Position numbers and translations under genes: made by a program. Source: Candidatus Magasanikiibacteriota bacterium (GTDB lineage: Bacteria; Patescibacteriota; Patescibacteriia; Magasanikbacterales; UBA922). From it: a DNA stretch of 64,000 nt. This document shows, piece after piece, positions 1-64,000 of the stretch (position 1 is the stretch's first letter; every line of letters starts with the position of its first letter). Under the pieces are notes generated by a model. That model worked only from the letters and a program-made list of their open reading frames with translations, ran no database searches and was not told the DNA's origin. The DNA lies in the NCBI GenBank assembly GCA_003518365.1, contig DOYU01000021.1, positions 492 to 64,491 of the forward strand, read 5' to 3'.

Positions 1-348
1 TCCGTCAACTGCACTTGTATCAATATCGTCATCACTTTGGGAAGCAACTGGTGGAGTCATGGCAGCAGCTGGTGCAGCACTGCGATATGCAGGGCCACGA
101 CCACCTTCTGGTTCATTGATCTTCAGATTAACGCGAGCGTTATTCTTTGCACCAACAATCTTCAAAAGTGTTCGAACTGATCGTGCGGTTTGACCTTGGC
201 GACCGATGACGTATGCCATGTCGCTAGGATCGACGTCGAGAGTGATGAGCACACCACGCTCATCAACGGTGCGAGTTGCCTTCACTTTGTCTGGGTTGTT
301 GACAATAGCTTTGACGACGTAATCCACAAAAGATTGATCTTGTTCCAT
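1..348 (-). CDS. KH-domain RNA-binding protein (YlqC/UPF0109-like); C-terminus runs off the window edge
   Basis: Not in the ORF track because it is open at the window edge. My reverse-strand translation from ATG 348-346 gives MEQDQSFVDYVVKAIVNNPDKVKATRTVDERGVLITLDVDPSDMAYVIGRQGQTARSVRTLLKIVGAKNNARVNLKI..., with the KH GxxG loop (IGRQGQTA). It sits directly downstream of rpsP, the conserved position. Confidence 0.8.
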   Translation of the reverse strand, partial: MEQDQSFVDYVVKAIVNNPDKVKATRTVDERGVLITLDVDPSDMAYVIGRQGQTARSVRTLLKIVGAKNNARVNLKINEPEGGRGPAYRSAAPAAAMTPPVASQSDDDIDTSAVDG

Positions 349-427
349 AGAATTCGTTTCAGAATGTAAATTTGTGAAGAACTGTCGACATTTCCCGAGC
401 ATATCGGGCCAGTTCTATCGTGAGAGT

Positions 428-456
428 AGTATATACAGATGGGTGGATTTTGTCAA
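428..456 (-). promoter_or_regulatory. Candidate sigma70-type promoter for the KH gene (TTGACA-17-TATACT)
   Basis: On the reverse strand, TTGACA (456-451), a 17-nt spacer, then TATACT (433-428). Located just after the rpsP terminator. Confidence 0.45.
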
Positions 457-462
457 TGTCAT

Positions 463-495
463 AAAAAAGACACACCTCACGGCATGTCTTTTTTA
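463..495 (-). terminator. Intrinsic terminator after rpsP (bidirectional shape)
   Basis: AAGACA...TGTCTT stem flanked by an A-run and a T-run, 14 nt downstream of the rpsP stop codon. Confidence 0.5.
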
Positions 496-508
496 TTATT
501 TCAAAATA

Positions 509-1021
509 TTACTCTGCTTTCTTTTCTTCTTCAGCTGGAGTTTCCTCAGCAGCAAGAGCTTCCTCTGCCTTTGGCTCTTCAACAGCTGCAGGAGCTTCAC
601 TTGCAGCTGCCTCCGCAGCCTTTGCTGCTTCTTCAGCTTCTCGTGCTGCTTGTTCTTCCGCTTCCTTCGCTGCTTTTGCAGCTTCTTCTGCCTTGCGTTT
701 TGCTTCTACGGCAGCATTTTTTACTGCATCGATCTTTCCTTGTCGTTTCTGTGAGATACTGACTGCTTTCTTTTTGTCGCCAGTCAAAATTCCTTCGCGA
801 ACAAACAAGTTGTGCACGGCTTCTGATGGAGTCGCACCTTGTGCGAGCCAGTGCTTGATGCGATCTGTATTGAGTGATACTACTTTTGGATTTGCGACAG
901 GGTTGTAGTTGCCGAGAATCTCGAGCGCACGTCCCTGTGTGTCGCGAGCATTTTCTGAGATCACCAATCGGTAACTAGGTGATTTTTTTCTTCCGATGCG
1001 TTGAAATCTAATACTAAGCAT
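509..1021 (-). CDS. rpsP: 30S ribosomal protein S16 with a long Lys/Ala/Glu-rich C-terminal tail
   Basis: MLSIRFQRIGRKKSPSYRLVISENARDTQGRALEILGNYNP is the S16 core. I start at the internal ATG at 1021, not the track start at 1054. About 80 aa of KAE-rich low-complexity tail follow the core. Confidence 0.9.
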   Translation of the reverse strand: MLSIRFQRIGRKKSPSYRLVISENARDTQGRALEILGNYNPVANPKVVSLNTDRIKHWLAQGATPSEAVHNLFVREGILTGDKKKAVSISQKRQGKIDAVKNAAVEAKRKAEEAAKAAKEAEEQAAREAEEAAKAAEAAASEAPAAVEEPKAEEALAAEETPAEEEKKAE

Positions 1022-1146
1022 AATGTCATTAAATGATGTAAACAATCCAATCAACGCAACAACAAACTGTTAGTTGTTAAAAGTTAATTGTTACTTGATT
1101 TGAGAGCAAAATTCTGGTTTCCCAGAGGTTTTTCGTGATGTTGGCG

Positions 1147-1175
1147 AGTATACAGGAAAGCTCTTCAGCTGTCAA
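1147..1175 (-). promoter_or_regulatory. Candidate promoter for rpsP (TTGACA-17-TATACT)
   Basis: On the reverse strand, TTGACA (1175-1170), a 17-nt spacer, then TATACT (1152-1147). This leaves a leader of about 120 nt before rpsP. Confidence 0.45.
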
Positions 1176-1181
1176 TACCAT

Positions 1182-4100
1182 CTAGGACGATGCCTTCTCT
1201 ACCACCTTCTCTGCTTCTCCGAGCTTCACAGAAAGCAGCCGACTCATCCCATCATTTCCCATCGTGACGCCATAGAGCGCGTCTGCTGCGTGCATACTCA
1301 CACGATTGTGTGTGATGAGGATAAACTGTGACTCGGTTGCAAGCTCTTGCAAGATATTCGTAAAGCGGAGTGTGTTTGCTTCGTCGAGGGCAGCCTCGAC
1401 TTCATCGAGAAAGACAAATGGTGATGGATTGGTGCGAAGAATCGCACACACAAGAGCAATCGATACCATGGTTCGCTCTCCTCCAGAAAGTGACTGAATA
1501 TTTTTAATTTTCTTGCCAGGTGGATTTGCCTTGACATCAATCCCCTGCAAAATTTCTTTGCCGCGCTTTTTCCGCCGACTCTTTGCGTCATCCTCGTCAT
1601 CAAGAAGATCATCTTCAACAAGAAGTGCTTCTTCATCGGTTTCATCTAAGGCGGATCCGCCTTGGGCGGATTCTTCCCCATATATCTCAATTAAATCCGC
1701 TTCCCCACCTTCAAACAGCGTCGTAAAATAGCGCTTGAATTCTGTCTTGATTTGTTTGAATGCCTTTTTTCGTTTTTTTCTCATCATTTCATCGAGCTCG
1801 GCAATAAGTGTTTCCAAATCTTTTGCCGTCTTTGTCAGATCATCGAGCTGCAACGATAAATGACTGTGTCGCGTTTTTGTTTCTTCATATTCATCCATGA
1901 CTTCCTGATCAATGCCGCCGATGAGCGACAATTTGTATTTCAATTTATCTATTTCTGCTTGCACTGCTTCGAGCCTATCCATCGTAAGCATAGTCTCAAC
2001 ACGATTCATCACTTCGCCGAGCGACATGTGGAGCTCGTGATAGATTTCTTCTTCGAGATCTTCCATCTTTGTTTCGAGCTTTGCAATCTCGACTTGGAGC
2101 GTATTGCGCTGTTCAGAGATACCATTAAGTGATGTCTGCACGCCTTGCATCTCATCCTGGAGTGCAAACACTCGTTTTCGTTTCTTTTCTTCTTCTGCAT
2201 TGAATGCATCGATCTTTGCTTGTGCTACGGCAAGTTCTTTTTCGACTGTTTCAATATCGTCATCCAGGGCATCCCGTTCTTGCTGAAGTTTTTTCATTGC
2301 AGCATCATAATCTCCTTCACTCATTGATGAGAGAGACAACTCTTGTTCAAACCCTGCTTTTTCTTTATCTATCTCATGCTTTTGCGATTCGAGAAGCTCT
2401 CGTTTGTTTGTGCGCTTGCCAATCTCTGCTTCGAGTGTTCGCAATGTTTCGTCTTCTTGTCGATGAACAGAGGTAAGCGCCGTAAGTTTGTGGTCAAGAG
2501 AAAGCAGTTCTTCTTTTATTTCTTCTTCATTATATTTTGCTCCATACATGGATTCTTGTGAAAAGCTCAGTCCCGTACTCTTTTGTTTTCGATAGCCACC
2601 TTTCATGCTGCCGCTCTTTTCGAGGATATCTCCATCGAGCGTGACCATGCGCACACGTCCGACACCAATCTCACGAGCAGTCTCGATATCTTCGACAATC
2701 AGCGTATCGCCAAGCACGTACGAAAAAATCTCTTCAAACTTTTCATCATATGTCACAATATCGAGCGCAAGACCAATCACGCCCTTCCTTCCAAGATAGC
2801 TTTCGATATCGTGTGAAATATGTCTCCCACGAATTTTTGTCAGTGGAAGAAATGTTGCATAACCAAGTTTACTTTCACGAAGATATCTGATGCAGCTTTC
2901 TGCCACTCGTTCATCTTCGACAACAATTGACGTCAGGTGCGCGCCTGCTGCGATATCGAGTGCAAGCTGATATTCTGCTGCAACGCGACCAAGCTGCGCC
3001 ACAGCGCCAGACACACCACCAAATCGACGGCGTTCAGACAGAATCGCTTCCACTGCACGCAGTCCCGTGTATTGGAAGACCGACGTTTGGGTTTCTGCCT
3101 CACGGAGCATGCGTTCGAGGTCCTGTTTTTTCCGATGCAATTCTTGTATGTCGAGAGACACCTCTTGCACTTTTTTTATCGCAGACATGCGCTTTTGTAC
3201 AAAGTCTGTTTCTTCTTTTTGTATACGAGCGATCTCATCAGCAAGAGTCGCCACTTTCGTATCCACGTCATCACGCTTTTGCTCAAGCCATCCGATATTT
3301 TGCTTGCCGGCTTGGCTATAGGCTGTCTGCATCCGACCGGAGAGAATTGCTCGTTCACGTTCGAGTTCATTCTTTTTTTTCTGTACATCACTATATGCGC
3401 GCTGCAACTCTGCAAAAACATCTTCACGCGATGCACCTTGCGCCAGGGTCGCAAGTTCTGTCTGAATTTCTGACAACGAACGACTCAGGTCATCGTATGT
3501 TTTTTGGATGCCAAACAAATCACTCCGTCCTTTTTCAAGTGCACTGTGATAATGCCCGCCCAAAGTGACATAGTATCCTTCTTGCAATTCGCGCAGCGCG
3601 ATTTCCACTTCTTTCCGCTGTTCAAGTTTTTTTACTTGTCGAGACAAGGCCTTCAATCGTGGCGTAATTTCGTTCAACAAGAGGGATGCCTGATCAATAT
3701 GTTCCTTACTTTTTCGAAGTTTGAGAAATGATTGGTGTCGCTTAATTTGAAATTCTTTGATGCCAGCCGCTTCGTCAAAAAATGCTTTTCGCTCTGAAGG
3801 AGATTGGAGCAGCATGCGATCGATCGTCCCCTGCCCGATGACGCTGTAAGAACCATGAGCAAACTGCGCTTTTGCTAATAAAATCTGAAGATCAATAAGA
3901 CGAACAGTGCCGCCATTGACCAGATACTCGCTCTCGCCAGAACGATAAAGGTTTCGCGTAATGATCAAATCTTCGTATTCTATTGGCGCGCTGTGATCAC
4001 TATTGTCAAAGTGTAAGCTCACGCTCGCCACACTCATTTGTCCCTTGGTGGCAGACCCGGCAAAAATCACGTCCGCCGTCTTTTTTCCTCGCAATTGCTT

Positions 4101-4277
4101 CACACTCTGCTCACCCAGCACCCACCGAATCGCGTCTGAGATATTGCTCTTGCCACTCCCATTTGGCCCCACGATTGCCGTAATACTTTGGCGGTCTTTA
4201 TATGGCGGCAAAAAAGATACCGTTGTCTTATCAGCAAAGGATTTGAAGCCGTGGAGTTCGATGGATTTGAGATGCAT
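1182..4277 (-). CDS. smc: Chromosome segregation protein SMC
   Basis: N-terminal Walker A (GPNGSGKSN), long coiled-coil arms, hinge, C-terminal LSGGE signature and Walker B (FVFLDEVEAALD). Start moved to ATG 4277 (MHLKSIELHGFKSF), which removes 70 unlikely N-terminal residues. Confidence 0.92.
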   Translation of the reverse strand: MHLKSIELHGFKSFADKTTVSFLPPYKDRQSITAIVGPNGSGKSNISDAIRWVLGEQSVKQLRGKKTADVIFAGSATKGQMSVASVSLHFDNSDHSAPIEYEDLIITRNLYRSGESEYLVNGGTVRLIDLQILLAKAQFAHGSYSVIGQGTIDRMLLQSPSERKAFFDEAAGIKEFQIKRHQSFLKLRKSKEHIDQASLLLNEITPRLKALSRQVKKLEQRKEVEIALRELQEGYYVTLGGHYHSALEKGRSDLFGIQKTYDDLSRSLSEIQTELATLAQGASREDVFAELQRAYSDVQKKKNELERERAILSGRMQTAYSQAGKQNIGWLEQKRDDVDTKVATLADEIARIQKEETDFVQKRMSAIKKVQEVSLDIQELHRKKQDLERMLREAETQTSVFQYTGLRAVEAILSERRRFGGVSGAVAQLGRVAAEYQLALDIAAGAHLTSIVVEDERVAESCIRYLRESKLGYATFLPLTKIRGRHISHDIESYLGRKGVIGLALDIVTYDEKFEEIFSYVLGDTLIVEDIETAREIGVGRVRMVTLDGDILEKSGSMKGGYRKQKSTGLSFSQESMYGAKYNEEEIKEELLSLDHKLTALTSVHRQEDETLRTLEAEIGKRTNKRELLESQKHEIDKEKAGFEQELSLSSMSEGDYDAAMKKLQQERDALDDDIETVEKELAVAQAKIDAFNAEEEKKRKRVFALQDEMQGVQTSLNGISEQRNTLQVEIAKLETKMEDLEEEIYHELHMSLGEVMNRVETMLTMDRLEAVQAEIDKLKYKLSLIGGIDQEVMDEYEETKTRHSHLSLQLDDLTKTAKDLETLIAELDEMMRKKRKKAFKQIKTEFKRYFTTLFEGGEADLIEIYGEESAQGGSALDETDEEALLVEDDLLDDEDDAKSRRKKRGKEILQGIDVKANPPGKKIKNIQSLSGGERTMVSIALVCAILRTNPSPFVFLDEVEAALDEANTLRFTNILQELATESQFILITHNRVSMHAADALYGVTMGNDGMSRLLSVKLGEAEKVVEKASS

Positions 4278-4370
4278 GTTTTCGGGACTAGAAGCTAGAA
4301 ACTGGACACTAGGGACAGAATCGCAAATATGGGATAATAATATCATATTTTGGGAGAGAGGAACAAGGTA

Positions 4371-4399
4371 TTGACATTTTTTAGAAAATACGGTAGAGT
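4371..4399 (+). promoter_or_regulatory. Candidate promoter for the DHH phosphoesterase gene (TTGACA-17-TAGAGT)
   Basis: TTGACA 4371-4376, 17-nt spacer, TAGAGT 4394-4399. About 80 nt upstream of ATG 4481. Confidence 0.45.
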
Positions 4400-4480
4400 C
4401 ATCGGCTTGTCTTTCTTCGCTCACGTATTTATAGTAAAAGGACGCAGTAACGAATTCCTCGTCACAAAGTCCAAACATAT

Positions 4481-5491
4481 ATGCCAAAACGGGTAGCCAC
4501 CCACATTTTCAAGGCCATCCAGGCAGCGAGAAAGATTCTCCTTGTGTCTCACAAAAATCCTGACGGAGACACGCTCGGATCTCTTGCTGCAATGATGCAA
4601 TACCTTCGCCATATCGAAAAACCACATGTGGCATTTTGTGCTACCGATATTTCTCCGTCACTGATGTTTTTGCCACACATCGACTATGTGACGCATACAC
4701 CGACCGTGTGGGATGATAAAGATATTGATCTCGTGATTGTATTTGATTCATCCAGTCCAGACTATGCTGGGGTAGAACACTTGCTCCCGATTATGAAAGA
4801 ACGTGGTGCACAGATCGCAAATATCGATCATCACAATACCAATCTTCAATATGGAGATTTCAACCTCGTCTTGCCAAAAGCAAGCTCAACGACAGAAATT
4901 GTCCATGACTTTTTTGCGCACAATAAAATAACCATCACACCAGCAATGGCAACATGCCTGCTCACTGGTATCATTACGGATACGGGGAATTTCACCAATG
5001 CAGCGACCACAAAACACTCGATGAATATTGCAAGCAAACTGATTGAAAAAGGCGGCAACATGGCACTCATTCAAGGATGGGTCCTGAAAGATAAGACTAT
5101 CAATGGACTCAAACTCTGGGGCACCGTACTCAGCAGAATGGCGCATCATGAAAAACTAGACATTGTCTACACGTATGTCACAAAAGAAGATATAGCAAAA
5201 CACGGCGTGACCGAACACGAAGTAGAAGGTATTGCAAACTTTATGAATAATATCAAAGATGGACGTGCTGGCATGATTCTAAAGGAAACAGAAGACGGCA
5301 ATTTCAAAGGGAGTTTTCGTACCACACATGATCATGTCGACGTCTCAGCTTTTGCAAAACTCTTTGGTGGCGGTGGACACAAAAAAGCAGCAGGCTTTTC
5401 TGTAGAAGGACCTATCGAACATGCACTCGAACATATCTTCGAAAAAATTCATCTTTTTGAGAATGGCGAACTTGCACTTGCTGAGGTGTAA
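4481..5491 (+). CDS. DHH/DHHA1 family phosphoesterase (NrnA-like oligoribonuclease / pAp phosphatase)
   Basis: Motifs HKNPDGDTLGS, DHH (NIDHHNTN) and the DHHA1 motif GGGGHKKAAGF. Confidence 0.85.
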   Translation: MPKRVATHIFKAIQAARKILLVSHKNPDGDTLGSLAAMMQYLRHIEKPHVAFCATDISPSLMFLPHIDYVTHTPTVWDDKDIDLVIVFDSSSPDYAGVEHLLPIMKERGAQIANIDHHNTNLQYGDFNLVLPKASSTTEIVHDFFAHNKITITPAMATCLLTGIITDTGNFTNAATTKHSMNIASKLIEKGGNMALIQGWVLKDKTINGLKLWGTVLSRMAHHEKLDIVYTYVTKEDIAKHGVTEHEVEGIANFMNNIKDGRAGMILKETEDGNFKGSFRTTHDHVDVSAFAKLFGGGGHKKAAGFSVEGPIEHALEHIFEKIHLFENGELALAEV

Positions 5492-5502
5492 CCATAAAAA
5501 CT

Positions 5503-5596
5503 CTCCCCCTAGTAGGGGGAGTTGGAGGGGGTTACCGCAGAAGCAAGAATAGTGGTAGTCCATAACCCCACCTTAATCCTCCCCTAGTAGGGGAGG
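5503..5596. repeat. Cluster of G/C-tract hairpins (CTCCCCCTAGTAGGGGGAG ... GGGGTTA/TAACCCC ... CCTCCCCTAGTAGGGGAGG)
   Basis: Two near-identical 19-nt perfect palindromes at 5503-5521 and 5578-5596 bracket a third inverted pair. Located in the 3' intergenic region after the DHH gene. Confidence 0.6.
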
Positions 5597-5610
5597 AAAT
5601 AATAAAAAAA

Positions 5611-5640
5611 CAACTCACAAAAAATGTGAGCTGTTTTTTT
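5611..5640. terminator. Bidirectional intrinsic terminator
   Basis: CAACTCACA-aaaaa-TGTGAGCTG stem with an A-run before and TTTTTTT after. It lies between convergent genes. Confidence 0.6.
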
Positions 5641-5776
5641 ATTTCAAAAGGTTTCGTCTTTTGTCTTATGCTGAGAAGACTCATCAGTCCAGATATCATC
5701 TGAAAACCTCAATGCGACCCTGCAACACGATACCGAAGCATCGTGGCAGAGTCGCTGCAAGAGAACGTGGGAGGCA

Positions 5777-6274
5777 CTAGTACAGGTAGCGCACCACCTC
5801 GAACGTCTCAATTGCGCCTGGTTGCGGCGCAATCGGGACGAACGCCGAGATGTGCACGCCACCTTCCAGCCCGTCGACTTGGAAGACGTAGTCTTCCGTG
5901 TCCATGGTGAGGAACGCCCCACCGTAGACACCACCGTCGCCGGTGACGCCGAAGACCTCGATCTCGAAGATCATTCCGGCGTAGACCTGTACGGGGATCT
6001 CGCCGACGAACTCGTACTCGAACAGCGCGATGTCCGGATCGATGGGATCCCAGACCTGTTGCGCAAAGCCTGCCTCGTCCACCACGGTCAGCCGACAGAC
6101 CGAGATGCACTCGACCCACGCCAAGGGCGGGGTGATGGTCTCATCGCTCGGCGTCGTCGTGTCCACCTGCTCGGGGCAGGCGGCCTGGACGGGCGCGAGG
6201 GTGTCGGAGTCGCAGGCGGCGGCGAGGGTCAGGGTCAGGGTCAGGGCGATGGTGGCGACGAAGAAGCTACGCAT
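5777..6274 (-). CDS. GC-rich predicted lipoprotein, paralog A (divergent)
   Basis: Start at ATG 6274 with GGAGG 6-7 nt upstream. Signal peptide plus lipobox: MRSFFVATIALTLTLTLAAAC. A sampled line is 62% GC. No recognisable family. Confidence 0.6.
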   Translation of the reverse strand: MRSFFVATIALTLTLTLAAACDSDTLAPVQAACPEQVDTTTPSDETITPPLAWVECISVCRLTVVDEAGFAQQVWDPIDPDIALFEYEFVGEIPVQVYAGMIFEIEVFGVTGDGGVYGGAFLTMDTEDYVFQVDGLEGGVHISAFVPIAPQPGAIETFEVVRYLY

Positions 6275-6423
6275 CGGAATCCTCCGGTGATGCGGTCTCA
6301 CGATGTACTTTACTACAGCATTTCTGCAGCAAGCACGATCGAATGAACCGCACCACCAACATGTTCTCTTGCATTGTAAAAAGCATGTCAAAAGAGGTAC
6401 TTGTGTCCTATTTTGAACGGCTG

Positions 6424-6452
6424 AATATAACATAAAAACACACTTTTGTCAA
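6424..6452 (-). promoter_or_regulatory. Candidate promoter for lipoprotein A (TTGACA-17-TATATT)
   Basis: On the reverse strand, TTGACA (6452-6447), a 17-nt spacer, then TATATT (6429-6424). Confidence 0.45.
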
Positions 6453-6461
6453 GTGTATAAC

Positions 6462-6553
6462 TAAAAAAATTGCCTTATGTTAGCAATTTTCTTCTTTTTT
6501 AGAAGTTTGCAAACAGTCGACGCAGCGCACTCCGAAGAGCGCGCCGCGTCGAC
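6462..6553 (-). terminator. Compound 3' element of lipoprotein B: GC hairpin with a CTC-TTCG-GAG apex, then an AT hairpin with a T-run
   Basis: GTCGACGC...GCGCGCTCTTCGGAGTGCGC...GCGTCGAC (6516-6553), followed on the reverse strand by AATTGC...GCAATT and TTTTTTT (6462-6489). The same architecture is repeated after lipoprotein C. Confidence 0.55.
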
Positions 6554-6565
6554 CGCGAAGAAAGA

Positions 6566-7099
6566 TCAGATGCCGTCTTGCCATCCGGGGTCGTAGACCA
6601 CTTGAATGGTGTACCTGCTCCCAGGTGTCCAGTCGTAGATGGGAAATCTCAGCTTTGGTGAGGTCTCGACACCATCATTGACTCGCAGGAGAAATTTGAA
6701 CATGAGGTTGTGGGACACGAGTTCGAGTGTCACACCGCCATTCATAGGGGGCGCGACCATCAGCTCGACCTCGATCTCTGCACCTTCAAGGAGCTGAAAA
6801 TCGAAGATCTCGTTACTCGCGAGATACTCATCGAGCGTAGGTCCCTCTTCATCACTCACATAGTACTCTCCATGAAAGAACCAAATGGGAGCGACCTCCC
6901 CATCCGGCAGGGTGACCGTCACCTTCCACACACCATTGGCCCAGAGAGAAGCGAAGGCTCCTTCTCCACCATAATGAAAGGTGATGCTTGGCTCAGAGGA
7001 ATCTTCCTCCTGCGGAATTTCCACATCTGGAAGGATGGTGGTGTCACAGCCGCCAGAGCTGTAGACGAAACCGAACAGAGCGAGAAAGATAAGTGCGTG
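6566..7099 (-). CDS. GC-rich predicted lipoprotein, paralog B
   Basis: Start at ATG 7099 (MHALIFLALFGFVYSSGGC, lipobox Cys) with GAGGT upstream. Clearly paralogous to 7377..7895: LDEYLASNEIFDFQLLEGAEIEVELMVAPPMNGG versus LDGYLAENEFLDFELTEGQTIHVELIESPPENGA. Confidence 0.65.
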   Translation of the reverse strand, partial: HALIFLALFGFVYSSGGCDTTILPDVEIPQEEDSSEPSITFHYGGEGAFASLWANGVWKVTVTLPDGEVAPIWFFHGEYYVSDEEGPTLDEYLASNEIFDFQLLEGAEIEVELMVAPPMNGGVTLELVSHNLMFKFLLRVNDGVETSPKLRFPIYDWTPGSRYTIQVVYDPGWQDGI

Positions 7100-7194
7100 C
7101 ATGAAATACCTCAGTGTGAATGCGACCATTCGTCAACGTACGGGACCACCCCGCACGTAAACGTATCAATCACATCCACATGACGTTGATCTTT

Positions 7195-7218
7195 CAAACG
7201 TATGATACCATACGTTTG
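7195..7218. promoter_or_regulatory. Perfect 10-4-10 palindrome CAAACGTATG-ATAC-CATACGTTTG at the predicted 5' end of the lipoprotein B transcript
   Basis: Read directly from the sequence. It lies about 10 nt downstream of the candidate -10 box, which is an operator-like or 5' stem-loop position. Confidence 0.4.
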
Positions 7219-7225
7219 ACAGTAA

Positions 7226-7253
7226 AAAATAGCAGAAAAAACAATTTTGTCAA
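7226..7253 (-). promoter_or_regulatory. Candidate promoter for lipoprotein B (TTGACA-16-TATTTT; weak -10)
   Basis: On the reverse strand, TTGACA (7253-7248). The surrounding about 50 nt (ttttgtcaagtgt..aaaaaattgcct.at.ttagcaatt) is conserved with 6440-6490. Confidence 0.3.
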
Positions 7254-7262
7254 GTGTCCAAA

Positions 7263-7363
7263 TAAAAAATTGCCTCATATTAGCAATTTCAAATATTTTT
7301 CAAAAGTGAAGCGAAGCGGCCGGCGCAGCGCTGCAACTCCGAAGAGTGCGCGCCACGCCGGTC
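7263..7363 (-). terminator. Compound 3' element of lipoprotein C (GC hairpin with CTC-TTCG-GAG apex, then AT hairpin with T-run)
   Basis: GGCCGGCG...CTCCGAAGAG...CGCCGGTC (7318-7363) and AATTGC..GCAATT plus a T-run (7263-7289). Same design as 6462-6553. Confidence 0.55.
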
Positions 7364-7376
7364 GCAAGGTGAGAGA

Positions 7377-7895
7377 TCAGGAGCAGGTGCCGTCCGGCAC
7401 GAGCTCCACGAAGTAGGCACGAGGTTCACCCACCGATGTGTAGATGGGCAGATAACACGTGGGCACTCCCCGGTTATTCGTGAACTGATACGCCTGTTGA
7501 TGGGAGACCAAGGTCATCTGCTCGGCACCATTCTCTGGTGGAGATTCGATGAGCTCGACATGGATGGTCTGTCCCTCTGTCAGCTCAAAATCCAGGAACT
7601 CATTCTCCGCCAGGTAGCCATCCAGCTTCCCGGCATCTTCATCAAGGACTTCGTACGGTCCAAGAGAGCGCCAAATCGAAGCAGCAGACCCGTCCGGATT
7701 AAGAACGCTGATCTCGCAGGCTCCTCGGCACCAAAAGGTTCCAAAGTTCTTCTCTCCGAGGTCATGCACTACAACTTTTGCGCCGTCTGCCTTCCCGACC
7801 TTTGGTGTGTCGGATATGCCCTCAATGTCCACATCGCAACCACCAATGAAGATGGCGACCAGCGCAAGAATCATGGTGATAATCGTGAGATGCAT
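7377..7895 (-). CDS. GC-rich predicted lipoprotein, paralog C
   Basis: Start at ATG 7895 with GGAGG 5 nt upstream. MHLTIITMILALVAIFIGGC gives a signal peptide and lipobox. Paralog of 6566..7099. Confidence 0.65.
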   Translation of the reverse strand: MHLTIITMILALVAIFIGGCDVDIEGISDTPKVGKADGAKVVVHDLGEKNFGTFWCRGACEISVLNPDGSAASIWRSLGPYEVLDEDAGKLDGYLAENEFLDFELTEGQTIHVELIESPPENGAEQMTLVSHQQAYQFTNNRGVPTCYLPIYTSVGEPRAYFVELVPDGTCS

Positions 7896-8007
7896 CGCGT
7901 CCTCCATAGAAGTATGAATACGACCATTCGTCAGCGTACGGGACCACCCCGAACACAAACGTATCTGCCGCATCCATACTTCTGTGATCTCTCAAAAATA
8001 TCATATC

Positions 8008-8032
8008 AAACTAGGAGTATTTTTCCTAGTTT
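8008..8032. promoter_or_regulatory. Inverted repeat AAACTAGGA-N7-TCCTAGTTT at the predicted 5' end of the lipoprotein C transcript
   Basis: 9-bp perfect arms, located just downstream of the candidate promoter at 8042-8070. Same position as the palindrome in the lipoprotein B leader, but a different sequence. Confidence 0.35.
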
Positions 8033-8041
8033 GAATAGATG

Positions 8042-8070
8042 AAGATAGCGTATTTTGCGACGTTTGTCAA
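8042..8070 (-). promoter_or_regulatory. Candidate promoter for lipoprotein C (TTGACA-17-TATCTT)
   Basis: On the reverse strand, TTGACA (8070-8065), a 17-nt spacer, then TATCTT (8047-8042). Confidence 0.4.
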
Positions 8071-8201
8071 TATATTAAATATCTGGCTGTATTGCTTACG
8101 CATGTTTCATTGTCAAATTGTTACATTGTTATATTGTTGATGATATTAAATAGATTGATATATGATAATTGTTATTTGCTATCTGAAATGTTAGCACTCT
8201 C

Positions 8202-8230
8202 TTGACAAGACTGATAATCTTCTCTATGCT
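8202..8230 (+). promoter_or_regulatory. Candidate promoter for clpP (TTGACA-17-TATGCT)
   Basis: TTGACA 8202-8207, 17-nt spacer, TATGCT 8225-8230. Confidence 0.45.
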
Positions 8231-8284
8231 ATACTTCTTTACATAATCTATTTCTAGTTACCAGTTACTGGTTCCTAGTCCCCT

Positions 8285-8875
8285 ATGTTTATGCATTCTC
8301 AATACCTCATCCCAACCGTCATCGAAAAAACATCACACGGTGAACGTGCATACGATATTTACTCTCGCCTTTTGAAAGATCGCATTATTTTTCTTGGCAG
8401 CGCGATCGATGACGGCGTCGCAAATACCATCATCGCTCAGCTCCTCTTCCTGGCAAATCAAGACGCGGAAAAAGATATCAAACTCTATATCAACTCCCCT
8501 GGTGGATCCGTCACCGCAGGTATGGCCATCTACGACACCATGCAATTTGTAAAACCACATGTTTCGACGATTTGTATCGGCATGGCAGCAAGTATGGGAT
8601 CAGTCCTCCTCGCAGCAGGAGAAAAAGGAAAACGTTTTGTCCTCCCAAATAGTGAAGTGATGATTCATCAAGTCCTCGGTGGGACACAAGGGCAAGCAAG
8701 TGATATTCAGATTCATGCAGAACGCATTGTCAAAATGAAAAAACATCTGAATGAAATTCTTGCAAAACACTGTGGCCAAACATTTGAAAAAGTAGAAAAA
8801 GACGCAGACCGAGATTACTTCATGAGTGCGGAAGAAGCTGTGACATACGGACTTGTGGACAAAGTTATATCGTAG
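8285..8875 (+). CDS. clpP: ATP-dependent Clp protease proteolytic subunit
   Basis: Full-length ClpP signature: [19 protein letters not shown], catalytic Ser context GMAASMG, and MIHQ.LGG. Confidence 0.95.
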
Positions 8876-9175
8876 TTCACGAGTCACTTAACACGTAGCA
8901 CGAAACAATCTTACTCTGAACGGGAGGAAACCTTGCCAGGCAAGACTACGCTTCGCTAAGATTATGTTTCACCTACGGTGAAACAAGATTGAAGATTACT
9001 TCACAAAAAGAAGGACATGCATGATATGCATGTCCTTCTTAGCATGTAACATAATCTTCAATCTTTTTTGCCGTAAGGCAAAAGTAATCTTAGTGGAGCG
9101 AAGCGAAACGCAATCTTACGTTGCACTAGGACACACGTTGTCACATACTATGTGACTCGTGTCTCGTGAACTACG
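8871..9175. repeat. 305-bp imperfect palindrome filling the clpP/permease convergent intergenic region
   Basis: 13-nt terminal inverted repeats CGTAGTTCACGAG (8871-8883) and CTCGTGAACTACG (9163-9175), each containing the TAG stop codon of the adjacent gene. Mirrored internal blocks: CGCTTCGC-TAAGATTA, small hairpins with CCTACGG/CTTACGG loops, AAGATTGAAGATTA. Central 14-bp hairpin AGAAGGACATGCAT/ATGCATGTCCTTCT at 9010-9039. Confidence 0.7.
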
Positions 9176-10364
9176 TGAACAAAACAAACACACTATACAC
9201 TGCTCCAACAGTCAACACGAGCAAGAGCAATGCACCAAGGAGTGCGATATGATGCAATTTATATTTTCCAGGATCAAGATCACCCAATTTTTTTGCGCGC
9301 CAATAAATCAGAAGAATGAGCAACATCTCAATACTACCAAACACACCACCGACAATATTGATCGCGGCAACAAATTGTCGAAGACCTAATAAAAAAATGA
9401 TACAAGGAATACCAAGTGTCACCACCGTCGCAATGCGCCCACTCATATGATAATCCCATGACAGTGAATCTTTGAGCGATACACCATTGAGCAAAAAGCT
9501 GGTCGCCATGGCAAAGAATGCAAACGCATTGCCAAACAAAAACAACGTGTGGCCGAGCCTATTGCCAAGGCCTATCGTTGCAATTTCTGTTGTCCCCTGT
9601 CCTGTCACCCCTACAACGACGAGCGCAAATGTCAGATACAGCGCCATGACGAGCAACCCTCCTATGAGGATCGCGCGACGAAATGCTCCGTTATCATCTT
9701 TCAAAAGGGCATGTATCTCAGGCACTGCTGTCGTACCATGGAGAGAAAATAAGACCACACCATAGGGAAGAAAGAGATAGGCAAGATTTGTGGTATAGAG
9801 ATGGGTGATGTCAATATGTGGCACACTCAGTGACGTGATAAACAACACAATCACCAAAATGCCAATGGTGAGAATCAGTTCAGCGGTCTTCACAGTGCGA
9901 AGCCCGAGCATCACAAGGAGTGCTGCGAATACAAAGAACACCAGACTCCACTCTACGCTACTGCCCCCAAAGAGCGCAGCAAGCGTTTCCCCTTCTCCAA
10001 TCAGATAAATCACGAGCGCGCCAAACAGCATGCCATACATCATGACGGTCATGATCATCCCGCCTGCCTTTCCTAAATATTTTTTTGCAAACCCAACGAG
10101 CTGAAACGACCCATGTGTTCTCACTGCGACTTCGCCAAGCATGAGATTCAGTCCGATCATAAGCGCGCCTAAGCCAATAATATAGAGCACCCCAATCAAC
10201 ACACCCGCTTGTGCTACAGCATAGGGCAATCCGAGCACTCCAGCACCGATCGTCCCACTGATCATGAGTGCAACGCCTTCAGCCATAGAAAGTTTGCGTC
10301 GAAAAATTCCTTGATGCATGGCAAGGTCTGTGATTTCTAGTTGTGGGCGTTTTCGAAAGAACAT
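9171..10364 (-). CDS. Amino acid permease (Trp/Tyr-type or Aa_trans-like, about 11 TM helices)
   Basis: Polytopic membrane protein with LSMAEGVALMISGTIGAGVLGLPYAVAQAG near the N-terminus. The start is ambiguous: ATG 10364 or ATG 10319. Confidence 0.7.
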   Translation of the reverse strand: MFFRKRPQLEITDLAMHQGIFRRKLSMAEGVALMISGTIGAGVLGLPYAVAQAGVLIGVLYIIGLGALMIGLNLMLGEVAVRTHGSFQLVGFAKKYLGKAGGMIMTVMMYGMLFGALVIYLIGEGETLAALFGGSSVEWSLVFFVFAALLVMLGLRTVKTAELILTIGILVIVLFITSLSVPHIDITHLYTTNLAYLFLPYGVVLFSLHGTTAVPEIHALLKDDNGAFRRAILIGGLLVMALYLTFALVVVGVTGQGTTEIATIGLGNRLGHTLFLFGNAFAFFAMATSFLLNGVSLKDSLSWDYHMSGRIATVVTLGIPCIIFLLGLRQFVAAINIVGGVFGSIEMLLILLIYWRAKKLGDLDPGKYKLHHIALLGALLLLVLTVGAVYSVFVLFT

Positions 10365-10368
10365 GCGA

Positions 10369-11697
10369 TTAAATAGCAACAAGCGTGATAAGGAGCAACA
10401 GAAGACCAAGTGTTTGCACGGTCACATGATGATGCTGATATCGAATCTCCCAAAAGATATTCATGAGAAGTGCGATGGTAAAGAAACCAATAAAGAAAAA
10501 GAATATGCCATTTGTAATATCAAACAAGTTTGTAATAGAAGACAGCAATGATTTCGAGGCAGTGTATTGTTCGATTGGTGTCATTTGTACTTTTGGCAGG
10601 TGCTGCCAATGCAGTGCATAGCTCACAACGTCACCACTCGCGAGTGTCACACGAAGCTCTGGTGCGAGTACTGCAGAGAAATACTCAGACACAGATTCAT
10701 CAATATCGACTGATCCAGAGACAACTCCATAACTTCCTCCCTCTTCTGTGAGAGGAATCGCCGTGTCACCTATCAATACAGCCGCTGAACGATAGTCTTC
10801 GTTGATACTCGCAAATGCAGCAATACGAAATTGTGTGTCACTGATTTCTTCATACCGAACAAACGAACGATCAATATCAACCGGTGGAAGTGTTTCTTCT
10901 TGAACGTCTTCTGGCTCAACACTCACGGCAACAACTTCAGGTGTTGTATCTTCATCAAGAACAATGTCTTCAGCAACGGTTTCTTCTTCTTTTGTCCCGA
11001 GCACGTCGCCAAATGTGGTACTCGATACCACAGGAGCTGGTTCTTCGATTGCTACAAGGGCAAGTTCAGTGACATCCTCAAGAGGTGTATCGGTTACTTC
11101 TTCAAGAGTAGGAGCAACGACACTGCCAGACTTCTCAGCACCAAAGTGCTGCGCCACATACACGACCGGCACGCCATCATACATTCCTGCCGCGAGTCCA
11201 ATACCAGTATCGTGATATTCTGGATCAATAAGATTTGCCAAATGCGTGGGACTATTCACCCAAGCATTGACGAGCGCGCGTGGATCAGAAAAACCAATGG
11301 CAAGATTTTCTCCTGCGGCGCTGTATGGATAGCCAACATCACTAAGCCAAGATGCCAGAGACTTTCCGTCAGGGCCGGTGTGCGCAAAATACGATGCACT
11401 CGCCATGTCTGTGGCTTTGTGTTGTGATGATGCAAAAAGGCGTTGCTCTGATGTGAGTGGCGCGATACCGTTTGCCACGCGCACCTCATTTGTGAGGGTA
11501 AAGAGTCTTGCCTGCTGATCTGCCAAAACATCTGGGATCACATATACCTCCACAGGAACAAGCAGCACAAAGGCAACCACGATCGCTTTCATCGCCAAAA
11601 ATAGTCCACTATAAAAAATCGCCCGCTTTGTATGTAAGATATGCGGATGATAATTGTTCTCGCTATGTGGTATGAAAAAATGCTTGAGGGATGCCAT
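10369..11697 (-). CDS. Membrane-anchored CAP/SCP (YkwD-like) domain protein
   Basis: N-terminal TM segment, then the CAP core (ASYFAHTGPDGKSLASWL ... GENLAIG ... VNAWVNSPTHLANLIDPEY), an acidic linker and a C-terminal TM segment. Start set at ATG 11697 (MASLKHFF). Confidence 0.7.
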   Translation of the reverse strand: MASLKHFFIPHSENNYHPHILHTKRAIFYSGLFLAMKAIVVAFVLLVPVEVYVIPDVLADQQARLFTLTNEVRVANGIAPLTSEQRLFASSQHKATDMASASYFAHTGPDGKSLASWLSDVGYPYSAAGENLAIGFSDPRALVNAWVNSPTHLANLIDPEYHDTGIGLAAGMYDGVPVVYVAQHFGAEKSGSVVAPTLEEVTDTPLEDVTELALVAIEEPAPVVSSTTFGDVLGTKEEETVAEDIVLDEDTTPEVVAVSVEPEDVQEETLPPVDIDRSFVRYEEISDTQFRIAAFASINEDYRSAAVLIGDTAIPLTEEGGSYGVVSGSVDIDESVSEYFSAVLAPELRVTLASGDVVSYALHWQHLPKVQMTPIEQYTASKSLLSSITNLFDITNGIFFFFIGFFTIALLMNIFWEIRYQHHHVTVQTLGLLLLLITLVAI

Positions 11698-11732
11698 ACA
11701 AGAATGTCTGTAGTATAGCAATAAAGGAGTAT

Positions 11733-14399
11733 TTATGACAACGTATCTACCAATGAGTCTGCCAATCCAATATATTTTTCTGGTGTCAGTGTAAAAAGAA
11801 ATTGTTTGTCTTCTTCAGAAATATCAAGTGTTGCGACAAAATTCCTAATTGTTAGGCTATCAAGTCGTGTTCCCCTACTCAATTCTTTTAATCGTTCATA
11901 CGCATCCTGCTGTCCATACTTTCGCAACATGGTTTGGATTGCTTCGGTAACGATTTCCGGATGTGCCTGCAATTCTTGCACAAGCGCAGACTGATTTGGG
12001 GTAATCGTAGCCATTCCTTTTATCATACTTTTTACTGCCAAGAATGCATGCGCAAGTGCTACGCCTTGATTGCGTATCATTGTGCTTCCGCTAAGATCTC
12101 TTTGCATACGTGAGACTGGCAGATGCGTCGCCAATGTTGTAAACAATCCGTTGGCAAGAGCAATATTGCCTTCAGCATGTTCAAAGTGAATCGGATTTAC
12201 TTTATGCGGCATGGTACTTGATCCAACATGTTCTTTCTCTACCATTTGTCCAAACATTCCTCGACTAATATAGAGCCACATGTCTCGCGCCAGATCGAGA
12301 AGGATGGTATTTATACGAGAAACAATCTGATAACTTTCTGCAAGTGAATCATATGTATTGACTTGCGTCGTGAGCAGTAATTGTTCAAAGCCAAGGCTTG
12401 CAAGAAATGATTTGTGAAATCGAGGCCAGTCCACGTGCGCATCGAGTATCTGGTGTGCAGCAAACGTTCCTGTTGCCCCACTGCACTTTGCATCAAATGT
12501 CATGTTTGTAAGATTCGCACGCTGCTTTTTCAGTCTCTCTACAAAGACGGCAATTTCTTTCCCGACCGTAGTGGGTGTTGCCGCTTGTCCATGCGTGAGG
12601 GCAAGCATGGGGAGTCTCGCATGTGTCTTTGCAAATGTGGTTAGTGTGCTCATCAATCTATCAAGCGTTGGAACAAAGACCGTGCTCAGTGAATCACGCC
12701 AGAGTGACAGATATGCAATGTTATTGATATCTTCTGATGTCAGTGCGATATGAATAAAGGGAATTGCATGTGAAAGACCAAGCAATGGCAATCGTTCTTG
12801 CAAAAATATTTCAACGGCTTTTACATCATGATGAATCCTTTTTTCAATCTGTTTTACACGCGCAGCATCTTCGAGAGAAAACAATGTTGAAATGTTTCTA
12901 AGCTGCTCTTTTTGTATGTCTGAAAACGAAACCAACGCCGTGAAGGTTGTTTCTTCTGCGAGTGCAATAAGATATGCAATTTCAATATGCACACGAGAGC
13001 GAATCAATGCGTATTCTGAATGATATGCTGCAAGTTCTTGGACTTGTTCATAATATCGTCCGTCGATTGGGGAAATAGCAGTCAATGCGTTGTCAGCACC
13101 TTCTGCAAGATGTGAAGACAACACAACGGTTTCTGAACGCTTTGGACCAAATGACACAATACCGATCGGACACCCGACTTCTTTTTCTATGAAAGAGAGA
13201 TATGTCTGCACTGCAGGGTCAAATCCTTGCATCGTTGTTGGCATCTCGCCTGTGTACACCTGTTGCCATCCAGAGAGCGTGGTGTACACGGGCTGCGCCT
13301 TTCGCATGTCAGACAAACTTGCCGGCATTTCGTGAACAAGTTTTCCATCAATATAATACGCCGTACATACCTTCAATTCATCAAATCCATTCAAGACATC
13401 GAGCTTTGTAATTGCAATTTCAGTGAGTGGATGTACGCGGGCACTTTGCCTTACTTGCACCAAATCAAGCCAACCAATGCGACGCGCTCTCCCTGTCGTT
13501 GTCCCATATTCTTGTCCAAGTTCGCGGATACGGTCCCCGACCGAATCAGTCAATTCTGTCACAAACGGACTTGTCCCGACACGACTAACGTATGCTTTTA
13601 CCACACCGACAATCCGCTTTGGCGCATTGATGCCAAGTCCACTTCCGACTTCTGCGTGCGCTGCGACATTGTTTGAACTTGTCGTATGTGGATACAATCC
13701 ATGATCAGGATCGAGTGACATTCCTTGTGCTCCTTCAAAAAGGATACGTTTCCCTGCTGTATACGCGTGTGCGAGTTCCACTTCGGTATCAGCAATATAT
13801 TGTTTGAGTTGTTGTCCGTATGCAAGATATTGATTCGTGATTTCTTCTTTTGAAGATTGGAAGGTGCCACGAAGAACATTGGTAATCATGCCCACGTTGA
13901 AATCATACGCTTTGTCCAATTTTTCTCGAAACAGCTCTGGCTCGAGCAAATCGCCCATACGAATTCCATGGCGATACATTTTATCTGCATAGACCGGGGC
14001 AATACCACGCTTGGTGCTTCCGGCAGCGAGCGCACCCTGATGCCCAGAGAGTGCTTCATCCATGGCAATGTGATACGGCATGATGACATGCGCGCGTTCG
14101 CTGATAGCAAGTTTCAGTGGTCTACCGTTTTTTGTGATTTCTGCGATTTCTCCGAGAAGCACGCTGGGATCAATGACAACGCCATTTCCTATCACAGAAT
14201 GGGTGTGTTCAGATACCACGCCACAGGGCAACAGATGCAATTTGTATGTTTGTTCTCCAACGACAATCGTATGCCCAGCATTATTTCCTCCGTGAAATCG
14301 AACAACATACTCTGCATCACTCGCAAGCACATCTGTGATTTTTCCTTTCCCCTCATCCCCCCATTGAGCACCCACGACAACGGTTGTTTGTGGTTTCAT
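11733..14399 (-). CDS. Fusion protein: adenylosuccinate synthetase (N-terminal half) and adenylosuccinate lyase (C-terminal half)
   Basis: One uninterrupted 888-aa ORF. The N-terminal half carries PurA motifs (VVVGAQWGDEGKGKITD, GGNNAGHT, TTTGRARRIGWLD). After a roughly 12-aa linker (SSHLAEGADNA), PurB begins (LTAISPIDGRYYEQV...) and includes the fumarate-lyase signature GSSTMPHKVNP. Confidence 0.85.
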   Translation of the reverse strand: MKPQTTVVVGAQWGDEGKGKITDVLASDAEYVVRFHGGNNAGHTIVVGEQTYKLHLLPCGVVSEHTHSVIGNGVVIDPSVLLGEIAEITKNGRPLKLAISERAHVIMPYHIAMDEALSGHQGALAAGSTKRGIAPVYADKMYRHGIRMGDLLEPELFREKLDKAYDFNVGMITNVLRGTFQSSKEEITNQYLAYGQQLKQYIADTEVELAHAYTAGKRILFEGAQGMSLDPDHGLYPHTTSSNNVAAHAEVGSGLGINAPKRIVGVVKAYVSRVGTSPFVTELTDSVGDRIRELGQEYGTTTGRARRIGWLDLVQVRQSARVHPLTEIAITKLDVLNGFDELKVCTAYYIDGKLVHEMPASLSDMRKAQPVYTTLSGWQQVYTGEMPTTMQGFDPAVQTYLSFIEKEVGCPIGIVSFGPKRSETVVLSSHLAEGADNALTAISPIDGRYYEQVQELAAYHSEYALIRSRVHIEIAYLIALAEETTFTALVSFSDIQKEQLRNISTLFSLEDAARVKQIEKRIHHDVKAVEIFLQERLPLLGLSHAIPFIHIALTSEDINNIAYLSLWRDSLSTVFVPTLDRLMSTLTTFAKTHARLPMLALTHGQAATPTTVGKEIAVFVERLKKQRANLTNMTFDAKCSGATGTFAAHQILDAHVDWPRFHKSFLASLGFEQLLLTTQVNTYDSLAESYQIVSRINTILLDLARDMWLYISRGMFGQMVEKEHVGSSTMPHKVNPIHFEHAEGNIALANGLFTTLATHLPVSRMQRDLSGSTMIRNQGVALAHAFLAVKSMIKGMATITPNQSALVQELQAHPEIVTEAIQTMLRKYGQQDAYERLKELSRGTRLDSLTIRNFVATLDISEEDKQFLFTLTPEKYIGLADSLVDTLS

Positions 14400-14470
14400 A
14401 CTATTGCTAATTTACGTTGAACAGTGTCTCCAATATCTGCGTAATCATTTTATAATCAGTGTAATCCATG

Positions 14471-15913
14471 CTAGGTGATAGGATTGACATCATGCACACC
14501 ACTTTCTCGCGAACCAGCGCTGGTGATGCGCACAAATGTTACGTTTTCTTGCAGCTCGGCGATCGTGTGTGCATTGGTGTAGCTCATACCCGAGCGAAGC
14601 CCCCCAACAAGCTGATACACAATATCTGCCACCACACCTTTGTATGGCACGATTGACTCTACGCCTTCTGGCACCACGTGCGATAGTTCTTTTTGTTCTT
14701 GTCCTTTTTGCTGGCGTTTTTGCGCCTGAGTAAAGCTGGCACTACCGCGAGATATTTTGAATTTTTTATCCCCTTTTGTCATCACGACGCCCGGACTTTC
14801 TGCCGTGCCTGCAAACATACTGCCAATCATCACTGTGTCCGCGCCTGCGCCAATTGCTTTCACAATATCACCAGACGTTTTGATGCCACCGTCTGCGATC
14901 ACCGGAACGCCGTATGTTTTTGCCACTTTTGCGACTTCACTCACGGCAGTGAGCTGTGGCATGCCGCAACCGGTGACCAAACGAGTAATACAAATTGATC
15001 CAGGACCCACGCCAACTTTCAATGCATCAACACCTGCGTCACACAAATCTTTTGCCGCCTGCGCAGTTGCGATATTTCCGGCGATGAGTGGGGTGCCTGG
15101 CACGGCTTGTTTTAATGCTGCAATGGCATTGATCATGAGATCAGAGTGTCCGTGCGCGATATCAATCACGAGAACATCTGCGCCCGCTGTCACAACAGCT
15201 TTTGCTCGCTCGACAAAATCCCCATGCACGCCCACGGCAGCACCGACAATCAATCGTCCGTCTGTATCAAGATTTGCATCAGGAAAATCTACACTAAGTT
15301 TCATATCATCACTCGTAATAAGTCCGATAATGGTATTTTCTTCATCAACAAGTGGAAGTTTTTCTATTTTATGCCGTGCAAATATTGCTCGTGCATCTTC
15401 AAATGTTGTTTCTTTATTTCCAACAACAAGTTTTTCTCTTGGCGTCATAATCTGTGATACACGTGTATCACCATTTGGTGCATAGAGAAAATCTCGTCGT
15501 GATAAAATGCCAAGCAATTTTTTATCCGGACTTGCGACGAGCAGACCGGTGATGCCAATATCTGCGACATATTCTTTTGCAGAGGCAACGGTTTGATCTT
15601 GTTCTATGGTATAGGGATCTTCAATAATAAAATTTTGTGCGCGTTTTACACGCTTTACTTCTTCAACATTTTCTTCAATCGTATTGAAACGATGCAATAT
15701 ACCAATACCACCGAGGCGTGCCATGGCAATCGCCATGTCTGATCCTGTCACAGAATCCATGTTTGCTGTGACAATAGGTATGTTGATATCAAGCTGACGC
15801 GTCAATCTTGTTTTTGTCTGTGCATCGCTGCGAGAACTCAATGTAGAACGACGTGGGACGATGAGAACATCATCGTATGTGAGGGCAAATGGGATCTGCA
15901 TAGCAAAAGGCAT
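14471..15913 (-). CDS. guaB: IMP dehydrogenase
   Basis: FALTYDDVLIVP, a CBS pair, the catalytic loop VGVGPGSICITR, and GGIKTSGD. Start moved to ATG 15913 (MPFAMQIPF). Confidence 0.92.
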   Translation of the reverse strand: MPFAMQIPFALTYDDVLIVPRRSTLSSRSDAQTKTRLTRQLDINIPIVTANMDSVTGSDMAIAMARLGGIGILHRFNTIEENVEEVKRVKRAQNFIIEDPYTIEQDQTVASAKEYVADIGITGLLVASPDKKLLGILSRRDFLYAPNGDTRVSQIMTPREKLVVGNKETTFEDARAIFARHKIEKLPLVDEENTIIGLITSDDMKLSVDFPDANLDTDGRLIVGAAVGVHGDFVERAKAVVTAGADVLVIDIAHGHSDLMINAIAALKQAVPGTPLIAGNIATAQAAKDLCDAGVDALKVGVGPGSICITRLVTGCGMPQLTAVSEVAKVAKTYGVPVIADGGIKTSGDIVKAIGAGADTVMIGSMFAGTAESPGVVMTKGDKKFKISRGSASFTQAQKRQQKGQEQKELSHVVPEGVESIVPYKGVVADIVYQLVGGLRSGMSYTNAHTIAELQENVTFVRITSAGSRESGVHDVNPIT

Positions 15914-16097
15914 AAAAAAACCACCAATTGGCGGCGTGTATACTAAAACGACATCTGCATGAATCCTCCTGTGTAGGATCGTGATTTCTTCATAGCAGAA
16001 GTATCGTAGCATGTTTCTTTTTTGTGGGCAAATACTCGACGAGAAAAGTTATCCGCAGTATACTGATGTGCAGAGCAGCCACAAAAGGAGGTCGCTC

Positions 16098-16397
16098 ATG
16101 CCCGACAATGCACAAAGCAGTGCCAATGGCGATACCCTTAGAGGGAATCCCTACATCGCCCGTGAACATGTCATCCTAAACCCTACAGATCCAAACTACG
16201 GAGGACGTCCCATCCCGAGGATCTGTGATCACTGCGTATTCCAACGCCGTGTGGGTACGACCAAGTACTCTGGTTGTTTGGTGGCCCACCAAAGGCCACT
16301 GACTGCCTTCCAGATCACGCAAGGTGATATACCTGATGTGCTTGATGGCAAACAGGTGGGGAACTACTGCACTTCATGGACACGTGTCGCACGCTGA
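16098..16397 (+). CDS. Hypothetical protein (GC-rich singleton)
   Basis: ATG 16098 is preceded by AAAGGAGG at ideal spacing. 99 aa with no recognisable family. Visibly higher GC than its neighbours and followed by a GC-rich hairpin. Confidence 0.5.
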   Translation: MPDNAQSSANGDTLRGNPYIAREHVILNPTDPNYGGRPIPRICDHCVFQRRVGTTKYSGCLVAHQRPLTAFQITQGDIPDVLDGKQVGNYCTSWTRVAR

Positions 16398-16411
16398 GCA
16401 GACACGCGCGC

Positions 16412-16483
16412 GCGCCGGTGAGTCTCGTACTCACCGGCGCAGCGCATCAAAAAAAGATGACACATTTGTGCATCTCTTTTTTT
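16412..16483. terminator. Two consecutive hairpins; the second is a bidirectional terminator
   Basis: GCGCCGGTGAGT-ctcgt-ACTCACCGGCGC (16412-16440), then AGATGACACA..TGTGCATCT flanked by an A-run and a T-run (16449-16483). Located between convergent genes. Confidence 0.6.
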
Positions 16484-16503
16484 ATATATACTCTTCCGCT
16501 TTT

Positions 16504-17505
16504 TTATTTTTTTGGTTGCAATGTATCTTGAATGAGCGCCCAATATCGATTGTCATCTTTTTGCGTTTTCATAAAGTACCACCACTCCACACCCCAAAAA
16601 TATACACGAGATGCACCAATGCGTGACGCATAGGAAATATTGTCTGCAAGAAATACCGGATTCATGGTCTGTTCCATGTCTTCGATCGTTGTATCAAGTG
16701 GTGTGCTGTCGGTAAACCATGGCTCTGCTTGCAATTCTGAAACAACAAATTGATCGTGTGGCTTATCCCACAGCGCTGCTTTCAAACGGTAAAAACCTGC
16801 TGGCAGCCACTTGTATGAAAAAATCATACCACCAGGTGTGCGTACTCGTCGATATAATGTAGTTCCTAATACATCTCCAAGTTTGCTTGGTCTTCGCCAT
16901 GATGCGAGTTCTCCACTATCTGTCATAACAATCTTACGATCAGGATCAAGGTGTTGAACCAACGCAAGTTCAGAGTAGACAGCCTCTTGATCAAACCTCG
17001 CACAGTCCCCAAATGCAAATCGGATAAACGCTTCGTTTTCTACTTGCCACAATTCAAGCGCTGGATGATCTTGATAGCGTTCTACAACCGTGCGGACATA
17101 GGCAAGCAGCTTTGTGCGATATGATTCTTGTTCAATACCATTGACCCATGCAGGGACATGGCACTCAGGCCAGCGTGGAGCTTTTTGTCCTACGACCAAC
17201 ATGACTTTCACATTATAGGTTGCTGCTTCTTCCATCATCCAGTCCACATTTGAAAAGTCATACGTACCTTCTTCACTCTCAATATCACTCCACATGGCAG
17301 CAATCCTGATATAGTTTGGATGCAGGTCAGTCAGCATTGCTTGATATGCCTGTCGCCAGTCAAGCCCGAGAGATGTTGCATGGTCAGGACTAAAACTAAT
17401 GCCATAGCCGACGTCGTACGTTTTGTGACTATAGGACCAGAAGACGATCCACAGTGCAAGTGCGATGAGAAGTATTGTGGCAAGAGTATATCCGAGGAGT
17501 TTCAT
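16504..17505 (-). CDS. Membrane-anchored TIM-barrel glycoside hydrolase (GH5/GH42-like clan A); family uncertain
   Basis: N-terminal TM segment and a WQVENE acid/base-type motif typical of clan GH-A. Start set at ATG 17505, because the track start at 17532 is a TTG inside a hairpin. Confidence 0.5.
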   Translation of the reverse strand: MKLLGYTLATILLIALALWIVFWSYSHKTYDVGYGISFSPDHATSLGLDWRQAYQAMLTDLHPNYIRIAAMWSDIESEEGTYDFSNVDWMMEEAATYNVKVMLVVGQKAPRWPECHVPAWVNGIEQESYRTKLLAYVRTVVERYQDHPALELWQVENEAFIRFAFGDCARFDQEAVYSELALVQHLDPDRKIVMTDSGELASWRRPSKLGDVLGTTLYRRVRTPGGMIFSYKWLPAGFYRLKAALWDKPHDQFVVSELQAEPWFTDSTPLDTTIEDMEQTMNPVFLADNISYASRIGASRVYFWGVEWWYFMKTQKDDNRYWALIQDTLQPKK

Positions 17506-17609
17506 AGATTTAGAATGTTGAATGTCCCGCAAAGCGGGATAGAATGTAGGATCTTGAATGCAGAATATGGAATGTTGAATGCAACATTCTACATTCTATA
17601 TTCCACATT

Positions 17610-18524
17610 CTACAATACAAAAAGTGCTGAGCCCAGTATAACAAATATCATCGCCACTGTCTGTACGGCAATCTCTCGACGAGAAAATGTTTCTTTCAAA
17701 ACACGTGGCGCAAATTTGGTGAGGAGCACGATGAAGAGGGTCATCAAGGCATACTGCACACCAACAAGTGCATTCACGAGCGTCACACTACCAACTGCGA
17801 TCGCGAGCTGGATGAGGACCACACCGACCACGCCGAGGACTTTGTTACTCACAATAATCAGTATGCCTCTGACGCCGCGAAACGCAGCGTTTTCTCCTTC
17901 TGCTTTTTTCACTCGATGAAACGTATTGCGAACAGCAGGAGAAAAAAGACAAACAATCCCAACCAACCCGGTCGTGGCGCGCGTCCACACAAATCCGGTG
18001 AGAAATGGATAGAGTTCATACAAATATTTTGCTGTCACGTGTGAGATAGCAAAGAGAAGAGCCGCAAGGATTCCCCACGCAAAACTGCTGTTGAATTCTA
18101 CAAGCCCTTTCTCATTAAAAAATGCGAGTAACAATGTTGCTCCTGCAAGCACTGCCATGCCGGCGATCTCAATCGTGCGAAGTGTTTCCCCGAGAAAAAC
18201 AAACGCGAGCACAAAAATAACAATGGTAATCATCGCGCCAATAAATGGGTTGATATGGCTTGCTTCTCCCTTTTTTACGGACAAAAACATTGCCCACAAA
18301 CCAAATCCAAATCCAAGCCCAGAGACAAGTGCCCAGAGCCAATCAATCCCATGTAAAAGCCCTACTCCAAACGGAAACGCAAGCAGCGCGCCAAACATGA
18401 AGATGGTAGAATAAAACGTATACACAATAGGATTGCTAAGTGTTTTTGTGAGGATCAATTTGTCGAGCACAAACACAATCGCAAGTGCAACGTATCCGGC
18501 AAGAGCAAGAAGTAACCAAAGCAT
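17610..18524 (-). CDS. EamA/DMT-family transporter (10 TM helices)
   Basis: Two-fold repeated 5-TM architecture, 304 aa, hydrophobic throughout. Confidence 0.6.
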   Translation of the reverse strand: MLWLLLALAGYVALAIVFVLDKLILTKTLSNPIVYTFYSTIFMFGALLAFPFGVGLLHGIDWLWALVSGLGFGFGLWAMFLSVKKGEASHINPFIGAMITIVIFVLAFVFLGETLRTIEIAGMAVLAGATLLLAFFNEKGLVEFNSSFAWGILAALLFAISHVTAKYLYELYPFLTGFVWTRATTGLVGIVCLFSPAVRNTFHRVKKAEGENAAFRGVRGILIIVSNKVLGVVGVVLIQLAIAVGSVTLVNALVGVQYALMTLFIVLLTKFAPRVLKETFSRREIAVQTVAMIFVILGSALFVL

Positions 18525-18527
18525 AGA

Positions 18528-19430
18528 TTAAGAAAAATACGGAATCCCCCACCAAAGAGATGGCTCAACATAACGGTGCGGGATTTCAAGTGCGAGTAAC
18601 TTCGTTATATCTTCTTGTGACAATGTGAAAGAAATTGCATCGATATTTTCAGCAATGCGTGACGGCGTGGTACTTTTTGGAATGACCACAACACCTCGGT
18701 CAAGGCCAAAACGAAGGAGCACCTGTGCTGGTGTTTTTCCATACGCTTTAGCAATCGACATAACAATGGGATGATCAATCAGTTTTGGGGTAGGATCTCC
18801 TTCATGCTGTCCGCCAGGACGACCAAGTGGTGAATACGCCGTTATATGAATATTTTTTTCATGACAAAATGCGCGGAGGGATTCTTGTGGCAAGTACGGA
18901 TGCATTTCCACTTGATTCATCGCCGGCACAATTGCCACTCGCTCGAGCAGCGATGTGAGCATGTCTTCTGTAAAATTTGACACACCAATTGCGCGGACTA
19001 ATCCCGTTTCAACCAACATCTCCATTGCTTGCCATGTTTCTTCAAAAGGAATATCAATAATCTCACCTGTATCATTTTGTGCAATTCTCCAATGCATCAG
19101 ATACAAATCTAGATAGTCGAGCTGTAGGTCTTTCAATGTCTTTTCACACGCATGGCGCACACGAGTTGGATCATGTTCGGTATTCCAGAGTTTGCTTGTG
19201 ATGAAGACGTCCTCTCGTTTCACACTGCCACGAGAAAACACACTGCTCAGTGCCTCTCCGATTTCTGCTTCATTTTCATAAATCGCCGCACAATCGATGT
19301 GCGTGTATCCAGCCTCTTCGAGCGCATAGCGCACCGCCTCCCCCACTTTCCCAGCCTCAGCCTTCCACGTCCCCAGCCCAATCTGTGGCATGTTCATCCC
19401 AGTATTCAACTCGATCATCGGAAGAACCAT
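18528..19430 (-). CDS. Aldo/keto reductase
   Basis: LNTGMNMPQIGLGTWK, DCAAIYENE, LDYLDLYLMHW and IPKSTTPSRIAENI are all AKR family hallmarks. Confidence 0.88.
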   Translation of the reverse strand: MVLPMIELNTGMNMPQIGLGTWKAEAGKVGEAVRYALEEAGYTHIDCAAIYENEAEIGEALSSVFSRGSVKREDVFITSKLWNTEHDPTRVRHACEKTLKDLQLDYLDLYLMHWRIAQNDTGEIIDIPFEETWQAMEMLVETGLVRAIGVSNFTEDMLTSLLERVAIVPAMNQVEMHPYLPQESLRAFCHEKNIHITAYSPLGRPGGQHEGDPTPKLIDHPIVMSIAKAYGKTPAQVLLRFGLDRGVVVIPKSTTPSRIAENIDAISFTLSQEDITKLLALEIPHRYVEPSLWWGIPYFS

Positions 19431-19488
19431 ATTTGAAATTAGAAATTAGAAATTTGTCCCGCAGAGACGGGATCCCGCTTTGCGGGAC

Positions 19489-20856
19489 TTACATTAAATG
19501 CATATCTTCTATCTCACTCCTCTTTCCCTTCAGCACAATCTCTTCTATATGATACGCACCATTTCTCGGCGCATTGAGAAAGCCACTCATGGCAGCCTCA
19601 GCCAGCCAGCCGGATTCGAGCCAGTCAAAGAGCCATTCGTGTGTAAACGCCGGATCTTCTTGTTCAAATCCTGCATTCACGGCATGAAGCCAGGCCTTAT
19701 TGTATTCTTCTTGCGACCCAATTGTTGGTGCGATAATGATCGGAATACCAAGGCCGGCGTAAAATGACAATTCACTCGGCTTTGTCCAAAGAATATCTGT
19801 GGTGCGGAGTACTTCGTTAAATTGTGAAAAATAATCCAGCTTATGTTTTGCAAACATAATATTCACCGTACCACCAAGATGTTTTTCGAGATGAAGTTCT
19901 TTTACTTTTTCATCATAAAATCGATACACATCATTGCGTGAACCAGCGACAAGATTGAGACGAACAGTTCCTTTTTCTATATGTACACGCAAACTTTCGA
20001 GAATCGTGACTCCCACATCTCGCTGAGCACCAGCACCACCGACAGCGAAGGTAATGGTCAATGGATGTTTTGCATTCAAATTGCAATACTGCTTGCCGAG
20101 GTAGGTATGCAACGTGCTTTCGTATTTTTTTTGATATTTTCCATGCGGATCGAGATTGCCAATACGACACCCAAGATCTTCTTTGAGTGTTTTGATAGTC
20201 TTCCCCCCAATATTTTCTTTTGGTAATGGAAATCCTGTCACAAAAATATTTTTTTCTTTCACCCCATACAGCATGAGACGCTGTTTTACTCGCTTTGTAG
20301 GTGCAAAGTACTGAATTCTACTTTTTTCAGGATGAAGCGGAGCCCAGGCACGACTAATATCCGTATCTGTACACAAGCAAAAAATGTCCCCTTTGTATCC
20401 ATGCTCTTCGGCAAAAAATGCCGTGATGAAAAAGGACGTGACAAATGGTTTTGGATCTTCATTGAGCACCTCTATAAGATGTTTCCCCCACCCTTTTGAA
20501 ATCATCTTATAAATTTGTTTGAGCTGAAGTGATGGCGCTGACAAATCTCTCTTTGGATAAAATGGTTTGATCCGCTGGACATAGTCCATGATATCAAAAA
20601 TCGGCTGGCCAATGAGCGGAATCTTTTTCATACGAGAAATAGTCTCGTACACTTTTTGATTATTTTCCCACGTTCGTTTGTCTTTTTTGGGAATACCGCC
20701 GTAATTGTTTGCCGTGATGATCCCAGCTTGTTGCCACCCTACCGGGCAGGCAGCCATATCTTTCAATGGATATACCGCCCGCTGATGTCCGTATCCCATG
20801 TCTACTGTGACAATATAGGCCTCTTTGTTTGATTGTGGTGTTTTTTTCGTTGCCAT
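19489..20856 (-). CDS. GT-B fold glycosyltransferase (MGDG-synthase/UgtP-like); tentative
   Basis: N-terminal VDMGYGHQRA and C-terminal TKPSELSFYAGLGIPIIIAPTIGSQEEYNKAWL resemble the GT28/MGDG-synthase pattern. Start set at ATG 20856 (MATKKT). Confidence 0.45.
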   Translation of the reverse strand: MATKKTPQSNKEAYIVTVDMGYGHQRAVYPLKDMAACPVGWQQAGIITANNYGGIPKKDKRTWENNQKVYETISRMKKIPLIGQPIFDIMDYVQRIKPFYPKRDLSAPSLQLKQIYKMISKGWGKHLIEVLNEDPKPFVTSFFITAFFAEEHGYKGDIFCLCTDTDISRAWAPLHPEKSRIQYFAPTKRVKQRLMLYGVKEKNIFVTGFPLPKENIGGKTIKTLKEDLGCRIGNLDPHGKYQKKYESTLHTYLGKQYCNLNAKHPLTITFAVGGAGAQRDVGVTILESLRVHIEKGTVRLNLVAGSRNDVYRFYDEKVKELHLEKHLGGTVNIMFAKHKLDYFSQFNEVLRTTDILWTKPSELSFYAGLGIPIIIAPTIGSQEEYNKAWLHAVNAGFEQEDPAFTHEWLFDWLESGWLAEAAMSGFLNAPRNGAYHIEEIVLKGKRSEIEDMHLM

Positions 20857-20954
20857 AGCGAGTATGAATAGTATATCACAAAAATTATTCTGCTCACATG
20901 GCGAGTCTTGATTTTTTCGTGTATATTGAGTATTATAGCGAAGCAAAAAAAGAT

Positions 20955-20983
20955 GGGCTTGTCCTGCCTTTCGCGAAAGGCGG
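20955..20983 (+). repeat. Left copy of the direct repeat flanking the GIY-YIG gene (contains hairpin CCTGCCTTTCGCGAAAGGCGG)
   Basis: GGGCTTGTCCTGCCTTTCGCGAAAGGCGG. The near-identical copy at 21322-21351 differs by a G/T substitution at the first base and one extra C. It is followed by a second hairpin, TCCCTCCCTTC-acg-GAAGGGAGGGA (20989-21014). Confidence 0.7.
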
Positions 20984-21047
20984 AGCGCGTCCCTCCCTTC
21001 ACGAAGGGAGGGATATATCGTATAGTGTGTATCAAACAGGAGGGGCT

Positions 21048-21296
21048 ATGTTCTATACCTACCTATTGCAAAGTACAAAGGACAACAATTTTTATATTGG
21101 ATCAACGACGGATTTAAAAAGAAGATTCACCGAACATAACGATGGGAAAGTTTCTTCAACAAAATTTCGTCGTCCAATGAAATTGGTATATTACGAAGCC
21201 TATCCAGAAGAACATCTGGCACGAGTACGCGAACAAAAATTAAAAGATTTTGGTTCAGCATACACAGCACTATTAAAAAGATTAGGGTATAAATAA
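21048..21296 (+). CDS. Small GIY-YIG nuclease family protein (UPF0213/YhbQ-like)
   Basis: MFYTYLLQSTKDNNFYIGSTTDLKRRFTEHN carries the GIY..YIG and R..H motifs. ATG 21048 is preceded by AGGAGGGG. Confidence 0.85.
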   Translation: MFYTYLLQSTKDNNFYIGSTTDLKRRFTEHNDGKVSSTKFRRPMKLVYYEAYPEEHLARVREQKLKDFGSAYTALLKRLGYK

Positions 21297-21321
21297 TATA
21301 GATATATAGTACGTTGTATAG

Positions 21322-21351
21322 TGGCTTGTCCCTGCCTTTCGCGAAAGGCGG
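21322..21351 (+). repeat. Right copy of the direct repeat flanking the GIY-YIG gene
   Basis: TGGCTTGTCCCTGCCTTTCGCGAAAGGCGG. Confidence 0.7.
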
Positions 21352-21411
21352 GATAAATACTGTGGTCTTCAAAAGAAGATGAGGCAAACAAAAAAATGCA
21401 TATACATACAT

Positions 21412-21482
21412 GGGCGCATCGTATAGTGGTAGTACATTGGTCTCCAAAACCAATTGCGTGGGTTCGATTCCTACTGCGCCTG
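21412..21482 (+). tRNA. tRNA-Trp (anticodon CCA)
   Basis: Folded by hand into a cloverleaf: acceptor GGGCGCA/TGCGCCT, anticodon stem TTGGT/ACCAA, loop CTCCAAA, T-arm GTGGG-TTCGATT-CCTAC. CCA is not encoded. Confidence 0.9.
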
Positions 21483-21538
21483 CACTGGAAAACATACCAA
21501 AAATAAGGTATGTTTTTATAGATAATAGAATAAACGAT

Positions 21539-21973
21539 ATGAAAAAAATAACCATCTCCCCCATGCCGACAATAGATTTTCTCTACATATTTTTTGCAGG
21601 TCTTTTGGGGGCAATCAGCTTCGGCATTGTATTTGGACTCATTGGTCTCTTGTTTGCAGATTATCTCGGCTTTCCACTCGCGGTAGGATCTGAAGAATTT
21701 ATGATGGGAGCTAGCATGATCTTCTACAGTACGCTTGCAATACCAGTCGGCGCATATATTGGATGCCTCAAAACTGCAAAATATTTATCATATACAACAA
21801 AAGACCTATACTCTTATTTTACAGGGTTTGTCCTTATTGCGATTGGATTATTTTTGAAAGATTATGTAAGTGTCTATTCATTGCTAGCATTCGGTGCAGT
21901 CAGTGCATTGGTCTTTGCAATGGTAATGGGGGTCTCTGCAAGCAAATCACAAAAGTCTGACATGACAAAATAG
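21539..21973 (+). CDS. Hypothetical small membrane protein (4 TM helices)
   Basis: ATG 21539 (MKKITISPM...). The track ORF start at 21410 overlaps the tRNA, so it is rejected. Hydrophobic segments throughout. Confidence 0.5.
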   Translation: MKKITISPMPTIDFLYIFFAGLLGAISFGIVFGLIGLLFADYLGFPLAVGSEEFMMGASMIFYSTLAIPVGAYIGCLKTAKYLSYTTKDLYSYFTGFVLIAIGLFLKDYVSVYSLLAFGAVSALVFAMVMGVSASKSQKSDMTK

Positions 21974-22063
21974 GTCAAATCGATTTAATCGTTATTCATA
22001 TCCAGCCCCAAGCTGAATTTTGAAGTATCGTTCCAAGTGCGTCTCACAACGCATGCTAACAAG

Positions 22064-22092
22064 ATAAGACTTACCCTAGTCTTATTTTTTTT
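22064..22092 (+). terminator. Intrinsic terminator
   Basis: ATAAGACT-taccct-AGTCTTAT followed by TTTTTTTT. Confidence 0.65.
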
Positions 22093-22176
22093 ACCAAAAA
22101 TTGGATAATGTTTCTATAATAATATACTATATATGATAATCAAGAATATATTATTCAAGATTAATAGATATAGATT

Positions 22177-22827
22177 ATGTATAGAAAAGGAGAAGTCATA
22201 GGTGTCGGGAATGACAAACGCATATATGCTGACGCAATAACTCCTGAGACAAGAGTTATTGCTGAATTTCGCAAGGAACAAACACCTGAAGAAATAAAGA
22301 GTGTGTACTATCTTGGGAACATAGCTCATATATTATTCCCTCAAAATGTACCCAAAGTATATGAAGCAGGGATGCATCCACAAGAACATACGAAAGTAGA
22401 AAGAAAAAAGGTGGATGTCAATCATAAAAATACGGCTGATCTCATGGTGACATACGAAGATTATTTCATGGGAGATGGTGAAACGGGACCTTCTTCAGAA
22501 GAAGATAGTGAGATGGATGTAGATATAGAAAAAAAAGAAACCGATCCAAGAGTAAAACAACTTTTAACAAAAGCGTCTTCTGTCGGATTATATTTTGATA
22601 CAGGCGGACAAAATTTTTCTTTTGACGATTTGGGTACTGTCCAATATCTTGAAGTGAATCCAGCATTTCATATAGAAAAAAACCACGTCCGTTTGCACTT
22701 CAACGAAAGCAAATTAAGAGATGCCATACAAGCATTAGAAAATGAAAAAGAGAAAAAAAAGGCTACACTATATTTCGAACGATTGATGTCTTTGATCCAA
22801 GTAGCACAAAATAATCTTATACAATAG
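22177..22827 (+). CDS. Hypothetical protein; possible atypical kinase-like fold (YrbL-like); weak
   Basis: Glycine-rich loop-like VIGVGNDKRIY near the N-terminus and LYFDTGGQNFSF resembling a kinase catalytic loop, read by eye only. Very AT-rich. Confidence 0.45.
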   Translation: MYRKGEVIGVGNDKRIYADAITPETRVIAEFRKEQTPEEIKSVYYLGNIAHILFPQNVPKVYEAGMHPQEHTKVERKKVDVNHKNTADLMVTYEDYFMGDGETGPSSEEDSEMDVDIEKKETDPRVKQLLTKASSVGLYFDTGGQNFSFDDLGTVQYLEVNPAFHIEKNHVRLHFNESKLRDAIQALENEKEKKKATLYFERLMSLIQVAQNNLIQ

Positions 22828-22913
22828 TTCCAACTTCCTCCTTCCTCTACGATCCCCTGCACCTCCTGCAGTAGCTCCTGCCGGCAGGCAGGTTAGCGAA
22901 GGCACGGCACTTG

Positions 22914-22948
22914 AAAAACAGAGTGAAAAACACTCTGTTTTTCTTTTT
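22914..22948 (+). terminator. Intrinsic terminator
   Basis: AAACAGAGTG-aaaaa-CACTCTGTTT followed by a T-rich run. Confidence 0.65.
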
Positions 22949-23002
22949 GACATGAAGGGAAGAACGGAGTATTGTACAAGTAAACATATACATTATATTG
23001 GT

Positions 23003-23212
23003 ATGGCTCATCAAAAAAATACAATCGGAAAAAACATCAAACGATTACGGCAAGAACAAAAAATTTCCCAAGATCGTCTTTCAAAACTTGCGGATCTTTC
23101 TTTGAATACTATTGTTACCGTTGAAAGTGGCGCAAACGAAAATCCTACTATTGATACGCTCACAAGGATTGCGAAAGCGTTTCAAGTTGGCGTGGATGAC
23201 CTCATAACATAA
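23003..23212 (+). CDS. XRE-family helix-turn-helix transcriptional regulator (69 aa)
   Basis: IGKNIKRLRQEQKISQDRLSKLADLSLNTIVTVESG is a canonical HTH_3. Start set at ATG 23003. Confidence 0.85.
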   Translation: MAHQKNTIGKNIKRLRQEQKISQDRLSKLADLSLNTIVTVESGANENPTIDTLTRIAKAFQVGVDDLIT

Positions 23213-23220
23213 CACCCACT

Positions 23221-24198
23221 ATGTCTAAACAAACACCTACCAATAATCTCGCTATCTACCAAGCTAAAAACGGCGCGATTGAATTTCGCGGTGATTTTGA
23301 GCAAGAGACGGTTTGGGGAAATTTAAATCAAATTGCCGATCTTTTTGGTCGCGACAAGTCCGTTGTTTCCCGCCATATAAAAAACATCTATAAAACAGGC
23401 GAATTAAACGAAACGGCAACTGTTGCAAAAATTGCAACAGTTCAAAAGGAAGGAAGGAGAGAAGTGATGCGTGAAATTGAGTACTTCAACCTTGATGTTA
23501 TTTTGTCCGTTGGGTACAGAGTAGATTCCAAGCAAGCCACGCAATTCCGCAAATGGTCAACGCAAGCGCTCAAGGCACACCTTGTAGACGGGTATACCAT
23601 CAACAAAAAACGCATCGGTAATAACTACGAACACTTTTTGCGTGCAGTGGCAGAAACAAAAGCACTCCTCCCTGTGGGCAACAAGGTTTCTACCGAGGAT
23701 ATACTTGAACTCGTGAACGCATTTGCTGCTACGTGGTTTTCGCTCGATGCATATGACAAAGACGCATTTCCTCAAAAAACAGCCTCAAAAAAGTCAGTTT
23801 CAGTTGACACTGTAAAGCTACTCAATGCGATTGGTGAGTTGAAGCAAGAACTGATAACCAAAAAGCAAGCAACAAACCTATTTGCACAAGAAAGGAAGAC
23901 GGGAACAGTAGAAGGAATCGTCGGAAATGTATTTCAGTCTGCCTTTGGCAAAGATGTATATCCAAGTATAGAAGAAAAGGCCGCACACATCCTCTACTTC
24001 ATGGTAAAAAATCATCCATTCACCGATGGCAACAAGCGCAGCGGAGCCTTTGCATTTGTTTGGTTTCTACGAAAAGCTGGTTTACTCCGACCAAGTCTTA
24101 CTCCAGAAGCGTTGACTGCCATTACCCTCCTCATTGCAGAGAGTAATCCAAAAGATAAAGACAAAATGGTGGGACTAGTGGTGATGTTAATCAAATAA
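23221..24198 (+). CDS. RhuM-family N-terminal domain fused to a Fic/Doc domain
   Basis: N-terminus: QIADLFGRDKSVVSRHIKNI ... YFNLDVILSVGYRVDSKQATQFRKW, the RhuM family pattern. C-terminus: HPFTDGNKRSGAF, which matches the Doc-type core HxFx[DN][GA]NKR. Confidence 0.8.
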   Translation: MSKQTPTNNLAIYQAKNGAIEFRGDFEQETVWGNLNQIADLFGRDKSVVSRHIKNIYKTGELNETATVAKIATVQKEGRREVMREIEYFNLDVILSVGYRVDSKQATQFRKWSTQALKAHLVDGYTINKKRIGNNYEHFLRAVAETKALLPVGNKVSTEDILELVNAFAATWFSLDAYDKDAFPQKTASKKSVSVDTVKLLNAIGELKQELITKKQATNLFAQERKTGTVEGIVGNVFQSAFGKDVYPSIEEKAAHILYFMVKNHPFTDGNKRSGAFAFVWFLRKAGLLRPSLTPEALTAITLLIAESNPKDKDKMVGLVVMLIK

Positions 24199-24200
24199 CT

Positions 24201-25322
24201 ATGGCAAATAAAAACCTTACAAAAGCAAAAAAGGCAAAAAATGATGAATTTTATACTCAATTTTCAGATATTCAAAAAGAAGTTGAGTCTTATCTTGAGT
24301 ATAACCCAGATACTTTTAAAGATAAGATAATTTACAGTAATTGTGACGACCCGTTCGAAAGTAATTTCTTTCGCTATTTTGTATTAAATTTTGATCGTTT
24401 AGGACTAAAGAGACTTATTTCAACGAGCTACAAACCCTCACCTGTTGCCAATACGCAACTGGGATTATTTGGCGATGACAAAACACTTGAAAAAGTAAAA
24501 GGCCGTCCAAAAGTAACCGCTAACAAATTCATCATCAACGAAGTTGGCGATATCGACGGCGACGGCTCTTTTACGCTAGAAGATATTGCCCAACAGCTTC
24601 GAGCGAATAAAAATAACGAATGGACTCCGCTTGAGGGCGATGGTGATTTTAGAAGTGCCGAATGTGTCGAGTTGCTCAAACAATCTGACATCGTAGTTAC
24701 TAATCCTCCATTTAGTTTATTCCGTGAATATATTACGCAACTTTTCGAACACAAAAAGCAATTTCTAATTATTGGTAGCATGAACTCAATTACTTACAAA
24801 GAAATCTTTGTGTTGATTAAAAATAATAAATTGTGGTTAGGTAATGGGTTTAATGCTGGCAATGCATATTTTTCAACTCCCAATGCGCGAAAAGATTTTG
24901 CTTCTGGTGTGTATGATGAAAAAACTGGTCTTGTAAAATTTCGGAATTGTCATTGGTTTACTAATTTAGATCATGGTCGTCGTCATCAGCCTCTTAATCT
25001 GATGACAACAAATGAAAACCTAAGATTTAATAAAAAAATGCAAGGCAAAACTACTTATGATCGTTATGACAATTATGACGCTATTGATGTACCATTTACA
25101 AAAGCTATCCCTTCTGACTACGAAGGAGTAATGGGTGTTCCTATAAGCTTTCTCGATAAGTACAATCCTAATCAGTTTGAGATATTGGGCTCTGACACAG
25201 ACATAAAAGAAGGTAAACTTCCACTTTTAATAATAAGTAAATGGAATGGAAAGCTAGACAGAGGTTATATACATGGAAAGAGAATCTTCAGTAGAATGTT
25301 TATTAAGCACAAAAAGAAATAA
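24201..25322 (+). CDS. N6-adenine DNA methyltransferase, EcoRI-methylase family
   Basis: N-terminal [16 protein letters not shown]...[18 protein letters not shown] and catalytic motif [12 protein letters not shown]. It begins 2 nt after the previous stop codon. Confidence 0.8.
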
Positions 25323-25323
25323 T

Positions 25324-26487
25324 ATGAAAACAACCTTAAAAAATGATATCACCGTTAAAGAAGTTTGCGACGGCTTTGAATACAACGAATTTGAAGGAAA
25401 AGGTTTGTTTGGTCTCTCTGGCAAACTAACTATTCAGCCAGAGTATCAGCGTAATTATATTTATGCTGACGGCAAACGTGACGTTGCTGTAATTGACTCA
25501 ATTTTAAAGGGTTATCCTATCGGTTTGATCTATTTCAATCAGGCTGGTAAAGACGAGTTTGAAGTATTAGATGGTCAACAGCGCATCACGAGTATAGGTC
25601 GTTTTGTTACTGGCAAATTTGCTGTTAAAGATAAAAACGGTCACGAGCAATACTACAGCGGTATGTCTGAGAGTCAGCGTGAGCAAATTATGAAGACTAA
25701 GTTGTTGGTGTATGTGTGCGAAGGTGACGAGCCTGAGATCAAAGATTGGTTCAAGACTATTAACATTGCTGGAGTGCCATTAACTGAACAAGAGATTCTT
25801 AACGCGGTATATTCTGGGCCATTCGTTACTCGAGCTCGTGAAGAGTTTAGTAATAGTCAAAATACCAACATCCAGAAATGGAGTGCGTACATCGCAGGTG
25901 ATATCAAGCGTCAGGCATACTTGGAACGAGCTCTAGATTGGGTTTCTGATGGATCAATCGATAGTTATATGAGCAAACACCGCAATGACAAAAATATTAC
26001 TGAACTAAAAAAACATTTTGATACTATCATTGACTGGGTCTCAACTATCTTTACTGACGTTGAGAGCGATATGAAAGGCCTTGAGTGGAACAGGATTTAT
26101 GAGACATATCACAAGAAGAAATACAATCCGACTACCATCTCTGCTTCTGTTCAGAAGCTCTATGCTGATGGTTTCGTAAAAAGTCGCAAAGGCATTTTTG
26201 AATATGTTTTAGGCGGAGAAGTTGAAACTAAACTACTTGAAATACGAGTATTTGAGGACTCAACAAAACGTTCAGTTTACGAAGCTCAAACTGCTATTGC
26301 AAAGAAAAAAGGTGTTTCAAACTGTCCACATTGTGCTATTGGGCATGATGCCAATAAAGAAAAAATTTGGACTTTAAGCGATATGGATGCTGATCATGTG
26401 GCTGCTTGGAGTAAAGGTGGAAAAACGGAAGCAAAAAACTGTGAGATGTTGTGTAAAACGCATAATCGTGCCAAAGGTAATCGGTAA
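25324..26487 (+). CDS. DUF262 (ParB/GmrS-like NTPase) fused to an HNH endonuclease
   Basis: N-terminus: IQPEYQRNY ... [10 protein letters not shown], the DUF262 hallmark. C-terminus: CPHCAIG...[12 protein letters not shown]...[15 protein letters not shown], the HNH motif. Start set at ATG 25324, 1 nt after the methyltransferase stop codon. Confidence 0.8.
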
Positions 26488-26493
26488 AATATT

Positions 26494-27987
26494 ATGCACC
26501 TCACAAAAACCGACTATCTCGAATATACCTTTTGCAAAAAGAACCTTTGGCTCAAAAAACATAAGCCAGAGCTTTTTGAAGATGTAGAATTGTCGGAATT
26601 TGAAAAAAAAATTATTGAGGAAGGGAATTTGGCTGATGAGGCTGCAAGAAATTTATTTCCTGATGGAGAATTGATCGGTATCGTCGGAGTAAATGCTATA
26701 CCTGTTACAAAAAAGATACTGGAGAAAAACCCACCAGTATTATTTCAAGGTGCATTTTCATTCAATGACTTTTTTGTTCAAGCGGATATTTTACGTTACA
26801 ACGACATTTTAAAGGGTTGGGAACTTTACGAAGTAAAAGCAACAAATGATGTAAAACGAGAAATCCCTCATCACCATATCAACGACCTTGCGTTTCAAAA
26901 AATTGTAATTGAACAAAATGGGATACACATTATAAAAGCAGGCGTTATTCACCTTAACGGCGAATATAGACAACGAGGCAAAGTAAACTATAACGAACTG
27001 TTCATCATTGCCGAGCTTACTGATGAAGTACTAGAAGCGGAAGAACTTGTACGTGGGCAGATGCGTGATATTCACACATATATGGACATGGCAGAAGAAA
27101 AAAATTGTGAATGTTTGTATCGAGGTAGAAATGCACAATGTACAACGTTCGCTTACTCTAATCCTGAAGTGCCTGAATACTCTGTTCACGATATCAATAG
27201 AATTGGCGGAAGCAAAAAACTGTTTTTTGACTGGATAGATAGAGGGATCTACCGGCTCGAAGATATAGATAACCCAGAAAATCTTACAGGATCAAAAAAG
27301 GCACAATATACTGCGTACATAACAGGTAAGCCTCTCATAGACAAAGAAGCAATACAAAAAGAACTTGGTGAATTGGTTTTTCCTCTCCAATTTTTTGATT
27401 ACGAAGGATATTCTAGTGCTATCCCCAGCTTTAACGGCTTCGGTGCGTATGAACAAGTGCCTTTTCAATATTCACTACATACGCTCCATGAAGACGGAAC
27501 GCTTGAACACCGAGAATATCTCATCACAGAGCCAGAGAATGATTTGACTTTGCCATTGGTAGAAAGAATGAAAGAAGACTTTGATGATGTTGGTACTGTC
27601 ATATCTTGGTACAAATCATACGAATCACAACGAAACGACAAACTAGCAGAACTTCATCCAAATCATGCAGACTTTCTTATTGGCCTCAATGACAGAATGT
27701 TTGACCTCATGACAATGTTTTCCAAAAATTATTATGTGGATGCACGGTTCAAAGGGAGTGCAAGCATAAAAAATGTTCTGCCGGTCATTGTACCGGAATT
27801 AACGTACAAAGTACTTGGTATTCAAAAAGGAGATCAAGCAGTAGAACGTTGGGAAAAAATGATATTTGCAGATATTCATCCAGATGAAAAGAAAGAAATA
27901 AAAAAAGATTTGCTTGAGTATTGCAAATTGGATACTTTGGCGATGGTGAGGATTTGGGAGTTTCTAATGAAAATAAAAAATGTATGA
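26494..27987 (+). CDS. DUF2779 family protein (N-terminal PD-(D/E)xK/Cas4-like nuclease, C-terminal DUF2779)
   Basis: MHLTKTDYLEYTFCKKNLWLKKHKPE...FPDG, ELYEVKA (ExK), and FFDYEGYSSAIPSFNGFGAYEQVPFQYSLH, the DUF2779 hallmark. Confidence 0.75.
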   Translation: MHLTKTDYLEYTFCKKNLWLKKHKPELFEDVELSEFEKKIIEEGNLADEAARNLFPDGELIGIVGVNAIPVTKKILEKNPPVLFQGAFSFNDFFVQADILRYNDILKGWELYEVKATNDVKREIPHHHINDLAFQKIVIEQNGIHIIKAGVIHLNGEYRQRGKVNYNELFIIAELTDEVLEAEELVRGQMRDIHTYMDMAEEKNCECLYRGRNAQCTTFAYSNPEVPEYSVHDINRIGGSKKLFFDWIDRGIYRLEDIDNPENLTGSKKAQYTAYITGKPLIDKEAIQKELGELVFPLQFFDYEGYSSAIPSFNGFGAYEQVPFQYSLHTLHEDGTLEHREYLITEPENDLTLPLVERMKEDFDDVGTVISWYKSYESQRNDKLAELHPNHADFLIGLNDRMFDLMTMFSKNYYVDARFKGSASIKNVLPVIVPELTYKVLGIQKGDQAVERWEKMIFADIHPDEKKEIKKDLLEYCKLDTLAMVRIWEFLMKIKNV

Positions 27988-29219
27988 ATATGCACAGCCC
28001 TCTTTCTTCAATTCAACAACTACAATCAATATTAAGTAGTCCTTCGAAAAAAATCGGATTCCTTTTTGGGGCTGGAATTTCAATGGAAAAAAAAGATAAG
28101 AGTGATTTGGTGGTAGGAACTGATGACAAAAAAGATGAGAACGGTAATGTAATAAAAGAAGGAATGACAAGTCTCGCAATTAAAAATTTATCAGAGGAAC
28201 AAAAAAAAGCTGTAGATTTAATAAAGAATGAGGTTGAAACAGAAAATAAAAAATTTAACATCGAAAGTCTCTTATCAAAAATTTCTGAAAAAGAAAGAGC
28301 TGTTGGCGATCAAGAGCTTTGTGGTTTAACAAAAGAAAAATTATTAAATTTGAGAAAGGATATACAGGATAAAATAAGAGATTTGGTTTCCGTACATAGG
28401 GTGGATGATAAAGAAATTGATATTGAGGCATTAAATCACAGCACATTTGCTCAATGGATTAGTAATGCTGATAGAGAATTCTCAGTAGAAATTTTTACAA
28501 CAAATTACGATTATCTACTAGAACTAGCACTTGAAAAACAAGGAATTCCCTATTTCGATGGTTTTGTGGGTAGTTATGAAGCATTTTTTTGCCCTGAATG
28601 GATTGAAGATGACACGCCTGTCAAAAATTGGGTAAAGCTATGGAAATTACATGGTTCACTTGGTTGGGCACAGAATAGTAAAAAAGAAATAATTAGAACA
28701 TCTGGTAATACCGGTGCGGCGATGATATACCCTTCATTTTTGAAATATGACCATTCCAAAAAACAGCCATACTTGAGCTATATGGATAGATTGTCCGATT
28801 TTTTAAAGCAAGAAGATTCTGTCTTATTTGTTTGTGGTTATTCATTTGGAGATGAACATATAAATGAAATAATTTTGACAGCACTTACGCACTCTCGCTC
28901 ATCACATGTATTTGTGTTGAAAAATGGAGAAATGGAAAAATCTAGCCATCTTTCAAAAGAAATTGCACAAAAAAATTCTAGAATTTCAGTTTATGCAAAA
29001 CGTACCTGTATTATTGGAGGTAAATTTGGAGAATGGAAGCTCGATAGAGAACCAGACAGAAATGAATCCTACAACATATTAGATTATGCTTTTGATGAAG
29101 ACGCTACACCTGATGGAGTACCATGGACAGGAAGAGGTGATTTTCGTCTTGGAGACTTTAAAAAATTTACGGAGTTTTTAGAGCTTTTCTACCATAATTC
29201 GAGATATATCAATAAATGA
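27984..29219 (+). CDS. SIR2-like (SIR2_2) NAD-binding defence protein
   Basis: IGFLFGAGIS, FTTNYDYLLE, KLHGS and CGYSFGDEHIN. The start ATG 27984 overlaps the DUF2779 stop codon (ATGA). Confidence 0.8.
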   Translation: MNMHSPLSSIQQLQSILSSPSKKIGFLFGAGISMEKKDKSDLVVGTDDKKDENGNVIKEGMTSLAIKNLSEEQKKAVDLIKNEVETENKKFNIESLLSKISEKERAVGDQELCGLTKEKLLNLRKDIQDKIRDLVSVHRVDDKEIDIEALNHSTFAQWISNADREFSVEIFTTNYDYLLELALEKQGIPYFDGFVGSYEAFFCPEWIEDDTPVKNWVKLWKLHGSLGWAQNSKKEIIRTSGNTGAAMIYPSFLKYDHSKKQPYLSYMDRLSDFLKQEDSVLFVCGYSFGDEHINEIILTALTHSRSSHVFVLKNGEMEKSSHLSKEIAQKNSRISVYAKRTCIIGGKFGEWKLDREPDRNESYNILDYAFDEDATPDGVPWTGRGDFRLGDFKKFTEFLELFYHNSRYINK

Positions 29220-29220
29220 C

Positions 29221-30999
29221 ATGAGAAATAAAGAGACATTTATAGGTAAAGTGAGAAGTGTCACAGGTAGTACGCTTGCTATTGAGTTACACGAAGATAT
29301 TAGATCAACGTTACCTATTATTGATGGGATATTATATAGAATTGGACAAATTGGTTCTTTTATAAGAATTCCTTTTGGTTATGTTGATTTATATGGAGTA
29401 ATTACACAAGCTGGATCAGACGCTATACCAGAAAAATTAGCGGAGCAAGAGGGTTTGAAAGGATCTCGCTGGATTAAGGCTACTCTTATTGGAGAAAGGG
29501 TCGGTAATAGATTTGAAAGAGGGGTGTTGCAATTTCCTATTGCTGATGACGAAGTTCATTTGGTCACGAAGGATGATTTGGAATTGATATATGGTGGAAT
29601 TGATGAATCAAAGTCAATAGTAGTTGGACAGGTCAGTGCCTCTGAAAATCTGTCAGCAAGAATAGATATAGACAGATTAATTAATAGACATTGCGCCATA
29701 CTTGGCTCTACAGGAAGTGGAAAATCAAATACAGTTTCTGTAATACTAGAAGCAATTGCTTCTAGACATCATGATGATGAAAATATAAAAAGTACGAGAA
29801 TTCTTTTGGTCGACCCTCATGGTGAGTATGGCGATATTTTAAAAAATTATAGTCAAATATTTAAGTTAGGAGCAGACTTGTCAAAAGGAGAAAAAGAACT
29901 AGTTGTTCCATATTGGGCTTTACCTTTTCAAGAATTTATAAAAAGTTTTCCAGGTAATCTAACTGAAAAGCAGGAAGAGTACATACGTGAAGAAATTCTA
30001 CAAAGAAAGATTAAGGCTTCTAAAAAATTAAATCCTATTCCACAAGAGGAGGCAATTACAGCTGATAGCCCTATCCCTTTCAGTATTAAACAACTATGGT
30101 TTGACCTTATTGATATAGAGCAAAAAACTTTTAATAACAAGGAGTTAACCGAAGTCGCACTCGAATCACTAGGCGATCCTGAGGCACTTAAGCCTAACAA
30201 ATACTCCATAGCGTCAACAAATAATACAGCCCCTTTCAGTAATAACAGGGTTGCGCAGGGTATTTCAAGTTTTTTAAACTTAATGCGGAATAGAATTTTA
30301 GATCAAAGATTTAAGTTTTTATTCAAACTAGACACGCTCTCTCCTGGTATTGACGGAACTATTTCAAGTGATTTAGACAGTCTCATTGAAAGTTGGATTG
30401 GGACAGAGAAACCAATAACTATTTTAGACCTATCGAGTATACCCTCTGAAATCATGGGTTCAATTTCTGGTTCTTTGCTTTCAATAATTTATGAATTTCT
30501 ATATTGGGGACAGAATGAAGATGTGGGAGGTCGCCAAACACCTATTCTGTTTGTACTAGAAGAGGCACATAATTATCTAAAGTCAGGCGAGAATTCTATT
30601 GCCTCAAGAACTGTACAAAAAATTGCAAAAGAGGGTAGAAAATATGGTTCAGGTTTACTACTCGTAACCCAACGACCTTCTGAACTGGATGATACTGTTT
30701 TGAGTCAATGTGGTTCAGTTATCGCGTTGAGAATGACAAATTCTAGCGATAGAGGCCACGTAAAGAGTGCTGTCGAGGATTCCCTAAACGAGTTAGTTGA
30801 TTTGCTTCCGAGCCTAAGAACAGGTGAAGGTTTAATTATGGGTGAATGTGTAAAATTACCTATGCGAACTAAATTTTCTAAAACTAGGGAATCTAAAAGT
30901 ACAGACCCACTTGTTTCTAAGCAGTGGAAAACAACTCTTCCAGAATCCTCTAACTATAATAAAGTTTTAGAAAATTGGAGAAATAATAAATTTTCTTAA
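29221..30999 (+). CDS. HerA-like (DUF87) FtsK/HerA-clade ATPase
   Basis: Walker A ILGSTGSGKSNT, Walker B ILFVLEEAHNYL, GRKYGSGLLLVTQRPSEL. It begins 1 nt after the SIR2 stop codon. Confidence 0.85.
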   Translation: MRNKETFIGKVRSVTGSTLAIELHEDIRSTLPIIDGILYRIGQIGSFIRIPFGYVDLYGVITQAGSDAIPEKLAEQEGLKGSRWIKATLIGERVGNRFERGVLQFPIADDEVHLVTKDDLELIYGGIDESKSIVVGQVSASENLSARIDIDRLINRHCAILGSTGSGKSNTVSVILEAIASRHHDDENIKSTRILLVDPHGEYGDILKNYSQIFKLGADLSKGEKELVVPYWALPFQEFIKSFPGNLTEKQEEYIREEILQRKIKASKKLNPIPQEEAITADSPIPFSIKQLWFDLIDIEQKTFNNKELTEVALESLGDPEALKPNKYSIASTNNTAPFSNNRVAQGISSFLNLMRNRILDQRFKFLFKLDTLSPGIDGTISSDLDSLIESWIGTEKPITILDLSSIPSEIMGSISGSLLSIIYEFLYWGQNEDVGGRQTPILFVLEEAHNYLKSGENSIASRTVQKIAKEGRKYGSGLLLVTQRPSELDDTVLSQCGSVIALRMTNSSDRGHVKSAVEDSLNELVDLLPSLRTGEGLIMGECVKLPMRTKFSKTRESKSTDPLVSKQWKTTLPESSNYNKVLENWRNNKFS

Positions 31000-31010
31000 T
31001 TATTAAACAT

Positions 31011-31223
31011 ATGGAAAGAAAACCAGTACAATCATCAAATCTTGCTGCTATTGGATATGATCCTTTGACAGAAACTTTGGAGGTGGAATTCACAGATGGG
31101 TCTGTCTATGAGTATAAGAACGTCTCTCAATTTATATACGATGAGCTGATGAATGCTTCGTCTCATGGTTCTTATTTTAATAGAGAAATCAGTAAAAGTT
31201 TTCCGTATGAGAAAATAGGTTAA
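31011..31223 (+). CDS. KTSC domain protein (70 aa)
   Basis: VQSSNLAAIGYDPLTETLEVEFTDGSVYEYKNV matches the KTSC pattern (SSN...GYD...L.V.F..G..Y.Y..V). Confidence 0.75.
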   Translation: MERKPVQSSNLAAIGYDPLTETLEVEFTDGSVYEYKNVSQFIYDELMNASSHGSYFNREISKSFPYEKIG

Positions 31224-31401
31224 ATATGAAATAGGATTGTTTGAGGGAGGGGCAATTCTCCTTTTTGATTCCCCTCTTCCCCCTCCCCCAAACCAGAAAT
31301 AGAAGTTTTGAATGAATAGAATTAATTGGATACAATTGGACGTAGTTAATATATCCAAAAACCAATAATCTGTTATACTTTCATAGAAGTATCATTCTCA
31401 C

Positions 31402-33249
31402 ATGAAACATTCAACATTCCACTATCATCTATCACGTATGACCCTCCTCTTTCTCATACTGATCCCCATCCTCATCATTATTGTGGGGATGTATGTTTTC
31501 TTTTGGAAAAACGCTGTACCAACAGGAGAACAATTTGTGACCGTATGCTCGGATGAAGATGTGTCGTGCCACCCGACGAATCTCCCGTATCAAGATGCAA
31601 CACTTCCGACTCAGGAACGAGTTGTTGATTTGCTCGGCAGGATGACTCTGGCAGAAAAAATAGGACAAATGGCACTTGTTGAAAAAAATAGTATTAAAAA
31701 CAACAATGACATTGCAACGTATGGACTTGGTGCCATTATGAGTGGTGGTGGAGGAAAACCCACTGACAATAGTCCTACAGGTTGGAAAGACATGATACAG
31801 TCATTTCAAACAAAGAGCCAAACAACACGTCTTCAAATTCCCCTCTTGTATGGCGTGGATGCAAATCATGGACATGGCAATGTACCAGGAGCAACAATTT
31901 TTCCACACGCTATCGGACTTGGCGCGACAAACAACGCGGAACTCGTAAAAAATATTGCAAAAGCAACCGCACAAGAAGCAGAAGCGACTGGCGTTAATTG
32001 GATATTTTCTCCAAATCTTGACGTGACAAACGATGTCAGATGGGGACGAACGTATGAGACGTTTGGTTCAAACACAGAAACCATCGCTAAACTTGGACAA
32101 GCATCTATAGAAGGTATGAACACGGTGCCGACGATGCTTGCGGGCGCAAAACACTTTATCGGGAATGGTGCGACCGAGTGGGGATCATCTGAAAACAAAA
32201 ATTTTTTTATCGACCAAGGCAATGCTTCTGTATCTGAAGAAGAATTGCGAAAGACGCATCTGATACCCTTTATCTCCGCCATTGATGCTGGAGCCAAATC
32301 AATTATGATTGGTCTCAATCAATGGAACAATGAAAAAATTATATTTCACACATATCTTATACAGGATGTATTAAAAGGTAAGCTTGGATTTGACGGATTT
32401 GTCTTCTCAGACTGGTATGGCGTATACGAGGGGGAATCAAATAAATCAACAGCACTCATCAGTGCCATCAATGCTGGCGTAGATATGGTGATGCTTCCCT
32501 ATGATTACACACAATTCTCTCGTATCATGCACCGCGCCGTACAAAATGGCGATATTTCAGAAGCACGGATTGATGATGCTGTGACGAGAATTCTCACGGT
32601 AAAATTTGATAAAGGACTTTTTGATACAACACCAACAAACGTCTCAGACCTCGACATCGTCGGATCAAAAGAACACAAAGATCTTGCACGAATTGCAGTA
32701 CAACAATCTCTGGTGTTGTTAAAAAATAAGAACGTCCTTCCCCTCTCTAAAAAAGTGAATTCCATATTTATAGCAGGATCGAGCGCAGATAATATTGGAA
32801 GACAATCTGGTGGGTGGACAGTAGAGTGGTCTGGTATTGATGGAAATTGGATCCCCGGAACGACGATATTGGAAGGAATAAAAAACACCGTATCCCCTAC
32901 CACGAATATTCAATATGACATGCAGGGATCATTTCCAACACAAACAGAAAAAGCAGATGTTGGTATTGCGATTGTAGGAGAAATGCCGTATGCAGAAGGC
33001 TGGGGAGACAATGCACACCCATCACTTTCTGAAGAAGATATCAATACTATTGAAGCATTGAAAGCACAGAGTAAAAAAATTGTAGTGATTATTGTTTCTG
33101 GTCGTCCGCTTGATATTGCCCCATATATTGACGAGTGGGATGCCGTTGTGGCCGTATGGCTTCCTGGTTCTGAAGGAATGGGAATTGCAGATGTTCTGTT
33201 TGGAGATGTTTCATTCACAGGGAAACTTCCTATTGAGTGGACATGGTAA
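31402..33249 (+). CDS. Glycoside hydrolase family 3 (beta-glucosidase/BglX-like), N-terminal TM anchor
   Basis: LAEKIGQM, GVDANHGHGN, the GFDGFVFSDW nucleophile motif, and a C-terminal alpha/beta sandwich domain. Confidence 0.88.
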   Translation: MKHSTFHYHLSRMTLLFLILIPILIIIVGMYVFFWKNAVPTGEQFVTVCSDEDVSCHPTNLPYQDATLPTQERVVDLLGRMTLAEKIGQMALVEKNSIKNNNDIATYGLGAIMSGGGGKPTDNSPTGWKDMIQSFQTKSQTTRLQIPLLYGVDANHGHGNVPGATIFPHAIGLGATNNAELVKNIAKATAQEAEATGVNWIFSPNLDVTNDVRWGRTYETFGSNTETIAKLGQASIEGMNTVPTMLAGAKHFIGNGATEWGSSENKNFFIDQGNASVSEEELRKTHLIPFISAIDAGAKSIMIGLNQWNNEKIIFHTYLIQDVLKGKLGFDGFVFSDWYGVYEGESNKSTALISAINAGVDMVMLPYDYTQFSRIMHRAVQNGDISEARIDDAVTRILTVKFDKGLFDTTPTNVSDLDIVGSKEHKDLARIAVQQSLVLLKNKNVLPLSKKVNSIFIAGSSADNIGRQSGGWTVEWSGIDGNWIPGTTILEGIKNTVSPTTNIQYDMQGSFPTQTEKADVGIAIVGEMPYAEGWGDNAHPSLSEEDINTIEALKAQSKKIVVIIVSGRPLDIAPYIDEWDAVVAVWLPGSEGMGIADVLFGDVSFTGKLPIEWTW

Positions 33250-33262
33250 ACAGTGTTTTTCT

Positions 33263-33793
33263 ATGCCAACAATAACTTTCAAAACAACACTCCTCACCAT
33301 TGGCTCATGGACTATTCTTCGATTGCCAAAACAGGCAAGCGCGAAACTCCCCTCTCGCGGCATGTGTATGGTGGAAGGAAAAATCAATGATGTGCCATTT
33401 CAGACACCACTCGAACCAGATGGTGAAGGTAGTCATTGGTTTCGTGTCGATGCCACACTGGCAAAGAAAGCTGGTGTGCATGCAGGTGACACCGTCACAC
33501 TCGCAATCGAACCAATGAAAGAATGGCCAAACCCAACGGTGCCAGCAGATCTAAAAAAAGCACTTGCTACGAATAAAAAGGTTGCGCAAGTGTGGGAAGA
33601 CATCACACCAATCGCGCGCTGGGACTGGATCAGATGGATCCGTTCGACAAACAATGCCGACACACGAAAAAAACGCATCGACGTGGCATGCTCGAAAATG
33701 ACAAGTGGCATGAAGAGACCGTGCTGCTTTAACCGCAGCATGTGCACCGAACCGAAGGTGTCGAAAAGCGGTGTGCTACTCGACATAAAGTAA
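33263..33793 (+). CDS. DUF1905 plus YdeI/OmpD-associated domain protein
   Basis: VEGKINDVPFQTPLEPDGEGSHWFRV (DUF1905) and WDWIRWIRSTNNADTRKKRI (YdeI-like). Start set at ATG 33263. Confidence 0.7.
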   Translation: MPTITFKTTLLTIGSWTILRLPKQASAKLPSRGMCMVEGKINDVPFQTPLEPDGEGSHWFRVDATLAKKAGVHAGDTVTLAIEPMKEWPNPTVPADLKKALATNKKVAQVWEDITPIARWDWIRWIRSTNNADTRKKRIDVACSKMTSGMKRPCCFNRSMCTEPKVSKSGVLLDIK

Positions 33794-33796
33794 TGC

Positions 33797-33825
33797 TTGA
33801 CTTTTGCCAAGCACTTCGATAGAGT
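33797..33825 (+). promoter_or_regulatory. Candidate promoter for the proABC operon (TTGACT-17-TAGAGT)
   Basis: TTGACT 33797-33802, 17-nt spacer, TAGAGT 33820-33825. Confidence 0.45.
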
Positions 33826-33834
33826 ATATTCACT

Positions 33835-33897
33835 ATGAATCGACGAGCATACACAACATTTGTACCGCCAACCTACACTTCTCCCCCGGGTGTATAG
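33835..33897 (+). promoter_or_regulatory. Candidate leader peptide MNRRAYTTFVPPTYTSPPGV (4 Pro in 20 aa, as two PP pairs)
   Basis: My own translation. The ATG is about 3 nt from the predicted transcription start, so the mRNA would be leaderless or nearly so. The ORF ends 26 nt before a terminator hairpin that precedes proA. Confidence 0.3.
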
Positions 33898-33922
33898 ATA
33901 TTTTTGTATCAAACTGTTACTA

Positions 33923-33945
33923 AGCACCCGATCGGGTGCTTTTTC
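33923..33945 (+). terminator. Intrinsic terminator inside the proA leader (candidate attenuator)
   Basis: AGCACCC-GATC-GGGTGCT followed by TTTTT, 22 nt upstream of the proA ATG. Leader segment CGGGTGT (33887-33893) can alternatively pair with GCACCCG (33924-33930). Confidence 0.5.
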
Positions 33946-33966
33946 TTACTTCTCTTATATTCATCT

Positions 33967-35148
33967 ATGAAGACTGAACAAAAAAACAATGTCCTCACCT
34001 CCCTCGCCACATTACTCCGAGAGCAAACGGATGCCATCTTACACGCCAATACACAGGATCTCGACAATGCGTCTGATATGGATACAGCATTGCGCGAGAG
34101 ATTGGCACTCGATGCTACAAAAATTCAAAGCATGATTACGTCGATTCACACCATTCTGACACTGCCAGATCCTGAACAAAAAATCATTTCTGCATACACG
34201 CATGACAATGGCCTCGTGATAAAAAATATGACTGTGACTTTTGGCACGATCTTGATTATCTATGAATCACGTCCGGATGTGACGATAGAGGCATCCGCGC
34301 TCGCCTTCAAAGCAGGCAACACGGTACTGCTGAAAGGTGGAAAAGAATCTCTCCATACCAATCTCGCTCTCATCGATCTCTGGCACAAAGCATTGTCTAT
34401 ACATGATATTGATACGTCATATGTAACATATCTCGATATGGACAGAGATGACACGCAATCACTCATTGCAAACAACACACATGATGTTGATCTCATCATT
34501 CCACGCGGCGGCGAAGGGTTGATTTCGTTTGTAGAAACACATGCAAGCGTGCCAGTCCTCGTGAGTGGGCGCGGCAACAATTTTCTCTATCTTGATAGTG
34601 ACGCGGATATCGACATGGCAATTGATATTATAAAAAACGGAAAATCGCGCATAAGCGTGTGCAATGCACTTGATAAAGTATTGATCAATGAGCAGGTGTC
34701 TGACGAACATATCCGCATGATCACATCCACAGTGCATGATGCTGGCATTGCGCTCCTCGGCGACGAACACATTGTAGCAATTGATGAACGCGTGATGCGC
34801 GTCGAAGATATGGAAGCAATTCTCAAAAAAGAATTTCTTTCTGCGACGCTCTTTCTTCACGTGGTAGACACTCTCGACACAGCAATATATATGATCAATA
34901 CCTATTCTGGCGGACATTCAGCAAGCATCGTCTCAAACAATGCTGCACACGCGGACACATTTCAACAGCAGGTTGACTGTGCTGCCGTCTATCACAATGC
35001 ATCATCGCGTTTTACGGATGGCGGACAATTTGGACTTGGTGGAGAAATCGCAATCAGTACTCAAAAGCTCCACTGTCGTGGTCCCATCGGACTCGATAGT
35101 CTTGTGACAAATAAATGGTTCATCACTGGAACCGGACAAATTAGATAA
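33967..35148 (+). CDS. proA: Gamma-glutamyl phosphate reductase
   Basis: IYESRPDVT, GNTVLLKGGKES, IPRGG and YHNASSRFTDGGQFGLG. Start set at ATG 33967. Confidence 0.9.
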   Translation: MKTEQKNNVLTSLATLLREQTDAILHANTQDLDNASDMDTALRERLALDATKIQSMITSIHTILTLPDPEQKIISAYTHDNGLVIKNMTVTFGTILIIYESRPDVTIEASALAFKAGNTVLLKGGKESLHTNLALIDLWHKALSIHDIDTSYVTYLDMDRDDTQSLIANNTHDVDLIIPRGGEGLISFVETHASVPVLVSGRGNNFLYLDSDADIDMAIDIIKNGKSRISVCNALDKVLINEQVSDEHIRMITSTVHDAGIALLGDEHIVAIDERVMRVEDMEAILKKEFLSATLFLHVVDTLDTAIYMINTYSGGHSASIVSNNAAHADTFQQQVDCAAVYHNASSRFTDGGQFGLGGEIAISTQKLHCRGPIGLDSLVTNKWFITGTGQIR

Positions 35149-35155
35149 CCGTATT

Positions 35156-35923
35156 ATGAAAAGAAAAAAAATCGTCCTCAAACTTGGCACATCGACCCTC
35201 ACAGCAGGCAGCACCCATATCTCGTATGGAAAACTGGAAGACATTGCAAGACAACTACTCGCCTTGCGTGACACGTATGATATTATCGTTGTTTCTTCTG
35301 GTGCGATCGCCACAGCAAAACAATTTGTGTCTCTCTCCGGCAATGGCAACACCGTTGAATTGAAGCAGGCACTCTCAGCGATTGGCCAGCCAAAATTGAT
35401 GAGTATGTATGACGAAGTGTTTGAAAAGTTTGGCTTACACATGGCGCAGTGTCTGCTCACAAATCGCGATATTGACCACGATGTCTCACGAACAAACATA
35501 AAAAATACGCTTGATGTGTTGCTTGCAAATGGATACACACCTATCATCAATGAAAATGATACAGTCGCCATCGAAGAAATTATGTTTGGTGACAACGATG
35601 CACTTGCTGCACACGTGGCCGTGATCGCCGAGGCAGACTTGGTCGTGCTTGCATCAGACGTGGATGGCTTGTATGATCGAAATATACACATAGATAAAGA
35701 TGCCATCCTTATCACCGAGGTGTCAGATTTGCAATCTGTCGAATCATACATTGGAGAAAGTACGACAACACTCGGCACCGGTGGCATGAGATCAAAATTA
35801 AAATCAGTTGAAATTTGTAGAAACGCGGGCATTGAAGTCTGGATTGTGAACGGTCAAAAACAAAACTTTCTTGTCGATGCACTCGAACATAAGATTCAAT
35901 TCACTACATTTACCACCACCTAA
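35156..35923 (+). CDS. proB: Glutamate 5-kinase (short form, no PUA domain)
   Basis: IVLKLGTSTLT, VSSGAIA, INENDTVA, GDNDALAA and GTGGMRSKL. Confidence 0.9.
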   Translation: MKRKKIVLKLGTSTLTAGSTHISYGKLEDIARQLLALRDTYDIIVVSSGAIATAKQFVSLSGNGNTVELKQALSAIGQPKLMSMYDEVFEKFGLHMAQCLLTNRDIDHDVSRTNIKNTLDVLLANGYTPIINENDTVAIEEIMFGDNDALAAHVAVIAEADLVVLASDVDGLYDRNIHIDKDAILITEVSDLQSVESYIGESTTTLGTGGMRSKLKSVEICRNAGIEVWIVNGQKQNFLVDALEHKIQFTTFTTT

Positions 35924-35924
35924 T

Positions 35925-36692
35925 ATGAAACATGGATTTATTGGATTTGGGAATATTGCGCACGCCCTCCATGCAGGATTGCAAAAAAATCAAGACAACA
36001 CATTCAAATATATCTCAAAGAGTACGCCAAACGAGAATCTCGATGCGGCAAAGAATATTGGTGACCTCGCAGAATGGGCAGATGTGATTTGGCTTTGCGT
36101 GAAACCACAACAAGCAGCCGAGGTTCTCTCTGAACTGCGCGGCGCAGATCTCTCAAACACGATCGTTGTCTCCCCTATTGCCGGAGTAAAGATCTCAACA
36201 CTGCAAGAAACACTCGGCACAGATATGCCTCTTGTCAGAATTATGCCAAATCTTGCCTTGCAGTACGGACATTCTGTCACTGCGTTTTGTGCGAGTGAGA
36301 TGGATGATGATGTGAAAAAAGTGTACGTTGCACTCGAAACCATGGGCATTGTATTGCATCTGACTGAAGACAAATTTGATCTGTTCACTGCCCTGTTTGG
36401 CAGTGGCCCAGCATTTTTGCTCCGCGTGTTGAACGTCTTTCAAGAGCAAGCCATTGTCTTGGGAATTTCTGAGCAAGAAGCTGCATCACTGGTATTAACA
36501 TTACTGAAAGGGACTACTGCATATCTAGGTGAAAACAAAGAGCAAAGTATCACAGAACTCATTGCACAAGTCGCAAGTAAAGGCGGCGTGACAGAAGCTG
36601 GATTGCACTATTTTGATGACCATCATATAGCGCAGTCATTTCAAGATATGATCTCAATTGCAAAGGAACAATCTGCACGTCTGGGGACGTAA
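35925..36692 (+). CDS. proC: Pyrroline-5-carboxylate reductase
   Basis: FIGFGNIAHAL Rossmann motif, CVKPQ, GSGPAF and ASKGGVTEAG. Start set at ATG 35925. Confidence 0.88.
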   Translation: MKHGFIGFGNIAHALHAGLQKNQDNTFKYISKSTPNENLDAAKNIGDLAEWADVIWLCVKPQQAAEVLSELRGADLSNTIVVSPIAGVKISTLQETLGTDMPLVRIMPNLALQYGHSVTAFCASEMDDDVKKVYVALETMGIVLHLTEDKFDLFTALFGSGPAFLLRVLNVFQEQAIVLGISEQEAASLVLTLLKGTTAYLGENKEQSITELIAQVASKGGVTEAGLHYFDDHHIAQSFQDMISIAKEQSARLGT

Positions 36693-36758
36693 TACATTAC
36701 CATTCTTTTGTCATGAACGACAAAGTGGTATATCATACGACATACATACACTATCACT

Positions 36759-37283
36759 ATGGCTGCAACGCAGGGAGATATCGAACAACTCTTCATGACA
36801 CTCTACGACACGTATCAAGATGCGATTTTTCGGCATTGCTATTTTCGTGTCTATCATCGAGAGATTGCAAAAGAGCTTGCGCAAGAAGCATTCATGAAGG
36901 TCTGGAACTATCTGCAAAAAGGAAATACACTCGAACACCCCAAAGCATTTCTCTATAAAATAGCGACAAACACAGTCATCGACTACCGGCGACGAAAAAA
37001 AGAACAATCACTGGAACAACTCCAAGACACAGGATTTCAAATCGCTGATACCGATCGAATGGAAGAAACCGTGGACGGGAATATGGCCATGGCACACCTC
37101 AGAGAAGTCCTCGACACGCTCGAAGACATCTATCGCGAAGCCTTTCTCTTACGCTATATCGAAGGATTGAAACCAAAAGAAATCGCCGTGATGACTGGCG
37201 AAACCGTGAATGTCATCTCAGTAAGAATCACAAGGGCAAAACGTCAGGTACAGCAGAAGATGAAACACATCCCAACGGTATGA
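36759..37283 (+). CDS. ECF-type RNA polymerase sigma-70 family factor
   Basis: Region 2 (YQDAIFRHCYFRV ... AQEAFMKVW) and region 4 HTH (LKPKEIAVMTGETVNVISVRITRAKRQV). Confidence 0.85.
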   Translation: MAATQGDIEQLFMTLYDTYQDAIFRHCYFRVYHREIAKELAQEAFMKVWNYLQKGNTLEHPKAFLYKIATNTVIDYRRRKKEQSLEQLQDTGFQIADTDRMEETVDGNMAMAHLREVLDTLEDIYREAFLLRYIEGLKPKEIAVMTGETVNVISVRITRAKRQVQQKMKHIPTV

Positions 37284-38626
37284 AAAAGCTACACAAACAA
37301 TTGAACCATGTCAGATTGACAAAGCAAGAATCGGCAGATATGCGTGGTGAGATGTTGTCATACATGAAAGAACACCCAGCAGCGGTAAGTCCTGTAAGAA
37401 AATCTGATCCTATCCGACATAGTATGGGTATAGGGAAACACTTCCCTATACGCTTACTCGTAACACACAATCGTATGTTTGCAGGAATCTTACTTGCCAT
37501 TGTGGCAGCACTCAGTGGAGGGACCGTATTTGCAGCACAAGGAGCATTGCCAGGAGATATGCTGTACCCAATAAAAGTGAACGTCAACGAAGAAGTACGT
37601 GGTGCCTTCACATTGAATACAGAAGCAAAAGTCGCATGGGAGACTACCCTTGCAGAACGTAGATCACACGAAGCAGCAACACTTGTGACAGAAGGAACAC
37701 TTGACGAAGACGTCGCAGCAGACCTTTCAGCCAGGCTCGCAACACATCTTGACAAAGCCGAATCGCTCATGGCAGAGCTGGAAGCAAAAGGAAATCTGGA
37801 AGCCGCTGCCAATGCCCAAAGTAGACTGGAAGCGTTATTGAACGTCCAACAACGCATCTTCCAATCACTTGAAGATGACGCAACCGCTGACACAGAAGAC
37901 AACACCACTACAAGCACTACAACCACAACAACGTCAACAGATACTGACGACGAGGATGATGATACAAATGATGACAATCGAAAAAATGTGTCATCAATCA
38001 CCCATATCCTCGACGCACTCGAACATAAAGCTGATGTTCAAGAACGGGTGAGAGCAGACTACGCAGACAAACTTGAGGAAAAAGATGAAGACGACCGAGC
38101 TCGTACGCTCGCTCAAACAAAACAAGTCACTGAAACAAAAATTGCAACCACAGAAAAAATCCTTCTCGCATTTGAAGAAAAAAATGGCGCACGAACAGAA
38201 GCACACACAGCATTTAACGCAGCTGTCAAGGTAAAACAAGAAGCTGATCAAAAACTTCTTGCAAAAGAATACGGCGATGCATTTGAACTCTATCACAAGG
38301 CGCAAACCATGCTTGATCGCGTTCATCTCTTCTTACGCACTTCAGCCGCTATTGGGATTGATCTCCAGATAGACACTGATCGTGATGACGACGGGGACGA
38401 CGACCGAAATCGATCAGACGAAAAACGTGAAGATGTGAATGATGAAGATACAGACGACGAGCAAAATGCTGATGATGCAGACGAGAAAGAAGATGAAGAG
38501 AAAAATGATGATGATACTGATGAAGATGACGCACTCAATATTGAGATAGAAACCGACGCACTTCTCGATATTGACGACAAAGAGACACGCAGCGAATCAA
38601 AGAGTCGCGTGAACATTGGATTGTAA
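37280..38626 (+). CDS. Single-pass membrane protein (DUF5667-like, putative anti-sigma partner) with an extremely acidic C-terminal tail
   Basis: Overlaps the sigma gene by ATGA. One TM segment (MFAGILLAIVAALSGGTVFA), then GDMLYPIKVNVNEEVR and helical repeats. The last roughly 90 aa are Asp/Glu-rich. Confidence 0.6.
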   Translation: MKKLHKQLNHVRLTKQESADMRGEMLSYMKEHPAAVSPVRKSDPIRHSMGIGKHFPIRLLVTHNRMFAGILLAIVAALSGGTVFAAQGALPGDMLYPIKVNVNEEVRGAFTLNTEAKVAWETTLAERRSHEAATLVTEGTLDEDVAADLSARLATHLDKAESLMAELEAKGNLEAAANAQSRLEALLNVQQRIFQSLEDDATADTEDNTTTSTTTTTTSTDTDDEDDDTNDDNRKNVSSITHILDALEHKADVQERVRADYADKLEEKDEDDRARTLAQTKQVTETKIATTEKILLAFEEKNGARTEAHTAFNAAVKVKQEADQKLLAKEYGDAFELYHKAQTMLDRVHLFLRTSAAIGIDLQIDTDRDDDGDDDRNRSDEKREDVNDEDTDDEQNADDADEKEDEEKNDDDTDEDDALNIEIETDALLDIDDKETRSESKSRVNIGL

Positions 38627-38729
38627 ATAACAATTTTTACATGATAAACCACTTGCATTCATGCTGGTGGTTTATATTTACGCTCGTTCTAATTCTATGG
38701 ATGCTTTTGATAACGGCTACAAGTAAACA

Positions 38730-38860
38730 AAGGGTTTTGAGGGGGAAGCTGTTCGAGCCTCATCGCTTGTCAATGAGTACTTTATTAGCGCCGACACAGG
38801 CGAGTTCTTCCCCCCAACACTTTTTGTTACTTTTTGGTGACAAAAAGTAAGGAAAGAAGT
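38730..38860 (+). repeat. Copy 1 of a roughly 130-nt structured intergenic repeat
   Basis: Aligns over its full length with 54781-54912. Contains GGGGGAAG...CTTCCCCC outer complementarity and a perfect hairpin TTACTTTTTG-gtga-CAAAAAGTAA, and ends in GGTGACAAAAAGTAAGG. Confidence 0.7.
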
Positions 38861-39001
38861 GACTTACAGTGGGTGACCTAAAAATTTGTTTACAGAATAG
38901 ACTCTCATATACTGAATGACGTTCAAACGTGCAGCATGTTACTTTCTCACGATTCTATCGTATACTATAGTAGAAGCATACAAAAAGATATCTTTTTCCC
39001 C

Positions 39002-39571
39002 ATGAACAACACACATATACAGCGTTGGGCCGATGCCGCATCACACGGAGATCGTGAAGCTTTTGGTCGTCTCTATGATCTGTATATCAAAGAGATCTAT
39101 CGCTTTGTCTATTACAAAACACATCACACACAAACGGCAGAAGATTTGACTGCAGATATTTTTGTCAAAGCAATCAAAAATATTTCCTCATATGTTCACA
39201 CCCACGGATCCTTTCGCACATGGCTCTATACCATCACGCGAAGTGCAGTCATCGATCACTATCGGACACAAAAACATGATTCGCCCATAGAAGATGCATG
39301 GGACATCGTGCCAACAAAAGATACCACACAACAAATCCATGCACGCATAGAGATAGATCAGCTCAAACCGTATCTGGCACAATTGTCATCAGAACAGCGA
39401 GATATTCTTGTTCTCAGGCTATGGCAAGCAAAAAGCTATAAAGAAATAGCAGACATCCTCGGCAAAAGTGAAGCAAGCTGCAAAATGGCATTCTCCAGAT
39501 CTCTCAAAACACTTCGTGACAACATGCCCCTTCATCTCTTCCTCATGTTTCTTACCACTCCATTCTTATGA
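39002..39571 (+). CDS. ECF-type RNA polymerase sigma-70 family factor
   Basis: REAFGRLYDLYIKEIYRFVYYK (region 2) and YKEIADILGKSEASCKMAFSRSLKTL (region 4). Start set at ATG 39002. Confidence 0.85.
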   Translation: MNNTHIQRWADAASHGDREAFGRLYDLYIKEIYRFVYYKTHHTQTAEDLTADIFVKAIKNISSYVHTHGSFRTWLYTITRSAVIDHYRTQKHDSPIEDAWDIVPTKDTTQQIHARIEIDQLKPYLAQLSSEQRDILVLRLWQAKSYKEIADILGKSEASCKMAFSRSLKTLRDNMPLHLFLMFLTTPFL

Positions 39572-41067
39572 AAAAAATACATACATTTCTCAAAGAACTC
39601 TACGCCATCGATCCAACGCTGAAAGCGCATGAAACAGAACTCATCATACTCCTCACGCGCATGCTCGAACAAAAACCAGACGTACATATCGACGACGCAT
39701 TTGTATCCTCACTTCGAAAACGACTTGTGGGGACACCGGTACCGTCATCACCTTCATTCTTCACGCATCTTTTTATGAACAAACAACCAGCCTTCATTGC
39801 AACAGGTGCAGTCCTCTCGCTCGCGTTGCTCGTGGGTGTCTATCACTATGGCACGACACGTACAGGCATGATCTCAGGAGGCCAATTTGCTTCGATCTTT
39901 TCACCAAATGAGGTCGTCCACAGAAATGCAGGAGCCTTTGGTGTGCTCTCGTCAACAGAAAGCGCTGCCGCACCGACAGCAGAATCAGTCTCCTTTGATA
40001 CCAGTATGCTCAGCAGCCGTATGCCAGCAGATACGGTGGTCGGCATGGGTGGCGATGGCGTGGATGCAAAGATGATGATCGCGCCAGCACCATACCGCTA
40101 CACATACACGTATACTGGCGAGCCGCTCGAGCTCACTGACACCACGCTCCCAGTCTATCGACGCATCGTGCCAACGAATGCATCACAGGCACTCGGTACA
40201 CAACTCAGCAATGTCGGCACAGGTCTTGTCGATTTGTCCTCATTTGGCACACTGCATGCAGAAACGATTTCTATCTATGACAACGAATATCGTATCACTA
40301 TCGATATTGCCAATGGGCAAGCAAGTATTTATGAAAATTACGACAATCGACAGGACATCTATCGTGAAGCCACAGAAGCAGACATGTTGCCAGAACAACA
40401 ATTGATCGACATCGCAGATGCATTTTTACGCGCACACAATATCAGCACAGCGGGTTATGGCACACCAGTCGTAGATATGCAGTGGAAAACAGTGCAAGCA
40501 AAGCAAGAAACTGCTGATGCAGCATACCAGACGTATATTCCAAATATCATCACGATCATCTATCCATTCCAGCTCGAAGATCATACTGCGCATGACTATA
40601 GCGGATTGCCAGAGGGCATGCGTGTGAATGTCGACATCTTCACAAAAAAAGTAAATAATGTCTCAAATCTCATGGCAGGAGGATTTGAAGCATCAGACTA
40701 CGATGTGACGACAGACAGTAGCCGCGTGATCTCACTTGCAGAGCAAGGTGGACTCAACATGTATCCATGGTATGCAGAAGAGTCAGAAGAACGAATCCTC
40801 GAGCTCGGCACGCCAACGCTCGTCTATATCCAGCACTACTTGCCACAGGAAGGCAATGCACGTTCGTACGAAGTGTTTATCCCTGCACTCCAATTCCCTG
40901 TACAAAATATCCCAACAGATGAACCATTCTACAGCTCACGCATTATCACGATCCCGCTGGTCACCAATATTCTCGATGAAGAAAGAGACCGCCCGATCCC
41001 TACAGAACCACCGATCCTCCTGATGAAAGATGGTGCAGAGCCGGCAGTGGAACCTGCGGTAAGATAA
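39568..41067 (+). CDS. Single-pass membrane protein, putative anti-sigma partner or extracytoplasmic sensor
   Basis: Overlaps the sigma gene by ATGA. Cytoplasmic N-terminus, one TM segment (PAFIATGAVLSLALLVGVYHY), and a roughly 400-aa external domain with no recognisable family. Confidence 0.55.
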   Translation: MKKIHTFLKELYAIDPTLKAHETELIILLTRMLEQKPDVHIDDAFVSSLRKRLVGTPVPSSPSFFTHLFMNKQPAFIATGAVLSLALLVGVYHYGTTRTGMISGGQFASIFSPNEVVHRNAGAFGVLSSTESAAAPTAESVSFDTSMLSSRMPADTVVGMGGDGVDAKMMIAPAPYRYTYTYTGEPLELTDTTLPVYRRIVPTNASQALGTQLSNVGTGLVDLSSFGTLHAETISIYDNEYRITIDIANGQASIYENYDNRQDIYREATEADMLPEQQLIDIADAFLRAHNISTAGYGTPVVDMQWKTVQAKQETADAAYQTYIPNIITIIYPFQLEDHTAHDYSGLPEGMRVNVDIFTKKVNNVSNLMAGGFEASDYDVTTDSSRVISLAEQGGLNMYPWYAEESEERILELGTPTLVYIQHYLPQEGNARSYEVFIPALQFPVQNIPTDEPFYSSRIITIPLVTNILDEERDRPIPTEPPILLMKDGAEPAVEPAVR

Positions 41068-41082
41068 CAATTTATTTCAACA

Positions 41083-41160
41083 AAAAAGCCACTCACTTCC
41101 CCCCTGTACTGATGCTGAGAATCTCAGAAGCAATACAGGATGTGTGAGTGGCTTTTGTTG
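41083..41160. terminator. Long nested hairpin between convergent genes (bidirectional terminator candidate)
   Basis: AAAAGCCACTCAC (41085-41097) pairs with GTGAGTGGCTTTT (41144-41156). Inner stems are CCTGTA/TACAGG and CTGAGA/TCTCAG. Confidence 0.6.
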
Positions 41161-41210
41161 TACCGCCCACGCATCCCGTTGTCAGGGTTGGGGCGTGGGT
41201 GGAGCAGAGG

Positions 41211-42287
41211 CTACGCGAAGCCACGAACCTTCAGCTCGTGTCGAACCTGGTCTCCTACCAAGATCGGTGGGTAGAGGCTATCAATCGCAGCCAGGTGGTC
41301 CTCATTGAGGCCTTCCAAGAACATCGGTAATGGGCGAAGCATGTGATCCGATCGGAAATGAACAAAGAATGTGGACGACACACTGACCAACGGCCATCCC
41401 TCTTGTTCGGAATACTCCATCGCTTTAATGGTCTCTGGTAGGGAGACAACCTCGCTGAAGCTTGCCAAAAGCTTACCCCCGGTAAGCCACTCGAGCTGCT
41501 GTCCGACCTGCACGAGGAGCCAGCCATCAGGCACACAAACCTTCTTCGGCTGTCCGTCGGGGCCCCAGATAATGAGCCCTGGAAACCGAGACTTGCCGTG
41601 GATCGTCAATGCGTTCAAATCCGTATTGAAGGCATTGATGATCGTGTCCTTCTTGCCATGTTCTCGAAGGTTCACACCACTCGGAACCAGGAGATGTGGG
41701 GCTTTTTTCAACAAACGAGAGAAGGTATCACGTTTGAGCCCCTGTGCCAGCGCAAGCATTTCACAGACCGTACGAGCGGTCTCCAGCATCTTCTCTCCCA
41801 ATGCGTCCATCGTGCTGGCCCACTCATTCTTGAATCCGCTCGGGATTACCCGATCAGCGGCGTTCTGCACAGGAAAGGCGGTGGACGCCGGACGCTCACC
41901 AATAGGCCAGGAAAAACGCTCTCCCGGATCTCCCTTACAGTTGCAGGGCGTCACATAAGGGCGATATTCAGGCGGCATGCGGGCGATGAAACCACGATAA
42001 TCAGGAGGGCGCTCAATGTACGGTGGAGAAACTCCCACATGATAGCCCAGATCCGGTCGTTGATCATGGACCCGATCTTTGTAGGGGTTGCCGAAGTAAT
42101 CCTCAAGCATGTTCAGGTATCTTTCGTTGTCACTCGGCAAAATCCGCGGATCGCGCACAAAAACTGCTGAGTGCTGCTTCAACGATTTGAAGAGTCTCCT
42201 GGCCTGCGACATGTCGTGTTTCAATCCCTTCCTGCCTACAAATGTGGACAAGTGGACATATGGAATACCCAACGCCCCGTATCGCAT
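41211..42287 (-). CDS. 2OG-Fe(II) oxygenase superfamily-like protein (IPNS/DIOX_N-like), GC-rich; metal-binding residues appear substituted
   Basis: ATG 42287 is preceded by GAGGTG. N-terminus is IPYVHLS-like. The core LTIHG..FPGLIIW...DGWLLVQVGQQLEWLTGGKL aligns by eye to the jelly-roll consensus (HxD..GLQV....N.Gd.le.wTNg...S..HRV), but it reads NTD and SEV where HxD and HRV are expected. Confidence 0.45.
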   Translation of the reverse strand: MRYGALGIPYVHLSTFVGRKGLKHDMSQARRLFKSLKQHSAVFVRDPRILPSDNERYLNMLEDYFGNPYKDRVHDQRPDLGYHVGVSPPYIERPPDYRGFIARMPPEYRPYVTPCNCKGDPGERFSWPIGERPASTAFPVQNAADRVIPSGFKNEWASTMDALGEKMLETARTVCEMLALAQGLKRDTFSRLLKKAPHLLVPSGVNLREHGKKDTIINAFNTDLNALTIHGKSRFPGLIIWGPDGQPKKVCVPDGWLLVQVGQQLEWLTGGKLLASFSEVVSLPETIKAMEYSEQEGWPLVSVSSTFFVHFRSDHMLRPLPMFLEGLNEDHLAAIDSLYPPILVGDQVRHELKVRGFA

Positions 42288-42471
42288 GATTCACCTCGCT
42301 TTCTCACCAATACGAACATCGTATTGGGAAGTAAAGATACACTACACGACGTATTTCTGACGGTCAAGGTATGGGTTTGGAAGAGTGTTTTTTTGAAAGA
42401 AAATACGTTCGTATACGTACTACGTATATATGAGTACACAGTAGCGTAGATATTTTTTTTTATTACTCGTT

Positions 42472-43065
42472 ATGAACAAACATATTCTCGTTTCATTGTC
42501 TTTTTTATCAGTAGCTCTGGTAATTTCTGGTTGTGGAAATAACACAACTACACCCAATGCTTCTGATACAGGTACAGAGCCAGGTCAAGAACGATTTGGG
42601 AATAATCCAAATGCTCCACAAACTCAGGCTGATATTGTGGGTATTGTGAAATCTATGGTTGGGAATGAAGTGACCATTACTCAAATCGATATGGACAAAA
42701 TGCGTGAGGCAATGGCTGCCAGTAGGCCAGATAGCCAACCTGCAACGGGTGAGGAAGGAAGGAGTAATAATTTTGTCGCAGGAACAGGACCAGGTATGGG
42801 ACCGGGGGGCGGTATGGGTCCTGGTGGTGGTATGGGACCAGATGGTGCCAATATTGATAGTGAAGAAAGAAATCAAGCACTCTCTGACATGATGAAAGAA
42901 TATAGTGCAGGAGACGTAAAAGTAATACTTCCTGTAGGGATTGCGATGAACCGTCGTGGGGAAACAGCAAGTTTAGCTGATGTTGCTGTTGGTGCCAATC
43001 TTTCTATTTGGTTAAATACGTCAGTCAGTGACAAAAAAGTAGCTGAGTATGTAAGTATTAGATAA
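42472..43065 (+). CDS. Lipoprotein with a Gly/Pro/Met repeat (GPGMGPGGGMGPGGGMGP); first gene of a MacAB-like operon
   Basis: Signal peptide and lipobox LVISGC. Confidence 0.65.
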   Translation: MNKHILVSLSFLSVALVISGCGNNTTTPNASDTGTEPGQERFGNNPNAPQTQADIVGIVKSMVGNEVTITQIDMDKMREAMAASRPDSQPATGEEGRSNNFVAGTGPGMGPGGGMGPGGGMGPDGANIDSEERNQALSDMMKEYSAGDVKVILPVGIAMNRRGETASLADVAVGANLSIWLNTSVSDKKVAEYVSIR

Positions 43066-43066
43066 T

Positions 43067-44905
43067 ATGTCTCAAGAAGAATCAATCATTGCTCAAAGCA
43101 AAAAATTTCGTCGTGGAGGATACATACCAAAACTTTTGAAAAATAAAAAAGTACTGATGATAGTGCTTGTTTTGGTAATGACTCTTTCAGGCGGATATTA
43201 TGTGTATTCAAAAATCGCAAAGAACAATGATACCGCTGTTGCTACGAAAAAAACATATACCGTAAAAAAAGGTGATATTCGTATTTCTACCAATGCTGAC
43301 GGCAGTATTGTTGCCAAAGATGGTGTGAGTTTGTCTTTTTCGAGTACAGGTGTCACGATAAAAAATGTATATGTAAAAGAAGGCGATATCGTCAAAAAAG
43401 GTGACAACATTGCAACAGCCGATACAGGTACCCAAAGCATTGATTTGCAATCAGCGTATGCTTCGTATACGTCTGCGAAAGCAAGTTATGAAGAAAAAAT
43501 TGCAGGACCTACAGAAAATGATTTGGCTTCCTACAAAAATTCTGTTGAAAGTGCTCAAGCAAGTCTTGATAAGACGTTGAAACAAAATGAATATGCAATA
43601 CAGAGTGCGGAAAGTTCTCTAGAAACAGCTCTTGCTAATTTGAAATTGTCAGAAGGTGGTGAACAGAGTCAGATAGTACAAGATGCGTACAACGATATAT
43701 ATCTGGATTCACTCAGTGCGGTGACGAATCTGAATGCAGCGCTTACTGCCTCAGATAATATTCTTGGTATTGACAACATATTTGCCAATGATGTTTTTGA
43801 AAATGTATTATCAGTCTTAGATAGTGCGAGCATTTCTCAGGCAAGAAATTCTTATCTTGTTGCAAAACATACGTTGACAACTGCAGAAAATGCCGTTGTG
43901 GTATTGAATGCTTCTTCTCCTCAAGGAGATATGTTGGCGAGTGCCCAATTAGTTCTAGTAGCTATTACCCAAATGCATCAGCATTATTATGATATGCAAG
44001 AAATGCTTGTAGCAACGCTACCCATTGGTGATCTGTCACAAAGCTCCTTAGAGAGTATGCGAAGCAGTGTGAATAGCAAAAAATCATCCATGGTTTCTTT
44101 GCTCAGTTCTTTCAATGCTTCTCTGAAAGCCATAGATACAGCAACATCAAGTTATGATTCATATAAAAGAGCATATGAAAATGCTCTCCAAGCATTGGAA
44201 AAAGCAAAGAGTGATGCTGAGTCTTCTGAAATAAGTGCCAGATTGAGTCTACAAAATGCAGAACAACAGTTGAAAGAGGCATCGGCTCCTTTGACAGAGT
44301 CTGAGCGTAGTTCCGCCAAGAGTAGTCTTGCAAATGCAAGTGCAAGTGTACAAAAACTTCAATATCAAATAGATCAATCTACGCTCAAATCCCCGATTGA
44401 TGGTGAAGTGGTATTGTTGAATGGGAAAACAGGAGACATCATCGTGGATGAAAAAAATTCTCCTTTTGTAACAATTTTGAATAAAGAAACATTTTTTGTT
44501 GAGACAAATATAGAGGAATCTGAAATAAGTAACATCCAAGTTGGTCAAAAAGCTCACATCATTGTTGATGCACTCGATGAAGCAACGCTTGAGGGTACGG
44601 TCAATTTTATTTCCCTTACTTCTGAAAGTGGTACTGGTGGTGTTGTGACGTACCTTGTGCGTGTGTTGCTAGATGATACAGAGTATGTTGATGTGAGAGA
44701 AGGAATGACGGCAGGTGTGGACTTCGTGATTGCGGAATCAAATGATGTCCTGATGGTGCCAGTGCAAGCAGTACAAAATGTAAATGGCAAACCTGCAGTA
44801 ACCATGAACAATGGAGATACCAGAGACGTTGTCACTGGTTTTACAGATGGACAAACAGTGGAGATTATTTCTGGATTAGAAGTTGGAGAACAAGTAACCT
44901 ATTAA
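43067..44905 (+). CDS. Periplasmic adaptor (HlyD/MacA-type membrane fusion protein) with a very long coiled coil
   Basis: N-terminal TM segment, lipoyl-like VKEGDIVKKGDNIA, about 300 aa of coiled coil, and a C-terminal beta-barrel (SPIDGEVVLLNGKTGD). Confidence 0.75.
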   Translation: MSQEESIIAQSKKFRRGGYIPKLLKNKKVLMIVLVLVMTLSGGYYVYSKIAKNNDTAVATKKTYTVKKGDIRISTNADGSIVAKDGVSLSFSSTGVTIKNVYVKEGDIVKKGDNIATADTGTQSIDLQSAYASYTSAKASYEEKIAGPTENDLASYKNSVESAQASLDKTLKQNEYAIQSAESSLETALANLKLSEGGEQSQIVQDAYNDIYLDSLSAVTNLNAALTASDNILGIDNIFANDVFENVLSVLDSASISQARNSYLVAKHTLTTAENAVVVLNASSPQGDMLASAQLVLVAITQMHQHYYDMQEMLVATLPIGDLSQSSLESMRSSVNSKKSSMVSLLSSFNASLKAIDTATSSYDSYKRAYENALQALEKAKSDAESSEISARLSLQNAEQQLKEASAPLTESERSSAKSSLANASASVQKLQYQIDQSTLKSPIDGEVVLLNGKTGDIIVDEKNSPFVTILNKETFFVETNIEESEISNIQVGQKAHIIVDALDEATLEGTVNFISLTSESGTGGVVTYLVRVLLDDTEYVDVREGMTAGVDFVIAESNDVLMVPVQAVQNVNGKPAVTMNNGDTRDVVTGFTDGQTVEIISGLEVGEQVTY

Positions 44906-44916
44906 GACTGAATGGT

Positions 44917-45627
44917 ATGAGTGAAGAAGTTGTCATACAATTGAAAGATGTCCACAAATCTTATTATTTAGGCAATGGCGAAGAAGTACAGGTCTTAAAA
45001 GGGGTTGATGTAGAAATAAAAAAGGGAGAATTTGTCGCACTCATGGGAGAGTCTGGTGGTGGAAAAACCACGTTACTCAATATTCTAGGATGCCTCCATC
45101 CCCTCTCTTCTGGTACATATTTACTCGAAGGAGAAAATATTGGAGATGTCCGTGATGATGGAACGCTCGCGTTTATCCGTAACAAAAAAATGGGCTTTGT
45201 GTTTCAACAATTCAATTTGTTGTCACGTCTCAGTGCTCTCAAAAATGTGGCATTGCCAAGTCTGTATGCAGGAGTCGACAAAGAAACGAGAAACACAAAA
45301 GCAAAAGAACTGTTAAAACTTTTATCAATGGAAGAAAGAACAGAACACAAACCAACAGAGCTTTCGGGTGGTCAACAACAACGTGTCGCCATAGCACGCG
45401 CGCTGATGAACGACCCTGAAATAATTTTGGCAGATGAACCGACAGGTGCTCTTGATTCAAAAAATGGTTTGGAGATTATGGAAATTTTCAAAAATTTCAA
45501 AAACCAACAAAAGACGGTCGTGATGGTAACGCATACCGCAGAAGTTGCAAAATACGCTGACAGAATTATCTATATGCGTGATGGTAAAATTTTGGATACT
45601 CATTATCAGTTGAAGAGTGAGTACTAA
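44917..45627 (+). CDS. ABC transporter ATP-binding protein (MacB/LolD type)
   Basis: [35 protein letters not shown]. Confidence 0.9.
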   Translation: MSEEVVIQLKDVHKSYYLGNGEEVQVLKGVDVEIKKGEFVALMGESGGGKTTLLNILGCLHPLSSGTYLLEGENIGDVRDDGTLAFIRNKKMGFVFQQFNLLSRLSALKNVALPSLYAGVDKETRNTKAKELLKLLSMEERTEHKPTELSGGQQQRVAIARALMNDPEIILADEPTGALDSKNGLEIMEIFKNFKNQQKTVVMVTHTAEVAKYADRIIYMRDGKILDTHYQLKSEY

Positions 45628-45685
45628 TTTTTTGTGAATATACTAGGTAAAAAATTAGAGTTTACGAGGATCATTTGTTGAACGT

Positions 45686-46894
45686 ATGTTTTTAGAAATA
45701 TTAAAAATGGCAGGTGAAGCACTTTGGTCCAATAAGATCCGAAGTTTTTTGTCAGTGCTTGGTATTATTATTGGGGTGTCTACGGTTATCGTAGTAGTAG
45801 GCATTGGGACTGGAGCAAAAAAACAAATAGAAGAACAATACAAAAATCTGAGTGCGACGACCATCATGGTCATGAAACAGATGGGACGAGATGCTGTTTC
45901 TTCTTCAAAACTGGAAGCAGAAGATGCCACTGTTATTTCTCAAAATATTGAACATATAAAGAGTACCACCGTTTTTATTTCGGGCAACTCAACGGTTGCG
46001 TATGGACAAGAATCTGGTTCAGTAAATACATTTGGTATCTATGATACTTTTTTTGATATAGGTAATTTAGAGCTAGAAGCTGGGAGACTTCTCACTCAAG
46101 AAGATGTGAGTAATAAATCAAAAGTCATTGTCATTGGTTCAGGTGCGTTGACGACACTTTTTGGTGAGGAGGCTGAGACTACTCAAGCGGTCGGTCAATT
46201 TATTACTGTTTCTAATAAAAAAATGGAAATAGTCGGCATCCTCAAAGAAAATGGAGGAAGTGTGATGGGGAGAATGTCTTATGATGATGCGGTGTTTGTC
46301 CCATATACGACGGCTGAAAGTATGTTGGGAAATCAAGCCAACATGATGATTGTGGTACTTATGGATGATGTGGACAATTTGCAAACAGGCATGGATGATA
46401 TTACCACTATCTTGCGAATTCAGCATAAACTCAAAGCAAGTCAGGCTGATGATTTTCGTATTTTTGATCCTGGTTCTATTGTCGGCGCTGCCCAAAGTTC
46501 TGCAGATACCATGTCATTACTGTTGGTATCGATCGCAACGATTGTGCTTATTGTATCTGGCGTCGGTATTATGAATGTCATGTTTGTGACGGTGGCAGAA
46601 AGAACAAAAGAAATTGGTATTGCAAAAGCAATTGGGGCACAAAAACAAGATATCTTGACTCAATTTTTGGCTGAATCAGTGATTTTATCAATTGGGGGAG
46701 GAATGGTAGGAGCATTACTTGGTCAAATCATCATTCCCATTTTGAATACATTTGAAGGTTGGTATGTTGTTCCATCTGTTTCTGGAGTGATATTGTCTTT
46801 TACGTTCTCAGCTATTGTAGGTTTATTTTTTGGATTTTATCCAGCACTCAAAGCAAGCAAACTCGATCCTGTAGATGCGTTGAGGAGTGAATAG
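45686..46894 (+). CDS. ABC transporter permease (MacB periplasmic domain plus FtsX 4-TM)
   Basis: LWSNKIRSFLSVLGIIIGV, a large periplasmic domain, and the C-terminal FtsX motif PALKASKLDPVDALRSE. Confidence 0.88.
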   Translation: MFLEILKMAGEALWSNKIRSFLSVLGIIIGVSTVIVVVGIGTGAKKQIEEQYKNLSATTIMVMKQMGRDAVSSSKLEAEDATVISQNIEHIKSTTVFISGNSTVAYGQESGSVNTFGIYDTFFDIGNLELEAGRLLTQEDVSNKSKVIVIGSGALTTLFGEEAETTQAVGQFITVSNKKMEIVGILKENGGSVMGRMSYDDAVFVPYTTAESMLGNQANMMIVVLMDDVDNLQTGMDDITTILRIQHKLKASQADDFRIFDPGSIVGAAQSSADTMSLLLVSIATIVLIVSGVGIMNVMFVTVAERTKEIGIAKAIGAQKQDILTQFLAESVILSIGGGMVGALLGQIIIPILNTFEGWYVVPSVSGVILSFTFSAIVGLFFGFYPALKASKLDPVDALRSE

Positions 46895-46952
46895 CACATT
46901 TTGATTGATGTATACATATACTTGACTTTTTCTGATATTTCATACAGTATAG

Positions 46953-47013
46953 AAGTATACTTACTTCTCTGGACTTCCGATTTCTACCACAAATTCACAG
47001 AGTATAGTATACT
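46953..47013. promoter_or_regulatory. Two palindromic AGTATACT boxes upstream of hicB (candidate autoregulatory operators)
   Basis: AAGTATACTT at 46953-46962 and AGTATACT at 47006-47013, 52 bp apart centre to centre. Half-site-like AGTATAG motifs lie adjacent to each. Confidence 0.35.
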
Positions 47014-47036
47014 TAAAAAGTACGTAAACATTTTAT

Positions 47037-47354
47037 ATGTGGAACACTATATATCGTTTTTTCTTCCCAGCGCTTTCGCCTGCTGAAATAAAAAAAACAT
47101 ATAATATCCCAAACAAATTTAATCTACGCATCCGATTTACTCCTGATGGTTTTTTTGTCTTGACCTGTGAAGAATTGCCAGGCCTCGTAACAGAGGCAAA
47201 AAATGGCAAAGATCTTATAAGAATGTTTAACGATGCCGTATTATCTTACTATGATGTTCCTAAAAAAATAGGAGATGTGGTCCATGAGAAAATGATTATT
47301 GACGGATACGGAACATTTGTATTGCAGGACAACAAGGTTGTCCAACCAGCGTAA
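47037..47354 (+). CDS. hicB: HicB-like (UPF0150) antitoxin
   Basis: DGFFVLTCEELPGLVTEAKNGKDLIRMFNDAVLSYY fits the HicB N-terminal fold pattern. It is paired with hicA 5 nt downstream. The start codon is uncertain. Confidence 0.6.
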   Translation: MWNTIYRFFFPALSPAEIKKTYNIPNKFNLRIRFTPDGFFVLTCEELPGLVTEAKNGKDLIRMFNDAVLSYYDVPKKIGDVVHEKMIIDGYGTFVLQDNKVVQPA

Positions 47355-47359
47355 ACCAT

Positions 47360-47620
47360 ATGGGGAGGCAAGATTTCAATAGAAAACAATGTATACGAGC
47401 ATTACTAAAACTGGGATTTGTAAAAGATAATAAACGACGTGGGAGTCATGACAAATTCAAGGCACCCGAACATGTATTACAACAAAGACAAGCAAATCAG
47501 CCCCCTTTTATCATGGTTCCAAGGTCAAGACAACTTCACTGCCAGTTGGAAATATTGAAAGAACTATGGGCTTTTGGTGGCGATGCATTTGTGGAAGAAT
47601 TTTTAGGCCATATAAAATAA
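47360..47620 (+). CDS. hicA: HicA-family mRNA interferase toxin
   Basis: RKQCIRALLKLGFVKDNKRRGSHDKF...VPRS matches the HicA/YcfA pattern, including the catalytic GSH. Confidence 0.7.
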   Translation: MGRQDFNRKQCIRALLKLGFVKDNKRRGSHDKFKAPEHVLQQRQANQPPFIMVPRSRQLHCQLEILKELWAFGGDAFVEEFLGHIK

Positions 47621-47630
47621 AAACACAGTT

Positions 47631-47924
47631 GTGTCCTTATTAAGGGGAAAAAACAATTCGAGAACAAATAGAAATATAGTCTTCTTTGTAGTCTCTTTTT
47701 TTATTACATTGAATCTTTTTGGTTACACCGGACCACATATTCTAAATCTAATTTTATACTTAGCTTTTTCCGCGTGGTTGACTATCCCCATATTTTCCTA
47801 TAAAGAAGAAAATGTTGACCTAACAAAGTTAATTATCGGTTACCTTTTGTGGGTCGCTATCCAATATTCCATTGTACTATTTGGCATTGCACCTCCAGAA
47901 GGATCGGGAATCCCTCATTTTTAA
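47631..47924 (+). CDS. Hypothetical small membrane protein (GTG start)
   Basis: ORF-track only. Three hydrophobic segments and no recognisable family. Confidence 0.35.
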   Translation: MSLLRGKNNSRTNRNIVFFVVSFFITLNLFGYTGPHILNLILYLAFSAWLTIPIFSYKEENVDLTKLIIGYLLWVAIQYSIVLFGIAPPEGSGIPHF

Positions 47925-47943
47925 TGATTACCTCCAATAACTT

Positions 47944-48375
47944 ATGGACAAAGAAAAGATTGATTTTGAATTTCTAAAAATTCAAATGGACTCATTGCAT
48001 ACTTCAGTACGTTCTAAATTAGCGATTGTTCCACAAATTGCTGCTTTGTCAGCAACAGTTCTTGTTATAGCAACTTTTAGCGATGAACTTTTACAAATAA
48101 CAGGATTATTTAAAGCATCATTATCAGTATTACTCGCATTAATACCAATATCACTTTTGTTTTATCTAATTGAGGTTCATATATCTATAGATAAAGGTGT
48201 TAAAATTATTGAAGAAATTACTAAAGCTGCGCCAGGAGAATTGATGAAAAAAGTAACAGAGAAGCAACCGAAAAAAATAGTATTATTCAATTTTTTGGCA
48301 AATTACTATCCTTTTTTTGCTACAATTCTGTTATCACTCGTGATAGTCTATACTATTTCCCAAATTTGGTGTTAA
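47944..48375 (+). CDS. Hypothetical membrane protein
   Basis: 143 aa with three or four hydrophobic helices and no recognisable family. Confidence 0.45.
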   Translation: MDKEKIDFEFLKIQMDSLHTSVRSKLAIVPQIAALSATVLVIATFSDELLQITGLFKASLSVLLALIPISLLFYLIEVHISIDKGVKIIEEITKAAPGELMKKVTEKQPKKIVLFNFLANYYPFFATILLSLVIVYTISQIWC

Positions 48376-48386
48376 GGTGACTCTCC

Positions 48387-50183
48387 CTACACCAACCTCC
48401 CCAACTCCCCTTCCATTCCATCAATCTTCTCTTGAATAAGAAGCCACTCCTTCTCTACTCCCTCGAGCTCGTAGGTGATATGATCTACCTGCTCTTTTTT
48501 TATACGTGAAAAACTATTTGGATTTTGTTCAAACCAAACAAACAACTCTTGCTTTTCTTTTTCCAGCTCCATCATCCTCACTTCTGCATCATGCAGATTC
48601 TTTTTTTCTTGCTTGAGTTCCTCTCTGATTTCAATGCGTCGTTCTTTCTTTTCGTTTGGGGTTTTTTCTTCTTCTGCGAGCTCTGGCATGGCGATGTGCA
48701 GACGTTCTTTCAGATGATAAATATAATTTTCATAATCATGAAGCGATCGACGTACTTTTCCGCCACCTACTTCGATAATACTCGTCGCAATATTATTTAC
48801 AAACGTTCTATTGTGACTCACAAAAAGAATAGTGATATTCGTCTCTGACAGAGCTTCAGCAAGAGCTTCAACAGTTTCAAAATCGAGATGGTTTGTCGGC
48901 TCGTCGAGGAGAAGGACATCATTCTTTTGGAGCAAAAGTCCTGCCAGACACAGCCGTGCCTTTTCTCCCCCACTCAGGACAGAAATCGGCTTTTTCAGAT
49001 CCTCGTCTGAAAAAAGAAAATTGCCTGCCATCTGAAAGACATCTTGATCTTTTACCTCTGGACCAGCCATATGCACGAGATGATCACCGACTTGATCTTT
49101 TGGATTGAGCATGTCAGGCACATGCTGAGCATAGTAGCCAATGCGAATATGCACACCAAACTTGTATGATCCTGCAAGTGGCGTGAGTGCTCCGGCAATA
49201 GTTTTGAGAAGCGTAGTTTTTCCTTGTCCATTGTTTCCCACGATTGCCACATGCTCTCCCCGCTCGATGTGAAATGAAATATCACTCGCAACGGTATACT
49301 CCGGATACCCGATCGACATCTCGTGCAGAGAAAGTGCTGTTCCTTTTTTATCAGATACAGAAGGAATCGCTATCATGGCACTGCGACTAGGATTCACGAT
49401 CGTGATCGTCTGCAATTTATGAAGTTGCTTCAATTTTGATTGTGCTTGCGATGCTTTTGATGCTTTGTATCGAAAACGGTCGACAAAGGATTGCAAGTGT
49501 CGTTGTTCTTTTGCAATTTTTTTATTGTACCTGCGTGCAAATTCTTCTTGTTGTTCTTTATAGAGCAGATATGCTTCGAGTGGTTGAGGAAAAAAACTTG
49601 CCTTGCCCTGTGCAATCTCGAGTGTCTCTGTGCACGTACGCTTCAAGAATTCTCTGTCATGCGAGATGAGCAAAAAACTTCCAGAAAAGTTTCGCAAAAA
49701 TTGTTCGAGAAGGAGCAGTGTCGAAAGATCGAGATAGTTTGTCGGCTCGTCGAGCAAAAGCAAGTTTGGATCTTCGAGAAGCATCGCCACGATCTTCACG
49801 CGCATCTGATATCCTCCGGCAAAGGATCCGATCTCGCGCGTGAGTTGTGCTTTTTTCAAATGAAATTGTCCAGCCATCTTTGCACATTCCCATTCTTCCT
49901 TGCCGCTCGAACGCATGAGAAAACCGATGACAGTTTCTGTGAGTTCAAAGGGATTTTCTTGCTGACGCAGATAGCCGATGCGCGCATTCTGATGAATCTT
50001 TACTTCTCCCTCCTCTGCCTCTTCGAGTCCCATGATGATTTTGAAAAGCGTCGACTTCCCCGCTCCATTTCTCCCCACCACCCCAATATGCTGCCCAGTA
50101 GACACGGTCAACGACAAATTATCAAACAAAGGATTGATATCATATGACTTTTTCAGATTTGCGACCTGGAGGAGAATCGACAT
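48387..50183 (-). CDS. ABC-F family ATPase (translation-factor type, Uup/EttA-like)
   Basis: Two cassettes (GRNGAGKST and GNNGQGKTT), two signature motifs (FAGGYQMR and LSGGEKAR), no TM segments, and a C-terminal coiled coil. Start set at ATG 50183. Confidence 0.88.
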   Translation of the reverse strand: MSILLQVANLKKSYDINPLFDNLSLTVSTGQHIGVVGRNGAGKSTLFKIIMGLEEAEEGEVKIHQNARIGYLRQQENPFELTETVIGFLMRSSGKEEWECAKMAGQFHLKKAQLTREIGSFAGGYQMRVKIVAMLLEDPNLLLLDEPTNYLDLSTLLLLEQFLRNFSGSFLLISHDREFLKRTCTETLEIAQGKASFFPQPLEAYLLYKEQQEEFARRYNKKIAKEQRHLQSFVDRFRYKASKASQAQSKLKQLHKLQTITIVNPSRSAMIAIPSVSDKKGTALSLHEMSIGYPEYTVASDISFHIERGEHVAIVGNNGQGKTTLLKTIAGALTPLAGSYKFGVHIRIGYYAQHVPDMLNPKDQVGDHLVHMAGPEVKDQDVFQMAGNFLFSDEDLKKPISVLSGGEKARLCLAGLLLQKNDVLLLDEPTNHLDFETVEALAEALSETNITILFVSHNRTFVNNIATSIIEVGGGKVRRSLHDYENYIYHLKERLHIAMPELAEEEKTPNEKKERRIEIREELKQEKKNLHDAEVRMMELEKEKQELFVWFEQNPNSFSRIKKEQVDHITYELEGVEKEWLLIQEKIDGMEGELGRLV

Positions 50184-50235
50184 ATGCGGACATGCTAGCA
50201 GAAATATGCAGAAAAATCCAGGGAAACAATACAAC

Positions 50236-50262
50236 AAAAAACGCCTTTTGAAAAAGCGTCCT
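50236..50262 (-). terminator. Intrinsic terminator after the Gfo/Idh/MocA gene
   Basis: The reverse strand reads ACGCTTTTTCAAAAGGCGT followed by TTTTTTG. Confidence 0.5.
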
Positions 50263-50276
50263 TTGTAAAAAGTATG

Positions 50277-51302
50277 TTATGAAATTCTGACACTTTCCCC
50301 ACTTTCCATAGACGCATATGAAGCTTCCACAATCTCGAGCGTCGATAAGACTTCATCTTTTGTAATATAGGCAGGAGCATGGTGAAACATCACATCATAC
50401 ATATTTTGGATCACACCAATATGCCCATATCCATAGACCGTATCTGCAGTATCGGGAAATGATACGGCTCGATACGCGTCTTCTCCGAGCCCTTGCCAAG
50501 AAACAATTTCATCCATTGCTTTGCCACCAATTTTGACTGTGGCATGTTCAAAACACATCGTAATACTTCCTTCTAAATTTTCTGGATACGAAATAGTATT
50601 CACCTGACACGATCCTATCACATCATTATGAAATTTTACTTGCAATGAGACGACATCTTCACTCTCCATTGCATGTCCATAATTGCCACCAAACGCAAAC
50701 ACATGTTTTGGTGTAGACTCGACGACATGACACATCATATCGACATAATGAATTCCCTGATTCATGAGCACACCACCTTCCAAATCTTTTTTGCCATGCC
50801 ATCCATCATCATAATAACTTTGTGGACGATACCAAAAACAAGATGCATTGACATATTGCAATGTCCCGACAACATCTCTTTGCGTCTGCAAAAATCGTAC
50901 CGGAGGATTAAATCTATTTTGCATCACAGGCAACAACAATCTGCTATATTCTGTTGCCACATCAAACATATCTTTTGCATCAGAGAATTTCATGGCAAGT
51001 GGTTTTTCAACAATCACATCTTTTCCAGCTTTCATACTATCTATGGCAATCTGCCGATGTGATGCAGGAGGCGTACAGATAGCAATAACATCCACCGTGT
51101 CATCTTGAAGCAACGCCTGATAGTCCGTATACATGCGTACACTTCCGTCTATTGTATGGACCAAGGCATCCATTCTTGCCTGATCAGTATCACAGAGAGC
51201 AACAATGGTTGCGTGTGTTACCGCATGGACAGCGTGAATATAGGTAGAAGCAATACGCCCACATCCAATAAGTCCAATGCGAAGAGATTTGTGTGTTGTC
51301 AT
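50277..51302 (-). CDS. Gfo/Idh/MocA family oxidoreductase
   Basis: LRIGLIGCGRIAS Rossmann motif and the EKPLA motif. Start set at ATG 51302. Confidence 0.85.
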   Translation of the reverse strand: MTTHKSLRIGLIGCGRIASTYIHAVHAVTHATIVALCDTDQARMDALVHTIDGSVRMYTDYQALLQDDTVDVIAICTPPASHRQIAIDSMKAGKDVIVEKPLAMKFSDAKDMFDVATEYSRLLLPVMQNRFNPPVRFLQTQRDVVGTLQYVNASCFWYRPQSYYDDGWHGKKDLEGGVLMNQGIHYVDMMCHVVESTPKHVFAFGGNYGHAMESEDVVSLQVKFHNDVIGSCQVNTISYPENLEGSITMCFEHATVKIGGKAMDEIVSWQGLGEDAYRAVSFPDTADTVYGYGHIGVIQNMYDVMFHHAPAYITKDEVLSTLEIVEASYASMESGESVRIS

Positions 51303-51638
51303 ACGTGTCTCAGTTAAAAAACAGGATCGATATATATCGTACCATATATGTAAAAACTGCATAGGGTGTCTCCTATCTTGGCTTTTTGTATAAAAAAAGA
51401 TAGAATGACCTACTTTTTGATTTGACATCGCTTTTTTGTACGTGATTCTCTCCCGTATACAAAAGCTGGGTCAACTCGACCAAAGAAATACCTCGGAGGA
51501 ATTTCCATGATCAAGTTCATCGTCACCGCCGGGCCGGCGCTGACACCCATGACCCACTCTCTCCGGAGGTGGGTCTGTTGCTTTCTATCGCATTCTATTT
51601 TACTATGAATAGTATAATAACCTTTTAAGCCTTCCCCT

Positions 51639-51995
51639 ATGCCGGAACAACTCCACCACGGCAGCTGCCACTGCGGCGCTGTCGCATACGATGTGACCAT
51701 GTCACTCGACAACACAATCACCTGCAATTGTTCTATGTGCGGACGCGCAGGAACCATTCTTGCGTTTGTGCCAGCAGAAAAATTCACCCTTCTCTCAGGA
51801 GAAGACGCACTCACAAATTATCAATTCAATAAAAAAGTGATTGATCATCTCTTTTGCAGCATCTGCGGGATCAAAGCATTTGGGAAAGGAAAAGACAACG
51901 ATGGGAATGATACCGTTGCAGTAAATGTTCGCTGTCTTGATGGTGTTGATATTGAAAGTCTTTCCCCGTATCAGTACGATGGCAAAAATGTATAA
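51639..51995 (+). CDS. GFA (glutathione-dependent formaldehyde-activating / CENP-V) family protein
   Basis: HHGSCHCGAVAY, CNCSMC and FCSICG zinc-binding Cys clusters. Confidence 0.85.
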   Translation: MPEQLHHGSCHCGAVAYDVTMSLDNTITCNCSMCGRAGTILAFVPAEKFTLLSGEDALTNYQFNKKVIDHLFCSICGIKAFGKGKDNDGNDTVAVNVRCLDGVDIESLSPYQYDGKNV

Positions 51996-52060
51996 GAAAT
52001 CCCCATCGACAAATTACGTTTGCCAACAATGTTCATCATAATGTATGTACATTACAGCAA

Positions 52061-52124
52061 CCCTCTTCCCTTAAGCTGTTTGTCCCGATTTGATCGGGAT
52101 TGGTGACAAAAAGTAAGGGAGGAA
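52061..52124 (+). repeat. Partial third copy of the structured repeat (3' core GGTGACAAAAAGTAAGGGA, with a GTCCCGAT..ATCGGGAT hairpin)
   Basis: Shares CTTCCC..TAA and the 19-nt 3' core with 38730-38860 and 54781-54912. The central hairpin is replaced by GTCCCGATTTGATCGGGAT. Confidence 0.55.
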
Positions 52125-52126
52125 AT

Positions 52127-52158
52127 AAAAAACGTTCGCCATATCAGCAAACGTTTTT
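52127..52158. terminator. Bidirectional intrinsic terminator
   Basis: AAACGTT-13 nt-AACGTTT flanked by an A-run and a T-run, between convergent genes. Confidence 0.55.
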
Positions 52159-52173
52159 ACTATATCATGAATA

Positions 52174-53046
52174 TTATTTCTTCTCCTGCGGAGATTTTGG
52201 GAGTTGTATGTCTGACATCGGCGGTTGCTGCGGCATCTTTTTCATACCGTAGAAAAGAGCGCCAAACATGAACCCAAGGAGAATGATCGAGTATACATAC
52301 GGCACAGGAAAGACCATCAAAAGCATGATGAGCTGCACAATCGTAGGAACGGTCAGTGCATACACACCGATGGTGAACACCTGCCAATAGGTAATAGGCT
52401 TTTTGTCTGCGCGCGCGACCACGTAGACCAGCCATGACATAATACCCAGAAAAAACAATTTCCACATGCCCAGAAAACCGGTAATCACAAGCGCAATAGC
52501 AAGCAAAATCCACGGCATGGCACCCTGAAAAAATGTTGTTAATTTGTCACTCACCTGCTGTCTTGTCACAGAAAAGGAAGGAACATTTTTGATATATTCT
52601 GTTTGGACATTCTTCAAATCCTGATCATAGACTTTGATCAGTTTACTCGTGAGCACGAGCGTTGGTATCTCATCGACAACATCGCCACGCGCGTCTTCGA
52701 TACTCACAGAACTCGTTGTCACGGTATCAACATAGAGGAGCATGGCATCACCTTCTGTACTTTCAAAAATCTGACGATATGGCTGTTCCAATCCTGAAAT
52801 GGATAAGGTGCCATCCTGCACTGATACAGCAACATCTGGTGCATTCTCAGTCACTTCATTCCAATACACCAATGCTTGTGATGGCAAATCTCGGACGAAC
52901 AGATAGCCACCAATCACCACGACAAGAAAAAAGAATATGAAAAAATACGCAAGCGCGCTGCCAAGTTTTTCTCGGTTTGATGCCAGCCAGGTGACATCAT
53001 AACAACTTTTGTAGAAGGCTGTTGCAATATGTTTGAGAAATTTCAT
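52174..53046 (-). CDS. Polytopic membrane protein (DUF1189-like); tentative
   Basis: N-terminus MKFLKHIATAFYKSCYDV followed by a TM segment, an extracytoplasmic loop and four C-terminal TM helices. Family assignment is by pattern only. Confidence 0.45.
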   Translation of the reverse strand: MKFLKHIATAFYKSCYDVTWLASNREKLGSALAYFFIFFFLVVVIGGYLFVRDLPSQALVYWNEVTENAPDVAVSVQDGTLSISGLEQPYRQIFESTEGDAMLLYVDTVTTSSVSIEDARGDVVDEIPTLVLTSKLIKVYDQDLKNVQTEYIKNVPSFSVTRQQVSDKLTTFFQGAMPWILLAIALVITGFLGMWKLFFLGIMSWLVYVVARADKKPITYWQVFTIGVYALTVPTIVQLIMLLMVFPVPYVYSIILLGFMFGALFYGMKKMPQQPPMSDIQLPKSPQEKK

Positions 53047-53130
53047 AATAAATCCTGATATGCGGATAATCCAGATCAACAGATACGTATCCGTGGATCT
53101 GGATTATCTGGATATCCGTATGCTGCTACA

Positions 53131-53157
53131 AACAAAAACACCCCTGTTACGGGGCGT
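53131..53157 (-). terminator. Intrinsic terminator after rpmG
   Basis: The reverse strand reads ACGCCCC-GTAACA-GGGGTGT followed by TTTTGTTTGT. Confidence 0.55.
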
Positions 53158-53166
53158 AGTGTACCA

Positions 53167-53322
53167 TTACTTGGTTTCCTTGTGCAAAGTATGAGTGCCG
53201 CAAGTTGGGCAGAGTTTCTTGAGCTCGAGGCGATCCTTGAGCTTTTGTTTATTTTTTCTAGAAAAATGGTTGATCTGCTTGCACTGCTCACATTGCAGCT
53301 TGATCATCTGTTTCTGTGCCAT
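53167..53322 (-). CDS. rpmG: 50S ribosomal protein L33
   Basis: Not in the ORF track (51 aa). My translation is MAQKQMIKLQCEQCKQINHFSRKNKQKLKDRLELKKLCPTCGTHTLHKETK, with the CxxC...CxxC zinc ribbon of L33. Confidence 0.85.
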   Translation of the reverse strand: MAQKQMIKLQCEQCKQINHFSRKNKQKLKDRLELKKLCPTCGTHTLHKETK

Positions 53323-53449
53323 ATGATTAATTACAGAATGATGTTAGTAGTGCAAAGACTATACAGGATTGCGGGAGATTTGTCAATACACACATAAAGG
53401 GAAGAGCCTCCATTGATTTTTGGCTCTATTATGCTATCCTCTGTCATAT

Positions 53450-54700
53450 ATGAGAGTAGCCATCGTAGGTGGAGGCGCCGCTGGCATGATGTGCGCCGCA
53501 ACTATCGCAGAGGAATATCCACATGTGGAAATCTTTGTGCTCGAAAAAAACGCCTCTCTTGGCAAAAAAGTCATTATTTCCGGTGGTGGGAGATGTAATG
53601 TTACGACCGGTATAGAAGACATTGCATTGGTACTCGAAAAATATCCTCGCGGCAATAAATTTCTCCAATCTGCCATGCATCGATTTTCTCCGAGCATGGT
53701 CTATGCTTGGTTTGAAGCACATGGCGTTCCACTCAAATGTGAAGACGATTTGCGAGTGTTTCCCGTATCAAATAATGGGAAAGATATTGTGGCGGTGTTT
53801 GAAGATATATTTGAAGAAGCAGACGTTCACGTCAAATATAAACACAATGTACAAGATATAACAAAAAAAGAAACAGGATTTGTTCTTTCTTTCAAAGATC
53901 AAAATGATCTCGAGGTAGACAAGGTCGTCATGGCACTCGGTGGACAAGCGTATCGTCACACCGGATCTACTGGCGACGGATATTATATCCTCGAACAATT
54001 GGGACACACAATCACTCCCCTTGCACCAAGTCTCAATTCTTTTTTGACAAAAGAATCCTGGCCAAAAGAACTTTCTGGCCTTTCATTTCAAAAAGCAACC
54101 ATTTTTGTACACGGACAAAAAAAACAATATAACAGTACCGGCCCATTTCTCTTTACCCATACTGGTGTCAGCGGCCCGGCAGTGTTTGCACTGTCTTCTC
54201 GAATTGCATTTCTTGACTATGACAAAACGAATCCACTCGCAATACAGATAGATGTCTTTCCAGACCAGACAGAACAAGAACTTCTTGAAAGACTTCAACA
54301 AACGAGAGAAGAACACATGCAAAAAACATTCAAAAATACGTTACCCCACTTGGTAGCGAAGTCACTTGCAGAAGAAATGTGTATCCAACTCGATATTCCC
54401 CTCGATAAAAAAAATGCCGACATGAGTAAAAAAGAATTGGCACGTATCGCAACATATGTAAAAGGAATACCACTCGAAGTAATTGGACGCGGTGCAGGAG
54501 ATGAATTTGTGACTGCCGGTGGCGTCGAACTCACAGAGGTCGACCCAAAAACAATGGAATCAAAAATATGTCCTGGACTGTACTTTGCAGGAGAAATTCT
54601 TGACGTCGACGGCTATACAGGCGGATTCAACTTACAAGCGTCTTGGGCAACTGGGAATGCTGCGGGTATAGCGATTGGAAGTAATGTGCCATTAGCCTAA
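53450..54700 (+). CDS. HI0933/BaiN-like NAD(P)/FAD-dependent oxidoreductase
   Basis: VAIVGGGAAGMMCA, ISGGGRCN, and the C-terminal GLYFAGEILDVDGYTGGFNLQ. Confidence 0.85.
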   Translation: MRVAIVGGGAAGMMCAATIAEEYPHVEIFVLEKNASLGKKVIISGGGRCNVTTGIEDIALVLEKYPRGNKFLQSAMHRFSPSMVYAWFEAHGVPLKCEDDLRVFPVSNNGKDIVAVFEDIFEEADVHVKYKHNVQDITKKETGFVLSFKDQNDLEVDKVVMALGGQAYRHTGSTGDGYYILEQLGHTITPLAPSLNSFLTKESWPKELSGLSFQKATIFVHGQKKQYNSTGPFLFTHTGVSGPAVFALSSRIAFLDYDKTNPLAIQIDVFPDQTEQELLERLQQTREEHMQKTFKNTLPHLVAKSLAEEMCIQLDIPLDKKNADMSKKELARIATYVKGIPLEVIGRGAGDEFVTAGGVELTEVDPKTMESKICPGLYFAGEILDVDGYTGGFNLQASWATGNAAGIAIGSNVPLA

Positions 54701-54780
54701 ATACCAACAATTTTGGATTTGTCACCATGACCATGACGTCTGACATTAATTTGAATTACGAAAAACATTTCTTCTTATCC

Positions 54781-54912
54781 AAGGGGTTTTAAGGGGAAAG
54801 CTGTTTGAGCCTAAGTGCTTGCCAATGAGTATTTTCTTAGCACCGACACAGGCGAGTTCTTTCCCCTAACACTTTTTGTTACTTTTTGGTGACAAAAAGT
54901 AAGGGAAGAAGT
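54781..54912 (+). repeat. Copy 2 of the roughly 130-nt structured intergenic repeat
   Basis: Full-length alignment with 38730-38860. Substitutions are scattered and the last roughly 45 nt are nearly identical. Confidence 0.7.
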
Positions 54913-54955
54913 ATATATATTATTATCTGAAACATCTTTCTTAAAAAAGAAAGTA

Positions 54956-56086
54956 TTATTTCTTATAATACTTCTTTCCCTGCAACTTCTCCGGCAAAAA
55001 ACTTTTCTTTGATCTCATCTCATACCCTTCACCATATCCAAGTTCTTTCATCAAGGCTGTCGGGGCATTCCGGACTTCCATAGGAATAGACAAATTTCCA
55101 TGTGCCTTCACATCTGCCTCTGCCGCGCGGAGGGCATCGTAGGCAGATCGATCTTTTTTACTTTCTGCGAGATAGACGACGCCGTGAGCCAAATTGATCG
55201 CGCATTCCGGCAATCCTATTGTCTCTACTGATCGAAATACTTCATTTGCCACGACGAGCGCGGTTGGCTGCGCCATGCCGATGTCTTCACTCGCAAAGAC
55301 GACCATCCTTCGCGCAATAAACTTTGGGTCTTCACCAGCATCAAGCATCCGTGCGAGATAGTACACCGCCGCATCCGGCTGGCTCGCGCGCATAGATTTG
55401 ATAAAGGCGCTAATCGTGTTGTAATGTTCCTCCCCTTTTTTATCGTAGCGCAGATGTTTTGATTGCAGCGCTTCTTTCAAATGCTCGACAGTAATGGTGG
55501 TATATAATTCTTTTGTCTGCTCTAGCATGGTCAGTGCTTGGCGTGCGTCACCGTTTGCCATAGCAATGAGCCATTCCATAGCATCGTCTGGAATATACAT
55601 CTTTGTGGCTGTCAAAATAACGCGCATATCATCTGGCGTATGTTCGTGCAAGACAAACACCCGACATCGTGATAAGAGCGCGGAGATGACTTCAAAGCTG
55701 GGATTTTCTGTGGTCGCGCCGATCAACACGATTTCTCCAGATTCCACAAACGGGAGCAGATAATCTTGTTGCGCTTTATTGAAGCGATGAATTTCGTCGA
55801 GAAACAATATTTTTTGCGAATCACTTTCTGTCTTGATCACTTTTTCTACATCAGCCTTTTTTGCAGAGACAGCAGAGAGTTCAAAAAAATTTGCACCGAG
55901 ACTTTCTGCATATATTTTTGCCAATGTTGTCTTGCCACTTCCCGGAGGCCCCCAAAGAAGAAATGAAAACATATGCCCCTGCTCGATCGCTTTGCGAAGT
56001 GGCTTTCCGGGTCCCACAAGATGTTCTTGACCAATAAAGTCGTCAAGTGCCCGCGGACGGAGTTGTGTGGCGAGTGGGGTTTTCAT
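54956..56086 (-). CDS. rarA: Replication-associated recombination protein A (AAA+ ATPase)
   Basis: LWGPPGSGKTTLA, ILFLDEIHRFNK, GATTENPSF, and the MgsA C-terminal domain. Confidence 0.9.
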   Translation of the reverse strand: MKTPLATQLRPRALDDFIGQEHLVGPGKPLRKAIEQGHMFSFLLWGPPGSGKTTLAKIYAESLGANFFELSAVSAKKADVEKVIKTESDSQKILFLDEIHRFNKAQQDYLLPFVESGEIVLIGATTENPSFEVISALLSRCRVFVLHEHTPDDMRVILTATKMYIPDDAMEWLIAMANGDARQALTMLEQTKELYTTITVEHLKEALQSKHLRYDKKGEEHYNTISAFIKSMRASQPDAAVYYLARMLDAGEDPKFIARRMVVFASEDIGMAQPTALVVANEVFRSVETIGLPECAINLAHGVVYLAESKKDRSAYDALRAAEADVKAHGNLSIPMEVRNAPTALMKELGYGEGYEMRSKKSFLPEKLQGKKYYKK

Positions 56087-56128
56087 ATATACCAGCAGTA
56101 AGCAATAAGCAGAGTAAGCAGAATATGC

Positions 56129-56515
56129 TTATCGCTTATCTACTGACTGAAATCCAAGCGAAAGGGAATTGATACAATACCGCTTACCAGTCTCTGTCGG
56201 ACCGTCGTCAAAGATGTGGCCAAGATGAGAACCACACTGTGCGCAGCGTACTTCTGTTCTCGTCATGCCCAGAGTAGTATCATCGAGAAATGTCACTGTC
56301 CCCTCTCCCATATCACGATCAAAACTCGGCCATCCACAATGGGAGTCAAATTTTGCGCCAGAAGCAAATAACACATTGCCGCAAGCTGCACATGTGTAGG
56401 ATCCGTCTTCTTTGTGATCGAGAAATTTGCCGGAAAATGGCGCTTCGGTACCACGTTCTCTAAGAATGTGATATTGTTCTTGGGTAAGTTTCTCTCTGAA
56501 CTCTTGGTCGTTCAT
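56129..56515 (-). CDS. msrB: Peptide-methionine (R)-S-oxide reductase
   Basis: YTCAACGNVLF, CAQCGSHLGHIF and RYCINS. Start set at ATG 56515, since the track start is a TTG. Confidence 0.9.
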   Translation of the reverse strand: MNDQEFREKLTQEQYHILRERGTEAPFSGKFLDHKEDGSYTCAACGNVLFASGAKFDSHCGWPSFDRDMGEGTVTFLDDTTLGMTRTEVRCAQCGSHLGHIFDDGPTETGKRYCINSLSLGFQSVDKR

Positions 56516-56593
56516 ATAGGGAGGTGTGAGAAAGTACAATGTATAGGTTCATCGTACGTCGAATTGGCAGGTTGGTCAACTCACAGCATTGTA

Positions 56594-56622
56594 TTGACTA
56601 CTTGACGGGAATACGGTATAGT
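56594..56622 (+). promoter_or_regulatory. Candidate promoter for tRNA-Val (TTGACT-17-TATAGT)
   Basis: TTGACT 56594-56599, 17-nt spacer, TATAGT 56617-56622. About 29 nt upstream of the tRNA 5' end. Confidence 0.5.
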
Positions 56623-56650
56623 TAGCCTCGCAAAAAACAATGGATTTTAT

Positions 56651-56727
56651 GCGCGCCTAGCTCAGTTGGTTAGAGCATCTCGTTTACACCGAGAGGGTCG
56701 GGGGTTCGAATCCCTCGGCGCGCACCA
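56651..56727 (+). tRNA. tRNA-Val (anticodon TAC), 3' CCA encoded
   Basis: Folded by hand: acceptor GCGCGCC/GGCGCGC, D-arm GCTC..GAGC, anticodon stem TCTCG/CGAGA with loop TTTACAC, T-arm GGGGG-TTCGAAT-CCCTC, then ACCA. Confidence 0.92.
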
Positions 56728-56736
56728 AGAACATAA

Positions 56737-56809
56737 GCAATAAACACTAAACAATAAACAGTCGTTACTCAAAATTGTTTATTGCCTGCTGTTTATTGTT
56801 TATTTTTTT
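56737..56809 (+). terminator. Extended hairpin plus T-run between tRNA-Val and tRNA-Thr
   Basis: GCAATAAACA and AAACAATAAACAG pair with TTGTTTATTGC and CTGTTTATTGTTT, followed by TTTTTTT. Confidence 0.45.
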
Positions 56810-56812
56810 CAT

Positions 56813-56885
56813 GCCGTCATAGCTCAGTTGGTAGAGCGCATCCATGGTAAGGATGAGGTCTCGGGTTCGATTCCCGATGTCGGCT
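56813..56885 (+). tRNA. tRNA-Thr (anticodon GGT), CCA not encoded
   Basis: Folded by hand: acceptor GCCGTCA/TGTCGGC (one U-U mismatch), anticodon stem CATCC/GGATG with loop ATGGTAA, T-arm TCGGG-TTCGATT-CCCGA. Confidence 0.88.
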
Positions 56886-56886
56886 C

Positions 56887-56922
56887 AAAAAAAACATTGC
56901 TACATCAAGCAATGTTTTTTTT
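56887..56922 (+). terminator. Intrinsic terminator after tRNA-Thr
   Basis: AAAACATTGC-tacatcaa-GCAATGTTTT followed by a T-run. Confidence 0.65.
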
Positions 56923-57148
56923 GCAATCAATGTTTGAACTGAGCATCAAGAATATTCTATTCATTTTCAATACATCTCACACCAACAAAAAAGTACCTCG
57001 CTCATCACCAAAATTCCTCCTATATATTTATTCATAACATAGACATGTTAGCATCTACTACTCTAAGTCAAACCATGCCTTATACGCTCTACATCTCCTA
57101 CACATTATGTGATATACTCTTATCAATAATGACCTCCTCTGCCTGTCT

Positions 57149-58501
57149 ATGCCAGCAGCTATTTCAATTCACAATCTTTCTGTTACCTATTTTCCTGGAA
57201 AGAGCAATGAAGTAAAAGCACTCAGTAATGCTACTCTTGATATTTATTCAGGAGAATTTATTATTTTTTTTGGTCCTTCTGGTTGTGGAAAATCCACCCT
57301 CCTCTACACTATTGCTGGTCTTGAAAGACCCACAGAAGGAGAAGTTGTTGTCCAAAATTTAACATTGCATGACCTGAAAAATAAAGAACTAGAATATTAT
57401 CACCAGTTTACCACCGGCATGGTCTTTCAGGCGTTTCATCTGATTCCCTCTCTGAGTGTTGAAAAAAATATCTTGTTGCCGCAAATCGCAGTCGGAGGAA
57501 AACGGAAGGAACGCCAAGCAGAAGCAGAACGCCTCATGAAATATTTTGGCGTGTATGAACAACGAGGCAAATTGCCAAACGAACTTTCCGGTGGGCAGCA
57601 GCAACGTGTTGCTATTTGTCGTTCGCTCATCAATGATCCTGAAATTATCTTTGCTGATGAACCGGTCGGAAATCTTGATTCAAAATCAGCACAAGACGTG
57701 CTTGCCCTTATTCAAGAATTGAACATCAAACAAAAAAAGACGATCATTCTCGTCACGCATGATCCTTCCCACCTCGATATAGCGGATCGCGTGTTCTTTA
57801 TGAAAGATGGGAAAATCATTAATACCAAGGAAAATCCCAACAAACGACACATTACGCCAGGTGAACTCGCTGCGGCTCCAGCACCACCAAAGACAAACCT
57901 CGAATTGGTCTCCACATCATTTACCAAAGAAGGTGCCTTTGGGCTGGAAGGCATGTTGCTCGACTATACAGCAAAAGAAATTGTTGCAGAGGCACTCACT
58001 GGATTTACGGCAGAAGAAATCAATCGTATCGAACAGTATGTGAAGTCATATCTGACCGATGTAAAAGCAAAACCGAGCACATTGCAGGAATATCTCAATG
58101 AAGATTATATGACAGCCAATGGATTGGCTCTCAATAAACGCTCTGCCAAAAGGCTGACAACCTTGCTCACGCATACAGCAAAGGAAATGCGTGACCTTCA
58201 CGACAGAGTTATCAGCAAACATAAGAAAAAACCAAACTATGCAGCAGAACTACGCTACTATTTGCTCGGGACGTTTGATGTGTCACTGAGAAATACTGAG
58301 GCAATTGATGCCATGGATGCCGTTATCAAGGATAGAATCAATGACAGGACAGATAGAAAAGGCGCGCAAGCGATGTTTGAGTTGCCTATCTCTCGTGGGG
58401 GTGTAGGTCTTCGCAAAAGAGTTGCAAGAAAAATGGCAAAGCACCTCGACGTGGTATTACTCGCAAGATATCGTGTTGAAAAAAAGGCAAAAAAAATATA
58501 A
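57149..58501 (+). CDS. ABC transporter ATP-binding protein (MacB/FtsE-like) with a roughly 220-aa C-terminal extension of unknown function
   Basis: [35 protein letters not shown]. Residues from about 230 to 450 have no recognisable family. Confidence 0.85.
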
Positions 58502-58520
58502 TACGTAATGACTGGCTCGC

Positions 58521-59810
58521 ATGAAAAAAGATGTGAACACAATCTCACAAAAAAACACCCCAATTGCGGGGGGACAACCTCATCCAAAAAGAAAACGGAT
58601 GGCTTTTCAAGATGTGTTGATGCTCTCTACGCGTACATTTCGGACAAGACCCTTGCGTACATCACTCACCATTTTAGGTATGAGTGTTGGTATAGGTGCC
58701 GTCTTATTTTTGGTATCCCTGGGATATGGTCTCCAAGAAACGGTATTAAATCGTATTACAACCGCAGATGCCCTCCTCAGTCTCGACGTCAGCCCAGGAG
58801 ATACAGAACTCATCCAACTCAATAATCAGAGTATCGACAAGATAGCTTCTTTGGAGCATGTTGAAGAAGTGAGTCCTGTGGCAGCACTTCCTTCTCAGAT
58901 TGCTTACGGAGAACTGACAGGTGTCGTCACGATGTACGGCGTCAAACCATCCTTTTTTGGTCTGAGTGGTCTGAACCCCATGATTGGTGACTTCTTTTCA
59001 GACGAAGATCTGAATAATGGACGCCATGATATAGTCGTATCGTCTGCGTTGTCGGCAATATTTGATGTTCCTCCAGAAGACATGATTGGACACAACGTCA
59101 CGCTCACAGCCTTTTTGCCATTCATCGATGAGGCTGGATTTGAAGAAATAAAAACAGTAGACATTCCTGCAACATTTACCATCAGTGCCGTCATTGACGA
59201 TGAAGGAGAAAGCTTTATTTACGCACCATCATCATTGCTCGAAGGAATCCAAGTGAATACCTACATAGGCATAAAGGTAAAAGCGACAGATCCTGAATAT
59301 ATGAGTGCACTCAGAGATCAAATTATTGAAATGGGATTCTTTGTATCAGTCCTCCAAGATACCATTGATCAAGTAACAAAAATCTTCACCATTATTCAGG
59401 TAGTCCTCGGATTGTTTGGTCTCATAGCTCTCATCGTCTCTGCGATTGGGATGTTTAATACGATGACGGTCATGCTCCTCGAAAGAACGAATGAAATCGG
59501 TATTATGCGCTCTATTGGCGTCACAAAAAGTGACGTAAAAAAACTCTTTATTATTGAAGCAATGGTAATGGGATTTTTAGGTGGTTTTGGTGGAGTTGCC
59601 CTCGGTCACATTGGAGGTGTTTTAGCAAATGTAGGGGTAAACATCCTCGCAAAAAGTTTTGGTGGACAAGCACTGGACCTCTTCTCATACCCCTCAATAT
59701 TTATCCTTGTAATCGTCATTTTTTCAACAATTATTGGACTTCTCACCGGTCTCTTCCCTGCTCGACGTGCCGGCAAGCTCAAACCCCTCGATGCGCTCAG
59801 ATATAAGTAA
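58521..59810 (+). CDS. ABC transporter permease (MacB periplasmic domain plus FtsX)
   Basis: LRTSLTILGMSVGIGAV, and the C-terminal FtsX motif FPARRAGKLKPLDALRYK. Confidence 0.85.
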   Translation: MKKDVNTISQKNTPIAGGQPHPKRKRMAFQDVLMLSTRTFRTRPLRTSLTILGMSVGIGAVLFLVSLGYGLQETVLNRITTADALLSLDVSPGDTELIQLNNQSIDKIASLEHVEEVSPVAALPSQIAYGELTGVVTMYGVKPSFFGLSGLNPMIGDFFSDEDLNNGRHDIVVSSALSAIFDVPPEDMIGHNVTLTAFLPFIDEAGFEEIKTVDIPATFTISAVIDDEGESFIYAPSSLLEGIQVNTYIGIKVKATDPEYMSALRDQIIEMGFFVSVLQDTIDQVTKIFTIIQVVLGLFGLIALIVSAIGMFNTMTVMLLERTNEIGIMRSIGVTKSDVKKLFIIEAMVMGFLGGFGGVALGHIGGVLANVGVNILAKSFGGQALDLFSYPSIFILVIVIFSTIIGLLTGLFPARRAGKLKPLDALRYK

Positions 59811-59864
59811 TATCATGCACAATGTGTCTCATATCGAAAAATCCTTTAGGTAAGGGCTTTTCTA

Positions 59865-59893
59865 TTGACAAGAACAACAGGATCCGCTATACT
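59865..59893 (+). promoter_or_regulatory. Candidate promoter for typA (TTGACA-17-TATACT)
   Basis: TTGACA 59865-59870, 17-nt spacer, TATACT 59888-59893. Confidence 0.5.
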
Positions 59894-59963
59894 TGTGCCC
59901 TATAGAGATTCTCCAGCTCGGAGAATTTTATTATAAAAAAATTACGAACTAGTACCACAAGAT

Positions 59964-61748
59964 ATGGATATTCGAAATATCGCCATCATCGCACACGTAG
60001 ACCATGGCAAAACCACCCTCACAGACGCCCTCCTCCGCCAAACAGGGATGATTGAGGAAACAGGCAGTATGGATAGTAACTCGCTTGAACAAGAGCGAGG
60101 TATTACGATTTATGCAAAAAACACCACGCTCTATTACAAAGATGTAAAAATCAATATCGTTGACACACCAGGCCATGCGGATTTTGGCTCAGAAGTAGAA
60201 CGAGTCCTCCGATCGATTGATTCTGTGATCCTCGTTGTAGATGCACAGGAAGGGCCAATGCCACAGACAAAATTTGTCTTGAAAAAAAGTCTCGAGCTTG
60301 GTCTCAAGCCGCTTGTGGTACTCAATAAAATTGACAAACCTGCAGCAAGACCAGACGAAGTCCATGAAGAAGTACTGGAATTATTTATGGATCTTGGTGC
60401 CAATGATGAACAAATGAACTTCCCGTATTGTTATGCCATCGGCAAACAAGGAATTGCGAAAAAAACACTCGACGATGCATCAACTGATATGAATCCCCTC
60501 CTGGATCTCATTCTCGAGCACGTTCAGCCAGCACCTCATGACATCACTGTCCCATTTCGCATGCAACCCTTCAATCTTGCCTATGATGACTTTGTTGGTC
60601 GTCTTGCGATTGGACGTATTTACGAAGGAATTGTGCATGTCGGTGATAAAGTCATTATCAAAAAACCAACAGGTGAAACACGCAGTGGCACGATTACAAA
60701 ACTGCAGCAATTCAAAGGGTTTGATCGTGTTGACGCCACAGAAGCGCTTGCTGGTGACATTGTCATGTTAGCAGGCATTGCAGACATCGATATTGGAGAA
60801 ACCATCTGTCACAGCGCCAATCAAGAACCACTCCCAGCGATTCATGTGGATGAGCCAACTATCGGGATTGACTTTTTAGTCAATAATTCTCCCTTTGCCG
60901 GCAAAGAAGGAAAATTTGTCACGACAAGACAGATCAAAGAACGACTTGAAAAAGAATTGGAAATTAATGTAGGGCTCAAAATCGACTTTTCTGAATCAGA
61001 CAAATTCAAAGTCTATGGCCGTGGAGAACTCCATATTGCTATTTTGCTTGAACAAATGCGCAGAGAAGGATTTGAATTGCAAGTCAGCCAGCCACAGGTT
61101 ATTATCAAAGAAATCGAAGGCGTCAAAAGCGAACCATTTGAAGAAGTCACGATCGATATTCCTGAAGAATTCACGGGAACGATTATCGAAAAATTGAGTA
61201 AACGCAAAGGTCTCATGACAAACATGGTCTCAAAAAACGGCCATGCGCGTCTTACCTTTGAAATTCCTTCTCGTGGCCTCCTTGGTTACCGTGGTCAATT
61301 TATCATGGACACAAAAGGCGAAGGTATCATGGCAAGCCAAGGCGCAGGGTTCCGTAAATATGTTGGAGAGATAGAAAAACGAAATGTTGGCTCTATGATC
61401 TCCATGGTCACAGGCAAAGCGCTTGGCTATTCACTCGCAAATCTCCAAGAACGAGGTGCCCTCTATATCGGACCAAACGTCGAAGTATACGAAGGTATGG
61501 TCATCGGAAATACTGCAAAGGGAGAAGACATGGCGGTCAATCCTATCAAAGGAAAGCAACTCACCAATATGCGTGCCAGTGGTACGGATGAGGCGCTGAA
61601 CCTGACACCACCATTGGACATGACGCTTGAACGTGCGCTGGAAACCATTGCAGAAGACGAATACCTTGAAATCACGCCATTAAGTGTCCGCATTCGAAAA
61701 CAATTTCTTACAGAAAATGATCGAAAGAGATCCGGACGCAAGGCCTAG
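59964..61748 (+). CDS. typA: Translational GTPase TypA/BipA
   Basis: IRNIAIIAHVDHGKTTL, DTPGHADFG, NKIDK, and the BipA C-terminal domain. Confidence 0.93.
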   Translation: MDIRNIAIIAHVDHGKTTLTDALLRQTGMIEETGSMDSNSLEQERGITIYAKNTTLYYKDVKINIVDTPGHADFGSEVERVLRSIDSVILVVDAQEGPMPQTKFVLKKSLELGLKPLVVLNKIDKPAARPDEVHEEVLELFMDLGANDEQMNFPYCYAIGKQGIAKKTLDDASTDMNPLLDLILEHVQPAPHDITVPFRMQPFNLAYDDFVGRLAIGRIYEGIVHVGDKVIIKKPTGETRSGTITKLQQFKGFDRVDATEALAGDIVMLAGIADIDIGETICHSANQEPLPAIHVDEPTIGIDFLVNNSPFAGKEGKFVTTRQIKERLEKELEINVGLKIDFSESDKFKVYGRGELHIAILLEQMRREGFELQVSQPQVIIKEIEGVKSEPFEEVTIDIPEEFTGTIIEKLSKRKGLMTNMVSKNGHARLTFEIPSRGLLGYRGQFIMDTKGEGIMASQGAGFRKYVGEIEKRNVGSMISMVTGKALGYSLANLQERGALYIGPNVEVYEGMVIGNTAKGEDMAVNPIKGKQLTNMRASGTDEALNLTPPLDMTLERALETIAEDEYLEITPLSVRIRKQFLTENDRKRSGRKA

Positions 61749-61764
61749 GCACATATACTCCTGG

Positions 61765-61797
61765 AAGCCCCTGTTATCTACATAGCAGGGGCTTTTG
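61765..61797 (+). terminator. Intrinsic terminator after typA
   Basis: AAGCCCCTG-12 nt-CAGGGGCTT followed by TTTG. Confidence 0.6.
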
Positions 61798-61852
61798 TAT
61801 TGCAATGAAAGAAATGAGTGATACCGTGCGTATTACATCATAGAGGAAAAGT

Positions 61853-62449
61853 GTGTATACTCTCAGCATGACTGATTATTCTGCCGATACAGATGAATCC
61901 CTTGCTCTGCGCTCGACGACCGATCACGACGCATTTGGAGCACTCGTTGGGCGATATGAGCAAAAGCTCTATCGCTATGTTCGTCGTATCACAGATGCGA
62001 GTCATGAAGAGTGTGAAGATATTTTGCAAGAAATTTTTTTAAAAACATATCGCTATCTACATAATTTTGATGATTCACTTTCATTTTCTTCATGGATCTA
62101 TCGAATAGCACACAATGAAACGATCAGCCACTTCCGAAAACGATCAGTAAGACCACAGACCATCCGAGAAGAAGATGGGACTCTCTACCTCCAAAATATT
62201 GAAGCAGATATGGATATTGCCGCAGAGATAGATACCAAAGCTCTTCAACAACAAATTCAAAAAATCCTAGATACCCTTGGCCCAAAATATAAAGATGTTC
62301 TCCTCCTGAGATACCTCGAAGAAAAAAATTATCAAGAAATTTCAGATATTCTCAAAATACCCGTAAAAACAGTAGGGACAAGAATCAATAGAGCAAAAAA
62401 ACAACTGCATCAGAGTATTACAGAACAGGGCCTGTTCATTACTCCATAA
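61853..62449 (+). CDS. ECF-type RNA polymerase sigma-70 family factor
   Basis: DAFGALVGRYEQKLYRYVRRI (region 2) and YQEISDILKIPVKTVGTRINRAKKQL (region 4). GTG 61853 has GAGG 6 nt upstream. ATG 61868 is the alternative start. Confidence 0.82.
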   Translation: MYTLSMTDYSADTDESLALRSTTDHDAFGALVGRYEQKLYRYVRRITDASHEECEDILQEIFLKTYRYLHNFDDSLSFSSWIYRIAHNETISHFRKRSVRPQTIREEDGTLYLQNIEADMDIAAEIDTKALQQQIQKILDTLGPKYKDVLLLRYLEEKNYQEISDILKIPVKTVGTRINRAKKQLHQSITEQGLFITP

Positions 62450-62453
62450 TCAT

Positions 62454-63239
62454 ATGGATATCAAACAAAAAATCCTAGATACAATCAAAAACGAACACAT
62501 CACCCCTATTCCCGCATGGAAATTCTTCATGGGGACATATGGCTTATGGATGCTTTCTGGAGTGCTTCTCATACTCGGTTCCTTTGGTGTGGCATCGATT
62601 GTTTTTCTCTTTACAAAAAATGATTGGGATATTTATACCGAATTGTCTGAATCAAAATTCACACATATTGTATCAACACTCCCCTATTTGTGGCTTGCCA
62701 TTTTTGTCATCATGCTCATTTTGCTCTATGTCGATATTCGTCATACAAAACGAGGATATTCCTATACATCACTGCATCTTTTCTTCGCAGCATTAGGAGC
62801 AAGCATACTCCTCGGGTTTGGGCTTCATGTGATAGGCGTTGGACAAAAAATCGACACGATCATCACAAAAACAGACCCCCACTATGCTCACATGTTCAAT
62901 CCTCGCCTGAGAGCGTTGAGCCAGCCAGAAAAAGGTATTCTTATGGGAAAGGTCACCAACATAGAGACTATATCCTCGACAACAACACGCATGTATGTCG
63001 AAAATCCTCTCTTAGAAGGTACCTGGGTTGTGATTGTTCAGCCAACAACTATTCTTCCACCCTCAGGAATACAGATTCAAGATCGTATTCGTGTACTTGG
63101 AGAAGAAATAAAAGATGTCGACACAGCAGAACATCAATTTTTTGCTCACATCATCCTTCCCTTTGACACACTCGGCATAGAACCAGGATGGAAAAGACGG
63201 AACATGCAACCACCCCCTCTCCAACGTCCTATCCGCTAA
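62454..63239 (+). CDS. Membrane protein (4 TM helices), putative partner of the upstream sigma factor
   Basis: Starts 4 nt after the sigma gene stop codon. No recognisable family. Confidence 0.5.
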   Translation: MDIKQKILDTIKNEHITPIPAWKFFMGTYGLWMLSGVLLILGSFGVASIVFLFTKNDWDIYTELSESKFTHIVSTLPYLWLAIFVIMLILLYVDIRHTKRGYSYTSLHLFFAALGASILLGFGLHVIGVGQKIDTIITKTDPHYAHMFNPRLRALSQPEKGILMGKVTNIETISSTTTRMYVENPLLEGTWVVIVQPTTILPPSGIQIQDRIRVLGEEIKDVDTAEHQFFAHIILPFDTLGIEPGWKRRNMQPPPLQRPIR

Positions 63240-63374
63240 GAACCACATACAAAGAGAAAAGAGAGAGGCACATACGCTTCTCTCTTTATTATGAAAGAAA
63301 ATATGAGAAGGATACGTACTATATAGCAGAAGGGCCCGAGAACAACAATCTATACTCAATAATTCATATCTCCT

Positions 63375-64000
63375 ATGAACAAGCCACAAATAACGACAAC
63401 AGCAGCCATTCTCTTTGCCGTTGCAACTATGGGAATTGGTCTGGCAAATGCACAAGGAAGTGCATCTTCAGAAGGAGCAAATCCTCCTCAACGATCTTTT
63501 GGACAAGCACAACATCAACGCATGGATCAGGTACTCGAAGCCACAGATTATGCATCATTTGTCGATGAAGTAGGCACTGATGCAAAAATTCTTGACGTCA
63601 TTACTGAAGACAATTTTGGTCAATTCCTCAAAATGCATGAACTCATGCAATCCGGAGATTTAGACGGTGCAAAGACTATTGCAGATGAGCTAGACATGCC
63701 ATATGGAATGAAAGACATGCGTCAGGATGGAAGAGGAAGAGGTGCAGAAGGTATGGGACAAAGAGGTGGTAACAGAGGACAACTTTCAGAAGAAGAAAGA
63801 ACTGCGGTAGACGCAGCGATGGAATCTGGAGATTACCAGGCTTTTATAAAAGCACATGGAGCAGATTCAGATATAACATCTCGAGTGAGTGAAGAACAAT
63901 TCAAGGACATGGTGACTCGTCATAAAGAAAATGAAACACGCCGAGATGCAGTACAGGCATCCATTGATGCACGAGATTACGACTCCTTTGTGAAAGCAGT
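63375..64000 (+). CDS. Secreted protein with repeated [DG]DYxxF[VI]K helical units; 3' end beyond the window
   Basis: Not in the ORF track (open-ended). My translation is MNKPQITTTAAILFAVATMGIGLANAQGS... (signal peptide) with TDYASFVDE, GDYQAFIKA and RDYDSFVKA repeats. Confidence 0.55.
   Translation, partial: MNKPQITTTAAILFAVATMGIGLANAQGSASSEGANPPQRSFGQAQHQRMDQVLEATDYASFVDEVGTDAKILDVITEDNFGQFLKMHELMQSGDLDGAKTIADELDMPYGMKDMRQDGRGRGAEGMGQRGGNRGQLSEEERTAVDAAMESGDYQAFIKAHGADSDITSRVSEEQFKDMVTRHKENETRRDAVQASIDARDYDSFVKA

Follow-up and report, generated by a model that had tools for sequence, protein, structure and literature searches.

We show here, by covariance-model and blastn searches complemented with folding and covariation analysis, that a repeat present three times in the window (the whole 64,000-nucleotide stretch of Candidatus Magasanikiibacteriota DNA that was analysed) is a structured RNA of ~125-135 nt with a two-domain fold, structured via the + strand. 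The evidence strongly supports a real, orientation-specific structured element, and as far as we have seen its family is previously uncatalogued and so far restricted to Patescibacteria (CPR), the ultra-small bacteria to which the host itself belongs. The element is probably a protein-binding or regulatory RNA, and we tentatively favour a multi-copy small non-coding RNA, scaffold or regulatory, that would act with a putative partner.

The two full-length copies can be aligned end to end, as a sequence-only reading of this DNA had claimed: blastn joins 38728-38860 and 54780-54912 in a 133-nt alignment (E 2e-47) that is 89.5% identical and has a single 1-nt indel. The blastn match of the short copy C to the full copies is restricted to 52100-52127 (25-28 nt, 92-93%), and besides this segment it shares the 10-mer AAGCTGTTTG at 52073-52082. 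The window has just three occurrences of the 17-mer GGTGACAAAAAGTAAGG, each on the + strand, against 0.16 matches in the shuffled window even with three mismatches permitted, so the similarity is not due to chance, which is also what the earlier reading had held. It had further placed all three copies on the + strand, 3' of + strand genes, and indeed they start 66-102 nt past the stops: copy A 102 nt after ORF 37280-38626, copy B 80 nt after ORF 53420-54700 and copy C 66 nt after ORF 51639-51995. Copy A is flanked by a terminator-like hairpin of its upstream ORF and by an ECF sigma gene (38936-39571), while copy B lies between convergent genes for a flavoprotein (53420-54700, +) and a RarA-like protein (54956-56086, -). 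Stop codons fall within the sole open frame of copy A, and no opposite-strand peptide was found.

Table 1. Copies of the element in the window and their parts, with positions counted from the first nucleotide of the window.
Feature	Position	Strand	Details
Copy A, long form	38728-38862	+	CM R1 match 38732-38856, 133.8 bits, E 5e-30
Copy A, P0 outer extension	38733-38739 / 38816-38820	+	The two segments pair
Copy A, P1 5' strand	38741-38748	+	GGGGGAAG; pairs with 38807-38814
Copy A, J1/2 (internal-loop strand)	38749-38756	+	CTGTTCGA; consensus CUGUUUGA
Copy A, P2 around variable arm	38757-38801	+	GCC/GGC
Copy A, J2/1 (internal-loop strand)	38802-38806	+	GAGTT; invariant in 11/11 copies
Copy A, P1 3' strand	38807-38814	+	CTTCCCCC; covaries with 38741-38748
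Copy A, U-tract 1	38820-38826	+	CTTTTTG; invariant
Copy A, H3 (3' hairpin)	38827-38850	+	TTACTTTTTG - GTGA (GNRA loop) - CAAAAAGTAA
Copy A, purine-rich tail	38851-38862	+	GGAAAGAAGTGA; likeness to copy B stops at ~38860
Copy C, short form	52061-52127	+	blastn, shared words, fold
Copy C, outer stem	52061-52073 / 52114-52122	+	CCCTCTTCCCTTA pairs with TAAGGGAGG
Copy C, replacement hairpin	52083-52099	+	TCCCGATTTGATCGGGA
Copy C, shared 3' core	52100-52118	+	TTGGTGACAAAAAGTAAGG
Copy B, full-length	54780-54914	+	CM match 54784-54908, 130.4 bits
Copy B, P1	54793-54800 / 54859-54866	+	
Copy B, J1/2	54801-54808	+	
Copy B, P2	54809-54811 / 54851-54853	+	
Copy B, J2/1	54854-54858	+	
Copy B, U-tract 1	54872-54878	+	
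Copy B, H3	54879-54902	+	
Copy B, tail	54903-54912	+	

Domain 1 consists of a 13-14 bp outer helix (P0/P1) that closes an invariant asymmetric internal loop, followed by the short P2 and a dispensable variable arm, which is shrunk to a plain GC hairpin in L025 and L020 (L numbers denote loci of further copies). J1/2 shows almost no variation across the 11 full-length copies, and its GA and that of J2/1, which flank P2, may form tandem sheared G-A pairs. Domain 2 runs from the U-tract through an invariant 10-bp A/U hairpin with a GUGA tetraloop (H3) to the purine tail. U-tract 1 directly repeats the core of the H3 5' strand and can pair alternatively with an A-tract (MFE alternative) or with the purine tail; for the latter pairing 73% of cells are paired and the changes are one-sided, A-to-G only, while H3 is paired in 100% of cells across copies. 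Both the GGGGRAAG...CTTYCCCC complementarity and the 10-bp hairpin that had been pointed out earlier are present in the full copies.

Compensatory changes in the predicted helices, whose absence the sequence-only reading had named as evidence against it, are abundant: 14 of the 26 modelled base pairs carry compensatory double changes among the 11 full-length copies, compared with 6.4 +/- 1.5 in shuffles (0/500 attain the observed 14) and 0-3 in controls with slid partners. Pairing is kept in 93.7% of cells over the 11 distinct copies, and the covariation score is 0.365 vs 0.142. Double changes affect 9/13 pairs of helix 1 and, in at least one copy, all three pairs of P2 (G-C to C-G in L025, C-G to U-A in L012b); in H3 they occur at two pairs, in L025 (UUCC/GGAA) and L012b. 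The G-U pairs in P1, the GNRA loop and the A-to-G-only variation opposite the U-tract identify the + strand as the structured RNA strand. L025 is the ortholog of copy B, with the same synteny and an adjacent flavoprotein that is 85% identical; there the element has been retained, P2 and H3 each carrying compensatory changes, within a spacer that is otherwise unalignable. Where it persists, the element is thus under purifying selection.

Copy C had been described as exchanging the 10-bp hairpin for another one. The replacement hairpin is there, but the swap is larger, as TCCCGATTTGATCGGGA stands for the whole inner module, that is everything between CTGTTTG and TTGGTGAC (its length is 77-78 nt in the two full window copies and 79 nt at the L004/L013 locus). 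The GGGGRAAG/CTTYCCCC helix is absent from this copy, and its + strand folds at -28.8 kcal/mol (z = -4.5). L013 too has this hairpin in place of the inner module, while L004 is the long form at that locus; these two contigs are closely related, with flanks 96% identical, yet carry different forms at one locus. Copies are likewise gained, lost and truncated: an 84% relative has only a truncated copy A, the site of copy B is empty or otherwise filled in relatives whose flavoprotein is 87-89% identical, and the L002 copy sits inside a 157-nt pdxS-pdxT spacer that is unrelated in a 77% relative and only 5 nt long in a 69% relative.

The search for copies beyond the window that the earlier reading had proposed found them in other genomes of several CPR lineages, namely nine further full-length members in Parcubacteria, Magasanikbacteria and Saccharibacteria MAGs and metagenome contigs. 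Identity of the window copies to contigs binned as Saccharibacteria or Magasanikbacteria is 82-87% over ~120 nt. An exact 19-mer matches only five CPR species genomes, in three classes, among 185,579 bacterial and archaeal species genomes; the 45-nt 3' domain is identical in all copies retrieved by it, which is partly an ascertainment effect, as members were gathered by this exact 19-mer. Two long copies and one short copy were found in ~74 kb of the host genome. No copy turned up in the >300 kb of other CPR loci examined, nor in another 92 kb from related Magasanikbacteria. The proposed Rfam search gave no match among the 4227 Rfam 15 families, and no earlier description was found in the literature.

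This patchy presence in close relatives would suit a regulator and a dispensable or selfish element equally well. The main rival explanation, which we consider rather unlikely, is a non-autonomous mobile element whose structure would serve its own propagation and which would move within and between CPR genomes and stay in intergenic safe sites, either as a PATE-type ssDNA of the IS200/IS605 kind, as an orphan guide scaffold in the style of omega-RNA or bridge RNA, or as a SINE-like RNA that the reverse transcriptase of a group II intron or DGR located elsewhere would copy. The gain and loss described above fit this explanation, including the change of form at one locus, as does the wide but sparse spread of the 19-mer. 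Paralogues within one genome (89.5%) are about as diverged as copies binned to other CPR classes (84-87%), eight of 12 copies occupy convergent gene ends, which are typical safe sites, and a semi-conserved CCAA(T) lies immediately 5' of the element. However, terminal inverted repeats are absent, as are target-site duplications at the compared filled and empty sites, and there is no second end-hairpin like H3. No transposase, reverse transcriptase, integrase or TnpB/IscB-like gene lies beside the copies or in the 64-kb window, no phage, plasmid or IMG/VR viral contig matched, and the low copy number as well as the compensatory, non-neutral evolution of the L025 ortholog also speak against mobility. 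A strict REP/MITE is not supported, given the lack of terminal inverted repeats, target-site duplication, a short palindromic unit and a transposase, and sequence conservation across CPR classes instead of within a species.

Flanking genes vary (RecQ, pdxS/pdxT, FtsH, an SSB operon, LOG, VanW, tRNA-Ser, ECF sigma, RarA), and the absence of a conserved neighbour gene among the recovered copies argues for action in trans. A cis role similar to that of REP/BIME, at the upstream transcript's 3' end or inside operons, with the two stable helices acting as a block to 3' exonucleases, an insulator of convergent transcription or an RNase III processing site, appears improbable. It would agree with the window copies, L001, L002 and L025, which are co-oriented with the upstream gene and start 60-110 nt past its stop, with the many copies at convergent junctions and the one within the pdxS-pdxT operon, and with the ability of domain 2 to form a hairpin of ~16-21 bp. 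However, the upstream neighbour of L004 is a tRNA-Ser in divergent orientation and the two L012 copies diverge head to head, so that these copies have no co-oriented upstream gene whose 3'UTR they could be, which contradicts a generic 3'UTR element. In addition, a canonical-looking terminator hairpin of the upstream gene precedes copy A, close relatives do without the element at the same sites, and an exonuclease block alone would need neither the invariant 13-nt internal loop nor sequence identity across classes. Among the three options of the sequence-only reading (small RNA, 3'UTR element, REP/MITE-like repeat), the small RNA fits best.

A 5' leader or riboswitch governing the downstream gene is very improbable and largely refuted by the gene contexts. 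Some copies do precede a gene, with distances of 75 nt from copy A to the ECF sigma gene, 17 nt from the L002 copy to pdxT and ~60 nt from the L020 copy to an ORF, and the tail resembles a Shine-Dalgarno sequence (AAGGA). In contrast, eight of 12 copies face a convergent gene, the downstream genes are mutually unrelated, there is neither a terminator nor a covarying sequestering helix, and complementarity between the P1 3' strand and the tail is not preserved in L001-type copies. The sigma gene also has a plausible promoter 3' of copy A, read by eye and not reported by the promoter scan.

How would such a small RNA be made, and what might it bind? Either a weak -10-type promoter of its own could drive transcription, or the RNA could be cut from read-through transcripts. 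The sequence 5-10 nt upstream contains a -10-like hexamer, whose mean best score is 4.18/6, vs 3.29 +/- 0.24 at random positions drawn from whole loci and not from AT-rich spacers alone; in L001, L002 and L012b the box is TGTATAAT or TGTATTAT, and in L001 and L002 it belongs to the repeated unit. In a simple sigma-70 scan, neither copies A and B nor the L012 pair was preceded by a full -35/-10 promoter. No U-tract terminator follows H3, and a same-strand, terminator-like hairpin within 60 nt is seen for only 2-3/11 copies. The internal loop and the 3' hairpin, both invariant, may be the recognition surfaces for a conserved putative partner encoded elsewhere, a protein or another RNA, which would make the element an RNP scaffold or a regulatory RNA, with the helices and variable arm serving as scaffold only.

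Alternatively, the invariant junction could belong to a new class of self-cleaving ribozyme, dispersed and patchy like hammerhead, twister, pistol and hatchet; by analogy this is conceivable but quite improbable. The CUGUUUGA / GAGUU junction places GA...GA around P2 as in hammerhead G8-A9 / G12-A13, and the covarying stems, optional arm, multiple copies and lack of conserved gene context would be in line with a ribozyme. Yet even at E <= 10 none of the ribozyme families in Rfam matches, the junction is two-way and not three-way, GAAA and UH elements are absent, and there is no sign of a cleavage site. The element is like hammerhead and other small ribozymes in patchy dispersal, an invariant junction, tandem GA beside a helix and covarying or replaceable peripheral stems; the core nucleotides differ.

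Similar to REP, BIME and REPIN sequences, the element is structured and intergenic, often at gene 3' ends, convergent junctions or in operons, and forms inverted pairs (L012). REPs, however, are species-specific imperfect palindromes of 20-40 nt that number in the hundreds and move by means of RAYT transposases, whereas the element folds into two domains over 125 nt, its invariant loop is not palindromic, and no RAYT was seen. The bcr1 and related repeats of the Bacillus cereus group are chromosomal, intergenic, ~130-155 nt long and orientation-specific, with a conserved predicted RNA structure, and bcr1 is variably present in close relatives, as is the CPR element. In contrast, bcr1 has tens to more than 100 copies and MITE-like features, whereas the CPR element is low-copy, without TIR or target-site duplications; to our knowledge bcr1 is confined to one species group, while the CPR element is common to distant CPR classes. 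IS200/IS605 PATEs and TnpB omega-RNA scaffolds are also structured, ~100-150 nt long and found as non-autonomous copies, with a conserved hairpin ~10 nt from the 3' boundary followed by variable sequence and a short semi-conserved motif at the 5' boundary (CCAA in the element), and could act with a protein encoded elsewhere. The element differs in having no matching left-end hairpin, no tnpA/tnpB in the window or beside copies, no Rfam omega-RNA or IS605-orfB match, and, in L001 and L002, an upstream -10-like box within the repeat unit. Multi-copy sRNA families (Qrr1-5, csRNAs, LhrC1-5, Sib/QUAD) resemble it in having several intergenic paralogues per genome with near-identical functional segments, and in copies that come and go between relatives. 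These families have clear promoters, Rho-independent terminators and single-stranded seeds, and Sib an antisense toxin ORF; the element shows weak promoter evidence, no terminator, no opposite-strand peptide and class-spanning conservation. Finally, in comparison with the orphan ncRNA motifs (raiA, ROOL, HEARO and the Weinberg/Breaker sets in Rfam), the element stands outside the Rfam families, is multi-copy and Patescibacteria-restricted as far as seen, and has no gene association that hints at function. Those motifs are likewise defined by covariation and have no assigned function, and the element shares with them invariant loops, variable stems and optional arms, at a size typical of small structured RNAs.

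The element found at three loci of the window defines a new conserved family of two-domain structured RNAs of Patescibacteria, present in multiple copies and dynamically gained and lost. As the sequence-only reading had proposed, its two long copies (A and B) align over their full length: across 133 nt, blastn finds 89.5% identity (E 2e-47), the differences being 13 substitutions and a single 1-nt indel. The short copy C has only the 3' core and AAGCTGTTTG in common with them. A resemblance beyond chance is borne out by the 17-mer GGTGACAAAAAGTAAGG, which occurs exactly three times in the window and on the + strand only, against a shuffle expectation of 0.16 matches with 3 mismatches permitted, and by + strand RNA folds that are more stable than those of shuffled sequences (z-scores of -3.0, -2.2 and -4.5 in copies A, B and C). 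The hairpin of copy C that had been described as replacing a 10-bp hairpin of the long copies is indeed present (TCCCGATTTGATCGGGA), but it stands in place of the entire inner module, and the outer G/C helix is missing as well. All three copies lie on the + strand downstream of + strand genes, as was claimed, with an ORF ending 66-102 nt before each. In ~74 kb of this genome there are two long copies and one short copy.

Table. Locations of the copies, their parts and neighbouring features in the window and at contig loci outside it (L numbers).
Feature	Location	Strand	Detail
Copy A	window 38728-38862	+	long form; aligned part 38728-38860
Copy B	window 54780-54914	+	long form; aligned part 54780-54912
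Copy C	window 52061-52127	+	short form
3' core of copy C	window 52100-52127	+	25-28 nt, 92-93% identity to A/B
AAGCTGTTTG in copy C	window 52073-52082	+	
Frame open through copy A	window 38641-38850		rejected as a gene
Terminator-like hairpin AACCACTTGCATTCATGCTGGTGGTTTATATTT	window 38640-38675		between ORF 37280-38626 and copy A
Defence-island-like stretch	window 23221-30999		
HicA-like small ORF	window 47360-47620		among small ORFs at 47037-48375
tRNA-Thr	window 56813-56885		without 3'-end duplicate
Copy-A remnant	L049:7290-7345		orthologue of window 38720-38940
GC-rich insert	L057:1650-1800; L053:16130-16290		flavoprotein 89% identical
AT-rich palindrome AAGAAACAAGATACAAATT...AAATTTGTATCTTATTATTTGTTTCTT	L031:1526-1610		pdxS-pdxT spacer of 77% relative
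tRNA-Ser-like gene	L004:885-975	-	divergent to element
tRNA-Ser-like gene, tandem duplicate	L013:6220-6310, 6569-6660		divergent to element
Hairpin TCCCGA-N4-5-TCGGGA	window 52083-52099; L013:6849-6864; L053:18102-18118, 18165-18181, 16178-16194; L057 ~1698-1714		17 nt
tRNA-Thr 3' end AATTCTGGATGACGGCTCCAAAAGCTC	L053:18440-18560		repeated ~90 nt downstream
Conjugation-like cluster	L043:17108-20786		same genome, ~7-10 kb past window's right end

Homologues are found in other genomes of the Candidate Phyla Radiation (CPR) and in metagenome contigs. We searched species-representative genomes and JGI metagenomes with the exact 19-mer TTGGTGACAAAAAGTAAGG and compared the returned loci by blastn. 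Full-length relatives of ~120 nt (82-87% identity) are L006, on a contig binned as Saccharibacteria, and L004 (identical to L009), from Magasanikbacteria RIFOXYD12_FULL_33_17. The 5' domain is diverged and the 3' 45-60 nt are identical in L001 and L002, two copies within Parcubacteria SI034_bin149, in L007 from Parcubacteria BM521, and in L012 and L020 from metagenome contigs; L012 carries a second, divergent copy (L012b) head-to-head, 88 nt away. L013 is a short form like copy C and L011 a decayed one, and the other 19-mer matches are due to chance. A 45-nt segment is identical in all copies recovered with the 19-mer, on contigs binned to three CPR groups, although the invariance of the 3' domain is partly apparent because the members were collected with that exact 19-mer. 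The paralogues A and B (89.5%) are no closer to each other than copy A is to the Saccharibacteria-binned copy (87%).

A covariance model built from 11 copies recovers exactly these 11, at 100-134 bits, and adds none from the rest of the window or from 201 kb of loci; searching another 10 kb of this genome and >300 kb of loci from related CPR also yielded no copy. The window's own genome is absent from the species-representative 19-mer matches although the window has three exact 19-mer copies; either the assembly is not the species representative there or the region is masked. An origin in phages, plasmids or viruses was rejected, as blastn gave no match in phage and plasmid collections and pattern scans of IMG/VR gave chance matches only, within coding sequence or below 14 bits by the covariance model. 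No Rfam family matches the element: at the gathering threshold, Rfam 15 finds only three tRNAs in the whole window, and matches at E <= 10 for the copy A region, the L012 pair and L001 do not rise above chance (the best has 21.8 bits, where the gathering score is 50). A full-text literature search for the core sequence and for CPR non-coding RNA motifs returned nothing relevant.

The modelled fold begins with an outer helix of 13 pairs (P0/P1; for instance GGGGAAAG/CUUUCCCC, GGGUGACUG/CAGUCACCC and GGGGGAUCCGA/UCGGUCCCCC), followed by an invariant internal loop of 13 nt (5' strand CUGUUUGA, 3' strand GAGUU) and an inner helix, P2, whose variable arm measures 10-45 nt; in L020 and L025 this arm is no more than a GC hairpin. 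The linker AACAC leads to the 3' domain, with the invariant U-tract CUUUUUG, the hairpin H3 (UUACUUUUUG-GUGA-CAAAAAGUAA) and the purine tail GGAAAGAA. In the model-based alignment of 11 copies, 93.7% of cells are paired and 14 of 26 pairs show two-sided changes, compared with 6.4 +/- 1.5 in shuffles (0/500 as high), so that the compensatory changes against which the repeat idea was to be checked are present; sliding the 3' partner by 1-3 columns lowers the two-sided pairs to 0-3, and RNAalifold agrees with the modelled fold. This covariation signal is among the clearest obtainable with only 11 sequences. H3 itself has compensatory changes in L025 (UUCC/GGAA) and in L012b (UCCUUUUG/CAAAAGGA), and opposite the U-tract the tail varies between A and G only, with 73% of cells paired. 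Because of the G-U pairs in P1, the GNRA loop and the A/G-only variation of the tail, we assign the structure to the + strand, as RNA or possibly as single-stranded DNA.

The thermodynamic optimum often pairs the U-tract 5' of H3 with the A-rich 3' strand of H3 (the A-tract). Since the substitutions in L025 and L012b keep H3 and weaken this alternative, we take H3, possibly extended by pairing between U-tract and tail, to be the conserved fold and reject the minimum-free-energy hairpin. Three further arrangements were tried and rejected: the tail and the 3' strand of P1 could pair in copy B, in the manner of a riboswitch-like anti-SD switch, but this complementarity is lost in L001-type copies; pairing of the 5' internal-loop strand of the long form with the A-tract fails because its U-to-C changes in copy A and L025 are uncompensated; and the layout of strands is incompatible with a standard k-turn or sarcin-ricin motif. 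The ENE-like order U5 - GUUAC - U5 - GGUGA - A5 has the strand polarity right for a triple helix, and Watson-Crick alternatives are equally explanatory. Ordinary Watson-Crick pairing also explains L012b, in which both U-tracts and the A-tract are all shortened to 4 nt.

What might such an element do? Its flanking genes are mutually unrelated (RecQ, pdxS/pdxT, FtsH, the rpsF-ssb operon, LOG, VanW, tRNA-Ser, an ECF sigma factor and RarA), and a convergent gene faces 8/12 copies, which argues against a leader. Riboswitches and other 5' leaders have a consistent co-oriented downstream gene or gene class and an expression platform, whereas the genes downstream of the element are unrelated and neither a terminator nor a covarying sequestering helix accompanies it; we therefore give a leader or riboswitch next to no credence. 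The proposal of a 3'UTR element suits the window copies, which follow + strand ORFs, but does not hold generally, because no co-oriented gene precedes L004 or the L012 pair. A role as a cis-acting 3'-end or insulator element seems to us improbable. Upstream of copy A, the terminator-like hairpin AACCACTTGCATTCATGCTGGTGGTTTATATTT is kept in the L049 orthologue; the simple terminator scan did not call it.

A -10-like hexamer is enriched 5-10 nt upstream of the element (4.18 versus 3.29 +/- 0.24 at random positions), and a TGTATWAT box occurs in 3 copies, belonging to the repeated unit in L001 and L002. A simple scan found no full sigma-70 promoter at copies A, B and the L012 pair, CPR promoters being poorly known, and an ECF-type promoter within the element was rejected, as its AAC motif is not kept in L001-type copies. 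Trans-acting sRNA genes have their own promoter and, at an intrinsic terminator, the defined 3' end of a discrete transcript; here, no U-tract terminator comes after H3, and just 2-3/11 copies have a terminator-like hairpin on the same strand within 60 nt. Our preferred, tentative reading is of a small non-coding RNA that would use its invariant loop and 3' hairpin to bind a conserved partner encoded at another place in the genome. Pfam and NCBIfam scans of window ORFs and flanks gave no candidate for a partner or mobility gene in the neighbourhood; transposases, reverse transcriptases, integrases and TnpB/IscB were absent from nearly all large window ORFs and from the genes flanking nine other copies.

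Related genomes show how the copies come and go. L025, whose flavoprotein is 85% identical to that of the window and which shares the flavoprotein/RarA synteny, has the element at the copy-B position; its arm is shorter there, and P2 and H3 show compensatory changes. As the element was kept in this way while the surrounding spacer diverged until it could not be aligned to the window, purifying selection acts on the RNA structure in situ. At the copy-B site of two further relatives (flavoproteins 87-89% identical), L057/L053 have a GC-rich structured insert and L058 a spacer of just 35 nt. The insert was rejected as a homologue (global alignment z = 1.7, not significant); it measures ~110 nt, has a predicted fold of -60 kcal/mol and is flanked by two CCCTCCTT...AAGGAGGG hairpins. 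At the copy-A site of L049, an 84% relative, only the first ~29 nt are left, fused to the start of the sigma gene, and no copy occurs within 92 kb of a 56% relative. The L049 remnant directly abuts the RBS and start codon (ATG) of the ECF sigma gene, which is called as two fragments (104 + 84 aa) and may be a pseudogene.

In L002 the element sits within the 157-nt pdxS-pdxT spacer. It was gained there, because this spacer is an unrelated 85 nt in a 77% relative and 5 nt in a 69% relative; comparing the filled site with the empty ones reveals no target-site duplication. The 77% relative has a long AT-rich palindrome in the spacer, unrelated to the element. L004 and L013 represent one locus (they are 96% identical across 280 nt and have a divergent tRNA-Ser beside the element), which is long in L004 and short in L013, the inner 79 nt being swapped for TCCCGACGAGTCGGGA. 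This difference is most simply explained if long and short paralogues were converted into one another by way of CTGTTTG and TTGGTGACAAAAAGTAAGG, the segments that they share. The tRNA-Ser anticodon was read by eye. A protein-less mobile RNA or single-stranded DNA element would suit such gains and losses; against it speak the lack of a mobility gene beside the copies whose flanks were scanned and the conserved structure kept in L025. We regard it as unlikely, though worth serious consideration.

The 17-nt hairpin TCCCGA-N4-5-TCGGGA turns up repeatedly as a replacement module. It takes the place of the inner part of the long element in copy C and L013, lies within a long stem in the L053/L057 flavoprotein-RarA spacer, and comes after a 7-nt tRNA-Val acceptor fragment; it also substitutes for the 5' anticodon-stem strand of a truncated tRNA-Val just upstream of the intact one in L053. 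A small palindromic mobile module is one possible origin, a recombination scar another. Also in L053, the repeated tRNA-Thr 3' end resembles the attachment sites used by integrative elements.

The window itself is an unremarkable segment of a CPR chromosome. Candidatus Magasanikbacteria bacterium GW2011_GWD2_43_18 encodes a protein with 100% identity to the flavoprotein adjoining copy B, the close homologues of this flavoprotein are all from Patescibacteria, and contig LCFY01000002.1 of GCA_000999365.1 is 100% identical across 14 kb of the window. Its genes include SMC, ClpP, PurA-PurB, IMPDH, ProABC, ECF sigma factors, a MacB-type ABC exporter, ABC-F, RarA, BipA, restriction-modification, GmrSD and three tRNAs; Pfam and NCBIfam scans of nearly all large ORFs found no transposase, integrase or reverse transcriptase. 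The stretch resembling a defence island encodes RhuM/Fic, an EcoRI-type adenine methyltransferase, a GmrSD-like endonuclease, DUF2779, a HerA-like ATPase and a 432-aa ORF without annotation. The HicA-toxin match of a small ORF is weak (E 2e-5, under the Pfam cut-off), and several small ORFs without annotation surround it. The type IV secretion or conjugation-like cluster of L043 comprises a TraG-like P-loop ATPase, a TraC-like protein and a PrgI-like protein.

CPR genomes are tiny (~1 Mb) and have very little non-coding DNA, and to our knowledge almost nothing is known of their regulatory RNAs. That a multi-copy 125-nt RNA with such covariation from 11 sequences is junk is unlikely. As a regulatory or RNP RNA, it would be among the first lineage-specific non-coding RNAs for this large uncultured radiation; as a selfish element, it would be unusual in being a protein-less mobile RNA or single-stranded DNA that crosses class boundaries. 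Either way, it provides a defined covariance model searchable in all CPR genomes and a short RNA testable in vitro. More speculatively, and with little confidence, the element might be the RNA half of an as yet undescribed RNA-dependent system of CPR bacteria (RNA-guided, RNA-templated or a new ribozyme), with the invariant loop and 3' hairpin as the handle for any protein partner encoded elsewhere, horizontal movement between class-level CPR lineages, and long and short cassettes exchanged by recombination.

Finally, we compared the element with known classes. The defining features of MITEs, REPs, attC sites, PATE/omega-RNAs, hammerheads, riboswitches and type I toxin-antitoxin repeats were tested and are absent, so that the earlier suggestion of a REP/MITE-like repeat, taken strictly, lacks support. 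Read directly, the 5' end AAGGGGTTTTAAGGGG and the reverse-complemented 3' end ACTTCTTCCCTTACTTT show no similarity to each other, unlike the terminal inverted repeats of a MITE, the sole inverted match in self-blast is the internal H3 hairpin, and the flanks of 11 copies lack the direct repeat of a target-site duplication. REP/BIME/REPIN sequences are high-copy, species-specific, RAYT-associated imperfect palindromes of 20-40 nt, whereas the element is a 125-135 nt unit without overall palindrome, is conserved between CPR classes, and has no Y1 transposase among the window ORFs scanned. IS200/IS605 PATEs and TnpB omega-RNAs have similar subterminal hairpins at both ends, and tnpA/tnpB beside them or elsewhere in their genome; the element has one H3-type hairpin, and no TnpA/TnpB in the window or beside any copy. 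Integron attC sites pair end to end through R''/R' core sites (RYYYAAC ... GTTRRRY) in a co-oriented cassette array, whereas the two ends of the element do not pair together, its 3' end lacks GTTRRRY and there is no cassette array. A new self-cleaving ribozyme is very unlikely; the hammerhead has a three-way junction with CUGANGA, GAAA and a UH cleavage site, whereas the element has a two-way junction (P1/P2) with its own invariant strands and no Rfam hammerhead match. Type I toxin-antitoxin repeats (Sib/QUAD-like) carry a conserved small hydrophobic ORF on one strand, whereas the sole frame open through copy A has stops in all other members, no ORF was seen by eye on the minus strand of copy B, and an 8-aa TTG-started peptide within the 3' domain is too short to count; judging by these frames, the element does not appear to encode a peptide. 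The family is new but its general kind, the structured small RNA or repeat, is known; its closest behavioural analogues are orphan structured motifs, multi-copy sRNA families and dispersed structured repeats such as bcr1.
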